Positions 1 through 64,000 of a stretch of DNA of 64,000 bases are shown here, in pieces. Every line of letters begins with the position of its first letter. Within the stretch, counting starts at the first letter, position 1. The position numbers and the translations under genes were made by a program. Under the pieces are notes generated by a model that was given only the letters and a program-made list of their open reading frames with translations, was not told where the DNA came from and made no database searches. Source of the DNA: Octopus vulgaris (lineage: Eukaryota); NCBI GenBank assembly GCA_951406725.2, contig OX597823.1:81220001-81284000 (forward strand). The letters run 5' to 3'.

Positions 1-1102
1 TCCATAACAATAGCCTTTTCAGCCTTGAGGAAGTTCATGACCACCTTAGCCTTGTGACATGGGGCATTGTCCTGCATGAATATGGGTGGTCGCTTAGTTG
101 AATTTCTCAGCACAGGCAAGACATGATCTTTTACAAGTTGTTTATAAACTCCTGCATTTAACTTTCCATGTAATCGCACCAAAAGGCCCACACCATCTCC
201 AGATATCATTCCCCAAACCATGACACTTCCTCCACCGAATTTAACACTAGTCTTAAGGCATTTAGGCAACAATTTTTCACCTACTTTTCTACGAACGTAC
301 CTTTTCCCATCTGAGTCAAATAGCATAAACTTAGATTCATCACTGAAATGTACCGTTTGCCATTTTTCTTGAGACCACAACACATGTTCGGTTGCAAAGG
401 TAAGACGACACTTTTTATTCTTGGAGCTGATCAGTGGCTTCACTGCAGGTGCTCTTACTTGTAGGTCATGTTCAACTAAACGATGAGACAGTTTTTCGAG
501 ATAAAGTTTTCTTCAATACAATGCTCATTTTCCGAGAAACAGCAGCAGCAGTTTTAAATCTGTCCTTTTTAACCAACTTTACCATAGCACGATCTTCTCT
601 CTTGGTCGTTTTTCTTGGCCTACCTGTAAACTTTCTTGCTTCACACGAACCACAATCATCGTAGACCTTAAGAATACCGTGTACAACACTTTTTGACTTG
701 TTAATCTTTGCAATAGATCCAATAATCTGCTGACGAATTGGTAACGGAGTAAGTGGCATTATATTAACAAAGTACACTGCAAATATTCTTACTAATGTTT
801 AGTAAATGAACCATCACGTAAACAAATTCAAAACATTAGAGTTCGCCTGTTAAATATACTAAAACACGGAGTAAAAGCAACCGTTCTGATCATTTTGGCT
901 GCCATGGGTTTTGCAGTAAATCACTAAATCATCCATAACTTTTGTATTATCCTCTCAAATTACACTAAAATCTCAGGCCACAACAAAAAAATATTGTATT
1001 TATTGTCTGTGAAATTTATAGAATATAAAACAACTTTGATAAAAAATCATATCTACTTTTCTGACGAAAACAATGCCGTTCTGAACATTTTGGCCGCAGC
1101 TG
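1..1102 (-). mobile_element. Tc1-family DNA transposon (5' part), frameshifted transposase
   Basis: Minus-strand translation GRPRKTT..FSDESKF..VKFGGGSVMVWG..FMQDNAPCH; frameshift near 470; terminus TA-CAGCTGCGGCCAAAATGTTCAGAACGG with an inner repeat of it at ~881-903. Confidence 0.92.
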
Positions 1103-1319
1103 TATATATATATATTTTTGTGACCCCCTTCGATCATGAATGACCATGGGATTGCACCTAGAAAGTTACCCTCCGAGGCTCAAGTCCGGGCAAGGTTGTT
1201 TATGGAAGACCAGCAGTCGCCCACTCATACCAGCCTCCCCTCTCCATGCCACTGATGTTATCCAAGGGAAAGGCAAAGGCCGATACAGCTTGGTACCAGT
1301 GACGTCGCAGCTCATTTAT

Positions 1320-1636
1320 TAACGTGCAAATGGCTGAGCACTCCACAAACACATGTACTCTTAACGTAGTTCTCAGGGAGATTCAGTATGACACAGAATG
1401 TGACATGGCTGCCCCTTTGAAATACAGGTACAACAGAAACAGGAAGAAAGAGTGAGAGAAAGTTGTGGTGAAAGAGTACAGCAGGGTTCAGCACCACCCC
1501 CTGCCGGAGCCTCGTGGAGCTTTAGGTGTTTTCGCTCAATAAACAAATACTCACAATGCCTGGTCTGGGAATTGAAACCACAATCATATGACCGCAAGTC
1601 TGCTGCCCTAACCACTGGGCCATTGCGCCTCCACAC
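1320..1636 (-). mobile_element. tRNA-derived SINE (family also at ~57150-57460 + and ~61810-62095 +)
   Basis: Pol III A-box-like TGGCCCAGTGG and B-box-like GGTTTCAATTCCC; the body GAGCGAAAACACCTAAAGCTCCACGAGGCTCCGGCAGG is shared by three copies. Confidence 0.8.
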
Positions 1637-2269
1637 ACATATATATATATATATCTCACAGATACATCTCCAAACTATATTTTTAGTTTCTGCCTACCAA
1701 ATCCACTGACATGGCACTTTGGTCAGCCTAGGGGTATAGCTGGAAAACACTTGACCAAAGTGCTATGCAGTAGAGCTGAACCCAAAACTGTGTGATTGGC
1801 AAGCAAACTTTTAACACAAATAGCCAGGCCTGCATCTAAAATATTCACATTAGCAGAAAATTCAGTCAAAGGACATTGACAACACTAAAAGGAGTGTTTC
1901 AATTTTACACTAGAGAACACAAACATTAGTAGTTAAAGCCCAATTCAAACCTGATCAAATAGAGCAGAAGTACTCCAATGACAATTTGTTTTTTTTTTCA
2001 ATGTCTACAACTACATGATGCAATGTATCCAGAGCATCTAAGACTACATGATTCAATGTGTCTGGGAGTGTCTAAGACTATATGATGCAATGTGTTCATT
2101 TAGAGTAGAATATGAGATGAAGCAGATTACATGAATGATCTTGGACATGATGAATTTATCCCCATTTCTCATTTCATGGATATATAATTTGAAAAGCACC
2201 TTTAAAAACATATCCCCATAATTTACCTACATACATTTTGAATAATATCACAAATGATTATAATTTTAG

Positions 2270-2470
2270 CACAAGGTCAGCAATTTTGAGCAAAGGAAGA
2301 AGTCTAGTACATTGACTCAAGAGCTTAAATGATACTCATTTTTATCCACCTTGAAAGGATGAAAGGTAAAGCTGACATCGACAGCATTTGAACTCAGGGC
2401 ATAAAGAGCCAGAAGAAATGCCATTAAGCATTTTGTCTGGCACAGTAACGATTCTGCCAGCTTGCTAATG
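2270..2470 (-). mobile_element. Meta-domain SINE copy
   Basis: Reverse complement contains CTTTACCTTTCATCCTTTCAAGGTGGATAAAAATGAGTA; same family as the 51.3-52.6 kb cluster. Confidence 0.65.
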
Positions 2471-2555
2471 ATAAAGTAAACAACTTAGGCAAAGTTGTAA
2501 GGGATTACTAACCTACACCACATCAGATTTTGTTGAAATAAAATTTCATATTTAC

Positions 2556-2698
2556 CTTTCTATATCGTAAAACTGAGGTCTATCTCTTTGAGTATGCCGA
2601 CGCCTACCATTACTTCGTCGTTCACTACCATCATCATCTCTGTCTTGCTGTTGAGTTTCTCTTGGGCGAAGAGCATGATTTCTAACATTTTCCCAGAA
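2556..2698 (-). CDS. RNF115/RNF126: RNF115/RNF126-like coding exon 4 (FWENVRNHALRPRETQQQDRDDDGSERRSNGRRRHTQRDRPQFYDIE-); gene continues left of the window
   Basis: ttttaTAG acceptor, GTAAAT donor, 143-nt open frame ending in phase 2. The Arg-rich linker ending ..IE resembles the matching region of vertebrate RNF115/126. Confidence 0.8.
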
Positions 2699-2799
2699 CT
2701 ATAAAAGCAAAAAGGCAAACATTTTAATGAGAGTTAATAGAGACAACTTATCTATTGTTATAAACTAGTGATCTGTTTAGTTTATAATAGTTATATATC

Positions 2800-3200
2800 A
2801 TGCCAAATGTCCTCTACAAAGAGACTTAGATGATATACACAACAATGCAGAAGATAGAAGCCTTTGGGATGAGGACCATTCACAGACTGGGCAAATTAAG
2901 CAGGAAAGGCAGGGTTACAAACGTTGTAGTACTAAAAAAGCTGAAAACCCAAAAGAAGACACCTACTGTTGAGAAGCAAGTCCACAAAGCAATTGAATTT
3001 TGGACATACAATGCACCATAAGTCACTACTCGAGACATCCTGACAGGAAATGTTTAAGGGAAGAGAGCAAGAAGTGATCAAAGAGGTATGTGGACTGATG
3101 GCCTCAAAGAATAGACTGGAAAAAAAACTTGATTGTGTGTATGCAGCACAACAGAAGAAACTGAAGAGTCTTGGCAAGCCAACAGAGGGTGGACACCTGA
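2800..3200 (+). mobile_element. Degenerate RTE-clade LINE 3' fragment
   Basis: IEAFGMRTIHRLGKLSRKGRVTNVVVLKKL resembles the RTE C-terminal motif I.AFEM..YR.ML.I.W...VTN..VL. Confidence 0.55.
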
Positions 3201-3734
3201 CTGATGGCTACTTAGTAGGTATTAGAAACCCAAGTACACGTATTGAACATTCAGCTTACATTTCTTGGTTTGTTGTTTAGTCCTATCCTTGACAATGTAC
3301 TTTGTTGTGAAACTTCCTGCTAATAGATTTCCATGACTATCACAGACTTATCTAATCCAGGTCAGCATGGATAAAATCCAAAACCTTATTGATTTTATTT
3401 TTATTTTGCCAAGTAAGTCAACATTATTTTGGTTAAAGCTCAAAGCTGGGGGTGGGGGGAGAAAAGAAAAAAGATTTTCTCACATGTGCTAAGATGGGCA
3501 TCAAACTAAAAGGTTTATTCTGTAAAACTGAATGCAAATAAACATCTTCCTTATCAGAAGTTTAAGTTAGGAGGAAAAAAAACTGAAGACCTGAGTAAAT
3601 TATATCAACATTAAAATAAATTAGTATTTCCTACTTCAAGAAAACAGAAGTCCAGTTGAAAATTTTATTAAATACAAAATAATTTGTAGAATAAAATTTT
3701 AACAAAACAAAAAACAAAAAGGACAATATCTTAC

Positions 3735-3804
3735 ATCTAAAACATAGCTTACAGAATCTTGATCTTGTTGTGAAGGCGTAGTTCTTGGTGTGTTGGAAAA
3801 ATCT
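3735..3804 (-). CDS. RNF115/RNF126: RNF115/RNF126-like coding exon 3 (E-DFSNTPRTTPSQQDQDS[VSYVLD])
   Basis: Poly-pyrimidine ttccttCAG acceptor, phase 2 in and phase 0 out, which bridges exons 2 and 4. Two in-frame donors (exon end 3753 or 3735). Confidence 0.75.
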
Positions 3805-4902
3805 CTGAAGGAAAAAAAAAAAGAATTTTGTTAGGTCATAAAAGAATATAACATTTTTCTTTCCAGTTAAAATCTCCACAAAATAAATGAAAATATGATC
3901 CAGAAGCGAAATGTAAAAAATTAAAACTTTTCGGTTAGATGTCAGAAATGCTAGTGTCTCCATAAGTCAAAACTAGTCCTGCATTTACACATGTACAGAT
4001 TTTTTGAAGACCGACAGTTACTCATGAATACAAGTTTTTTTCTGTCTTGAATAACTTAGGCCAATACAGTTTAGCATTAGTGTCGTTACACGTGTTGCAG
4101 TCAAAACAAAAGGAACCAGAACTAATACACCATAAGGCATATATTGTCCAAACCTCTAACTCTTCTCATCAACCCACAACAATGGATCAGTATTTTTTTA
4201 ATAATGGAAAAATAAAAAGGCAAGGTTGATTTTGGTAGAATTGCAGAGAATTAGAACAATTACTGTGAAGTATTCTACCCCATGTGCTAGCACTCCTACA
4301 AATTCACCACCTTAAATGTCTGAGATGAGTCCTGTTCAGTAAGAATGGTTTCTACAGCTAATCTCATTTTTGAAAATGAACTTTTTGGTTTTTGAGCACA
4401 AGTGATGCTGTCACGTCAAAGACACAGGCAAAGACGTCACGTAAAAAAAGCACTCGTTACACTGTATAGGGGTTAGCATTAGGAAGGGCATCCACTTGTA
4501 GAACCATGCCAAAACAAACAGAGCCTGGTGCAGCTCCTGACAAAACATCTAATCCATACCAGCACAAAAAACTGACTATAAATGATAACATCTGTACTAT
4601 ATTTCAATTGGATCATCTCAATCATCATAAAGTATTTTACTGGATGTGTACATCGCTTTAGCTTAGAAATAAAAAGTTACCTAATTGTAATGCATTCAAA
4701 ATGTACACAAGAAATATAATACCTGATAATGATCAGGGGATCAAATCAATTGAAAACGTATTGTAAATGTTAAAAACCTATATTCAAAGGATTGAGGTTT
4801 AATAGCTCGGAAAAAATTTTTTTAAAAATTATAGCATTAGATATGAAATCAAAGATTTGTGGATGTGATATAATAAACCAATATAATAATAAATTCTGTT
4901 AA

Positions 4903-5750
4903 CCCTTTCGATACTAACCCAGCCATAGCCACCTGAAAAATCTTTTGGTTCATAAGACCAACCCTGCCATAGCCAGCCGAGAGTACCCATTGTTATTTAA
5001 ATGTGAATTTAAGCACAAATCTCGTTAGTACATTTGTGAAAATATGTGATAGTATCCGACATTGCTTGGCATGATATCTGAATTCAGTGTATTTTGGGAG
5101 ATTTTTTCCCACATTTTTTTGGAATCGATTTTTTTTCAACTTTGAAAATGGATAGGAGTTTCATGCTATCAAGCCTGAATTTAAAGGCTTTTCAATGGAA
5201 AATATGGAGATATAGAGAAAAAGAATGAATGAGGTACAAAAGCACATGGTGTACAAGAATGAATAGGATATTTCTATATCCGAAATCGAAAGCAGTGGCG
5301 ATCCTGAAGAAACAAAACAGCGATAGCGACAGCAAAGACGTTTTACATCAGAATGAAGTAAAAACTTTAGAAATGTTTTTATTAGCAATTTTTCTGAGGA
5401 GACGGGGGTCTATCCATTATCTTTCTTAAGAAGCAAAGCCATTAGACTTTTATTCTTTCCAGTATACTTGTTTGAAGCGATCACTGTGGAAACAAACTGT
5501 TACGCAGAATGTAAACAAACAGTATATGCCAAAAAAGCCCACAAAATGGGGTATCAAAGTTTGGAAAATTTGTGAAGCAAATACTGGGTACTGCTGTAAA
5601 TTTAGTTTTTGTACAGGGAAAATAATGTTAGTCAGCATGGCCTAGGGTACGATGTGGTCTGGAATTTATCACTTCCATACCATAACCAGGGCCGTATATT
5701 ATTTTTTGACTGATTTTTTTTTAGTTCAGTCAAACTTGCAGTGGATTTAG
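4903..5750 (+). mobile_element. piggyBac-like transposon remnant
   Basis: TTAA-CCCTTTCG left end; transposase fragments KQYMPKKPTKWGIKVWKICEANTGYCC and HGLGYDVVWNLSLPYHNQGRILFFD. Confidence 0.85.
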
Positions 5751-8112
5751 GTGGATTCCAGTATTTCAGTTTATTTCACCTTTATGGTACACAATTCTTC
5801 TATATCAAAATTTTGTTGCATACCAAATTGAATATTAGCTGATGATTCATTTTCTATGGTGATGTTTAAACAAAATTTTAATATTTTTACTGTTTGTTCA
5901 GTTTACCTAGATTTACTTGTAATTAGAGTCACTTTGAAACAAAAGTTATGCAATAGAATTGATTAAGAACCCTTTCTTTAGTTATGTTCTAAATATCACA
6001 TTAATATGTTGATAAGTAAAAAAAAGTTAAAGTTGTTTAATGAAACTAGTCTAAATTCAGGATTATTTTAGAATTTAACTGAAACTCATGAGGGGTGTAT
6101 TTTGGTCAGAAATATAGTAAAAATTATGAATATTAGTGAAAAAAATTATGAATATTAGTGAAAAAAAAAAAAAAAACTGAGCAAAATTGAACTGAGAGCA
6201 GAAAATGTTTAGGAATAACAGCAATGAACTGAAATAATCTAAAGAATGAACAGACAAGAAGGGAACTCCATAACCCATCTCACAGAGTAGTAACTAAATA
6301 AAAACTTACACACGGTAGACAGGACACTAACCCTGTTACACAGAACTGATGCCAGCAGATCAATTAAACACATCCAGTTCACACCATAATGTAGATGGTC
6401 AAAAACAGGGAAGGCACCTAGCTGTATAAATTACACTTAAAATATAAATACAAATGATTATATACACAATGAAATGGTCTGTTTGCTGTATCCAACCCAT
6501 GCCAGCATGGAGAATGGATGTTAAATTAAGATTATGCCAGATGATGAAGGGCCCCAACAAGTGACATATGTTCAACTCTTAAGAAAAAACAATAATTGAA
6601 TATGCTGAAATAATAGTTGGCTGTCAAAAGAAGACAGTGACTTCATCATTCCTTTGAATAATTCTTGATCATATTTTCTATGACATTAATTATTCTTGAA
6701 CATTAATCTTTATCTTTTACTTCTATCAGTCACTCACCAGCTGTCACACTGGGGTACCGCCTTCAAGGATTTTAGTCAGTAACAAATCAACACCAGTACT
6801 ATTTTTTTAAGTGCAGTACTTATTCTATCAGTCTCTTATCAAAACCATTAAGCTACAGAGACAGAACAAGCCAACACTGGTCATCATGTGTTGGAAGGGA
6901 GAGGACAAACAAAGCACAAAGGCACAAACACAACAGCCTTCTGTTTACCAAATATGCTCAGAAGGTATTGGTTGGCCTAGAACAACAGAAGACACTTGCT
7001 CAAGTGCTACACAGTAAGACTGAATCTGAAACCACAAGCTTGCTAACCATAAAACTGAATATTTTTAGTGTCAGACGTAAATTTTCAGAGCAGGCATTTT
7101 GATTAAAAAAAATTTTTTTTTAAACCTAAATAACCAGCTACATCTGTAATGCAAGTGGTAAGGTTTAAATTCATGTTACATGGGCAATATCTAGCATCTC
7201 CAGTGCCACACAAAATCAATATTTCAAATAATTTAATTTATATACGAAATCAAATTAATTTTTTAAAGCAAAGGGCATGATAGTTTGTCAACATGAAAGA
7301 ATAAAGTCCATGTTCTAGCCATGAACTTTAGTAATCATGGTTTGACATTTCTTGGGTTAGTTTTAAGCACATAAATACTAGGATAACTTCCTTGCAAAAT
7401 ATTTGCCAATCATTTGGCATACAAATCTGTTACAACTGTACAGCAAATCTGATATCATTTATGACAATAAAAAACAATTATCTAAATCCAAATGTCTAAA
7501 AGTATTCACAAACTAATGATAAAATGACTGTTTTAAAATGCCAGTTTATTTGAAAACAAAAAAAAGCAGGATCACAAATGGAAAACTTATGGGCTTTTTC
7601 TTCTTTTGATCAGATATTAGGAGCTAAAGAAGAACAGTAAGACTAATTCAAACCCTGTGAGAGGATCATCTGGAACTCCAAAGAGAATTTTGCAGATCAA
7701 GAGCACTGATCCAATTAAACCAACTCAACCAGAGATATCATTGCCAGTTCAGTGTTAAATAACAACAGGTGTGATAAAGAAACTTTCTTCACAACCACAT
7801 GGTTTCAGATTTACTTCCATTGCACACGACCTTGAGCAAGAGTCTAGCCTTGAGTTGACCAGAGAGAACCTTATGAGTAAAGTTGGGAAATAGATGGAAA
7901 TTGTGCAAAAACCTGTTGGAGGGGCCCATTATTGTTCTTAGGTGGTACACTTAATTTGTTACCTAGCGTAACACGTCTACCAGGTCCTTATTGATTTTAA
8001 TGGTGTCCATTGTTGCAAATATTCACAGAGTCCCTAAAAAGGATCAAAAGTTTTCAGTACTGTCATTTTAATCATCATAACAATTATACATGAAAATTAA
8101 AATTAATCTTAC

Positions 8113-8162
8113 TCTGTAATTTCTTCTACAAATCCATTTTCACAGCGGGGACATGTGAAATC
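8113..8162 (-). CDS. RNF115/RNF126: RNF115/RNF126-like coding exon 2 (DFTCPRCENGFVEEIT-E)
   Basis: Acceptor ttttTAG, donor GTAAGA; CPRCxxGFxEE completes the zinc ribbon in frame with exon 1; 50 nt, ends in phase 2. Confidence 0.93.
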
Positions 8163-9038
8163 CTAAAAATAAATTAAAGACAAACTTTTAATTTATGAAA
8201 AAGTATAGGAATTACAGAAAATATTTTGTATCAAGTTAAAATTATTTCTCACTTCAGATTGAAATTGAGTATTTTGGAAACTTTTAATTAAGTGTCTTTC
8301 ACACCACAACAGGAAAATTTAGAAAACCCATCAGTTTTACAATTAAAAAGAAATTCTTCTGTGAGCAAAAAATTCAATTTCTATTATAGCTGTTCTTTCT
8401 TTATATATATATATATTTAATATAAAAATTTTAAATGGCTGCAATAATATATTTTCATTAATTCAATCCCTAAAAAGAAGAAAAAAAGCTCCTCAGAAAA
8501 ATATTCTTTCATTATAATTTTGACTACTAATCCAATTGAAGTTAAAGTGACCTTGGTGAATTGTTAATGATATTACAAAATTCAAAACAAATTCATTAGG
8601 TATTATAATTTGGTTTATTATTGTAGTATTTAAACAAGAGTAGCAACCAAAATATTTACAACAAATATAAACAGTGGTGAAATCTTAGTTTTGAAAATTT
8701 TGCTTTCCAGCAAACCTCAAACTACATTTCCTGATCAAAATTAGCACATTTAAAAATATTTTAACATGAGAAATTTCCACAATACTTTTTTTTACAAGAC
8801 CTAACACACTTTGTAATAATAAAACTCTTAGGCTATCATATCAAACTGCCTAATCATTATAATTTCTGTGAAAATTGTTTATCTGTATCATATCTTCCGG
8901 TTTGGTTTACAACTCCTCTCTCTCTCTCTCTCTCTTTCGCCCAGTGTATGCATATATATGCACAGACATAATTCTTAACACTACTGTTAAAGACATTAGA
9001 ACAAAAACATCTATATTCTGTCTGCATCCCTCTGTATA

Positions 9039-9084
<46 letters not shown>

Positions 9085-9630
9085 GATATGCATATAGCTG
9101 TACATATGAAAATGACAATATTGTTTGTGTGTATATACACAAACATTTCAAGATTGTTAAAGACATTTAACTAGGTACTACTATTGAAAATAAATTAATT
9201 TTCAAAAGTGTTAGATCTATAATTTCTTTATAACAACCATGTGGAGAAATTTAACAGCGTAAATACTGAAAACAGAGACAGATAATACTAGACATCACTA
9301 TAAAGGGAGACAAGCACAATTTGACCAAACAAACATTTTTTTTTTTTTGCTTGATCATTTTCATGTCAAAATACACCCCCACCTCACAATTATAAATCAT
9401 TAGAAAGTTCTGGATGTGAACTTTCTTATATACATTTGATTAAAATCTGTCATGTAATACCCGGTTCTCCAAAATCACTGGTATTTCCAACCACTTACAA
9501 AGTTTGACCCATTTTTGTTTTTTACGGTTGAATGGTAGCCTTCATCTAGTTCAATGCACTGGAGCACTGTAACTTGATTTGTGTTAAAAATGATAGTCGT
9601 GAAGAAGACTTGTTTTTGCTTTATCTAGTA

Positions 9631-9992
9631 CTAGCAGTATCAACCGGCGTTGCTCGGGTTTGTAAGGGAAATAACTATATAAGCATTTTTAGAGATGTAA
9701 AGTATAATAGCCATCTCAATATGGCTAACCACAAAGGGGGCTGTTACTGTAGCTTTTTACGTTCTGAGATTTAATAATACATTTTTAGAGAGTTACTTCC
9801 CTTATATAATAGCAAAAAATGCATCAAAAATGGGAAAAAATGATGGTAAATTTTTTTTTAAATCATAGACTCATCGTAGACATGTGCTAATACCCAGAAG
9901 GGCTCGATATACACTGCACCGCAAAATGTGGGAGTAGTTAGGAATCTAAATCGTAGGAGACAGACACACAACTTCACTTTTATATATAAAGA
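9631..9992 (-). mobile_element. Non-autonomous Helitron
   Basis: Minus strand: 5' A|TCTTTATATATAAAAG; 3' hairpin CCCGAGCAACGCCGG followed by CTAG|T. Confidence 0.7.
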
Positions 9993-12775
9993 TATGTATA
10001 AATCACAGTTTGCATGTGCATATTGACTAATGCATACATTTCCACGATTCTCAACCAATTTTCAAAATTTACACACACATCACTTATGTCCTAAGGATGG
10101 TCATGCACTCTAACATTTTGACCAGAGATCCCATGTAAATGGACAAACCGAAAAAAAAAAAACAGTGGTTTACAAGGGTCTTCCATACTTTTTTAATCTA
10201 TATGGTCGTATTGGCATTAAAGAATATTTTTTAGTAGTTTTCACATTTTTTTAATTTATTATCTATTTATAATTTGTAATTGTGTTTGAACGTTTTGGTT
10301 AGAGAATATGAAAGTGAAAGGATTTTGTCTATTTTGACTGTTTTCCATACTTTTTAAAATCTATATGGTTGTATATTTGCATTACAGAATATTTTTTTTA
10401 GCCGTTTTCACATTTTTTATTATTTGTTCGCCTTCCGACAGGACATCTTTTCACTGCAAAAATTCAAAGCAGTATTCATGAAATGAAGTCAAACTCTTCA
10501 TATCTTAATTTTTCATTACCTGTGTGAGTATATGTCACAGATAGTGGACATGTGTGTGTTGACACACCATGACATTCATCGTGTTGACATCACAGAAGCC
10601 ATATATTTTTTGCGTCAAGAAATAACAAAAATTGTGTTTAATCATTTAAATAGATGTCTAAATTATACAAAAATTTCTACTGCACTGTCAAAGGTAAGTA
10701 TGAAAATAAATATGTAAAAAAAAAGGTAAAATATACTATTTCTGAAATATTTCGGGTACACACAAACATCCCTTGAGTTTTAGTATTATCAAGATGCGAT
10801 TTTTTCTTTCTGATTTTGAATATTGTTGGATAATTTATGGTAGTGTTTACATTTTCACAAGTAGTGAAATTTTAGTGGTTTTGTTTTCTCTCTGAGTTAG
10901 CAGTAATTTACAAATGTTTTTAATGCTAAAGCAAGGGATTAGTTTTCACATTTTGTTTGTTTTGTAATCTAAGTCTACATGCAATTTTGAGAAAGGTACC
11001 AAGTGGTCATGGGAAGCACTAGAAACAGCTAACTTTCTCTTAAACCACACACATTTTCATCTGAAAATCTTTTCAAAAATTTCTATTTTTTTCACCAAAA
11101 AGGCTTCTGTGGATGCCCTGATCCAAAACTCTGTTTATAGCCATTTTTAATAGTCCATTAAAATTTTTTTGAAATATCATGTCCCAAAATTCGAGTCCCT
11201 TTGGTTTGTACTTTCGGATTTAGCTAGGTTTGAAAAACACTGCAAAATTGACTGTTTGCTACAGGTTTTGCATAAAAGTTTTAAAACATGCAAAAAGAAA
11301 AAAAGTTTGATTTTCAAAAACCTGAAAAAAAATAACTGCTATCCTATGGACACTGTATAATATCTGTATAATCTGAAGATGATTATCACCTCCGTTTCAA
11401 AGATACAGCATCACAAATATGGCTAATTAGGCAAGATTTCAACCAATTTACTGACTATTCAAATTGTCATATTTCCTATAATATTCATCCAAATTTCACA
11501 AATGAGGTATCAAAATATTTCTTTTTGGATGCTCTCCAAGAAAAGGTCCAGTAGGAGTTAGAGTTAAATATTTTCAAGCATTCGTAGTGATACATAATAA
11601 TACTGTTGTCATATTCATAAGAATGTTTGAACGCATAATGTGTGTGTGTAATTATACAGAGAAAAGCAAAGGAAAGAGAGAGGACAGCTTGAAAGGATGG
11701 AAGTTCATATTTTTTCCTTCTAATAAGCTATTTCTTTTAACCCACTTATCTATCACTTTTTATTGCAATCTCTCACCCAATACATAAGTAAATTAGACAA
11801 CTCAAAAGCATTGTCTACACGTTTCTTAAAATCATTCCAGAAAACTAGTCGAATGATTATTTTCATAAGAGTCATTTTTATATTCCCCAACTGCTTCACA
11901 ATCTAAATTCCCTCCTTGATGGCAATGGGCTTAATGAAAGACGATGTTAAAAACTTTATAAGTACTTTGATTTATTAAATGCTTCTTTTATTTCAATCGT
12001 GTTACCTTCTTTTAATTCTTTCTTGCATATATATATACCTACATTTTAATGAAGCACAGAATTACTTACTCCAGACTAAGTAATGGGTCAAGCACTAGTT
12101 ATTTTTAAAGTAAGAGTCTAATACACTTGTAGCTTATCAAAAATCTTTCAAGAATTTTATGCCAAGTTTTGAAGTAATCTGACATTTTTCTTTTTTTGTA
12201 AATAACATCTATCATAAAAGAAGCCAAACTTTCAAAACCGCATGCCAACCAACTGATACAAGATATGGATAACTCTGATCTTCAGTCTAATAACCATATA
12301 AAAGACATCAGTTATTGATCCCCATGTCTTAGAATGAATGAATGATTAGAGCATATGGTAATTAAGAATTTGGATGAGTATTTTATGTAGTAGAACACCC
12401 ATGGGGAAGACTGAATTGTAGGCAATACTAGGAGTGATACCAGTATTTCAAACCCAAAGAACTAAATACAATTCCTAACCTAACGACCTTCCATAATGAT
12501 AGAAGACAACCACATTGTGAAAGTATATGCCATGGTATGTAAAAATTGTCAACTGACTGCATTGTTTCCAAGAAACAGGCTTCTGTAAAAGTCTGCAGCA
12601 CATGACAATAGAAAAATTGAAGTACATCATGTCTCAAAATTGTGTCATAAACACAAAGTCACAGTCATCCCAATCATGAGGGAATCATGGGTGATGTAAC
12701 ATGAGTATACAGCTGTTTCAAAAGCAAAAAAAAAAAAAGCAGTCACATTGGGTTGAATTATTGTCACTATATTAA

Positions 12776-12975
12776 CCTTTTAGCATTTAAACCATCCACA
12801 TCCAGCCCAAAAATGTTCAAACTGGTTAGATCTAGTTTCTCACACACTTTACAATCTCATTCAAATCATAATCACATCACCGAAATCTAAAAGCTACAAG
12901 TTAATGCATGATTAATTCAAAACAATGTGAATTAATAAGTATTACATTTGACAAAGTAAACTGAATGCTAAAGGG
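12776..12975. mobile_element. ~200-bp piggyBac-type MITE (further copies ~14565-14795, 14975-15194, 30929-31151)
   Basis: TTAA on both sides; TIRs CCTTTTAGCATT / AATGCTAAAGGG; internal sequence shared among the copies. Confidence 0.75.
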
Positions 12976-15900
12976 TTAAAGAAAAAAAATAAAAACAAAG
13001 AGTTGCTCAAATATGAGGCTTTGCAGATCATCTATAATTGGAAAAGTGACCTCATAACACACTTTGTCCCACATGGTCAAATCTATAAATAGATTTAAGA
13101 GGCAGCCATGTATCAATAGTAGAGGAAACTATTTTGAAACAGACAAGGATAAATTTTAAGTTATGCAATAAACTAGTTTCTTTTCGGACAGCCTTTATAC
13201 TTGATCAGAAACTTAAGTTATGCAGCAATATATTACAACAGGTGTTACAGGCTTTGTTATAACATTAAACTGTAGTTAATGACTTGTGAGCATAAATGTC
13301 TTTTTTTTTGTTTTGTTTTCTCACAATTACAGACCAAGCTAAATGTTATTGTAATAATTTTTTTAAGACAATGTTTTGAAAGTGCATCGTCACCATCATT
13401 TTAGCATCCATTTTCCATGCTGACATGGGTCAGACAAAATTTGGCATGGCAAATTTTCTATGGCCAGATACCCTTCCTGTTGCCAACCTTCACCTGTTTC
13501 CATGAAAGATTAGAAACAAAAAAATATTGCTTGTATGATAGCGACATCTGCTTACAACTATCACATGATGTCAAAGAAACTGTAATACACACATACACAG
13601 AAGCTTCATTCAGTTTCTGTCTACCAAACCCATTCTCAAGACTTTGGTTGGCCCAAGACCATAGAAGACACTAGCCCAAAATACTATGCAGCAACACTGA
13701 ACGTGTAACCAGGTGGTTGGAAAGCAAATTTTTTTACTACACAAACTTTAAAATACTTAGCGAAAGTATTCTAAAAGTCAGTTAAAAGTAAAACTATCAG
13801 ATGAAAAATAAAAATTGCTAGATATTAACTTTGAATGTCAGACAAGTAAAAATGCCAAGTTTAGTTTGCCATTCCTATTCAACTGATTGATATTTGAAGT
13901 TAGTCTTAAACAAATTGATTAACAAAACACAATGTTCAAATTTTTTTCCATATAAAGCAGTTCTTAATGCTAATATATTCAAGTGACAAATTCGATAACT
14001 AGCATCAGTGTAATATCACTAAATTTATTTTTTTTGTGGGGGGGATCAATAATACACAAAAAAATTTACAAGCCAATAATCATTCAATTAGATATCAAAT
14101 TTGATCAAGATTGTAGTTGACAACCTTTTGTAGATTTAGTTTCATAAATGCTGTACACAACTTTCATCCAGTTACTGGGCTAAATTCACAAAAATGTTGA
14201 ACTATTTCAAAGTTATAGTATGCTTGACTCTTGTTACAATATTTCTGTTGAAATGCACTGCCTTTGAATCAGTTAATTTTTAACATGAAGAATTTGGAAA
14301 AAATAACCAACATTAAGCTGGTGTTTGGAACATGAATTAACTTCTAGAATAAGTTCTAATGGAAGTTAGTTTAGATCATTTTAAAACAGAAATGAGAGCA
14401 GTCACAGACAGATTGGTCTCAAAAGGGTTTAACACCATGAAAACCTTCATGAAAAAATAACCTGATGAACAATTTAATAGATACTTGATTTTATTTGCTG
14501 CCATATCCTAAGCAAAGCCAAAAGGAGAATATACCTGGCTCTCTTCCAAGTGTTCATATTGTTTAACCCCTGGTTGACACTTTAGCATCTAGATTACTCT
14601 GTCAAATGTAAGGTTTATTTGTTCACATGGTTTTATATTATGCATTATCTAGTAGCTTCGCGATTTTGATGATGTGATTGCTTAATTTTAGAATAACACT
14701 GCAGCATAGATATAAGAGGTCATATCTTGACCACTGTGAACATAAAACAGAATATTTGGCCTGGATATAGCTGGCTTTAAATGCCAACAGGTTAAGCCAG
14801 ATAAAGATCTGAAGCAAATCGTCAAGTAATAATGAAATTATTGTATACAGTGCTCAGGTGCACCACAACAGCCTGTATCTTTTTTAATAACATTTTAATT
14901 AGCAAACTAGAATTTAATGCTTTCTTAAATCCATTTCCAAATAAGAAAGGAACTGTGTGATTACATGTTTTTAAGCCTTTGGTATTCATAATTACTGTCA
15001 AATGTAATGCTTATTTATTTACATGGCTTTGAATTAATCATGCATTATCTCATCACTTCAAGACTTCAACATTGTGATCATTTAATTTTCGAAGGACATT
15101 GTTGGGTAGGTGTGAGAGACTGAATCTAGCCATTTTGAATATAAAACAAGGTAGAATATTTAGGCCAGATATAGCTGGTTTAAATAGTAAGGAGTTAAAA
15201 GACATTACTGTAAAAAAAAAAAATCTTTTTTTTTTTTTTTTTGGATACATCAACACTTCCACACCACATTTTAAAAGTATTTTGCCAACATTACAATTCT
15301 GAAATTAAATCAAGAATTTCAAAGGTTTTTATTTAATCTACCTTATCTGGTGTTTGTATATAAAAGATTCTTATATAGAATTATATATATAAAGATTATA
15401 ATGGAATAACATGGTCTAAATATAACACTAAAATAAACAGTTTGTATCATAGAATCTACAGAGCTACAGGCAAGATGTTAACAAAAGGATAAAAGGATTG
15501 AAGAGTTGTGAGCCAATTGCTGAAAACTGACAGGATTAATACAAACATTGATATATGTAAAAATCTTAACAGCTTTTATTGGACAGTGCCATACTGGATA
15601 TCTAGCAAAGTTAAAGTAGTTAAAACAATGGACAACTACTACAGTGCATGGAAATTGTCTGCCTGTAAAGATTGCAAAGAAGTGTGTGCAGTATGCTTCA
15701 AGAAAAATTGAAGGTGCATAGTACTGTCACAAAATTTGTACTGAGCCTGCTGACAGATAAAAAGAGAACCCAAGACTGTCAGTTAGAAGGTTTGTGATAA
15801 AAGTTTCCATAAGCATTTGAATGATTAGTGATGAAATGCCAGAGTGCAGCTATGTCAACATAATGGTAGCCATGGCAGTGGGTTGGGTCAATCTCATCAT

Positions 15901-17959
15901 GAAAAAAGAAAAGCATTATGCAACTCAAAGGTAAATGTTAGTCTTTTTGATTGAAAGGGATTTGGTTAAACCATAACTTAAAACGTTTTGGACATCCTGA
16001 AGCATTTCAAAGAGGCTAAATTGTGAAGGTAAAGAACTAGGCGATGAACAGATAATACCCAAGGACATTCCTGTTCCCAATATTAATCTAATTCTGAAAG
16101 ATAGTCAATTTCAAACTACAAGAAAAACTTGGTAGCTCTTCACTGATGTTAATACTGAATGGGTCTAAATTTTGAGCAAGGTTATACAGGCAGAAATTTT
16201 TGCAAATAGATTTCATGCATCTTGCACAGTGTTTAAAACATTTATTCTGGAATAAAGGAATGTGCTTGGCTGATAGTTGCTAATAGAGAGCTATGAGTAT
16301 CTTGTCACAAGGTAGCTGTGACTGCTGCTGACAGATTTAGCATTACCTGTTCATCACCAACCAGAATTTCAATGCAAAATATTTCTCGTACAACTGTTTA
16401 ATAACATTTTGTACAATTTGTCATTCAATTCCAAATTTAAGAGGAAAAAAAAAGAAAAGCATACATTTACATTTCTAATTGTTGAGTGGAGCTCTATTTA
16501 CAACAGTATGGCTTTCACCTTTCTTCACATAACATATTCAGAAAGTTGACAGATTTCCTAAGTAGCTCCCCTACCTAGTCTTATAATTTCTATTACTGTT
16601 AGTTTACATTAGTTTAAAACCAAATCAAAATGGTGTGTGGCAGAAAATTTAACACAACTGACAAGGTCTTGTAGCAACTATTTTTGAAAGACAATTTTTT
16701 CAAGTGCGCAACATAGCAGTTGTCATCTATATCAAGCCTTGCAGCCCATCTCCCACAATTTTTTTTTCTTCTCTACTTAACGATGTATGCAGCATGGACA
16801 GGGTGCAACATCAAGCCAATAAATCCATAAGCCCAAGTATTGTTCTTAAATTGATTAGATGTTGGGCTAAAATATCAACATTTGCTTCTGCACCAAGAAA
16901 TGCAGAGGCTTGGGACTTCATTCCTAATAAGTTTCCATTATCAAGATATGGGAAATGATAAACTTTTTCAAGAAGTCAAATGTAACATATTGAAGCAGAT
17001 TTTCTACGGCCAGATACCTTTCTTGTTGCCAACCTTCACTTATTTCCAAGCAAGGTACATTTTTCACAGAATATTGGAAATAACTGACACAGCTTGTATA
17101 AGTGATGCTCATTTATAACTGCCATACTATGTCAAAGACAAGGAGACATGAAAAACACACACACACACAGACTGGACCTCTTTCAGGTTGTCAACAAACC
17201 TACACACAAAACTGAACAATCTAGAAAAATAGAAGACACTTGGTCAAGGTGCCACACAGGGGATTGAACCTAAAATCATATGGTTGGAAAATAAATTTCT
17301 CAATCATACAGCCACATGTGAATAGTTAAAAAGAAAATCTAAAATTAGAAGTAAACAAGGTTATAAAATCCAGCTCTCTTTCTAAACCATTAAAAGCTAT
17401 AAGTCACCAGTTCCCATAATACTTATTATAATAACAAATATATCTGTTCTTCCAGAATTTATAAATAAAATTCTATAGTAATTAACCATTTTGACTAACT
17501 AGAAACAGAATTATTTTTGCTAATATCAATACTAGTTTCTTATATTTGATATTTGTCAATGAGTAATCAGGTAAATTAAGTAATATGTAATTTTTTTTTT
17601 CCCCACAACTTCATAGCTTTAACTGTTTTGCTCATTGTCCTATTATATTCATACACACACACAAGGCTAACAATATTGTTTAGATTAGTAACAAAACTCT
17701 GACAACGTCTCTAGACAACCTTCGATAACCTCTCTCATTAATCTCTCCCTCCTTCAGCTGACAGTTTTTGTATGTTTGCATGATGAAAAATACACCTTTT
17801 TGTGGCAATAATAATGAAATTGCTTTCTTATATCAGTAATAAGGCGATTCAATAGAACATCCTACCCCCCCCACCCGGGAATTACTGGGTACACCAGCTA
17901 GTATGTATATATACATATATTTCATTATTATTTAATGAAAACCACAAGTCTTGTGAAAT

Positions 17960-18482
17960 ACAGCTACCCGGGGTTTTCTGGTTGAAATATTAATTTAATT
18001 TGCCGTGTTTTGAGCTGATAAGGAAGAACTCTGTAAACTAAAGTCAGTTACTAAGAGCGACCATCAGTGTGAACATTATTATTGCACTTTCTTCTAATAA
18101 GGAAGCGCAATAATAATAATGTTTAGCAGTTCAAAACTGTGAGTAGTGAAATGCAGAATTAGGTTGGCTGATCATTGGTTCAAAGTAATCGAACATAAAC
18201 AATGAAATGGGCTATTTCCCTTCAGTGTTTAAAAAAAATATTGTTGGTTGCTGGTATGAATTATTTCCCTTACGTGTTTAAAAAAAAAGTTATATAAGGT
18301 ACATATAAAGGTCCCTTCCAGGGACCGTATTATCGATTTTTTCAACAACCTAAGTATGTCATGAGGTATCCAGACATGAATTCTACTCACGTGTCAAGTT
18401 TCATCAAAATCAATAAAACGATGTAGGAGGTGTTACATAACAACACCACAAACACATACCAATTTTCCACATATGTAGTAGA
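17960..18482 (-). mobile_element. Helitron-like non-autonomous remnant; a separate Helitron 3' end lies at ~17874-17901 (+)
   Basis: 5' TCTACTACATATGTGG start matches the 42218 element; nearby CCCGGGAATTACTGGGTACACCAGCTAG|T 3' end. Confidence 0.45.
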
Positions 18483-19599
18483 TATACATATATATTATCC
18501 ACTACTTTCATTAATGCATTTACAATCATGTTTAGCAATATCTCAAATTTTTATGCCTTTACCCCTCAGCACACAAATGAAATGCATAAATAACTTTTGC
18601 AATCAAAAATTTCTCACTCTCAATCACAGGCATAAATGATCCTATTTTGTTTTACTTCTGACAAGGAGATTTGATGTTTGGCTTTGCAACAATTAATTAC
18701 CTCAGAATGTCCATAACCCCCCATTCAGTAACAGGCAGTTTTTTTTTTTTAACATTGCTTGATGTATGCTTCTGCAGTTCAATCAACATGCTAAATCTTT
18801 GATCCAGCCTGTTTGTTCAAGCCTGCATAATCAAAAAGTAGAGAGGTATGATGACAGAAGGACCAAGGTGAGTGGAGTGAGGTGAGAGGGTGAAGGTATA
18901 ATTACAGAAAACTATTGGCTATGAGGAAGATTGAAAGGAGCATAATGGAAAGTAGTGCTGAATGGAGGGAGGAGGAGGAGAGAGAAATGGAAGAGACATA
19001 ATAGTTACATGCTTTACCAGTGTCAGAAAAATAAAGTGTTGAATGTCAACAAAGAACAGGCCTAGAGGGGAAAGGAGTGGCAACAGAGAAAGAGTGATGG
19101 TAAGATATATCAGATATGAATAGTTCCAATGCTATCTCTCACATAGGTATCTTGGTGGGAAACACACAAGGAGTGTGAAGTATGGTAACAGTGTATGCAT
19201 AAACACAATACCATCCCTCACCTCATTTGGTGGGATGGGGATGGTGCAGTCAATAGAAGATGAATATCAGAGAATATGAGACTTAGATTTAATACCATCT
19301 TCAATTATGACAGAAGGCCATCAATAGGTGACGGGGTAAATGTAGGGAGCATACATGGGAAAAGAGGAGCGACAGCAATGGACATTAGAAGACAGGAGTG
19401 ATCAAGATAAATAATAGAGGAAAAGGGTGTAAAAAAAATAAAATAAACAAGGGGGGAGCAGGAGAGAAGGAAGAAAAGGAGGCTTGCCAGGATTTATTAG
19501 CTAAGAGAAGCAAATATGTGTATGTGAGTGTACATGTATGTATATCACAACCTCCACTGCTACCCTAATTTCAGCATTTGTTTTGTTATGCTTGACTGA

Positions 19600-21450
19600 T
19601 AGATGGGCTATTATCTAGTATTGTACATCGTCAATCATCTCAGTCCTTTGTCACTGCCTTTGTAGAGCCTAACATCCTGAGGTTGGTCTTCATTTCATCC
19701 CATGTTTTTTCTCGATTTCCCTCTTCCACAGATTCCATCTACTTTCAAATGTTCTGCATAGCTCTATAAATTGTCATGCACCATATGCTTCACATGCCTC
19801 TATCACTGCAGTCTTTTCTTTTGCACACATCTTACACCTCATCAGGTTTTGTTTTTTTCTTTTCTGCAACTCACTTGTACACCATCATTCATGCATACAA
19901 ACACTACACAAACAGTATATCATACTTGCTTCATTTCTTCCTCACTTTTCACAAACCTTCTGCATTCAAGGTCCATATACCAAGACTAAGCAGAATTGCA
20001 ACTTGGACACAAGCATCATACAATATACCCATAACACTTTGCTAATGGGGAAAGGGAGGGGACCTCTCTAAACTTTCCAACCTGTTCTTACTCTGGTTAC
20101 TAAGCTTTTAGAAGATTCACCCTCAACTGTATGTTAAATCATCTATATAAAAGAAACTTTCAACTACTACAGAGTCTTCTGGTTATTTGAAAGAATCTAT
20201 TTCTCAGATACTGCACCAGTCTATTGCTGCACATGAAGTCCATCTCCTTTGTTAGCCTGTCTGTGATTCCACTAACTCCTTGGTCAGTTTATAGTTTACA
20301 CTGGGTAAACTATGAAATTTCCAATAACTTTTCTGCATAACAAATATAGCTATTTCCTTTTCGTCCCTACTTTTTAGTAAGGACAGTAATAAAGTCTTTG
20401 CTAAGTTTACTTTGAGGCTTCTTGATTCTAGGTTTTGCTTTCATGTTAGGAATTTCTTCTCCAAATCTTCAAGAGTTATGAGAGCCAGATCATCATCATC
20501 ATCGATTAACGTCCGTTTTCCATGCTAGCATGGGTTGGAAGGTTCGACTGGGGTCTGGGAAGCCAGGAGGCTGCACCAGGCTCCAGTCTGATCTGGCAGT
20601 GTTTCTACAGCTGGATCCCCTTCCAGGAATTCCCCAGGATAGTTGTTTTAAACTCATATGGTATCCTAAAGTACAATGATAAACAGAAGGGGAATGCCAA
20701 ACCATTTGTCCATGTAGAACCCTATCAAAGTCCTTCCCCAGGTCGACATGCTAGATACAGTAGCTAATTCCAAGGACATCAGTATTTCTTCCTTACAACC
20801 TCTAATTTTGTTCCTAATCAGTTTTGCTATTACTCTTTGTCAGTCAATTAGGTGCCTCTCTTGTGCCTTTGTAGCTATCTGACACCTTCCTGCACTGACT
20901 GAAAACATGTAACTTGCACATGAGCCACTTTGCCAAATATTTTCAGCATCTCACCAACTGAAGGCTCTCTTGCTTTCACATCTTCAATCACTTTACTGCT
21001 TTCAATTTGGATGGGTGATGCCTCTGTTGAGTCTATTTGAGAGGCTCTTTCTTATTCGTGTATTCTCATTTAGCACTTTCATAATAACACTTCCATGCCT
21101 TTCTTTTTGCTAAGAGCAAGTGTGAAACTATAATTATTTCTACGCGGCTTCTATTTTGTCTGGCACAATGTCTTAGGATCCAGAACACCTCATATATATA
21201 TGAATCTCACAGCAAAGAACATGTGAATACTGCTTACCTTCTGCTTCTCCCTCAGCTAAATATACCTTTACAAAGCTTCTATTCTAGTTAGGCTTTATTT
21301 TTGCTACCTCTATTCTTTTACTTTTTTCCAAATCTACCTGTCTTCATGGCTTCATCTACAGTAGTATTCCACAACCATGTCACTGGCACCAGTCACAGAT
21401 GTAATCAATGGCCCGCAGTAAGCTTTCACAGAAACTCAGTTTAAAAGACC
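19600..21450 (-). mobile_element. Highly decayed LINE (RTE-like) remnant with a nested short repeat at ~20490-20620
   Basis: Strand-asymmetric, coding-like composition with many stops; no clean motif, so the family call is tentative. Confidence 0.35.
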
Positions 21451-22759
21451 TTATTACCAACCTCCTTTCTATCATAAGCATCAACAAGAAATTCTGAACC
21501 TGTAACCAACCTATTACACATATATTCTATGTCTTTATATTTAATTGTTTGCATGCCCACTTTGTATTTATTCAATGATTACAAATTGAATATCAACAAA
21601 AAAAAAAATGCATTATATGTCACTTGATGGCAAACTTTATTTTTATAAATAAGCCAAATCACCCTCAAACCATATCCTAGAAGGAATCAAAGAAGGAATG
21701 GAAAAGATTAGAAATATTCACAATAACATGTTAATACAGAAATAAGTCTCTAAATTTCTAATGATATATATTTAGAAGGATTGCAAGGACTATCTATTCA
21801 TCCATCAAGGCAGATATATATATATTGATCTATTGACATACCTATAAATAAATATGGTAAGCTGAAACTGAAGAAGCACATACAAAGACATTTCATTGGA
21901 AATAATTTGAGTGACCTAGGAAACTTCATACTGGATTGAAATCTTGTCAAAGTGTCATATGAACTGCACCATGAGAAACTCATCTCTACTACTCTGCAAT
22001 TAATAAAAATGTTGAGTCTCGGTACCTCTCAGAACACACACACACACACAAAAGAAAAACTTTGCCTGAATTCATTAAAGAGTAATTTTAATCATCTAAT
22101 TCAGGAAATACCAAGACTAGGCTACACAATAATTGTTTATTTAGTTATATTAGTTTCCATTTACTGACAGAGGTTACAGTAATCACTATACACACACAAA
22201 CATACATAACAGTTGCTGTAGACAGCTGTGCGATTACAAAGTTCATTCTACAACTCTATATGGTTACAAGTTCAGTCCAACCATTTGACACCTGGGGCAG
22301 GTCTTCTATTTTGGCCCTAGGCCAACAAATACCTTGTGTAGGAATTTTGTAGATGAAAACTGTGGAAAGTCTGTTATGTGTATATGAGACCCTGAATGTT
22401 GGAGTCCCATAGTTTAACTTGAGCAAAATGTGATATGCTTACATTTCCTGTTGACATTATCATCAGTTCCCCAGTGCTTTTGAAAACCTGTAACGTATGA
22501 AATCCCTTACTTGAAAACTAATTAAGGACCAGCACTAGTAACAGCATCTGACCAATCATGTCCACATCTAGGCCATGCTAAAACATGTTAAATGAATATA
22601 CATACAGGTGTGCATGCACCCCCATGCATGCAATCACACACATGTTTATGTGTATATATGTAAACATTATATACACACATGCATAGACACCCACAGAAAC
22701 AACTATAACAGCTTACAATTATCTATAAAAAAGTAGAGTTAGATGCCATGAAACAGTGG

Positions 22760-24500
22760 GATCAACTTTTTCTTTTAAGCCAGAGAGCCAACAAATAAGA
22801 GCTCGTGACCTCTGCAGGCCCTCATAAACATTGTTCCTCTTGAATCATTGCATGTCTAACAGCTGCAGGAAAGACATGAACAAAGGAATTCCAAAGGATA
22901 GACATACTGGGAAAAATTGAGCTTAGTAATTAGTATGCAGTCTAAACACAAGAGTAGTAAGAAAGATGAATAGGTTAGTAATACTTCAGCAAAGATGGCA
23001 TGAGCCAATCCAGTTGTGAGGAGCAGGGTTCATTATAATTGTAGTAGAAATGAGTGAGAAGACAATATACCCATGGATCAGAGGCTGGAGCACATCTGTG
23101 TGATCTTATGTCAATCAGTTACCTTGTCATATCTGGATAGTCCAAAGTATCCATGTACACATGTGCACTGCCCAGATATGAGAGTTATAATTTTTTATAA
23201 GCTACAACTGAGCTTTGTAGATTGTCAAGAACCATTGAGGTCAACGGTAGCTTTTGGTCCTGAAGAGTAGAGTCAGCCATTGAGATATGGTCCCAGCTAA
23301 AGAAGATACTTTTACTTGGAGAGATCTTTGGTTGCAAGCTTAAAGAAAAGATGGCATTTTCTTAGCAAGAGTAGTGTATGTGACTTATTTGTTCTATATA
23401 TTGATGAAAGAGACAAGATAAGCAAATTCCTATTAAAGGCTTCTATGATCTCCGTTCATGGAATCAGGCAAAGGTAAAGAAAGAATGCAACAATGCCCAC
23501 TGATGTGCATAGAGGGGGAGTGGTTGCATGTAATAGCAAAAGAAGAGAGTGAAAGACACAGAGGCAAAAGAGTTCTATCAACATATACTGTGATCTGATA
23601 GGAAGTTACTAATCCAAAAAAGACGGGTTGAGTTCACAGGCAAGCAGTTTCAATAGATTTATCAGACCCAGTAGAAAGTCTGTTGATGTCAAGGGCAACA
23701 ACATTCTTTTCACTAATTTACCTACCAATGAACTCTCATTCATTGGCAGGTGATACAGTAGCTTAGGAAACTAGTGGATCTAGCTACATGGAAACAGTAC
23801 TAGTGGTCATTAAACACAGAGTGAGAGATTCAAAGTGTTAGTGAACATTGTTAATGGCCATCTCCATGCTAGAAGGGAGCGTAATAGGTTGATAATTGCC
23901 AAAGAAGTTGCTTTCCTTGGAAAAGGGACACAATGTACTGGTTTCCAAAATTCAGAACAGATTCCTGTACAATAGGAGAGATTGAAGAGTTTGATTAGTT
24001 TCATTATAAACTAGACTTGGCCCGTCATGTTCACAGAAAGAGACATTTTTAGGAATAGTGGCTTTGTCAGCTTGAAGTAACTGAAGATACTTTTGCACTT
24101 GGTTTGTGCATGCAGGGTGCTGAACCTGGTGAGTGATAGAGGATAAATTTGAAGGAGATTTGCCAAGTTTGGTAGCAAAGATGAAACTTTTCTTTACTGG
24201 AGTACTGTCCATGAAGCCATTGTTATTTTGAAATGGAGGGAAAGAAGATTCTGTAAAGATAATGTAAACATTTTTCAAATGCAGTTTAGAAGGTGAGATA
24301 GCCTTTGCAGTTCAGATAGTAGTCTTGCAAGTGATACACAACAGGGTAAATGTCACCAAGTTTTAGAGATGTAGGTGAAGTTTTGAGGTACTACAGGCCT
24401 TATTTTACCTGAACAACTTCAGTACAACTATGGTAACCCAAGTCCTCCACTTACAGGACTTGGGATATTGATTTTTTTGTTGCATGTGCAATGCTAAGAG
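22760..24500 (-). mobile_element. Highly decayed LINE remnant (CR1/Jockey-like 3' end)
   Basis: Minus strand near 22880-22920 reads FFPVCLSFGIP / LWNS-like, resembling the FF.R...WNSL 3' end of such LINEs; heavily disrupted. Confidence 0.3.
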
Positions 24501-25599
24501 ACATACATAAAAATTTTGTTTCAATCACTTACCAATCAGTGTCTGAGGAGTTGGGCATGAAACATAGGGCACCAGTGGTAGTTGGCATAAAACTGGAAGA
24601 GTTCCACCCACTGGATTACAAAGTGATATAAGGTGCAGAGGAAGGGATTAGGTGTTTTGTTGTATATGGATGAGTGCTGGGCAACTGGATAGGTGTGGGA
24701 GATAGTTACACTCTGTTAAAAACTATAATGGGAGGTGACAAAGAGCAAGGTGTTTGGGATAGGTATCAATCTGGTACACAAAGGATTAAAGTTATTTCTC
24801 TTTATAATAATCGACCTTTCACTTTAGATTCCTAGAGAAGACATTTAACTCTATCACTCACAAAAGTACTCCCTATCTTCATCATACAAAAAGATACCCT
24901 GAATAATATAGCCAAGATCACCATTTCTGAAAACAAGTTCAACTTCTTGAGTAGGTTCAGCAGAACTAGATCTCACTGGTCTCAATCACATCATCTAACA
25001 GATGAATGACTTAAATGTTCATCATATCTTTTATATTTTCATCTTTACAACTTCATTCTATCCAGTTCATCCTAAAACGAAAAACTTGCTTTTAGAAGAG
25101 TTTTACAAAATCCATAAACCCATACCAAGTGTGCAATATTATTGTTATTCCTGATCTTCCTACTTTCAAAAACATAATTACAAATTTATATTCCTGGAAT
25201 ATGGATTAACAAGTATTGAGTTAGCGCCACACCTCAAAAAAATAAATAAATGAAATGTCATTGTATACCTACTTACTGAATGATCAACCTCTATACAACG
25301 AACAAGCCTATTTTCACTTTTGTAAAATAAGTCTGTTGCTCTTAGTCATCTGTAATTTACCAATCCAAGCACTTGAACTTGTGTTCTTTTCAGATTCTAT
25401 AAAACCATACTATTATCTGACATCAGCTATTGATCTCTCAGTTTTCTGTAGGTTTCATGTACAGGAACTGAACATAAAAGCTACGGGATCTTTAATTCCA
25501 AACCGAAAATAACACTAATATAAAACTATCTATTGCAAATGAATTGGACAGAATTTTCAATTAATGAGGCTAAACTATAAAGCAAGAAAACAAAATATT

Positions 25600-27026
25600 T
25601 AAAATGAATGAAAACAAAAACATACAGGATCTAGTAAAATACTTAAATAGTTCCTTCCCAACTATAACCGCCCCATTCTGGGTATTGTACTTTCACTCCG
25701 AATTTCAACCGAGAACACTTCACAGGTCGTTCGTTAACAGAAGTGGCGAGCATTACGTTTACCAGTCAATGCGTTTGTATGCATATTTTAATATCTATTA
25801 AATGATAAAGAGGAATGAGATTATTATTCAGCAGTTTGCCGCGAGTATTTACCTACAAAACTACATATTTAATACCCGTGAATTCTCCCCGGGTATGCAC
25901 TATTATTTTATATAAACCTATGAAACATAAGAGGTTTTAAGAATATTATACTGGCCCGTTCGTAGCCTGTTGCCAATAGTTAATTTAGATTTAATGACCC
26001 GAACAAAAAAGAAAAAGAAAAAACAACAACCTTTCATAAGCTTCACACAAATACACAAACATATATACAAGACGGCCAAGTAAAATAATAATAGTAAAAA
26101 TTTAAAAAATGCAGAAACAAAACAACGTTGAAAAGAGAAAATAAATGAATGGTATTGACTCTTCTCTCCTTAACATTCCATTTACCTTGTCGGCTAGTTT
26201 CTGGTCTCCAAACAAATATATAATCATTAATCCGAAGACAATCTAAACGAAGCGATTTTCATCGGCTTAATTTTCTGAACATAAACCAACCATAAAAGTT
26301 AATACTAAAACGTTATCGATGTAAAATATATTATACATATATTATCAATATATATATATATTATATATTACCAATATAATTCAAAATGACACTGGAAGAA
26401 TGAGCAAAAAAATGTGATTTTCAGTTTCTGATTTATCTCTCTGTCGGCACCACCACAATGAAAACCAATATGTCACATGTAGTTAACATGTGTAACTTAA
26501 ATAAAAGTGAGTGGAACTGATACTTAATGGTGCTGACAGGTCAATTAGTATATTTAATATAGATATCGATAGACTGACCCCACCCACAAACTAACCCATC
26601 GTTCTTCTTATTCGGTGATGATAAACGTTTGCTGTTTCTATCTATAATAATTCCATATCGATAACAGACACACACACACACCACTTCTCTCTCTTTCTTT
26701 CTCGTCTCTCCTTTATAAGTAAAAGTAGCTTTTATGAATATCAATCATTTCTTAGCGGACTTCCGTGTACGACCAATTGAGAAAGAGGTTAAGTGAAGAG
26801 AAAAAACAAAAAAATTGGATGATAATAATAATAATAACAACAACAGCTACTGAATAAACGAAATGCAGTAGTGATAAATGGGATATTATAACACGCACAT
26901 ACTGTTGTTGACTGATAAACAATTGCTTCTAAATTTACAACAGCTATTGTCGCCATAGTCTTTTTTTTTCTCCATAGGATACGCCTTAGATAATAAAGAG
27001 GACGAGGAGACAATATAGATGTATAT

Positions 27027-27073
<47 letters not shown>

Positions 27074-28250
27074 CACACACACAGAGGCACGCATATATAT
27101 ATTATAAATACATATACACACAAATATATAGAGAGAGATATGAGATTCCCCCCCTTATGTAATGTACAAAATTCATTAATTAATGGATGGCCTTTTTTTT
27201 TAGTGTCTTCTAGCTTCATATGTATTAAATCATATAAGCATAGATCCCCGACCACCACCCTTCTGCATGGAAATGTAAGTAAGTATAGGTTAAATGAGGT
27301 AGTTTTGAGAAAACGCTCAGAAAAGCCGAGGACTCTCTACACAGTTCAGAGGCGATTTTTCAACATATTTCCTGTCCTCTTAAAAAGCATTTGTAAAACG
27401 AAAGTTTAAATCAAAAATAAATCGAATGCTGCATATTCAATTAGCTTATGCAAGAAACGAACATCCTAAATAATGGAAAAAGATACGAGGATATAAGATA
27501 ATAGGTTATTATTACATTATTATTAGACATTAAAAACGAGAGATAGACATATATTATTGGATTTTAAGACAAGCAAAAATGTTACATTAACAGATATATA
27601 TATTAATGGGTTTAGTAGTATGGAGTGTTGAAAAATAGAGACTTGGAAAAATCGAATCGATGAAATTTTTTTCTCCAAGGCAAAACGTCTATACTTACAG
27701 GTAGATTTGGACTGATTTCAGCTGAGCAGGAATGACAATAAAATCTGTTCAACCTAGGTTGGCTTTCAAACGCTGCCTCCGCCATTTTCACCAGCGGATT
27801 CAGTTGAGATGAAAACGAAATTCCGTCCCCTTGTCGTCGAAAAGGAGGAACTACCAGAGGACGCTGCTGCTGTTGTCGTCACCGCTGGACTAGCTTTCAT
27901 TTATTTATTTATATTTACATATTTATTTACTTCTTTATTTCATTTGTTTGTTTGTTTGTTTTTTATTTACCATTACAGATTCTCTACGATCGAAATGTTG
28001 ACGCGAAGCCGTGTTGTTTTTACGGTTTAGAAATTATTTATTGTAACGACATGAAATATATTGATAATAATAATAATAATACCATAATAATAATTTATTC
28101 AGCTATTAATCACATTAATCATTAAAAGATATTAAAATGTATTTAACAGTGGTGGTGGTGATGAATTAACAAGAACCGTTTGATCGTCGAACAGAATGCT
28201 TCGTGGTATTTTTTAAAAGCATGCTCCAGCATGGCCTCACTCTCTAGAAG
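25600..28250 (-). promoter_or_regulatory. CpG-retaining promoter / 5' region of the RNF115/126-like gene, with a YY1-type site overlapping the ATG
   Basis: CpG is visibly more frequent than in the rest of intron 1; CCGCCATTTT at 27779-27788; ETS-like ACTTCCG and CCAAT near 26759-26778. Confidence 0.55.
27699..27785 (-). CDS. RNF115/RNF126: RNF115/RNF126-like E3 ubiquitin ligase, coding exon 1 (MAEAAFESQPRLNRFYCHSCSAEISPNLP)
   Basis: ATG in AAAATGGCG context; the RFYCHxC..I.P.LP motif is the first half of the N-terminal zinc ribbon of RNF115/126; phase-0 donor GTAAGT. Confidence 0.93.
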
Positions 28251-31200
28251 AAACCAGTAGAAATAATTCTATTATTGCTAATATGTGTTACTGGATGTCA
28301 TCTACTATTTATTTTTGACATATTTAAACATATATGTGTGCGTGTGATTATATATATATAAAAAAAAAAACGAGAATACCCAACAAATATTGCAAAAAAT
28401 GTCTCATATATCTATAAATATTTTTAAATGAATTTGATTACGGATAATAAAGAAATGAATCATAAAATAAATGGTATTTTTGAGGGATTAATTACATTAT
28501 AGCAGTTGTCTCCCTTGTAGAATGGGGAGATATTTTGTCGGTGAACTTGTAATTAATGTAACTATAACTTAACATAATTCTATAAAATATTTATAGCAGT
28601 TTTAGTCCTAACTATTTGAGCAATTATTCTAATAGCAATTATATTTCGACTATTTTCCCTCTTCTTCTGAACTTCTGCATTTTCCTATATTATTATTTTA
28701 TGAAAATATCTGTTAGTAATACAATGTTGATTAAAACCTATAATTTTTATTTATCTTTTTCATTTTCCTAAAATAATTGTAATTAGTTTAAATTCTTTCA
28801 AATAAAACAATGTTCGTAAAAACTGTAAGAATTACCTCCCTTAGATTTGCTTTATAAGTTTCACAGAGACAGACAGAATTTTGTATGGATTCTAATTATT
28901 TCAAGGTTACAAATATTGATATCGACTACAGTGTATCATGGGTAGTTATTTCCTCGAATTAAATGGCAAAATCAAGTTTCGCGAGATCGGAACTCATTGT
29001 GGGAAGGGATTTAACAAGATTAGAAAAGAATTGTTTTCAGCTAAATAAATTTACCTTTGGTATTTTATTTACATTCTGAGTTCAGTTCCTGTCAAGCTCA
29101 CTTCGCCTTTCAACTTTCTGGGATTGGTAAAGAAAGTCATTTTTACACTAATTTTTCGAGTTCTAGTACTCACAGACCCATTTATCTGGTTTTCATGGTG
29201 TATAAGTAACCAAGATCACAGCATTCCCTCTAAATGGAAAACCAGTTTGTTGCAGCTGAGTGGACTTGAGCAACATAAAATGAAGTGTTTTACACAGCAT
29301 CCAGTCCAGGAATTGAAAGCACAATCGCAAGATCATGAGTGGGATACCTTTACTACTAGGCCAACCACCTTCTCGATAGTAAAATAATACAAGGTTAATT
29401 TTAATTGACTATACACAATGACATAGGTCAGCAAACTACAGCCTTGGGCCAAATCTAGCTCACAGCCTCATTTCATCTGACCTGTCAACTTTACTGAATA
29501 TGTGACATTATATACAAATACTCCTTGTCTTTTTTTATTTATCTACTGATGTAAGCATCAGCATGCATCATTGGCTATAAGAAGTTGGAATCTGATTTCT
29601 TGATGTTCATAATACAACTGGAAAGATATTTCTGCTCATTTAACTGCTTGCAAGGCATAACTGTTGCAAGTGTTTCTTCAATATTATCACCAAACTCATT
29701 CTTGAAGGCTGTGTACCACTTTAATTTGCTTTTTAAATTTGGGCAGAAATGATGCATATGCTTGCAACAATGCCAAAAATCCAGGAATCAGAGACATTCA
29801 TATAAGATATCAAATACTTTCTATGATGAATACACACTGGCACACAGAGAGCTTTGGAGGTCCTGGAGATGGCATTGCAGAGTTGCATTACCATAGTTTT
29901 TAAATAGGCGAATGATCAATGGTGTTGTCAGATGACATCTATCAAATTTTACTAGCGGTCACCAAAACAATAAAAGCCAATGGTTACCTTTAAGTGGCAC
30001 ATAAAATCATCCATTACACTCTCGGAGTGGTTGGTATTAATACTTAAAAGTCTTCAAACTGTATACACATAGGAGAGTCAGTCTTTTGAGAGATCAGCCA
30101 TCCAGTCATTTTTCCAAAACTTTTTTACAAGTTAGTGAGGGAAGATTTCCTTCCAATAATAGTGGTACTATGACCCCAGTCCCAGCTTCTGTACAGGGGT
30201 TAAGATAGCAGATGAATTAATATTAATGGTATTCCTCAACCTACCACAAATGCTAGGGGTTACTAACATAAAATAGCAGCTTTTGCAAGCACTTCCAAGA
30301 AACAGTTGTCCCTAAAAATCAGTAGACAGTGTTAAGACGATGTTTACACTGTATTAAGAGATGTTTACATGAAGAGAAATATATTCTCAAAGGCTAGTTT
30401 ATGCTACTGTAGAAGAAATGACACCAGTAATCTCTCCCTCTTGACCATTCTCACAACTGACCCTCCTTACAGTCAATCATCCATTAGATCTGTCTGTTCT
30501 CTTTCCATTCTGTCTTTCTTACACTTTTCTCTCTTTTTTCCTTTTTTCTTTTTCTCTCCTCTTTATTTCTTGCCATCTACTTCAGTCTCTCTCTACCTTC
30601 CTATACCTACAATCATAATTTTCTGCTCTGGTCTCTCTTGTCTTTTCTGAACTTCAATACTAACCTGATCTTTTCCTAGGGAAAAGAAATAATTCTTTGA
30701 CCCATGACTATCAGTTGCTGCTTCTAAGCTACTAACTCTTAAAAGTAACAATTTTATCTTTATAATAAACATTCTTTTATTTAATTCCTTGAAAATCTTT
30801 GCACACAGAATTTCTGCAGCAGCCATCTTTTGCTGTTTTCAACATAAATCCAACTGATGAATGTAGTGCAATCAATCTTACATGAAACCCAGTTGTGTTA
30901 CATAATTTATTAGTATGTTTATCATTAACCCTTTAGTTTTTAAACTGGCCATATTGGGCACAAGTATTTTACCTGTTTTATATTCAAACTAACCAGATCC
31001 ACCTTCTCACACTTACTCTACAATACCATTCCAAAAGGTTAACAGTTACATCATTGAAATCTCAAAGCTACAAGGTAATGCACAATTAGTTCAAATGAAT
31101 GTGAATAAATATAAACATTACACTTGACTGAGTAATCTGAATGTTGAAGAGTTAAACTATATTATGCATAGGTGAGTGCTTTTCTTTTAACAAAGAACTA

Positions 31201-31391
31201 CAGCTGATCATGTATACATACATTAAATATATATAATGCATATAGGCACAGGCATGGCTGTGTGGTACGAAGCTTGCTTCCTAACCATATGGTTCCAGGT
31301 TCAGTCCCACTGCATGGCACCTTGGGCAAGTGTCTTCTGCTATAGCCTTGGGCAAACCAAAGGCTTATGAGTGAATTTGAAAAAAGCCCGT

Positions 31392-31436
<45 letters not shown>

Positions 31437-31439
<3 letters not shown>

Positions 31440-32216
31440 AATTAGAGAATGGAGAAACATATTTAAATCAATAAAACATCAACTATCCGATGATGCTCAA
31501 TCCATACTTTAATACACCATTACATAGGAGTAAAGGCAATATATAAAATGAAATGAAATGAGATATACAGTAATAGTAAAAGTAAAAAGATAAAGAGATA
31601 TAAGTAAAAAATTACAAATACAATATGCAAATAAATCAAAACTGACAGCTGTTTCGGCAGTGAGGACAGTCATACCTCATTTAACCTATAAGCCATAAAG
31701 GCAGGTATAAATGAGGCATTAACAAAGATGCCCCACGGCCTCTTCAGAGAATTAAATTAAATTTGTTATAATAGTGAAAAATATTATATAATCATATACA
31801 TATAAATATAAAAATATAAAAAAGTAAAATATAAAAACTTATACATCATAATGCTACACTTGTATAATATAATACACATTTGTACAAAAAGGAAGGTAGC
31901 CAGAACAAAATAAAACAAAATATATAACAGTGTATATATAATATTAATAAGTACCGATATCATACATATTTAGCTAATAGTTTTTTTTATATAAAAAAAA
32001 AGGGCTAACACATATGGAGATGAAAAATAATAATAATTAAATCAAGTGGTACAGTTCATAAAATTCTAAAGCTATAAAAGTTAATAAAAATTACTATTAA
32101 TAATAATAATAATAATAATAATGGAAGGATGGACTTGGTGATAACTTAACTGTATCTATTTTATTATTTTATTTTTTATTATTTTTATTATTTTTTATTA
32201 TTTTTATTATTATTAC

Positions 32217-32250
<34 letters not shown>

Positions 32251-33088
32251 AGTAATTTTTATTAACTTTTATAGCTTTAGAATTTTATGAACTGTACCAC
32301 TTGATTTAATTATTATTATTTTTCATCTCCATATGTGTTAGCCCTTTTTTTTTATATAAAAAAAACTATTAGCTAAATATGTATGATATCGGTACTTATT
32401 AATATTATATATACACTGTTATATATTTTGTTTTATTTTGTTCTGGCTACCTTCCTTTTTGTACAAATGTGTATTATATTATACAAGTGTAGCATTATGA
32501 TGTATAAGTTTTTATATTTTACTTTTTTATATTTTTATATTTATATGTATATGATTATATAATATTTTTCACTATTATAACAAATTTAATTTAATTCTCT
32601 GAAGAGGCCGTGGGGCATCTTTGTTAATGCCTCATTTATACCTGCCTTTATGGCTTATAGGTTAAATGAGGTATGACTGTCCTCACTGCCGAAACAGCTG
32701 TCAGTTTTGATTTATTTGCATATTGTATTTGTAATTTTTTACTTATATCTCTTTATCTTTTTACTTTTACTATTACTGTATATCTCATTTCATTTCATTT
32801 TATATATTGCCTTTACTCCTATGTAATGGTGTATTAAAGTATGGATTGAGCATCATCGGATAGTTGATGTTTTATTGATTTAAATATGTTTCTCCATTCT
32901 CTAATTTTGTAGTATTAATTTACGGTAATATTATTACCCTTACCCATTTAATACAATAGATGAACTGATTGCTTGGCAATTTCTAACATCTATGTATCAA
33001 TTTTGTTGGGTACCTATCTAGCAGTATATTGGATATATATTATCCCATGGTGGGTTGAATTTTCAACCCCTATCTCATTTTATAACCT
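31437..33088 (+). mobile_element. Hairpin element A: ~685-bp near-perfect inverted repeat plus ~180-bp tail; probable Penelope-like inverted pLTR remnant
   Basis: Arms ~31439-32122 and ~32225-32910 are reverse complements; flanked by (TA)n; hammerhead motif in each arm. Confidence 0.75.
32593..32708 (+). ncRNA. Type I hammerhead ribozyme motif (mirror copy ~31638-31753 on - strand)
   Basis: CTGAAGA (32599), long stem II GGC..GCC, GAAA (32691), palindromic stem III CAGCTG, GTC cleavage triplet (32700-32702); stem I is short (CT/AG). Confidence 0.72.
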
Positions 33089-33911
33089 ATATATATATAT
33101 ATATACATACACATGCACACACAAATGCATACACACATATTTATACATATATATATATATGTATATATATTTATATGTATGTGTCCTTGTGTCTGTCTTT
33201 GTTCCCAAATCATTGCTTGACAACTGATGTTGGTGTGTTTATGTCCATGTAACTCAGTGGTTCAGCAAAAGTGATCGATAAAATAAGTACTAGACTTACA
33301 AAGAATAAGTCCTGGGGTCAATTTCTTTGGCTAAAACCTTTTAAAGTGGTGCTCCAGCTTGGCTGCAGTCAAACGACTGAAACAAGTAAAAGTATATCAT
33401 CATAATTTAATGTCTGTTGTCCATGCTGGCATGAGTTGGATGGTTTGACCAGGGCTCGTACATTGATAAGCTGTACCAGACTCTTGTCTGATTTGGCATA
33501 ATTTCTATGGCTGGATGCCTTTCTTAACGCCAGCCCCTCTGAGAGTGCAATGGATGATTTTATGTGCCAGTGGCACAGGTGCCACTTGTGTGACACCAGT
33601 ATCTGCCATGACCATGATTTCACTTGGTTTGATGGGTCTTCTTCTCAAACATAACATGTTGGCAAAGGTCTTGGTCATTTGTCATTGCCTCCATGATGTC
33701 CAACACTCAAAATGTGCTTTTTGACAGGCCACTGACATGGGTACCAGTTACATGACACCAGCATCATCTACGACTACAATTTCACTTGGCTTAACGTGTT
33801 TTCTCAATCACGCCACATTGTCAAAGGTCTCAGTCGCTAGACATTACCTCTGTGAGACCCAACATTAAAAGATCATGCTTCACCACCTTATCACATGACT
33901 TCCTATATATA

Positions 33912-34200
33912 TATTATATAGAGGGCATTACTATACATGAATGCCACATGCTAGATGGGACTCTTAAAGTCAAATCTACCAAAATAAATAAACACATTGG
34001 ACCGATGTGTTTATTTATTTTGGTAGTTTTGACTTTAAGAGTCCCTCCTAGTGTGTGGCATTTATGTATAGTAACGCCCTCTATATAATATAAATAAATA
34101 TATTTAAGAGAAAAAATTGATGGATTTTTCTCTTATGAGGTTTTTCACGCTAACTACTTGATAAATTCTTATAAAGATTTTATCCTATTTTTAAATAGTA
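33912..34200 (+). mobile_element. Hairpin element B: ~89-bp arms, 1-nt centre at 34001, ~110-bp tail
   Basis: GAGGGCATTACTATAC...GTATAGTAACGCCCTC imperfect palindrome between TA runs; no canonical hammerhead core seen. Confidence 0.65.
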
Positions 34201-34285
34201 ATATATATATATATATATATGTCTAACTATCTATCTATCTACCTATCTATCAATCTATCTATTTCTCTATTTGTCTATCTCTCTA

Positions 34286-34322
<37 letters not shown>

Positions 34323-34395
34323 ATATATACACACACACATATATATATATATATAACTATGTATATATTTATATATATACATACATATATCTATA

Positions 34396-34439
<44 letters not shown>

Positions 34440-34775
34440 AAATAGCATGAAGTGTAAGGATGCAGAAAAGCATCAAGCCAAGGAAACGGAAAGAATTTTC
34501 ACTTACTGTTATTTCTCTGTTTGCTTGGTGCTTTTACGGTGGTTTAATTGAAACTTTAACTCTTATTTCTAGCAGGTTGATGCTTTTCTGCATCCTTACG
34601 CTTCATTCTAATTTGTATATTATAGCTAAAGAATGCATTTTGCCTGGGAACTATCTATGTTACTACTGTTGACACCATCAATTTTAAATTTTATCCACAG
34701 ATAATATTAACAATAGTAACATCTTATTTCAAACTTTAGTGTTTGAATGTTATGTTCACATATATATAATATACA

Positions 34776-35979
34776 CAGGGGTTGGACAAAATAATAGAAA
34801 CACCTCAAAATTTCAAACAAATTTATTTTAATATTGGGTAGGACCACCTTTGGCAGTAATTACAGCTTGAATTCTATGAGGTATGGACTCATACAAAGTT
34901 TGAATTGTTTCAGAAGGAATTTTTGTTCATTCTTCAGCTAAAACAGTCTCCAGTTCTGATAGTGATGATGGTGGAGGATTTCGACTTCTTATTTCTTTTT
35001 CTAAAATGCACCATAAATATATTCAATAATATTGAGATCTGGGGACTGTGGAGGCCAGATAAGATGTTCAAGTTCACTAGAATGTTCCTCATGCCTTTCA
35101 GTAACAACTTTAGCTGTGTAGATTGGTGCATTATCATCCTGAAAGATTGCATTTTCCTCCAGAAACAGTTCTGCAACCATAGGATGAATTTGATCAGATA
35201 AAATGCTTAAATAGTCTTAACTATTAATTCTACCATGAAGGGAAACCATTGGGCCAACGGATTTCCAAGATATAGCCCAGATCATCATAGATCCTCCTCC
35301 ATGTTTAACAGTTGGAAGAAGGCAGTCTGGGTCAAATGTTTCTTTTAGCTGTCTCCACATGTATACTCAGCCAGTGGTTGGAAATAAGGTAAAGGATGAC
35401 TCATCCAAGAAAATAACATTATTCTACTCTAAATGCTTTGCAACGTTTGTTTTTGAAAGTAGTGGTTTTCTGATTGCAGCCCTCCCCTGAAATCTGGCTT
35501 TGTGCAGCTCCCAGTGAACAGTTTTTGAGGAAACTGGGTTCTCAAGGAGGGAGCTGTACTTTTGTGATCCTTTCTAACATTTCACATAAAAGTCCAATGG
35601 TCCGTATTTGAACGTTTTGGTTTTCTTCTGGAGTTTTGTTTTGACAAGGAGATTTTTCCCTCTTTTTCAAAGACTGCCATTACTTTCCAGACAGTATTTC
35701 TTGATACACCAAACATTTCAGCTGTTTTCATTATGCTAGTGCCTCCCATACGAGCACCAACAATTTGACCTCTTTGAAAGTTCAACAGATCTGTCATTTT
35801 GATGAATTTTAATTACCTTTTTCTGATGGTATCTGAGAAGAAACAGCAATTTTAGCAAAACATATTAAGCAACACTAATAATAAATCAAAAAAACTTACA
35901 AGTAAACAAGCTTTTGACGGTTTTATAGGTATTTCAAAGTTATGATGCTAGGTGTTTCCATTATTTTGTCCAACCACTG
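34776..35979 (-). mobile_element. Tc1-family element with both TIRs and a degenerate transposase
   Basis: TIRs CAGGGGTTGGACAAAATAATAGAAACACCT / AGGTGTTTCCATTATTTTGTCCAACCACTG. Minus-strand peptide fragments: MTDLLNFQRGQIVGARMGG HTH, HGGGSMMIW, FQDDNAPI, WPPQSPDLNIIE. Confidence 0.92.
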
Positions 35980-36601
35980 TATATATATATATATGTACAT
36001 GTCTGTGTGTGTACATACACAAAACACACATATATTGTGTTTGCTTTTTAATATATATGTACCAATTGTATAAATTGTGAGGTCATTGTCTATAGGTATC
36101 TATTGTCATTCATTTGATAAGCAACTTAAAAATGATTGTATAATTTACAGATTACTTGTGATATTTAAATAAACTGTAACATTTATTTGTCTTTTTTTTT
36201 TATCTCATCAAAATCATGACATTTTTCTTTCACTCTTTTTCCCATGGAAAAACTTTTCCATGACCACAGGGGGAATGTAATAGGAACTCCAGATGGATGA
36301 AAAGCAAAGCTAATTCCTGTGAGACTTAAATCAAAAATTTAGAAAGATAAAAGTTAGATAATATCAGGAGAAATTCTTTACTCAGCATTTTTAACAGGTA
36401 CAGTGGTTAAGAAGCTTACTTTGATACTATGTGGTTTTAAGTTCAGTCCCCCTGCATGGCACCTAGGGCAAGTGTATTTTACTATAGCCTTGGGCTGTGA
36501 CTGAATTTGGTAGACAGAATCTCTGTCTCCCCGCCTCTCTCTCTCTCTCTTTCTCTCTGTATATATATAGATATGTATGTGTGTATATATATAGATATGT
36601 A

Positions 36602-36646
<45 letters not shown>

Positions 36647-36651
<5 letters not shown>

Positions 36652-37120
36652 TCAAAATAAAAACATGATGCCAAGGAATCAGTGGTACATATGTTTTGGG
36701 CCTTTATTAGACGGATTTATAACAATGCATAATGTGTGTCTGTGGCTTTTTTCAGCCGCGCACAACTACTACCTCAAGGACATGTATTACATCAAAAATT
36801 CTACGTTGGGGATGCAAATCCTCTCATTCGCGTACGACATAATGCGGCAACAGCATAAAAATGAAGCGTCCATTTTGTTCTTCTCTCAACGTAGAATTTT
36901 TGATATAATACATGTCCTTGAGGTAGTAGTTGTACGCGGCTGAAAAAGGCCACAGACACACATTATGCATTGTTATAAATCCGTCTAATAAAGGCCCGAA
37001 ACATATGTACCGCTGAATCGTTGGCATCATGTTTTTATTTTGATTAATTTACTCCACCACCTACACCACCAAACGGTATATACAGGTGCTTACAATTATC
37101 AAGTACTCACTCTGAATTTC
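36647..37120 (+). mobile_element. Hairpin element C: ~160-bp arms, 78-nt loop, ~70-bp tail
   Basis: Arms 36647-36808 and 36887-37048, about 7 mismatches; preceded by (TA)n downstream of a SINE head. Confidence 0.75.
36936..37013 (+). ncRNA. Hammerhead-like motif with a G8A core variant (mirror copy in the left arm)
   Basis: Stem I GCGG/CCGC, CTGAAAA, stem II GGCC..GGCC, GAAA, palindromic CATATG, GTA triplet. Confidence 0.6.
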
Positions 37121-37779
37121 TATATATATATAATATATATACATACACACACACATATAGGAAAAATATAATTGGCTGTTTATATTAATTTTTGTATATC
37201 CCATCGCTCACACACACACACAGAGGAGATATATCTTTCTCTTTCTTCCTGCTTCTGCCCCATCTCTCTCTCTCTCTCCCTCTCTCATTTTCTATCTATA
37301 AGTGTATATTTCTTTGCATGCATGTGTGTGTGTATGTGTATGTGTTTGCCTCCAGTGCCAAAATGTACTGTGACCAAAACAGGTTGAATGTGTCCTGTCA
37401 GCCTTGCCAAATCATCAACACCAGAAAAGCTATTTCCAATCGTCTCATTCTGCTTTTGGAACATGACTGGAACACTTACAGATTACCATAGACATAACCT
37501 GTCTACCATTTTACTGATGAGGCCATGCAGCACCATCCAATTATACTAATTACAAATGTGATGTTAGACACCTTCGTTAACTAACCACCATTATATTTTC
37601 AGTTCAACATTTGAGTTGTTGTAATTCATTAGCGTTTCAGTTTATTTACTGGACAGCGTTATAGTCATTTGACATTGCTATGTTGATTACTAATCAATAC
37701 ATTGTTATCATATTTGTAATGAAGTTTAATATCAGAAATATTGTGTTCTTTCATGATCTATCGCTATGCTGATTCATCA

Positions 37780-38850
37780 AAGGTATTTCTTAATTTTAGG
37801 AAAAGTTCATATGAGCACAACATAAGAAATCATTGTTTGCATTATCTACAATGCTGTCTGAAGCAATGATTTGCATATTAATTCTTAATATATTCAAACA
37901 GATTCAAACACAAATATGCCAGTAGCTGTTGTGTATGACACAAAAGAACAACTTCTCCCTTTTACGATGACAGAGTGTTCATATACATTCAGCATATTAG
38001 TGCAAGGGAGTTATGGACACCTATGTTTCGACATATTGTGTCTCGTCTATTAGAATCACCTGAATCTTTAAGCCTAAATCACCAGCTGGCTATGTTTATA
38101 CTGTTTGCTGATCAATGCTTATATCTGCCAACTGATAAGATACTGCTATTTCACAATGTATAGTAAAGTCTGAAATGACAATTTGCATATTGACTCTTAA
38201 TATATTCCAACAAATGCAAATATGCTAGCTGCTGCTGTGTATAGCACGGAAGAACAATTTCTATGTTTAATATGACAGTGTGTTCATAATGCCCTTCACT
38301 CATTGGTGCAAGAGATTCTAGGACAACTGTGTTTTGTTATGTTGTGCCTTATCTGCTAGAAGCACTGAGGCCTTTGAGTCTGAACAACCCACTGTTTTTT
38401 TTTTATACTTTCAGTAAATAAAATGTTTGGTAGTCAGTGTTTCTTTCTGCAAACCAATAGAAAATCATTGTTTGCACTGTGTACAGCAAGAGCTGAAACA
38501 ATAATTTACATATTTATTTTTAATATGTTCTCACAGATTCAAACACGAATATACTAGTCACAGAACAACTTCTCCTTTTCACAATGACAGTGTGTTCATG
38601 ACTCACTTGGCTCATTGGTGTAAAGGATTCTGGGACACCTGTATTTTGACATGTGTCTCATCCACAATAGCACCCAGGCCTTTGAACCTAATCAACCTGC
38701 TGGCTTTGTTTATTATTTCAGCAAGTGGATTATTTGCTGATCAGTGCTTATATCTACTAACTGATAGAAAATTGTTATTTGTACTGTGCACAACAAGACC
38801 TGAAACAATGATTTGCGTTGATATTTTCAGAACATTCCAGCAGATTCTAA
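37780..38850. repeat. Diverged tandem array, ~310-bp unit, about 3.5 units
   Basis: The motif (GA)AAATCATTGTTTGC..CTGAAACAATGATTTGCATATT..AGAACAACTTCTCC recurs near 37828, 38136, 38460 and 38765. Confidence 0.7.
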
Positions 38851-39426
38851 GAATTTTCTTGAAAGTGTTGAAATTCAGTAACCATATGTACCACATGTAT
38901 GTGGAACAACTTTGCAAAGCCATTGTGTCTTCACTGGTAGAAATGTAAGACTGTTGGGAAAAAAATGTTATAGTGTTGGTTTCAGTCCTTGGCTCTTTAC
39001 ATTCTGAGTTTAAATTTGCTTTTCATCCTTTCGGGGTTGATGAAATAAAGTACCAGTCAACTACTAGGGTCAATGGCATCAACCAACACTCCTTTCATCA
39101 AAATTGCTGGCATTGTTCCTAAACAGGAAAAACCATTCTTCTTCTCCACCTCCTCCCCATCATCATCATCATCATCACCACCACCACCACCATCATCACC
39201 ACCCACTAACATTTTCACCTTCATAATCATTGCCATCATCACTCTCACCACCACGACCATTACCATAATCATCATCATCATTATTAATTGACCAATGGCG
39301 GTGAACTCTGACAAAGACTTAACAAAGTCCAAAATCACAATAAGTTCAATAACTGTTTTACTACTGAGAACTTGAGGTGAATATTTCTTCATTTTCTTTT
39401 ACAATTATGTTTAATCTCTCTCTCAA

Positions 39427-39493
<67 letters not shown>

Positions 39494-40419
39494 ACACATG
39501 TATATATACATATATATATATACATACATATATACATATATATATGCATAAATATATACATACATACATACATATATGTACACATACATACACATACATA
39601 CATACACACACATACACATACATACATACACATACATACACACATACATACACACACATACACACATACATACATACATACATACATACATACACATATA
39701 TATATATAATTAATCCAAAAAAATGAAGAAAAAACAACAGCACGTAGACGTGGTACATGCAAAGTATTAAAAGATGCTCAAAGTATTAAAAGCTGCAAAA
39801 TTATCATAGAACTGTTACTCAGAGTTTCATGTTCCCATTTGTTGTTACAGTTCACAACTGTCTGGTGAACAGTTGAGTAATAATTTTGCACCTTTAATAA
39901 AAAGTACTTACTCTACCTTTGATATTCGAGTACTATTTTTTCCACCTTATTTTGCACTTATGTGCTTACCTGTGTATGTGTGTGTGTGTTTGTGAACATA
40001 TGTGTGTGTGTGTGTGTGTGCCTTTTATCTTTTACTTGTTTTGTTTCAGTTGTTGGACTGTATCCATGCTGGGGCATCACCGCGAAGAGGTTTTTAGTTG
40101 AATCAACTGATATCAGTACTTATTAATAATATTGTTTATCCTTCACCTAACTCAGAACCTGCAATTTGTTTGGATCTGGAGTTTATAGAAGGCAATGCAA
40201 TAGGTGCAGTGAGTGTAGCCATGCGTGACCATCATGACTCATTGTGTATTCAGTCAGTCATTTGTGAATGTATGATATAACCAGGGAACAAATCCATGCT
40301 TACTTTAGTGAGTAACTTCGTGATCAAACATTGTACCTGATAGCATTATCCCTGACCTGACCTTAGTGTTTTCACTATTCAAATACCTGATTCACTCAAA
40401 TCCTGGAAATTATATATAT

Positions 40420-40762
40420 ATAATGTAAAGTATAGAAGCCATCTTATCATGGCTAACCACATTGGGGAGGGGGTGTTACTGTAGCTTTATAGCCCCAAGA
40501 GGTCTTCGTCTCTAGCTGGCTTTAGACACAATATCAGTGTCCTTGGAGTATTTGCAAAGGGAGGCCATCCCTTCCTCGCAAGCCTCAAATACTCCAAGGA
40601 CACTGATATTGTGTCTAAAGCCAGCTAGAGACGAAGACCTCTTGGGGCTATAAAGCTACAGTAACACCCCCTCCCCAATGTGGTTAGCCATGATAAGATG
40701 GCTTCTATACTTTACATTATCGAGTGATTACTGTTTCAATCTCATTCTGAGATTTAATTATA
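40420..40762 (+). mobile_element. Hairpin element D: perfect 135-bp arms, 31-nt loop, ~42-bp tail
   Basis: 40420-40554 is the exact reverse complement of 40586-40720; flanked by TA runs. Confidence 0.78.
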
Positions 40763-40763
40763 C

Positions 40764-40810
<47 letters not shown>

Positions 40811-40831
40811 ATATGTATATATATATATATA

Positions 40832-41031
40832 TAAAGTTAATCCAAACAAGAAAGCACAAAAGAACACAACAACGCGAGGACGTGGAACAAATATAGTATT
40901 ATCGGACGCTCAGGAAAGAAGTAGGGTTTAACGTTTCGAGCGGAGCTCTTCATCGGAAACATAGGAGAAGGAAAGATCCAGAGAAGGGAAGACAGAGGAA
41001 AAAAAATTACCAACGGTACACACGAGGTCAC

Positions 41032-41033
<2 letters not shown>
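40832..41033 (-). mobile_element. Short TA-flanked element with a minimal hammerhead motif (40926-40960)
   Basis: Minus strand GTTT CCGATGA A GAGC TCC GCTC GAAA CG TT AAAC; related to the 54183-54325 element. Confidence 0.6.
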
Positions 41034-41073
<40 letters not shown>

Positions 41074-41281
41074 TTATATATATTCCTGTATGTTATATTT
41101 TAATAATTACTGGTATATTTATATATTAATATATTTTATATGTAAAGCATAATATGTTAAACATGTATGTATATTCTTGTAATTGTCATTTTAGTAAATA
41201 AATAAATAAGTTGACATAGAATGTCTAAAAGTTGATGAACCACCTATTGATCCCCTCCATTTTCTTATTGCTGTATATAAA

Positions 41282-41325
<44 letters not shown>

Positions 41326-41328
<3 letters not shown>

Positions 41329-42213
41329 GGTGCATTGGGTAAATTGTTGCCATAATATATTTTTAATTTCATGCATGTGCATTGTTTGTTTTTGATTTTG
41401 TTGACTACACTATATGGTAGGGTCAGTTGGGTACCACCTGTGAAAAAAACAGCACCATGACACAATTCACTCTGCCAGAAATTTGGAAACAACATGCTGT
41501 ACTTCATGGCATTCATGCTAGGAGCTCCAATACAAACATTTCAGAGTGTTTGCATGTCGATTTTAGGACAGTGCAGTCTGAGGACATGGACTGAGAGTGA
41601 TAAAAATCAAACATCCAGTCAACATCATGGTGTTTGGAGTGATCACTAGTGTTGGTGAAGTTGTGTCTCCATTCATCTTCTCACACAGCATCAGACTCAA
41701 CATGGAGGCCTACATTAACTGCCTTGAGGAGGCAGTACTGCTCTGGGTCAAGAGGGTGGCTGCTGGAACATCCTATGTCTGGCAACAGGACTCTGTACCA
41801 TGCTACACATGCAGGAGAACCCAGTCATGACTGTCAGATAATTTCTGTAGCCACATCACCCTTAATATCTGGCCACCTAACTCCCCAGACTGCAACCTCT
41901 TGATTATTATGTTTGGGGCGCAGTTGAGCAAGAGACCAACAAAATTCTTTGTAACACCAAAGATGAACTGAAGGCAAGGTTTATGGCAGCATTCACCAAC
42001 TTAAACAAGGAGACTGTCAAGAAGGGTTGAGAAAGGTTCTGAAGTCATCTGGAGGCCGTAGTTGAAGCCAATGGTGATTTTATTGACTAAATCTACTCTT
42101 TAGTATTTCAAGATATTTTTATGTAATTTTGGTAAATATATCTGTTAAAATGAGATGTCAGTATTATTTTCATTTTTGCATAATTTAGATGACAATTTAT
42201 TCACCGCACCCTG
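41326..42213 (+). mobile_element. maT-type (DD37D) Tc1/mariner element, internally deleted
   Basis: TA-CAGGGTGC..GCACCCTG-TA ends; IMVFGVI, WQQDS...WPPNSPDCNLLDYYVW with 37 residues between the 2nd and 3rd Asp. Confidence 0.88.
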
Positions 42214-42217
42214 TATA

Positions 42218-42759
42218 TCTACTACATATGTGGGAAAACAAGTTAATAGTATTCTCCTAAACAATAAATCCACTTATTGCAGTTAGTGACTTATTCACGA
42301 ATATACCAACATTAGTGCCGCTGAGGGTAATATTCTCTGGGAACACACAAAAGCTCTTTTCAGAGTTATTTACTTTGAATTGTTATTATCTCATATCTGA
42401 TTAGTCTGTTATTATGTAACATGCTCCACAATTCTAGTATACATACCTTATTAGTATTTCCTCCTAAGTTGTATATACTCTGGAAATGCATTAAAGCCCT
42501 TTTCAGGGCTAATTTATTTGAATTCTTACTATTACATAACTAATTTCATGTTATTACATAACTGATTTCATAATTTGGGTATTCATAACTTATTGGGTAT
42601 TCCTAAAAACAAGATCCTGTGTAAGACAGTTCAGTATTCTCTGTAAATGCACAAAAACCATTTTAAGGGCTACATACTTTGCATTGTTATTGGATTAGCG
42701 AAACAATTATGAGAATGTAACCAAGAGATAAGCCCCACTTTCCCGGGTACGTCAGCTAG
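42218..42759 (+). mobile_element. Non-autonomous Helitron
   Basis: A|TCTACTACATAT 5' end; CCCGGGTACGTCAGCTAG|T 3' end. Confidence 0.6.
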
Positions 42760-42784
42760 TAAATATATATATACATATATACCT

Positions 42785-43095
42785 GTGGCACATAAAATGG
42801 CACCATTTGAGCATGATCGTTACCAACGTCGCTTCACTGGCACTCGTGTCGGTGGCACATGTAAAAGATTTGAGCGAGGTCATTGCCAGTACCGCCTGAC
42901 TGGTCCCCATGCAGGTGGCACGTAAAAAGCACCCACTACACTCTCGGAGTGGTTGGCATTAGGAAGAGCATCCAGCTGTAGAAACTCTGCCAGATCAAGA
43001 CTGGAGCCTGGTGCAGCCATTTGGTTGCCAGCCCTCAGTCAAAACCGTCCAACCCATGCTAGCATGGGAAACGGACGTTAAACGATGATGATGAC
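42785..43095 (+). mobile_element. Abundant SINE/LINE-tail repeat ending in (GAT)n (also ~4430-4590, 20490-20620, 33400-33600, 43715-43962, 49160-49335, 59920-60105)
   Basis: Shared GGTTGGCGTTAGGAAGGGCATCCAGCTGTAGAAAC..CCCATGCTAGCATGGAAA..GTTAAACGATGATGATG. Confidence 0.8.
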
Positions 43096-44564
43096 ATATA
43101 CACATACACATACACTTGAATGTATATGCAAATACACACATGCACATGATATATATTGTACATTTTGAACATTATCTAAATATATTCTAGTATGGTATGC
43201 TATTACCATTTTTCATGATGCTGAATTACAATGACTAATTAAAAATCTTGAGGTATTATGCAACTTTGTGTCCTGGATCTTACTCTGATCAAATTTACCT
43301 TTCACCCACCAATGATCAATAAAATATGTGCCAATCATGAATTAGCAATAATCAAAAAAAGCATATCTCTCCCAGATAAGATTTTGTGTTAATATTAAAA
43401 ACCATTATCAACGTTTAAGGGATATGAGGAAAGGCACACACATACATATAATTACTCATACACATACAGAAACAGCTATCTAATCTATTTATATATTTTT
43501 ATACTCATATGCATGTGTATAAATATGTATTAACCTATATTTGCATGTAGTGTTGTGTGTGTATGAATCATTATGTGTGTGTTCATTATGCATTTATATG
43601 AATATGTATGTTTATCTAAACCTGTATATTTCTGAGAGTGGTTTTTCACCCTCAGAGTGTATTGCATTATTTGTGTGTGTGTGTGTGTGTGTATATATAT
43701 GTATATATATATATCGTGCCGGTGGCACGTAAAAAGCACCAACCGATCATGGCCGTTGCCAGCCTCCCCTGGCACCTGTGCCGGTGGCATGTTAAAAGCA
43801 CCCACTACACTCACGAAGTGGTTGGCGTTAGGAAGGGCATCCAGCTGTAGAAACACTGCCAGATCAGACTGGAGCCTGGTGCAGCCTCCTGGCTTCCCAG
43901 ACCCCGGTCGAACTGTCCAGCCCATGCTAGCATGGAAAATGGATGTTAAACGATGATGATGATATATATATAAAGTAAAAAGTAAAGGAGTCAAAAGGAA
44001 GAGTAAGTACAGTTAGGCAGCTTTTTAATCGCTACAAATGTTTCCATACATACAGATCCTCATATATACATGATTTAAAGTTTAAATTAAATTATTTAAC
44101 GATTTACCTGTATAAGAAGATCTATATGTATCTCTTCAGGCGATACTCAGTTGCTGTCTCCGTAAGCAAAATTTAGATTTCCATGCTGCAACATCCATGG
44201 CTTCTTCTTTGAAACTAACAAATGCTGATGGTTTCAATTCACTCGGTATGAGTGTGCTATCACATTTGACATGAGGAATACCTAAGACTAGAATTGGTAG
44301 CATACTATAAGAATACTACCAGTTATTTGAGAATTCTTAGGGTGAACAAGCTCTATTTGTACTCTTAGATGTTCTTAACAGAACACACCTCAACTGACTA
44401 TATATATATATATTCATTTTTATATTTTTTGAGATCTAGTTATAAGTTATATGTTTTATAAAAATATATATTATTTGTTATTTATGTTTTGGTTTATGTC
44501 TATCACTGTTTGAGTTGCATAATAGTGGTTTTATCTCTAATTTATATTTTATATATATATATAT

Positions 44565-44970
44565 ATCACCTTGACTGACCAGTCCGTCAGGTGTCCATTT
44601 GACACCACTGGCCACAGCACGCTGTCCATTCCTCTCTGCATCGCGCCTTTCTCAACCACGTGAAGCCAATCGTCCTCCTGAAATCATAACTCCACCATTG
44701 TGGAGGCCTTCCAAGTGGTAGTTTCTGCTCGTGCGGGTACCACTCGACAACTGTGCGGGTCCACCGATTATCGGTGAACTGGGCGACGTGTCCAGCCCAT
44801 CTAAACTTGCTGCGTGTATACTCTGCGATGACATACCTCACGCCAGACTTCTTTCTGATGATCTCGCTACTGATGTGATCCCTCAATGAGATACCTTTCC
44901 ACGGCTCTTCGAGCCGTTACCAGTCTCTGCTCTTCTCTCTTTGTTGTAGCCCATGTTTCACTACCATATA
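44565..44970 (-). mobile_element. RTE-clade LINE 3' fragment
   Basis: YGSETW..., SKFRWAGHVAQFTDNRWTRTVVEWYP..GRPPQWW. Confidence 0.88.
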
Positions 44971-45233
44971 CATACATACATATGTGTGTGTGTGTATGGT
45001 TCTTAATGTAATTGTTTCTTTGTATTAAAATGCGTTCCAAAATAAATGCACACTTTATTTTAATGGCTCTGAGGATGCAATAAGATGTTGCCCAAACATT
45101 CAGCACTGAGTCTTATAGCAGAAACAGCTGCAAGTTAATGAAGTTGAGTATGCAATACCTATTCCTTAGTCATTCAATAATTTGTATGTGAGTGTGTGTG
45201 TGGTTAAGAAGCTTGCTTACTACCACTACCACC

Positions 45234-45269
<36 letters not shown>

Positions 45270-45295
45270 GCTGCTGCTGCTGATGATGATGATGA

Positions 45296-45330
<35 letters not shown>

Positions 45331-46407
45331 TCACTATTGTTGTTGGAGTTTCCTTCACAGTAAATAGGCATGGCTACAATTTGTCTGACTTCTTTTCTGC
45401 AGCTTGTCTCTTTAAATGATGAGCTGTAGTCATAGATTGAGTGCCATCAAGCACTCTCAACCCTTTGCCTGTTGGGCCATGTAATTAGTGGAAGTCCAAC
45501 TTTGGCATTCTATAGAGGTTTTGTGGTGGACAAAATTGATGTTCCTGGGGTAATTCTGGGTGTCAACAAGAATCAGCTGGCTAGTCTGTTCCATAGGATT
45601 TTCAGGCTGGGGGCCAATGGATAATTTCCAGAAATCTTTAGCTTAGCAGTGTTACCAGGGGTCATTGCCAGTTTAAGATAAATAGGCATAGAAATTCTGT
45701 CAGCCAAACCTGCCTGAGATATGATCAGAACAATAAAAGTATTTTACATGCATGCATAAGCCCGATACCTGAGTATTGTTGGTGTGTAGGTTGATGTCAA
45801 ACACCTCCTGTCACATGCAGAATGAATCTGGCTATTGGCTGAGTCCATTGTGAAGATCCTCTTGCTGCTTTCTTTAGTCTAGGAAGGACAGGTGGTGCTT
45901 ATTTGTTAGGTGACCTTAGCAAAAAAATAGGGTTGTGTGGTGGACCAGATCGCATTTGCCTACGATCTAGGAATCTCTGTATGCGCAGTGCATGCATGTG
46001 TATCATCACTCACAACATCCTGAAACCCTGTGGGCAGTAAATATACATATTGGTCAAAAGATATCCTGTTTCTTCTGTGAGAAACAAACAGAACACATGT
46101 TCCCATATGACCAGATACTACATGAAGCAGACAAAGTTGTCAGACAAGTAATATGAGAGTGGGTAGAAAAGTTCCTGATTTTGCAGAATAGAAAATACAA
46201 TAGGATTGATTACATATGATTTTATTCAACATATTTCCCACTTTTAGGTTTGCCATATAAAATTGTATTGGTTTGGGTGTTCGGGGGCTAGGGATTGGTG
46301 GAAAGCTCAAAGACTCCCGGTGGCACACACTGAAACTATGCCACTGTGTTGAACATTTATAAATGCAAACAATGTTTTCTGTGCTCCAATTCAATGAGAA
46401 TGTTCCT

Positions 46408-46630
46408 TATGAGGGGTGCTGAAAAATACCTGGCTTCAGGTAAAAGAAAATACAGGAGGATCAGTTAATTGTGATTTTATTCACCATATTCCCCTTTCAG
46501 ATTTACACACTAATTTATTGCAGGGTCGTTCTGTTATTCTAAGCCCTGCAAAAGAACTCAGAAGGTTGGTCCTCCAACCAGGCCTTTTGTGATACCCTTA
46601 AAGCCAGGAACTTTTCACCACCCCCACATA
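46408..46630. mobile_element. Mariner-type MITE
   Basis: Imperfect TIRs GAGGGGTGCTGAAAAATACCTGGCTT / AAGCCAGGAACTTTTCACCACCCCC with TA flanks. Confidence 0.65.
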
Positions 46631-46738
46631 CTTTAGCCAAATTCTGCTGAAAGTATTTCAGATTTCAGAGTCATATCATACAGAGATGTCAAGAAGGAGC
46701 ATTTTGGGATACAGAAAGTAAGTTTATATGAATCTACA

Positions 46739-46797
<59 letters not shown>

Positions 46798-46872
46798 ATA
46801 TATGTATATATATATATGCATATATATGAATATATGCAAATATGCATGTGTGTGTATATATATGTATGTGTA

Positions 46873-46905
<33 letters not shown>

Positions 46906-48243
46906 GCATTTATATGTGTGTGTGTGTGCATCCATGTGTGTGAGTGTGTGTCTGTTTCTGCCTTCTTGTCTTTAGATCATGTAACAGTCGTAAATGAGTG
47001 CCACTGTCACACAAGCTGTTGTCATTCATTTCAAATATTTTCCCCATGTTCTCATTCACAACTATCACATAATATCAAAACAAAGAAACACACACACCCA
47101 CACAATTACGTACACTATGGGCTCCTTTCAGTTTCCATTTACCAGATTCACTCACAAGGCTTTTCGTTGTAAATATGAAATGAACATGAAAACTACCAGT
47201 CAGTTGAGTGGCAATAATAGCAGAAGTAAATAAAAGCAATCAGTACAAACTTTTAATAATAAATGCAGAGAAAAAGTAAAAATCTTGCACCAACATGCCA
47301 CATTCGATTTGTCATACATTGCTCACCTTGACATGTAAGCTAACAGGAAGTCTAAATAGAGATACAACATATATTAGTTTCTTACCTGGGCAGAAAGCCA
47401 AAGAAAGACGTTTACTGTGGGATTAACATTGTGAAATAGTCACTGATAAATAACAATCTTTGGTAGGTTATGTGTTACGTTCATTATGACCACACTAACA
47501 GCAGTGTCAGTTCTCAAACATTTTTATTTACATATGCATTTACACACAAACAAACACACACAGACACACACACAGATCTATAAGCAAAAGTTGGGTAAAT
47601 AGAACAGCCTTCAAAAGTTTCACAGCGTAATATGCTAAATAGTAATTAGTAAACTGTTTATAATTATTAAGAACAAATGAAGTAGAAAGAATGAAAGAAT
47701 CGTAAAGTTGACATAGTTTCAAGTAGTGTCTCTAGGGAGAACAATTAGAAAAAGTAAGACCACCTACAATGGAACTGAGTAACATTGTTACTTAGCGGTT
47801 TGGCAAAAGAGACCAATAAAATAAGTACTGGGCTTACAAAAGAATAAGTCCCAGGGTCGAGTTGCTCGATTAAAGGCGGTGCTCCAGCATGGCCGCAGTC
47901 AAATGACTGAAACAAGTAAAAGAGAAAGAGTAAAAGAATATAGCACCAGAAATGGTTCTATCTGGGAATTCAGAATCCCAGTTTATGTAATACTCAGTGG
48001 TATTTCTAGAAAGTTCAACCAAACTATTTGACAGGAATGTTCCAATTCACTTGGTTATACACCAGCCGATCTCATTGGCTGAACCAATTTTGTAGGGGTA
48101 TTAATGCCTTTTATAATGACATAAATTTTCATAACTGGCTTTGCCTTTTATGACAGTATGGTCAGTCAGGGTCCTGAGCAGATGGTGAATCTCAGCATGA
48201 TGGTTCAAACCACAGTAAGAACCTTGCTACATGCATATGTTAT

Positions 48244-48525
48244 GGGCATATGGCATAGTGGTTAAGAGCGGGGGCTACTAACCCCAAGATTCCGAGTTCG
48301 ATTCCAAGCAGTGACCTGAATGATGATGATGATAATGATGATGAAGAGGAAGAGGAAGAAGAAGAAGAAGAAGAAGAAGAAGAAGAAGAAGAAGAAGAAG
48401 AAGAAGAAGAAGAAGAAGAAGAAGAAGAAGAAGAAGAAGAAGAAGAAGAAGAAGAATACCTTAGGAATGAGAACCCAGGTTCGAAATTTCCCCAAGATAC
48501 CTGATGAAGGCTGGAGGGTATATGT
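48244..48525 (+). mobile_element. tRNA-headed SINE with an internal (GAT)n/(GAA)n expansion and truncated hammerhead-like motifs
   Basis: A box TGGCATAGTGG, B box GAGTTCGATTCC; then GAATGAGAACCCAGGTTCGAAA and CCTGATGAAGGCTG. Confidence 0.6.
48355..48456 (+). repeat. Pure (GAA)n tract, ~34 units
   Basis: Directly visible. Confidence 0.95.
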
Positions 48526-48790
48526 CCTACAAACCCTGGTGGAACAAAATTGCATCATAACTGTTGAGGAACTAGCAGAGAAGCTTGGATTTGGTCATTC
48601 AACCATTCACTGACTCCTATATGCCATCGGAAAAGTCAGCAAATTGGGTCAATGGGTTCCTCACAAACTTTCTGAGTGTAATCGCTCACAGAGAGTGAAT
48701 GTATGCTCTTCTTTACTTTCACATCATACGAATGAACCTTTTCTGGACTGAATAGTGACTGGTGATGTGAAATGTCAAGTGCACAGAAAA
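48525..48790 (+). mobile_element. Mariner transposase fragment
   Basis: TVEELAEKLGFGHSTIH..IGKVSKLGQWVPHKLSE..FLD*IVTGD; the WVPH.L motif is typical of mariner. Confidence 0.85.
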
Positions 48791-49083
48791 TGTAATCAGT
48801 ATGTTAGGTTTTATATGACGTACATATCTTTTATATGACAAGTCACAGTTAATCATAGCTGCTTTGTGTCACATTACAGGCAGGTAAGCTTGGGCAATAA
48901 ACTGTCAGGCCTTCTGAAATGTGCATATTGTGTAAAGCATAAAATACCAATTATATCTTCTGTTTGTCAAACCACCTCAAGAGCAGGAGTAGAATGTGGA
49001 ACTTATGGATAGTGCATGAACCTTCTGAATATAAGTCTTGCTTTCCAGTGCACCTTTCAAAGTAAGCTATGTCTAACATACAC

Positions 49084-49162
<79 letters not shown>

Positions 49163-49907
49163 GCACATAAAAAGCACTCACTACACTCTTGGAGTGGTTG
49201 GTGTTAGGAAGGGCATCCAGTTATAGACACCTTGTCAGATCAGATTGGAACCTGGTACAGCCTCCTGGCTTGCAAGTCCTCAGTCAAACTGTCCAACCGA
49301 TGTCAGCATGGAAAGCGGACATTAAACGATGAATGATAATATATATATGTGTGTGTGTGTGTGTGTGTATATATGAATACATGTATGTATGCATATATAA
49401 ATATAAGAGATGGTATTATCAAGATACCAACTCATGTGGCAAGTGAGTTATCAACTGTACAAGCAAATTAATAAAAAATATATATACAAGTACTTATATA
49501 TATATACATACATGAAGGCACAACATGAGCATCTCCATCACTAAAAATTGAAGTAAAAAATACTTCTACAAATCTATTACAGGCATGGGAGTGTGTATGT
49601 GTGTGTGCGTCTTTGTATTTGTGTTTGTCCTCCCATCAACACTGAACAACTGGTATTGGTGTGTCCCTGCAACTTAGCAGTTTGGCAAAAGAGACCAATA
49701 GAATGAGTATTAGGCTTAAAAAGTAAGCCCTGGGGGTCGATTTGTTTGCCTAAAACCTTTCAAGATGTAGCTCCATCCAGCATGGTTGCAGTCAAATGAC
49801 TGAAACAAGTAAAAGAATATATATATATATATATATATAAATATATATATATATATGTATATATATATATCTGTAAATGTAATATGTGACAATTATTCGG
49901 TAGCCAT

Positions 49908-49968
49908 TTTAAAACTCTGAGTTTCGGATGCCGAGGTGGAAATCCATGTCGCCATCTCTTCAGTTATT
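49908..49968 (-). ncRNA. Hammerhead ribozyme motif within a TA-flanked element (~49870-50340)
   Basis: Minus strand TAA CTGAAGA GATG..CGA..TGGA TT TCCA..TCG..CATC C GAAA CTCAGAG TT TTA. Confidence 0.62.
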
Positions 49969-51344
49969 CGGCCATCGGAAAATTGCTATGAAAAATGACT
50001 GTTATACAAAGGGAAATTACTGTGTGATTGACCATTATTAAGACAAAAGAGCTATTTGAATGACTGCTAAGTAAGGGGTTAAATAGTTCATAGTATTCGC
50101 GTAAGCGCACCTGTTCATACCTGCACATGCGTGCCCGAACACCCACGTGTGTGCGCCTAAAGATATACATTCATCCACCCTCACTTGAAAACTTACACAT
50201 CCTCACTCTCACTATTTGCCAAATGTATATGTATATACATACAAACCTACACACACACACGTGCACACCACAAAGGTTCTTACACACGTCTATATACGCA
50301 AAAGCACAAGAAAAAACAGGGCTAAGGGTAACAATACAGAATATATATATATATGGTGGCTGTCCCCTCTTTATTGAGTATGGCCATTGCTTGAAGCTTA
50401 ATCAATGTTGTTATCGTGCAATGCCTGTGCAAGAAGATTTTTATTAAAGTGAGGAAAGGCTGTGCACTGAGTCAATCCCACTCACTAAGCAACAGCAGCC
50501 ATAATCCGAAAAGAACAAGTCAACATCATCAGTAACCACTGAGCTGCAGGTTTTATGTCGGAGTTATCCCAGTTACCTGAGTTACCTTCTCCTAGAAGGA
50601 TGCCCTAAGAGTCCTTCACTCCCAATGGTTTAACCGTGCGATCAGGTATTCAGTCCGATTATTTCTATGTCTCCGCGCATGATACAGCCTTAAGACATTT
50701 ATTGGATGGCCATTGACTCTCAAGAGTTCCTCCGCCCTTTGACGGGTTTTGTTTTTCATCCCACAGGGTGTCCAACACACACATACACATTCATATATAT
50801 ATATATATACGTATATATTTACAATAGGCTTCTTTGAGTTTCCGTCTACCAAATCCACTGAAAAGGCTTTGGTTGGCCTGAGACTAAAGCAGAAAACACT
50901 TACCTAAGATGCCACACAGTGGGACTGAACCCCAAAGTATGCTTCTTAGTGATGCACTTACACCTGTGCTTGTGCTGTGCCTGCACCTATAAAGAATGAA
51001 AATAACAAGAAAATAAACTACACCACCAAAAATTTTCCAACAAACTGCTGTTTTTATTATTACAAATATACCATCCACCCACTGAAAAATTTCATGAAAT
51101 AAAGTATTAGTAAAAACTTTTTTTTTACTATAATCATTTTATTATATTTATGTATTTATTTTGCAAGATTCCTGATGTGAAATCAAGCATTGAAACAGAT
51201 ATTGTTAGATTTCAGGATCGTCCTTTATTTTTGTTGTTGTCTTTTTTGCCAAATAAACACATGCACTATATATTTGCTCTTCACTTCAGCTTTATTAAAT
51301 AAGCATCCAACATATAACAATATTTTGTTATAACTTATTGATTA

Positions 51345-52620
51345 AGGTGGTGAGATGGCAAAATGATTACTGCACCAGAAGAAAATGTGTTCTTTACATT
51401 CTGAGTTCAAATTCTCCTAAGGTCTAGTTTACCTTTCATCCTTTTGGGTTCGATGAAATAAGTACCAGTTGTGACTTGGAGTCGATGTAATCAACTAGCC
51501 CCCATCCTACTAAATTTCAAGCCTTGTTGCTATAGTAGGAAGGATTATTGATTTATTAATTTAAGTGGTGAGCTGGCAGAATCGTTAGCATACTGGACAA
51601 AATGCTTAATGGTATTTCATCTGCCATTATGTTCTGAGTTCAAATTCTGCTGTGGTCGACTTTGCCTTTCATCCTTTCAGGGTCGATAAATTAAGTACCA
51701 GTTACGCACTGGGGTTGATGTAATCGACTTAATCCATTTTTGTCTGTCCTTGTTTGTCCCCTCTGTGTTTAGCCCCTTGTGGGTAGTAAAGAAATAGGTA
51801 TTTCATCTGTCTTTATGTTCGGAGTCCAAATTCTGCCAAATTCGACTTAGCCTTTCATCCTTTTGGAGTCAATGAAATAAGTACCAGTTGTGCACTAGTA
51901 TCAATGTAAACAACTAGAAACCCTTCCCTAAAACATTTATGCTTATAATAGAAGGGATTGTTATTTGTTGATTTATATAAATCAATATATTTATATACTT
52001 ATTGATTTATATAAAGGCAGTGAACTGGCAGAATTGTTACTGTGCCAGCCAGAATGCTTAGCAACATCTCACCTGTATATATGTTCTGAATTCAAATTCC
52101 TCTAAGGTTGACTTTGCCTTTCATCCTTTCAGGATCGATAAAATAAAGACCAGTTGAGCACTGGGGTTGATGTAACCGACTTAGCCCCTCCCCTGAAACA
52201 GCTGGCCTTGTGCTAAAATTTGAAACCAATATTTATTGATTTATTCTTTTCTACTCTAGGCACAAGGATCGAAATTTTGGGGGAGGGGCCTGTCGATTAG
52301 ATTGGCCCCCAGTATGCAACTGGTACCTAATTTATCGACTCTGAAAGGATGAAAGACAAAGTTGACCTCGGTGGAATTTGAACTCAGAATGTAGCAGCAG
52401 ACGAAATATTGCTAAGCATTTTGCCTGGTGTGCTAATGTTTCTGCCAGCTCACTGCCTTATGTTTATTGATTTATTGAACAGGATGGATTGGCAGGAATT
52501 TGTAGTTTTCAGTTCAAATCCCACTGAGGTTCACTTTGACTTTCATTTTCCCAGGGTCAATAAAGACCGATATTAATCAAACCCCAGAGATGATTTAATT
52601 GACAATACTCCTCCCCCATT
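51345..52620. mobile_element. Cluster of about 6 Meta-domain SINE copies, one inverted
   Basis: Repeated GCCTTTCATCCTTTCAGGGTCGATAAATTAAGTACCAG; the copy at ~52245-52460 is on the minus strand. Confidence 0.8.
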
Positions 52621-53344
52621 TTCAGGCAGCAGATAACACACAGACTATAATTACAAACAGTGATTATAGAGAGACTCTTTATGATGATGTCATTCATTCC
52701 GATGATTATGGAAGTTTATTCAGTTCTGAACATGATAAACGATGATTGTGCAGGATTTTAATGAATATTTGTTTGAAATATTTTAAGATTTACGATGTAA
52801 TTATAATTTGAAACCATATCAAATTTCTACTTCAGTTTTGTATGCATAAATAAATAACGCCTACAAATTCATTTTCATTCCCCCATATTTTTTTGTTTCC
52901 ATTTAAATATTTATAGCTTCCAACCTAATTAGAAATATAAAATATAAAAAAAATATCCAGTACAGATATAGAAATACTGTGATGAGTGTGATTTCAATGA
53001 ATGTAGATGATCACGTATAAGGAACATGACTAACTCGGCAAGTGTAAATATTCATAAGAGATACATTGCCATATTTAATTAGTAGGGCATGTGTTTTGAT
53101 GCGTAGACAGGATAATTATGGTTATTATGTTATTATTATTGTAGTTCATCGTTTTCTTTTCGTTTATGCGTTTAAGAGATCATTCTGAGTTCTGCTACTG
53201 ATGTATTTTACATTGAGCTTTTAATTGCAACCCTTTGAGAGTTGTATCCATGCAATAGGTGACCCTTGAAATTATACAATACATGTGAAATACATACACA
53301 CATGCACAAAATATATATAGATATACATGCATATATATATGAAT

Positions 53345-54178
53345 GGAGATTGTCAAAATGAAGGGGACACCTCTGATGAGAACCCAATAAGGTTTGGAAA
53401 TTGATTAAGCTTGTTCATCATTTTTTCAGTCTGTGGAAAAATGGTTACAATTTGCCCTCTTTTCCTCTTTTATTTGCTTCAGTCATTTGACAGCGGCCAT
53501 GCTGGAGCACCACCTGTAGTTGAGCAAATTGACCCCAGGACTTATTCTTTTGTAAGCCTAGTACTTATTCTATCAGTCTCTTTTGCTGAACTGCTAAGTT
53601 ATAGGGACATAAACACACCACCATCAGTTGTCATGAGATGTTGGGGGGACAAACACAGACACACAAACATATGCACACAAATATACGACGGCTTCAGTTT
53701 CTGTCTACCAAATCCACTCACAAAGCTTCGGTCGGCCCGAGGCTATAGTAGAATACACTTGCCTAAAGTGCCACACAGTGGGACTGAACCCGGAACCATG
53801 TGGTCGGTAAGCAAGCTACTTACTACACAGCCACTCCTGTGCCCTGTTTATAATTATACCATATGTTACATATATATTATATCATACCTTGATACTGTGT
53901 GGATTAAGATCTCCATTGACAGGCCACTGGTATCTATTGTGTTAAACACTTTTGGTATGCAAATTAGTGAATCCTTCATAGAGTAACTAATGCATTTATT
54001 AAGTATATAAACAGTTTGGCTGGTTGCTTCTCTGGAGATTGTTAAAATGATGTGGATGCCTCTGATGAAAATACAATAAGGTTCAAAAATTGATTAAGGT
54101 TGTTCATCATTTTATTCAGTCTGTGGAGAAATGACTAAAATTTGCCCTGTTTATAATTATACCATATGTTATGTATAT
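53345..54178 (+). mobile_element. Direct-repeat element with two hammerhead-like motifs (retrozyme/pLTR-like), interrupted by a minus-strand SINE at ~53460-53840
   Basis: 53345-53459 plus 53841-53875 repeats at 54033-54178; both copies contain CCTCTGATGA(G/A)AA..CAATAAGGTT..AAATTGATTAAG; TGCCCT is duplicated around the SINE. Confidence 0.65.
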
Positions 54179-54321
54179 ATATATTTTCTCTCCTTGTTCC
54201 TTTCTGTGGAAGAGTGTGGGCTTGAAATGTTAAAGACTTTTTCACTTCCTGAGCGTTATACTAATACATCTGTTTGTTGTCTAAACCACCTGTCTTCGCC
54301 TTTTGTTTTTTTGTGAATTCT

Positions 54322-54355
<34 letters not shown>

Positions 54356-54412
54356 TTACACACACACACATATATATATATACACATATATATACATACA
54401 CATATATATATA

Positions 54413-54711
54413 TTAAATATGGGGAAGGCCAGTTTATGGGATTACCTTAGGTTTCCTGTCCATAAAGGGTTTAGCCTTATGGTATATCGTCAGATCCCAA
54501 AAGTTTGTTGGTCCATGACCTCTTAAAAATATGGAGGTCACAGGCCAACATATTTTTGGGATTTGATGATATGCCATAAAGCTAAACCCTTTATGAACGG
54601 GAAACCTAAGGTAATCCCATAAACCCGCCTTCCCCATTTTTAACATGTACTGTTCTACATCTTAGAGATGTGCCTCTTCTTTCGGATTTATGTTTTTTAC
54701 AAACAATCCGA
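54413..54711 (+). mobile_element. Hairpin element E: 110-bp arms, 11-nt loop, ~68-bp tail
   Basis: Arms 54413-54522 and 54534-54643; TA runs on both sides. Confidence 0.78.
54438..54498 (-). ncRNA. Type I hammerhead ribozyme motif with an intact core (sister copy 54558-54618 +, C3U)
   Basis: GGGAT CTGACGA tataCCATAAGG ctaaac CCTTTATGG acag GAAA CCT A AGG TA ATCCC: 5-bp stem I, GTA triplet. Confidence 0.75.
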
Positions 54712-55041
54712 TATATATATATGTGTGTGTGTGTAATAATAATAATATTTGATGAAGAAAATGGAAGATAGATATTTTGTACTAATCTTATTCAGTATGA
54801 TTATTGTTTTGACCCATCCTGCAACTGTCTGTTATAGGTAGGATTTTGTGCGTCTAACTGTGTTGTATGATTCTGTGCAGTTTGTGTCATGTCTGGTGCA
54901 TGCATAAAGAAGGGGATGTCCTGCTAGATATACTGAGATGTCCTAGGCATGTTGTTCGAGCCTGCTGTATCTTGGTTATGACCGGCTAAAGTTGTCTGTG
55001 AGTGTATAACATGAAATTAAAATCATACAATCATAAAATAT

Positions 55042-55208
55042 AGGCGCAGGAGTGGCTGTGTGGTAAGTAGCTTGCTAACCAACCACATGGTTCCGGGTTC
55101 AGTCCCACTGCATGGCATCTTGGGCAAGTGTCTTCTGCTATAGCCCGGGGGCCGACCAATGCCTTGTGAGTGGATTTGGTAGACGGAAACTGAAAGAAGC
55201 CTGTCGTA

Positions 55209-55259
<51 letters not shown>

Positions 55260-55475
55260 ATGTGTTTGTGTTTGTCCCCCTAGCATTGCTTGACAACCGA
55301 TGCTGGTGTGTTTACGTCCCTGTCACTTAGCGGTTTGGCAAAAGAGCTCGATAGAATAAGTACTGGGCTTACAAAGAATAAGTCCCGGGGTCGATTTGCT
55401 CGACTAAAGGCGGTGCTCCAGCATGGCCGCAGTCAAATGACTGAAACAAGTAAAAGAGAAAAGAGTAAAGAGTAT
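55042..55475 (+). mobile_element. Near full-length CORE-like tRNA SINE with an internal (TA)n/(TG)n tract (also 58219-58672 +, 53460-53840 -, 6720-7050 -)
   Basis: GGCGCAGGAGTGGCTGTGTGG A box, GGTTCAGTCCC B box, CTTGGGCAAGT core-like segment, tail GAAACAAGTAAAAGAG. Confidence 0.85.
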
Positions 55476-55974
55476 AGAGAGTAGGACCTATCAAAGAAAG
55501 ATTACATTTAGGTTAACAGAGAGGGAGTGTGCACTCCCAGTCATGACAACACACTCACACAGGTGTACGGACACACACCTACACATAGACATATGCTATA
55601 AATTAAAAACACAGAATCATAGAAGAATATGAATATATGAAAGTCTTCATGTATCCAAGAGCATGGAAACTACTAATTACAAGGTAATTGCTATATAGAA
55701 TTATCTTATAATTTGCATACTGAAGCTAGATCTATATTTTTTGGTTAGGCATAAACTGTTAAAACAGAAACCAATAATAAGGAAAAAGAATTCCAAATCA
55801 GTGATTTTGATAGCTGTGTCACAGGAGTGTGTTTGTTCTTTGGTCCAAGGTGATGGCTGGTTGAGATGATGAATGAAAGGTGAATGACTCTTGCGAACAT
55901 TTAAAAGAAAATTTTATTATTGCACATAGAGTCAATTGCATTGATTTTTTTTTTACAAATAACAACAGCAGTAA

Positions 55975-56790
55975 TGGAAAGACTTCCTCCTGTCCTCCCC
56001 TCTCTTTTTCTTGCAAATTATTGTTTTTTTATAATTTTTTTTTTTTGCCAAAAACCCACGCTTTCGGATACGGAGATTCCGGAAAAATGCCAAAAATCGG
56101 AATTTTGAAATTGCTTACCGCCCCCTAACTCTCTTCTCACAGTTTCTTCATTTTTCACTTTTTTCCGTAACCCTAACCCTAAAACCCCAACTCTAAAACC
56201 CTCAACCCTAAAACCCCAACCTTAACCCAAACCCTAAGGAGAAAAATTTTTGGAAACTTTTTTTCAGAATCATAATCTCTGTATTTTTCTGCATATTAAA
56301 AAAAAAAAACCTGAAAAAAGTTAAAAATGAAGAATTTAGTGGGGGGACAGGGTAATTTTAAAATACCGATTTTTGCCAATTTTTTTTTGCAGCTACGTAT
56401 TCTCTGTAGCTCAAAACAAGTGTTTGTGTAGAAAAAAAAATTAAATAAAAAAGGAGTGTTTTTTGGTGGGGTACAAAAGGAAGTCTTGTCATAGAAAGGT
56501 ATGCCATTTGAAAGGTATTTATATAAAAGTTCATTAAAAGATATCCATTTTCCCAAAAGTTATTAGGGAAAAAAATCGGACCTTGTGAATTTTCCGAAAG
56601 TCCTTTCCCCACCCCCTTGGAAAAGATTTCCCCCATTAATTTTTGTTTAATTGTAATGTATGCCGTTTGAAAGGTATTTATATAAAATTTTATTAAAAAA
56701 AAAACATTTTCCTAAAAGTTATGAGGAAAAAACTCAGATCTCGTGAATTTTCCGAAAGCCTTTTCCACATCACCCCAGTTGGTTTGTATG
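55975..56790. repeat. Interspersed repeat with internal duplications and degenerate (TAACCC)n
   Basis: TAACCCTAACCCTAA at ~56168; 56498-56610 repeats at 56658-56770; 56085-56125 and 56340-56380 are inverted relatives. Confidence 0.55.
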
Positions 56791-57469
56791 CAATTTTGTT
56801 TACATATTCGTTTCATACACATTTTTGTACTAGATTTTGTATTTTTGACGGGGTAATAAAGTAAATACTAACCAAAAATAGGAAGCGGGTTACTGATGGG
56901 ACATGGGCTATGTACTTACCACTTATTGTGCCACCATGTTACCAGTTATGCTACTAAATGTCTGACATTCCATCTCTTCAAATAGTAGAAACAATTATAA
57001 ACTATCATCTGCAATTAAATGTTAATTGCTAATTCCTGTATAGTATTGTTCTGAAATAAATCTTGCGAAGATATTCCTCACATCCTCATAAAAACTGCAT
57101 ACGTGTAGTGGAGATTGGAAACAATTGCTAGGTAACCTGTCATACATCATGGGCGTTGTGAGTGTTTATTGAGCGAAAACATCTAAAGCTCCACGAGGCT
57201 CCGGCAGGGATGGTGGTGATCCTTGCTGTACTCTTTCACCACAACTTTCTCTCACTCTTACTTCCTGTTTCTGTTGTACTTGTATTTCAAAGGGCCGGCC
57301 TTGTCACTCTCTGTGTCACGCTGAATATCCCCGAGAACTACGTTAAGGGTACACGTGTCTGTGGAGTGCTGAGCCACTTACACGTTAATTTCACGAGCAG
57401 GCTGTTCCGTTGATCAGATCAACCGGAACCCTCGTCGTCGTAACCGACGGAGTGCTTCCTCATAAATCA

Positions 57470-58070
57470 TGGCCAAACCAAAGTAGTTTCACATGATTGG
57501 TCTATTAAGCAAATAATCAGCATCAGACCATCACCTTTTGGAGGTAATTTCAGAATTTTGAGGCAACTGTGCGATGTGTCTCCATTCTTGTCACAGCCAA
57601 ATGCCCCCAGTAGATGGTTAAGAATGATGACAGACAGATGACAGGAAGCTCTATCGCCAGGAATATAGTACAATTGTTTCCAGTTATGCTGGGCCAACCA
57701 CATTTTGCTGTAATCAGTCAGCTTGCCATAAACTCCAAGCGGTATATCTCTCTCAGTATGCAATTATTGCGGCAAGACTTCCTTTTGTACCCCACCCCAA
57801 CGGGAAGAAGTCTTTCTCCTTTCTATTCACACTCAAAATATTGAGCGTTTATGGGGAAGCCTGAAAAAGTGTATTGTTCAACCCAGAATGTGACCTAGCT
57901 ACTTGAAACAATGTCACTCAGTTACTTTTCATATGGGCCATCTCACCGCCAACTCAGCGACTTCGTAAGCTTCTTTTGGATGCTGCAAGACTATACCCAT
58001 GTTCCTGATGACACGGAAAAATATATACCAGTCCTTCATGTCATTCACCAATAACTCCTTAAAGGTAAGT
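57470..58070 (-). pseudogene. Probable gamma-butyrobetaine dioxygenase (BBOX1/TauD-type) pseudogene fragment
   Basis: FKELLVNDMKDWYIFFRVIRNMGIV..YEVAELAVRW..TLFQV and later HLSVIILN..LKLPPKGD resemble BBOX1 blocks as recalled (F.DVL..D....WL..L.KVGIV, GEV.KL..RM, WQV, H..IELD, FK..PGD); stops and frameshifts present. Confidence 0.42.
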
Positions 58071-58392
58071 TAGCGCATTTTTTATACTGTTAAATATTCT
58101 TGGTGAGCTTTCGATATGAGAACCGTGTTTATCACTTCTTAAAGCACGTATATTTGTTTATGTTTCTGAAGAAGTTCGTCGGTTTCGGTAAAATTTTTAA
58201 AAAAAATTGTTACATAATAGGTGCAGGAGTGGCTGTGTGGTAAGTAGCTTACTTACCAATCACATGGTTCCTGGTTTGGTCCCACTGCGTGACACCTTGG
58301 GCAAGTATCTTCTACTATAGCCTCGGGCCGACCAAAGCCTTGTGAGTGGATTTGGTAGACAGAAACTGAAAGAAGCCTGTCGTATATATGTG

Positions 58393-58480
<88 letters not shown>

Positions 58481-60267
58481 TCCCCTCAACATCACTTGAC
58501 AACCGATGCTGGTGTGTTTACGTCCCCGTAAATTAGCGGTTCGGCAAAAGAGCCCGATAGAATAAGTACTAGGCTTACAAAGATGAAGTCCTGGGATCGA
58601 TTTGCTCGACTAAGGCGGTGCTCCAGCATGGCCGCAGCCACATGACTGAAACAAGTAAAAGAGAGTAAAAGATTATATGTAGGGTAGGGGAAAGGGGATC
58701 TTTTGAAGACGGTATGAAAGCAAAAGAAACAGAAAGTGCGATTGGATCAGGGAAGTTCATTTGAAGTTGGCATACCATGTAGTGACTGAGAGAACTGGTA
58801 GTGATATTAACCAAAAATATTTTAAACAAACAAGGAAGGTATCAGACAGTCGTGAATATGCTAAAAACAACAGCTAAATCGCCCTTAACTTTTTTCTATA
58901 GTGAAACTATATTCAACACCGTATTTATGAATTTGTCTTTCTCACCATGATATAGGGGCTCTTGTGTGTGTGTACGCGCGCGCAAGACGGAGAGAAATAC
59001 ATACAAACATCGAGAGAGAGAGAAAGAGAGAGCTATATGTTGGATATTCATATGCTGGATGTAAAAACAATCAATACTCTAAGTAGGAAATTAATTTGTT
59101 TACCATGAAATCCTTCACTGAGAATTGTCTGTCTAGGTTCTGCCAAAGGTAAACATTTTTTCTAAGCCATACATCTCTTCCACAAAGAATACAAATATTG
59201 TTTCATATATGAAATATATGCAGATTTACATTGTTCTTTTTGCTTTTTTTTTTCAATAAATTAGCCGCTAAAGGTATGCCTAATTCCCTAGCAATACTGG
59301 ATAACTGCTGGTCCTACAAGAAGGATATATATGTTGGACGAGCTCCGCTGGTTTGGGGTAACTGGTGCAGCGAGTGGCATTCTTCACGGTAATGCCATCA
59401 CGACCGTGTCCACAGGGCGAGGCTGAAAACACCATTTGTTCTGGTGTCTATCACCTCCATCATCTGCTGCTTAACCTCATCCTTTTTTTTCTTCTAATTA
59501 AATTGTTCAATCTATATAAATAAGACTAGCTTTCATATAGTCCCCTATGTCAAAAAAAAAAAAGAAAAAAGTATTGTCTACAGCTGCAATGCCTTTGATC
59601 TCAGATTTGTTCAATCAGGAACGATCTCGGGGTTAAACAATTTCAATAATAAATCGTATTAACTGGTATACAAAATGCACTCCTATTTTACAATATGTTT
59701 TATGAGGAAAAAACAGATTGTAAAAAGATAGTTTAAGTGCTTTGGGGAAATAAATGTATGATTCTGTACATGTAAATACGATATTGTGGCAGGGTATTGG
59801 GAAAAGTATCAAACCATAAATTTATTACAAATAAATGTTAGAGCAACTGTATTATTTTTTCAGTTTGTAGATGGTTTTAACTATTTGATGTTTTATTAAC
59901 CACATATTTTAACGGTTCCACGTAAAAGTGCCCTGTAAGAAGCATCCTGTACACTGTGAAGTGGTTGGCGTTAGGAAGAGCATCCAGTCATAGAAACTGT
60001 TAAAATAGACAATTGGAACTTGAGCTGCTCCTCAGTTGGCCAGTTTCTGTCAAACTGTTCAACCTATGCCGGCATGGAAAGTGGACGTTAAATAATGATG
60101 ATGATATTTTTACAGGAGAAGAAAGAAAAAACATGAAAAGTATAAAAGCCCAAATTAACGAGAAGTAAAAAAAGCCCCTCATGACTACTTCGCCTAAGAA
60201 ACAAAGGGAAAACAGGGTGGCGGGATTAAACAGCAGAAAATAGGGTGGGAAGTAACAAATGTCTGGT

Positions 60268-61590
60268 TTAGCCTTGCTTTGTAGAGATGATTGCAAGGGC
60301 GTTGTCGCGGAGAGTAGCCAGGGACACTCGCTGCAAGAACCACCCGACCTTGTTGGACTCGTTTCTCTGACGAGCCGCAGTTATCTCGATTTTGTGGTGG
60401 AAATCGGCACTGCAGGGTCCGAGAACACCTGAGGTCTCGACTCCGACTGGAACAAACTGATAGCAGGTGGCCATGCTCCTGTATTTGTTTATCTTTCTCT
60501 CTGCGTTATGGGCGACGATGCTTGGTTTTGCAGCTAATGCAGCAAGGTTGGAGCCAGAGAACGTGTCGCAGATTAGGGATCTGCCCCCCTCATATGAGAA
60601 CAGGGTTATTCTGTCGAGGTGCTTGACATCACTGCGGTCAAGATCTACTGGCTCCAGTTGTGACGGAAAGCCAACTATGTCTTTTCTGTTTAAGTGCACT
60701 TTTTGAAATTTTAAAACTAAGTGAAATTTTTCAAATTTGGTATATCTCAGGGCTTAATTCGGATCTTTTCCTTTTGAACGGCACATGTCAACACAATTTC
60801 TAGTTAACTAAACACTTTAAAACTTCGTATACTGGTAGAATGTGTCAAAATAAAACATTTTTTCCTCTTGGCTTTCTTGAGAAAATTGTAATTTGTTTGT
60901 TTAACGTAGTTTAATTTTTCGAATTTTAACCAATGAATCGCCTCTATTTAGCTAAAATCATTTGCTGCGTCTAAAACTGAGACAACATCCTGTCACTAAC
61001 CCTAACCCTAATTTTTTTTCTTAATTGTTAAATTAATTTAATTGCTACGCGTGTTAAAAAAAAAACGAAAGGCTAAAACGAAAGCAATGGAAAATAATTT
61101 AAACAATTAACAAACAAAATAATTCTATAATTTTATACACATGGTTTCCGTACGGAGGGAAAGCGTGTGTATAAAATTGTAGAAATTGAAAAGCTGCAGC
61201 GAAACAGAAAAGATTTGAGGGCCTCTCTAATTACGTCATTCACGGCGGTGTGTCGGGAGAACTGGCCCGCACTATAGCTGCAGGATAATGGATGCAGACC
61301 GAATTCGACTACCGCTCTACAACGGCATTTGTGCGACTCACACTCGCGGTAATCGAGATGCTAAGTTACTCCGATACCTCTGCGCTCATCATCAAGAAGG
61401 GTACGAGCTGATGATGAGGGCACCGAACTGAGCCAGGTACTGCGAAGCAGAACGGAGGGAAGCGAGGCGATACTGGTCTAAGGATGTCCCAATCCGTCCG
61501 ATGGCAGATTTGCATTTGGTGTTGTCCCAGTTACGTTGGACATCTGTATTCTGGAAGATGATCGAGAGAATTGCCATACAGAATGTCAAA
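60268..61590 (-). mobile_element. CRE-like (restriction-like endonuclease) non-LTR retrotransposon 3' region, split by an insertion at ~60682-61216
   Basis: CCHC-type knuckle HKCRC..GLHPLSC..GQFSRHTAVNDVIREAL joins DIVGFPSQLEP..KINKY..FVPVGVETSGVLGP..LQRVSLATLRDNA. Confidence 0.8.
60755..61218. mobile_element. Non-autonomous DNA element with weak TIRs and TAACCCTAACCCT, nested in the CRE-like LINE
   Basis: TTCGGATCTTTTCC..CGGCA versus GCTGCAGCG..GAAAAGATTTGA. Confidence 0.45.
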
Positions 61591-64000
61591 CTTGTATTTC
61601 TGGCTTAATATTTTATGTAACAGCAATTAGCCAACAGGGTTGCTTACTGCTTCTATGGTTTTGTCATCCATTCATTGTAAGTAGCTGACAGGTGGTTGAA
61701 AATTTAGCATATATTTCATCTTTCTTGGAGAATTTTCAGTTAGATAATTAAAAAATGTTCCTTAAAGGTAGCACAATCATTAAATAATGTAAAGCACATA
61801 TCAAATGTGTGAAGGCGCAAAAAAATGTAAAGCACATATCAGAGGACTTGCGGTCGGAGGATCGCGGTTTCGATTCCCAGACTAGGCGTTGTGTGTGTTT
61901 ATTGAGCGAAAACACCTAAGGCTTCACGAGGCTCCGGCAGGGAGTGGTGGCGACCCCTGTTGTACTCTTTCGCTCCAACTTTCTCTCACTCTTTCTTCCT
62001 ATTTCTTGGGGACATACGTCACAGAAACCGGGAAACCGGGCTCATGAGCCTGGCTAGGCTTGAAAAGGGTACATAAATAAAAAAAAAAAAAACATCAGCT
62101 GTAGGTTATGTATGACCGAAAAAGGGTTAACATGTAGTTTACTGTCGAAAATTAAAAACTAAAAGAATATTGTGATAGAAACCAGAAGTAACGACAGTGA
62201 TGTTACCGAATTTTCGTAAAGCTCAATTGATATCCGATGGGTGTTCTTCCTCTGCAAATCACTGCAACTTCTATACTCATGAAGTTGCCTATCATTCATT
62301 CAATTTTGTTATTCAAACGATAGCATCTATACACGAACTTATAGAAGGCGAGGGATGCTCGTCAAGAAGAAACTTAGGCGGTAATGTGAGGTTAGGGGTG
62401 ATTTAGTTACATCATGTCTTCATGAGCATGTGTGGCGAACAGATTTTGTGATTGAAAAAAAAACAAAAAAAAACTACTACGAATCTCATTCCGTACATCT
62501 GCGACGGTTATGTTTTCCTGGAAATGTAATTGTTTTCTTCGTGTTATATTAAATATATGTACGTTTATGTATTGGATATATTGGTTGCCTCACATGCAGT
62601 GTTTACTTGAAATTACGAGCTGTCGGTATCATCACCTCCGCTTTCTATCGCAATACATTTTCATTTTTTAAGGGTTATTTATTTTCACTGTGTTTCGATG
62701 GTAAACTGCATATTAGCCCTGAGGAAGTAGTAAATGTGATGATGTAACATCCCCACGTAACTGCCGACGTACCGTTAAAAATGCTTTTGTAAGTGTGTGC
62801 AAACAGACTGTGATAATTTGTCTAGTTTTCAATATTTTAATATTAATAACAATTATTGTACCTAGTGGACATATGCTCATCTGGTTCCATTGTCTATGGT
62901 GTCCAGTCTTCCATTTGTGATATGGCCGCGTTAGATTAGAGCAGGTTTTGGATGTGTAGCAGAACTGTTTAACACTCATTTTATTGTAATATTAGACATC
63001 TTATCAATGTGGATATTTTAACCTTAAATACTGAAGAATTGGCTCACCAGAGCTTTTCTTAGCGTCACCAAGTCGCATGACTCAGTTGTTGACCAAATTA
63101 GTTGCAGGTATTGGTCGATTTTAACTGTCCAATCGTGTGTTTGCAACAGACTTTGTTCCCAACGCGGAAAAACCCATTTTTGCCCGTGGAGCCACCCCAT
63201 GCTTACATGAACACCTGTTTCTCCCGCTCTTGGATCAGCCGCCATTGACCAGACAACACCTCATCTCACAGCTGTCTTCAACCAGTCGCGGCCCTTCTTC
63301 ATCGTTGCAGCCACAGTCAGCAGACTACAGCCACATTATCTATTAAACCCAGTAGAACTGAAGTCATTTGAATGTTTAATCCAGATCGTAGTAGTAACAT
63401 CATTCACTTTGGCAATTTTCAATTATTATAACGAGAAGAATAATCGTCGCTTTTTCAACTTATTCAAATCTTATCGCTCTTCTTTCCACACCACATCATT
63501 ATAATTAGTGCATTATAAGCTCTTCTTGTTATAGATACACTTCAAATTAAAAAGAAGCGTGTCTTATATGCCGGTGAATATGGTAATATTTGGCTAAGTG
63601 CAATATTATGAAGCTAAGTGCAATATCCTGCTTCCAATATCGTCATCTCTCCACTTCCTTATGGTTCTGTTACACAAACCTCACTCCAGTGTCGAATTTT
63701 CATATTCTGCAATCCAGAATAATGCAACTCTTGTCAGAGTTGCATCATTTTGGAAACAAATGGAAACATGGGATATAAAATGAAATTAACGAAACTCAAC
63801 TAAATCTAAAAACTTAACTTAGAATATTCTCTAACCTTCATCACGATCTACTGGAATAGTTCTCTTTTTTGAAAATCATCAAATTAGACTTTGGCAAGGT
63901 GATAAATTTGACTTGGAATCCAACGAAGAAAAGAATATTGATTGTTAAAACCAAGATTCAGAAAAATTTCTTGAAAAGAAGTGTACCGTATGATCTGGCT

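Follow-up and report, generated by a model that had tools for sequence, protein, structure and literature searches.

Results

Probable head-to-head insertions of Penelope-like elements

In a 64,000-nucleotide stretch of the Octopus vulgaris genome (the window), we consider it quite probable that several Penelope-like retrotransposon (PLE) families gave rise to the hairpins A, C, E and probably D by 5'-truncated insertion, each hairpin being made of two 3'-end copies placed head to head, one of which carries a tail; we infer that a PLE protein was the agent. The hairpins are likely to be new members of an already known insertion type. PLE insertions are described in the excerpted text of PMC8557442 as having an inverted 5'-truncated copy, a tail at one end and a (TA)n target, and they have been found head to head with 8-10-bp target site duplications (PMC3846280). 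An initial annotation had taken five hairpins, A to E, for non-coding ribozyme hairpins of several families, derived from PLEs or mobilised by them. The architecture, the type and polarity of the hammerheads, empty-site paralogs and family data for A, and the 12-bp duplication of a D-like copy support a PLE origin of A, C, E and probably D; the membership of B is doubtful. No new category is needed, since the plan is that of the inverted truncated copy plus tail in the published excerpts (PMC8557442, PMC3846280, PMC4209133). A search of titles and abstract beginnings found no published description of these elements, which may figure among families catalogued outside the searched literature (e.g. 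Repbase).

Hairpins between TA tracts

When the arms were aligned within the window, all five hairpins proved real, with 87-100% complementarity over 86-684 nt (Table 1). Tracts of (TA) repeated at least four times lie no more than 12 nt from both ends in five of five hairpins, as had been claimed; as background, such tracts plus 6 nt make up 3.5% of the window. The arms are indeed unrelated, as the sense halves of A-E gave no cross-match in a blastn comparison with the window. The proposed common plan of arm, loop, inverted arm, short tail and (TA)n holds for A, C, D and E except that the tails are not all short, and B fits it doubtfully. A sixth hairpin candidate, K, was absent from the original five, and descriptor scans of the window found no hammerhead in it.

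Table 1. Positions of the hairpins, their parts and related features in the window
Feature	Position	Strand	Remarks
A hairpin arms	31439-32122 / 32224-32907		0 mismatches in 684
A left arm	31439-32122	-	Inverted tail-less copy; hammerhead core at 31747, minus strand
A loop	32123-32223	+	Extra 5' sequence with (TAT)n, probably part of the longer right copy
A right arm	32224-32907	+	Sense copy
A hammerhead	32599-32702	+	CUGAAGA, 85-nt stem II, GAA, palindromic stem III, GUC at 32700-32702; stem I weak
A tail	32908-33088	+	181 nt; sequence of family members, contigs run from arm to tail
SINE-like repeat, 5' half	31240-31435	+	Interrupted by A; ends in (TA)19
SINE-like repeat, 3' half	33088-33392	+	With TA/CA tract
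B hairpin arms	33912-33997 / 34005-34090		7 mismatches in 86
B	33906-34200	+	86-92-nt arms, 7-nt loop, tail of about 104 nt to next (TA)n; hammerhead absent; doubtful member
K	34438-34760	+	Arms of 44 nt, loop of 100 nt; flanked on both sides by TA tracts, ~140 nt to the next one
C hairpin arms	36647-36808 / 36887-37048		7 mismatches in 162
C	36647-37120	+	162-nt arms, 78-nt loop, 72-nt tail; hammerhead 36940-37009
D hairpin arms	40420-40554 / 40586-40720		0 mismatches in 135
D	40420-40762	+	135-nt identical arms, 31-nt loop, 42-nt tail; hammerhead absent
Short D relative	9696-9779	+	Inverted arm end and last ~20 nt of tail
H	40835-41033	-	Minimal hammerhead with U4C (core 40956); TA tract on one side, TG tract on the other
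F	43975-44399	-	Non-inverted; hammerhead core 44139; between TA tracts
G	49871-49976	-	Non-inverted; hammerhead core 49963; TA tract 43 nt away; 5' limit provisional
E hairpin arms	54413-54522 / 54534-54643		14 mismatches in 110
E	54413-54711	+	110-nt arms, 68-nt tail; hammerhead-like motif 54563-54613 (+), 54493-54443 (-)

In the three hairpins that bear the motif (A, C and E), the sense hammerhead lies in the tailed arm and the polarity is head to head; the polarity of B and D is not fixable, as they have no hammerhead. The one-sided tail is encoded by the family in A, copies of which end near the arm end or the tail end, and in D, the tail end of which recurs in a second copy. This short relative holds both termini of D, its sense arm is absent, and 12-bp direct repeats bracket it (9684-9695 and 9780-9791). 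MITEs and other TIR DNA transposons have inverted repeats at their very ends and a short fixed target duplication; A, C, D and E do not fit this, as their sequence runs 42-181 nt past the right arm.

For B, and perhaps D and K, a different origin has a serious chance, a little short of even: these could be unrelated TA-targeted palindromic DNA elements, either MITE-like or of a tyrosine-recombinase type with an extended right repeat, which resemble A, C and E in shape only. DIRS-type elements, described in excerpts of PMC8969392 with an internal complementary region, a tyrosine recombinase and ITR/ICR, were considered only for such a repeat. All three hairpins lack a hammerhead, and the inverted repeat of B includes TA-like runs on both sides, the right arm ending in one, so that B may be a symmetric hairpin with a separately inserted piece as its "tail". 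One motif each from B and D gave 0 exact matches in the supplement on Naiad PLEs, a comparison that line breaks and divergence make weak. However, the duplication around the D relative is 12 bp rather than TA or a fixed 2-9 bp, and the 208-nt sense part of D may simply end before the hammerhead, as the site in A is 386 nt from the tail end.

Pfam searches with the 150 longest of the 210 window ORFs of at least 62 aa found 0 matches to RT or GIY-YIG domains; the matches obtained were limited to Tc1, piggyBac-like and a single chance hit. No copy was seen joined to an RT/GIY-YIG ORF, which truncated copies would not be expected to contain. Exact patterns from A and D gave 0 and 0 matches in metagenome contigs.

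Hammerhead motifs

The claim of a hammerhead in both arms of A, C and E holds fully for A, the only one of the three that is intact in both arms (CUGANGA, GAA, NUH and G10.1-C11.1). C carries G8A in both arms and additionally G12A in the left arm; in E, the G10.1-C11.1 pair is absent from either arm (the stem II base is unpaired), the right arm has C3U, and stem I is 6 bp. Descriptor scans found no hammerhead motif in B or D. Rfam gave 0 matches at gathering score over the whole window, and at E<=10 within 31000-42000, 0 of 78 rows were hammerheads, the matches being miRNA shapes far below gathering.

A descriptor requiring stem II returned nine rows, against a mean of 1.05 (maximum 3) in 20 shuffles: three in A and C, three in other TA-abutting elements and three chance-like. 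A second descriptor, which demanded a perfectly palindromic stem III and was drafted after the motifs had been seen, returned five hits, two in A, two in E and one in C, versus 0.19 per shuffled window (100 shuffles). By eye alone, a degenerate hammerhead-like element was also noticed at 54185-54325; it failed both descriptors. Calculated self-duplex energies of stem III (A -11.1, C -7.0 and E -8.2 kcal/mol) suggest that this palindrome could pair two copies in A, C and E. The hand-built active monomer lay 6.7 kcal/mol from the MFE for A, 5.0 for the right arm of C and 0.4 for the left arm of E, and no clean active conformation of A or C emerged when dimers were folded without constraints. Among 40 of 43 variants listed for A-family contigs, none of at least 8% fell on the 19 core and stem III positions, where about one is expected by chance; the stem II variants at 32680 and 32685 are unphased, and pairing is kept on one side only.

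The hammerheads of F, G and H all face a TA tract 43-97 nt downstream, and the 3' end of H is 70% similar to 39710-39780. A 58-aa frame ending at the F hammerhead was examined as a GIY-YIG end and rejected, as it had no homolog in 15 candidates and no Pfam match.

Element A and its family

The SINE-like repeat split by A has three uninterrupted paralogs in the window (55038-55456, 58217-58661 and 53467-53843); by this comparison, A appears to be inserted in an internal microsatellite of that repeat. A-family contigs numbered 1295 and 522 in two DNA runs and covered 29 of 30 bins, and contigs crossed the arm-tail border (e.g. X13 record 15, 32886-33084). Judged from these contigs, A evidently belongs to a highly repeated family with the arm running directly into the tail. 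Of the 146 loose ends, 24 were listed; one of these, at 32915, passes into (AT)n and foreign flank, and others pass at 33072 into 12 other letters and (TA)n and at 33096 into foreign flank. Summed depth, which is not copy number, drops at the arm-tail border from 625k to 116k in X1 and from 190k to 61k in X3. No strand-change joint, and hence no direct view of variable junctions, was found among the contig joints listed, and none of the contigs listed spans A's own locus. An intron (GT..AG) between the cleavage site and the arm end was rejected, as no such joint occurs in the contigs, which themselves cannot exclude it.

Could A-like hairpins be transcribed as a fixed non-autonomous arm-loop-arm-tail unit and mobilised in trans by PLEs, like a palindromic SINE or a retrozyme? 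This is nearest to the wording of the initial annotation, and we hold it improbable. It would account for the termini common to D and its short relative, yet two RT start sites also predict these. A-family words occur in 20 runs of six studies, which would suit a transcribed unit; 15 of these runs are guessed to be RNA and may be DNA, and none listed is recorded as RNA. Against it, depth over A is not flat: it drops by about 10-fold or more towards the 5' end, with the lowest values in the 5' bins, a gradient that would agree with variable 5' truncation of the copies (depth again not being copy number), and F, G and H are non-inverted copies of the same general kind.

The arms of A share unusual alleles: 32851 C is absent from the contig depth of four runs, and 32884 A makes up no more than 0.15% in DNA runs. 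Two independent primings explain rare alleles common to both arms less well than would gene conversion, assembly homogenisation or the copying of a single cDNA. We think it very unlikely that the perfect palindrome of 684 bp arose as an artefact of assembly or polishing. Zero mismatches, these private alleles and the lack of a listed contig across the locus are what an artefact would give; however, the palindrome ends at the element borders without copying flank, another A-family copy gives way to (AT)n no more than 8 nt from the same point, and four other hairpins with 0-13% arm divergence have the same plan.

Proposed mechanism of insertion

How PLEs produce inverted copies and tails is called still open in excerpts of PMC8557442 and PMC11167929. 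With PAc, a PLE of Anolis, it was shown in vitro that two RT start sites define the tail, that both strands are nicked and extended, and that the ribozyme is dispensable (PMC11167929). By extension from this anole element, an RT-GIY-YIG protein would nick both strands of the (TA)n target, and each nick would prime reverse transcription, one at a distal and one at a proximal start site on the RNA, the stretch between the two becoming the tail. Both cDNAs would stop early and be joined at their truncation points, so that the loop would represent their difference in length, and the hammerhead would be a passenger from the pLTR.

We lean towards this twin priming, leaving a lesser chance to fold-back and a small one to other routes. 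In fold-back, the 3' end of a truncated cDNA (or an antisense template) would prime itself and be copied back, and endonuclease resolution would leave a one-sided tail; the PLE origin is kept. Self-priming (PMC3846280) and, in excerpts of PMC8557442, endonuclease resolution have both been proposed for PLEs. Taken separately, we rate fold-back as rather unlikely. It would explain why the arms of A are identical over 684 nt with alleles rare or absent in the family, and those of D identical as well, and small palindromes or hairpins occur at the junctions of C, D and E. However, it offers no simple reason for the copied arm to stop at a family-specific point before the tail, and the short D relative, unless altered by a later deletion, has no sense arm, its inverted arm end being joined to only ~20 nt of tail.

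Predicted masking of the ribozyme

The earlier suggestion that fold-back of the RNA could compete with cleavage was understated. In both directions of transcription the antisense arm comes first, and 93-100% of the hammerhead bases are predicted to pair with it. Because the hammerhead is always in the arm transcribed second, read-through RNA would form long dsRNA and not cleave; these folds predict a block of cleavage rather than mere competition with it. Perfect hairpins of 135-684 bp, if transcribed, would be strong ADAR or Dicer substrates, and octopus is reported in excerpts of PMC5625713 to have an exceptional share of dsRNA loci and of hyper-editing.

Discussion

As annotation these elements are ordinary, and their value is as study material. 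In a genome dense in young copies, the sharing of alleles between arms, the position of the junction and the length of the tail can be counted, and such counts could distinguish twin priming and fold-back. The published range of tail lengths would be extended by tails of 68-181 nt. A much bolder picture, which we offer as a long shot, is that the palindromic stem III brings two RNAs together by pairing and delivers both to a dimeric RT-endonuclease, that family tails reach up to 180 nt, that young head-to-head insertions give a genome-wide readout of the PLE inversion step, and that much of the near-perfect dsRNA behind this lineage's very high A-to-I editing comes from the self-silencing hairpins.

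Comparison with known systems

Excerpts on the EN+ PLEs (Penelope/Poseidon, Neptune and Nematis; PMC8557442, PMC3846280, PMC8969392) describe the features seen here: a truncated copy inverted head to head, a tail on one side, a target that is AT-rich or (TA)n, a pLTR that carries the hammerhead, and a target duplication of variable length. The window copies differ in having no ORF, and assignment to a clade needs protein. Tails in these excerpts are typically 30-40 nt, which is not strictly defining, versus 42-181 nt here. In PAc, a Poseidon element (PMC11167929), two 3' ends likewise define the tail and the target is AT-rich, but its ORF starts inside the hammerhead, whereas A has no open frame from the hammerhead through the tail.

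The minimal type I hammerheads of PLEs (PMC4209133) resemble those found here in the short stem I, palindromic stem III and long stem II, in the extra base after A9, which C, F and H also have, and in the dual motifs 100-700 bp apart on opposite strands. Helix II is 7-8 bp there and longer in A and F, where the stem II insert is 85-88 nt, and the palindromes here are 8-9 nt; C and E deviate in the core or at the G10.1-C11.1 pair. Naiad PLEs, which in excerpts of PMC8557442 include Octopus families, share the (TA)n preference, the inverted copies and, with B and D, the absence of a canonical hammerhead; they differ from A, C and E, where hammerheads are present, and the displayed 3' end of Naiad_Obim is, by eye, unlike B or D. 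Non-LTR retrozymes (PMC7229834; 10.64898/2026.07.22.740005) are also non-coding, PLE-related and equipped with a type I hammerhead. No head-to-tail hammerhead tandem was present among 46 TRF rows; retrozymes form such tandems and can release circles, whereas the elements described here are head to head, with one sense ribozyme per strand.

Architecture of the hairpins

Five inverted repeats, A to E, were found where the initial annotation had located them (see table), each consisting of (TA)n, a left arm, a loop, a right arm, an unpaired tail and (TA)n. We conclude that they are most likely standard insertions of Penelope-like elements (PLEs) of the truncated-inverted plan, not a new class, and the PLE origin proposed earlier held up. 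We are highly confident of this assignment for A and only slightly less so for C and E, and we consider it probable for D; for B it is tentative, because TA-like runs on both sides fall within its inverted repeat.

A tract of at least four TA units lay no more than 12 nt from each end in all five hairpins, whereas such tracts with a 6-nt margin make up 3.5% of the window. The arm-to-arm mismatches, mostly transitions, were unequal in number, suggesting that the elements are of different age. No cross-similarity was detected when the sense halves of A-E were compared with each other. Tails, which had been described as short, were present but longer than that, at 42-181 nt. The tail lies on the right in all six hairpins, including the candidate K, and three non-inverted hammerhead-bearing elements near TA tracts (F, G and H) point left; with n=6, this may be chance.

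Features of the window, with arm-to-arm mismatches and tail lengths of the hairpins
Feature	Position (strand)	Mismatches	Tail (nt)	Remarks
Hairpin A	31437-33088	0/684	181	
Hairpin B	33912-34200	7/86	about 104	
Hairpin C	36647-37120	7/162	72	
Hairpin D	40420-40762	0/135	42	
Hairpin E	54413-54711	14/110	68	
Candidate hairpin K	34438-34760			outline as A-E; 44-nt arms
F, G, H	44139, 49963, 40956			descriptor 1 rows
Uninterrupted SINE-like paralogs	55038-55456, 58217-58661, 53467-53843			
Relative of D	9696-9779			
Presumed Helitron	9630-9995 (-)			non-autonomous
Ubiquitin ligase exons	27699-27785, 8110-8163 (-)			
Tc1-like transposon	34769-35986			TA-flanked; 37-bp terminal inverted repeats; HTH and DDE_3 remnants
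Second Tc1 remnant	3-798			
piggyBac-like transposase remnant	5430-5642 (+)			DDE_Tnp_1_7
Presumed RTE-type LINE C-terminus	44590-44916 (-)			
Pieces resembling decayed pseudo-LTR 3' ends	39709-39900, 54185-54325			TA-abutting
Telomere-like AACCCT repeats	56169-56237, 61000-61010			degenerate; within larger AT-rich repeats
Direct copies of ~330 bp	37800-38900			three or four, diverged; no named family (by eye)
Putative endonuclease frame	60271-60753 (-)			161 aa

Hammerhead motifs

Rfam reported no hammerhead in the window at the gathering threshold and none among the 78 rows at E≤10, probably owing to the long stem II. With a descriptor of the hammerhead core and stem II (descriptor 1), the window had 9 rows, whereas shuffled windows averaged 1.05 (20 shuffles, maximum 3). 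The 9 rows comprise two in A, one in C, one each in F, G and H, and three (38132, 59118 and 37418) that look like chance. Descriptor 2, which required a perfect palindromic stem III and was composed after the motifs had been seen, gave 5 matches, every one in A, C or E; the average over 100 shuffles was 0.19. No hammerhead motif was found in B, D or K.

The hammerhead motifs claimed for A, C and E are present, but are less intact than stated, with core or stem II changes in C and E. In A, where stem I is weak, the motif comprises CUGAAGA, G10.1-C11.1, a stem II of -38 kcal/mol, a palindrome of 8 nt and GUC. The motif of C is predicted to be inactive, since each of its arms carries G8A and the left one has G12A as well. 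In E, the core is canonical in the left arm and bears C3U in the right; stem I is 6 bp long and the palindrome 9 nt, but stem II has four positions at its base that do not pair. In all three, it is the tailed arm that holds the sense ribozyme, which is oriented toward the tail, so the two copies are joined head to head. The ribozymes of F, G and H are likewise directed at a TA tract, which follows at a distance of 43-97 nt.

Insertion sites and other copies

The left and right flanks of A are the first and second halves of one SINE-like repeat, and in three uninterrupted paralogs these halves are separated by a TA/TG tract only, indicating that A inserted into this tract. A relative of D (arm 81% over 69 nt, tail end 17/18) lies in what we take, from its TC start, hairpin and CTAG end, to be a Helitron. 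Because this relative shares both termini, the two ends of D are family ends, and its identical flanking 12-bp direct repeats indicate that the family yields long target duplications outside microsatellites. The piece at 39709 and H are 70% alike over 76 nt, and a T-rich GATTAA end is common to both and to the arm end of C.

The sense part of A was found in 20 of the 24 listed runs (6 studies, one organism; 0.39-0.71 of words). Contigs of four runs aligned to 32265-33100 (1295, 522, 50 and 27 contigs) cross from arm into tail; the RNA label of runs X4 and X13 is a guess and not proof of transcription. Among the 24 of 146 loose contig ends that were viewed, one departs at 32915 into (AT)n and foreign flank, apparently a tail-less family end at another locus. 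Further ends leave the A sequence at 33072, where 12 different letters precede (TA)n, or at 33096, where a foreign flank follows; others enter it at 33020, seemingly from a related family with the last 70 nt in common. In each of the four runs, summed depth, which is not copy number, falls where the arm meets the tail, and the DNA runs have their lowest values in the 5' bins; optional tails and 5' truncation would be expected to give this pattern. No strand-change joint occurred among the listed contig joints, and no listed contig spanned the A locus. Among the 40 variants viewed of 43, none fell in the ribozyme core, which is not significant.

Coding sequences

Of the 210 open frames in the window, the 150 longest yielded no match to an RT or GIY-YIG family, no homolog was found for the frame upstream of the F hammerhead, and two metagenome scans gave no matches. 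The case for PLE membership is therefore built on architecture and on the type of ribozyme. The 161-aa frame has 6 homologs (37-50% identity, RT domain in two) and resembles the restriction-like endonuclease at the C-terminus of what is presumably a CRE-type non-LTR element; the RTE-like frame had no Pfam match. The two exons read as the zinc-ribbon start of a ubiquitin ligase, presumably RNF115/RNF126-like (exon 1: Pfam Zn_ribbon_19, E 0.006, below cutoff). This gene runs leftward, and thus A-E lie upstream of it.

Proposed mechanism and predicted ribozyme masking

We infer a PLE target-primed insertion with two primings, in which (TA)n would be nicked on both strands, one nick would prime at the distal RT start and the other at the proximal one, and both cDNAs would end early and then be joined to each other. 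Two primings would account for the order of the copies (head to head), the loop, the tail-less end at a fixed position and the short relative of D. Both arms of A bear alleles rare or absent in the contigs (32851, 32884, 32620 and 32374), suggesting one template or source, or later homogenisation; the main rival, in which one cDNA would fold back on itself, explains these shared alleles better than two primings do. Either origin has the identical functional consequence.

In read-through RNA from either side, the antisense arm is transcribed first. When prefixes ending just past the cleavage site were folded at equilibrium, not kinetically (C and E on both strands, A on the plus strand), 0.93-1.0 of the ribozyme bases were paired with the upstream arm and none were in ribozyme stems. 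On this model, read-through would yield a long dsRNA instead of a cleaving RNA, and only transcripts that start inside the element could cleave. Such dsRNA is a plausible ADAR substrate, judging from published work on octopus and on palindromic repeats (PMC5625713).

Comparison with published PLEs and retrozymes

PLEs often bear an inverted 5'-truncated copy and a 30-40-bp tail at one end, a tail shorter than those of A-E, and Naiads, which occur in Octopus and favour (TA)n, are without canonical hammerheads (PMC8557442). Likewise, pLTRs (PLE pseudo-LTRs) are described as inverted head-to-head with a 31-bp tail and TSDs of 8-10 bp, self-priming being proposed (PMC3846280), and inverted pLTRs with 3' extensions are routine curation features (PMC8969392). 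Minimal pLTR hammerheads have a palindromic stem III, form opposite-strand pairs 100-700 bp apart and show low activity, as dimers only (PMC4209133). Two RT start sites bound the tail, both strands are nicked and extended, a dimer is predicted, and ribozyme cleavage is dispensable in vitro (PMC11167929). The tail of C (37049-37075) begins AC-rich, recalling the AC-rich stem-loop reported there at the RT start of Poseidon of Anolis; small stem-loops were predicted close to the tail ends of A, D and E (no shuffle control). Octopus vulgaris has 31 recently active Penelope-like families, and the repeat library of that study may already contain those of A-E (PMC13282606). Finally, non-LTR retrozymes are defined as head-to-tail tandems (PMC7229834; 10.64898/2026.07.22.740005), whereas A, C and E are head-to-head.
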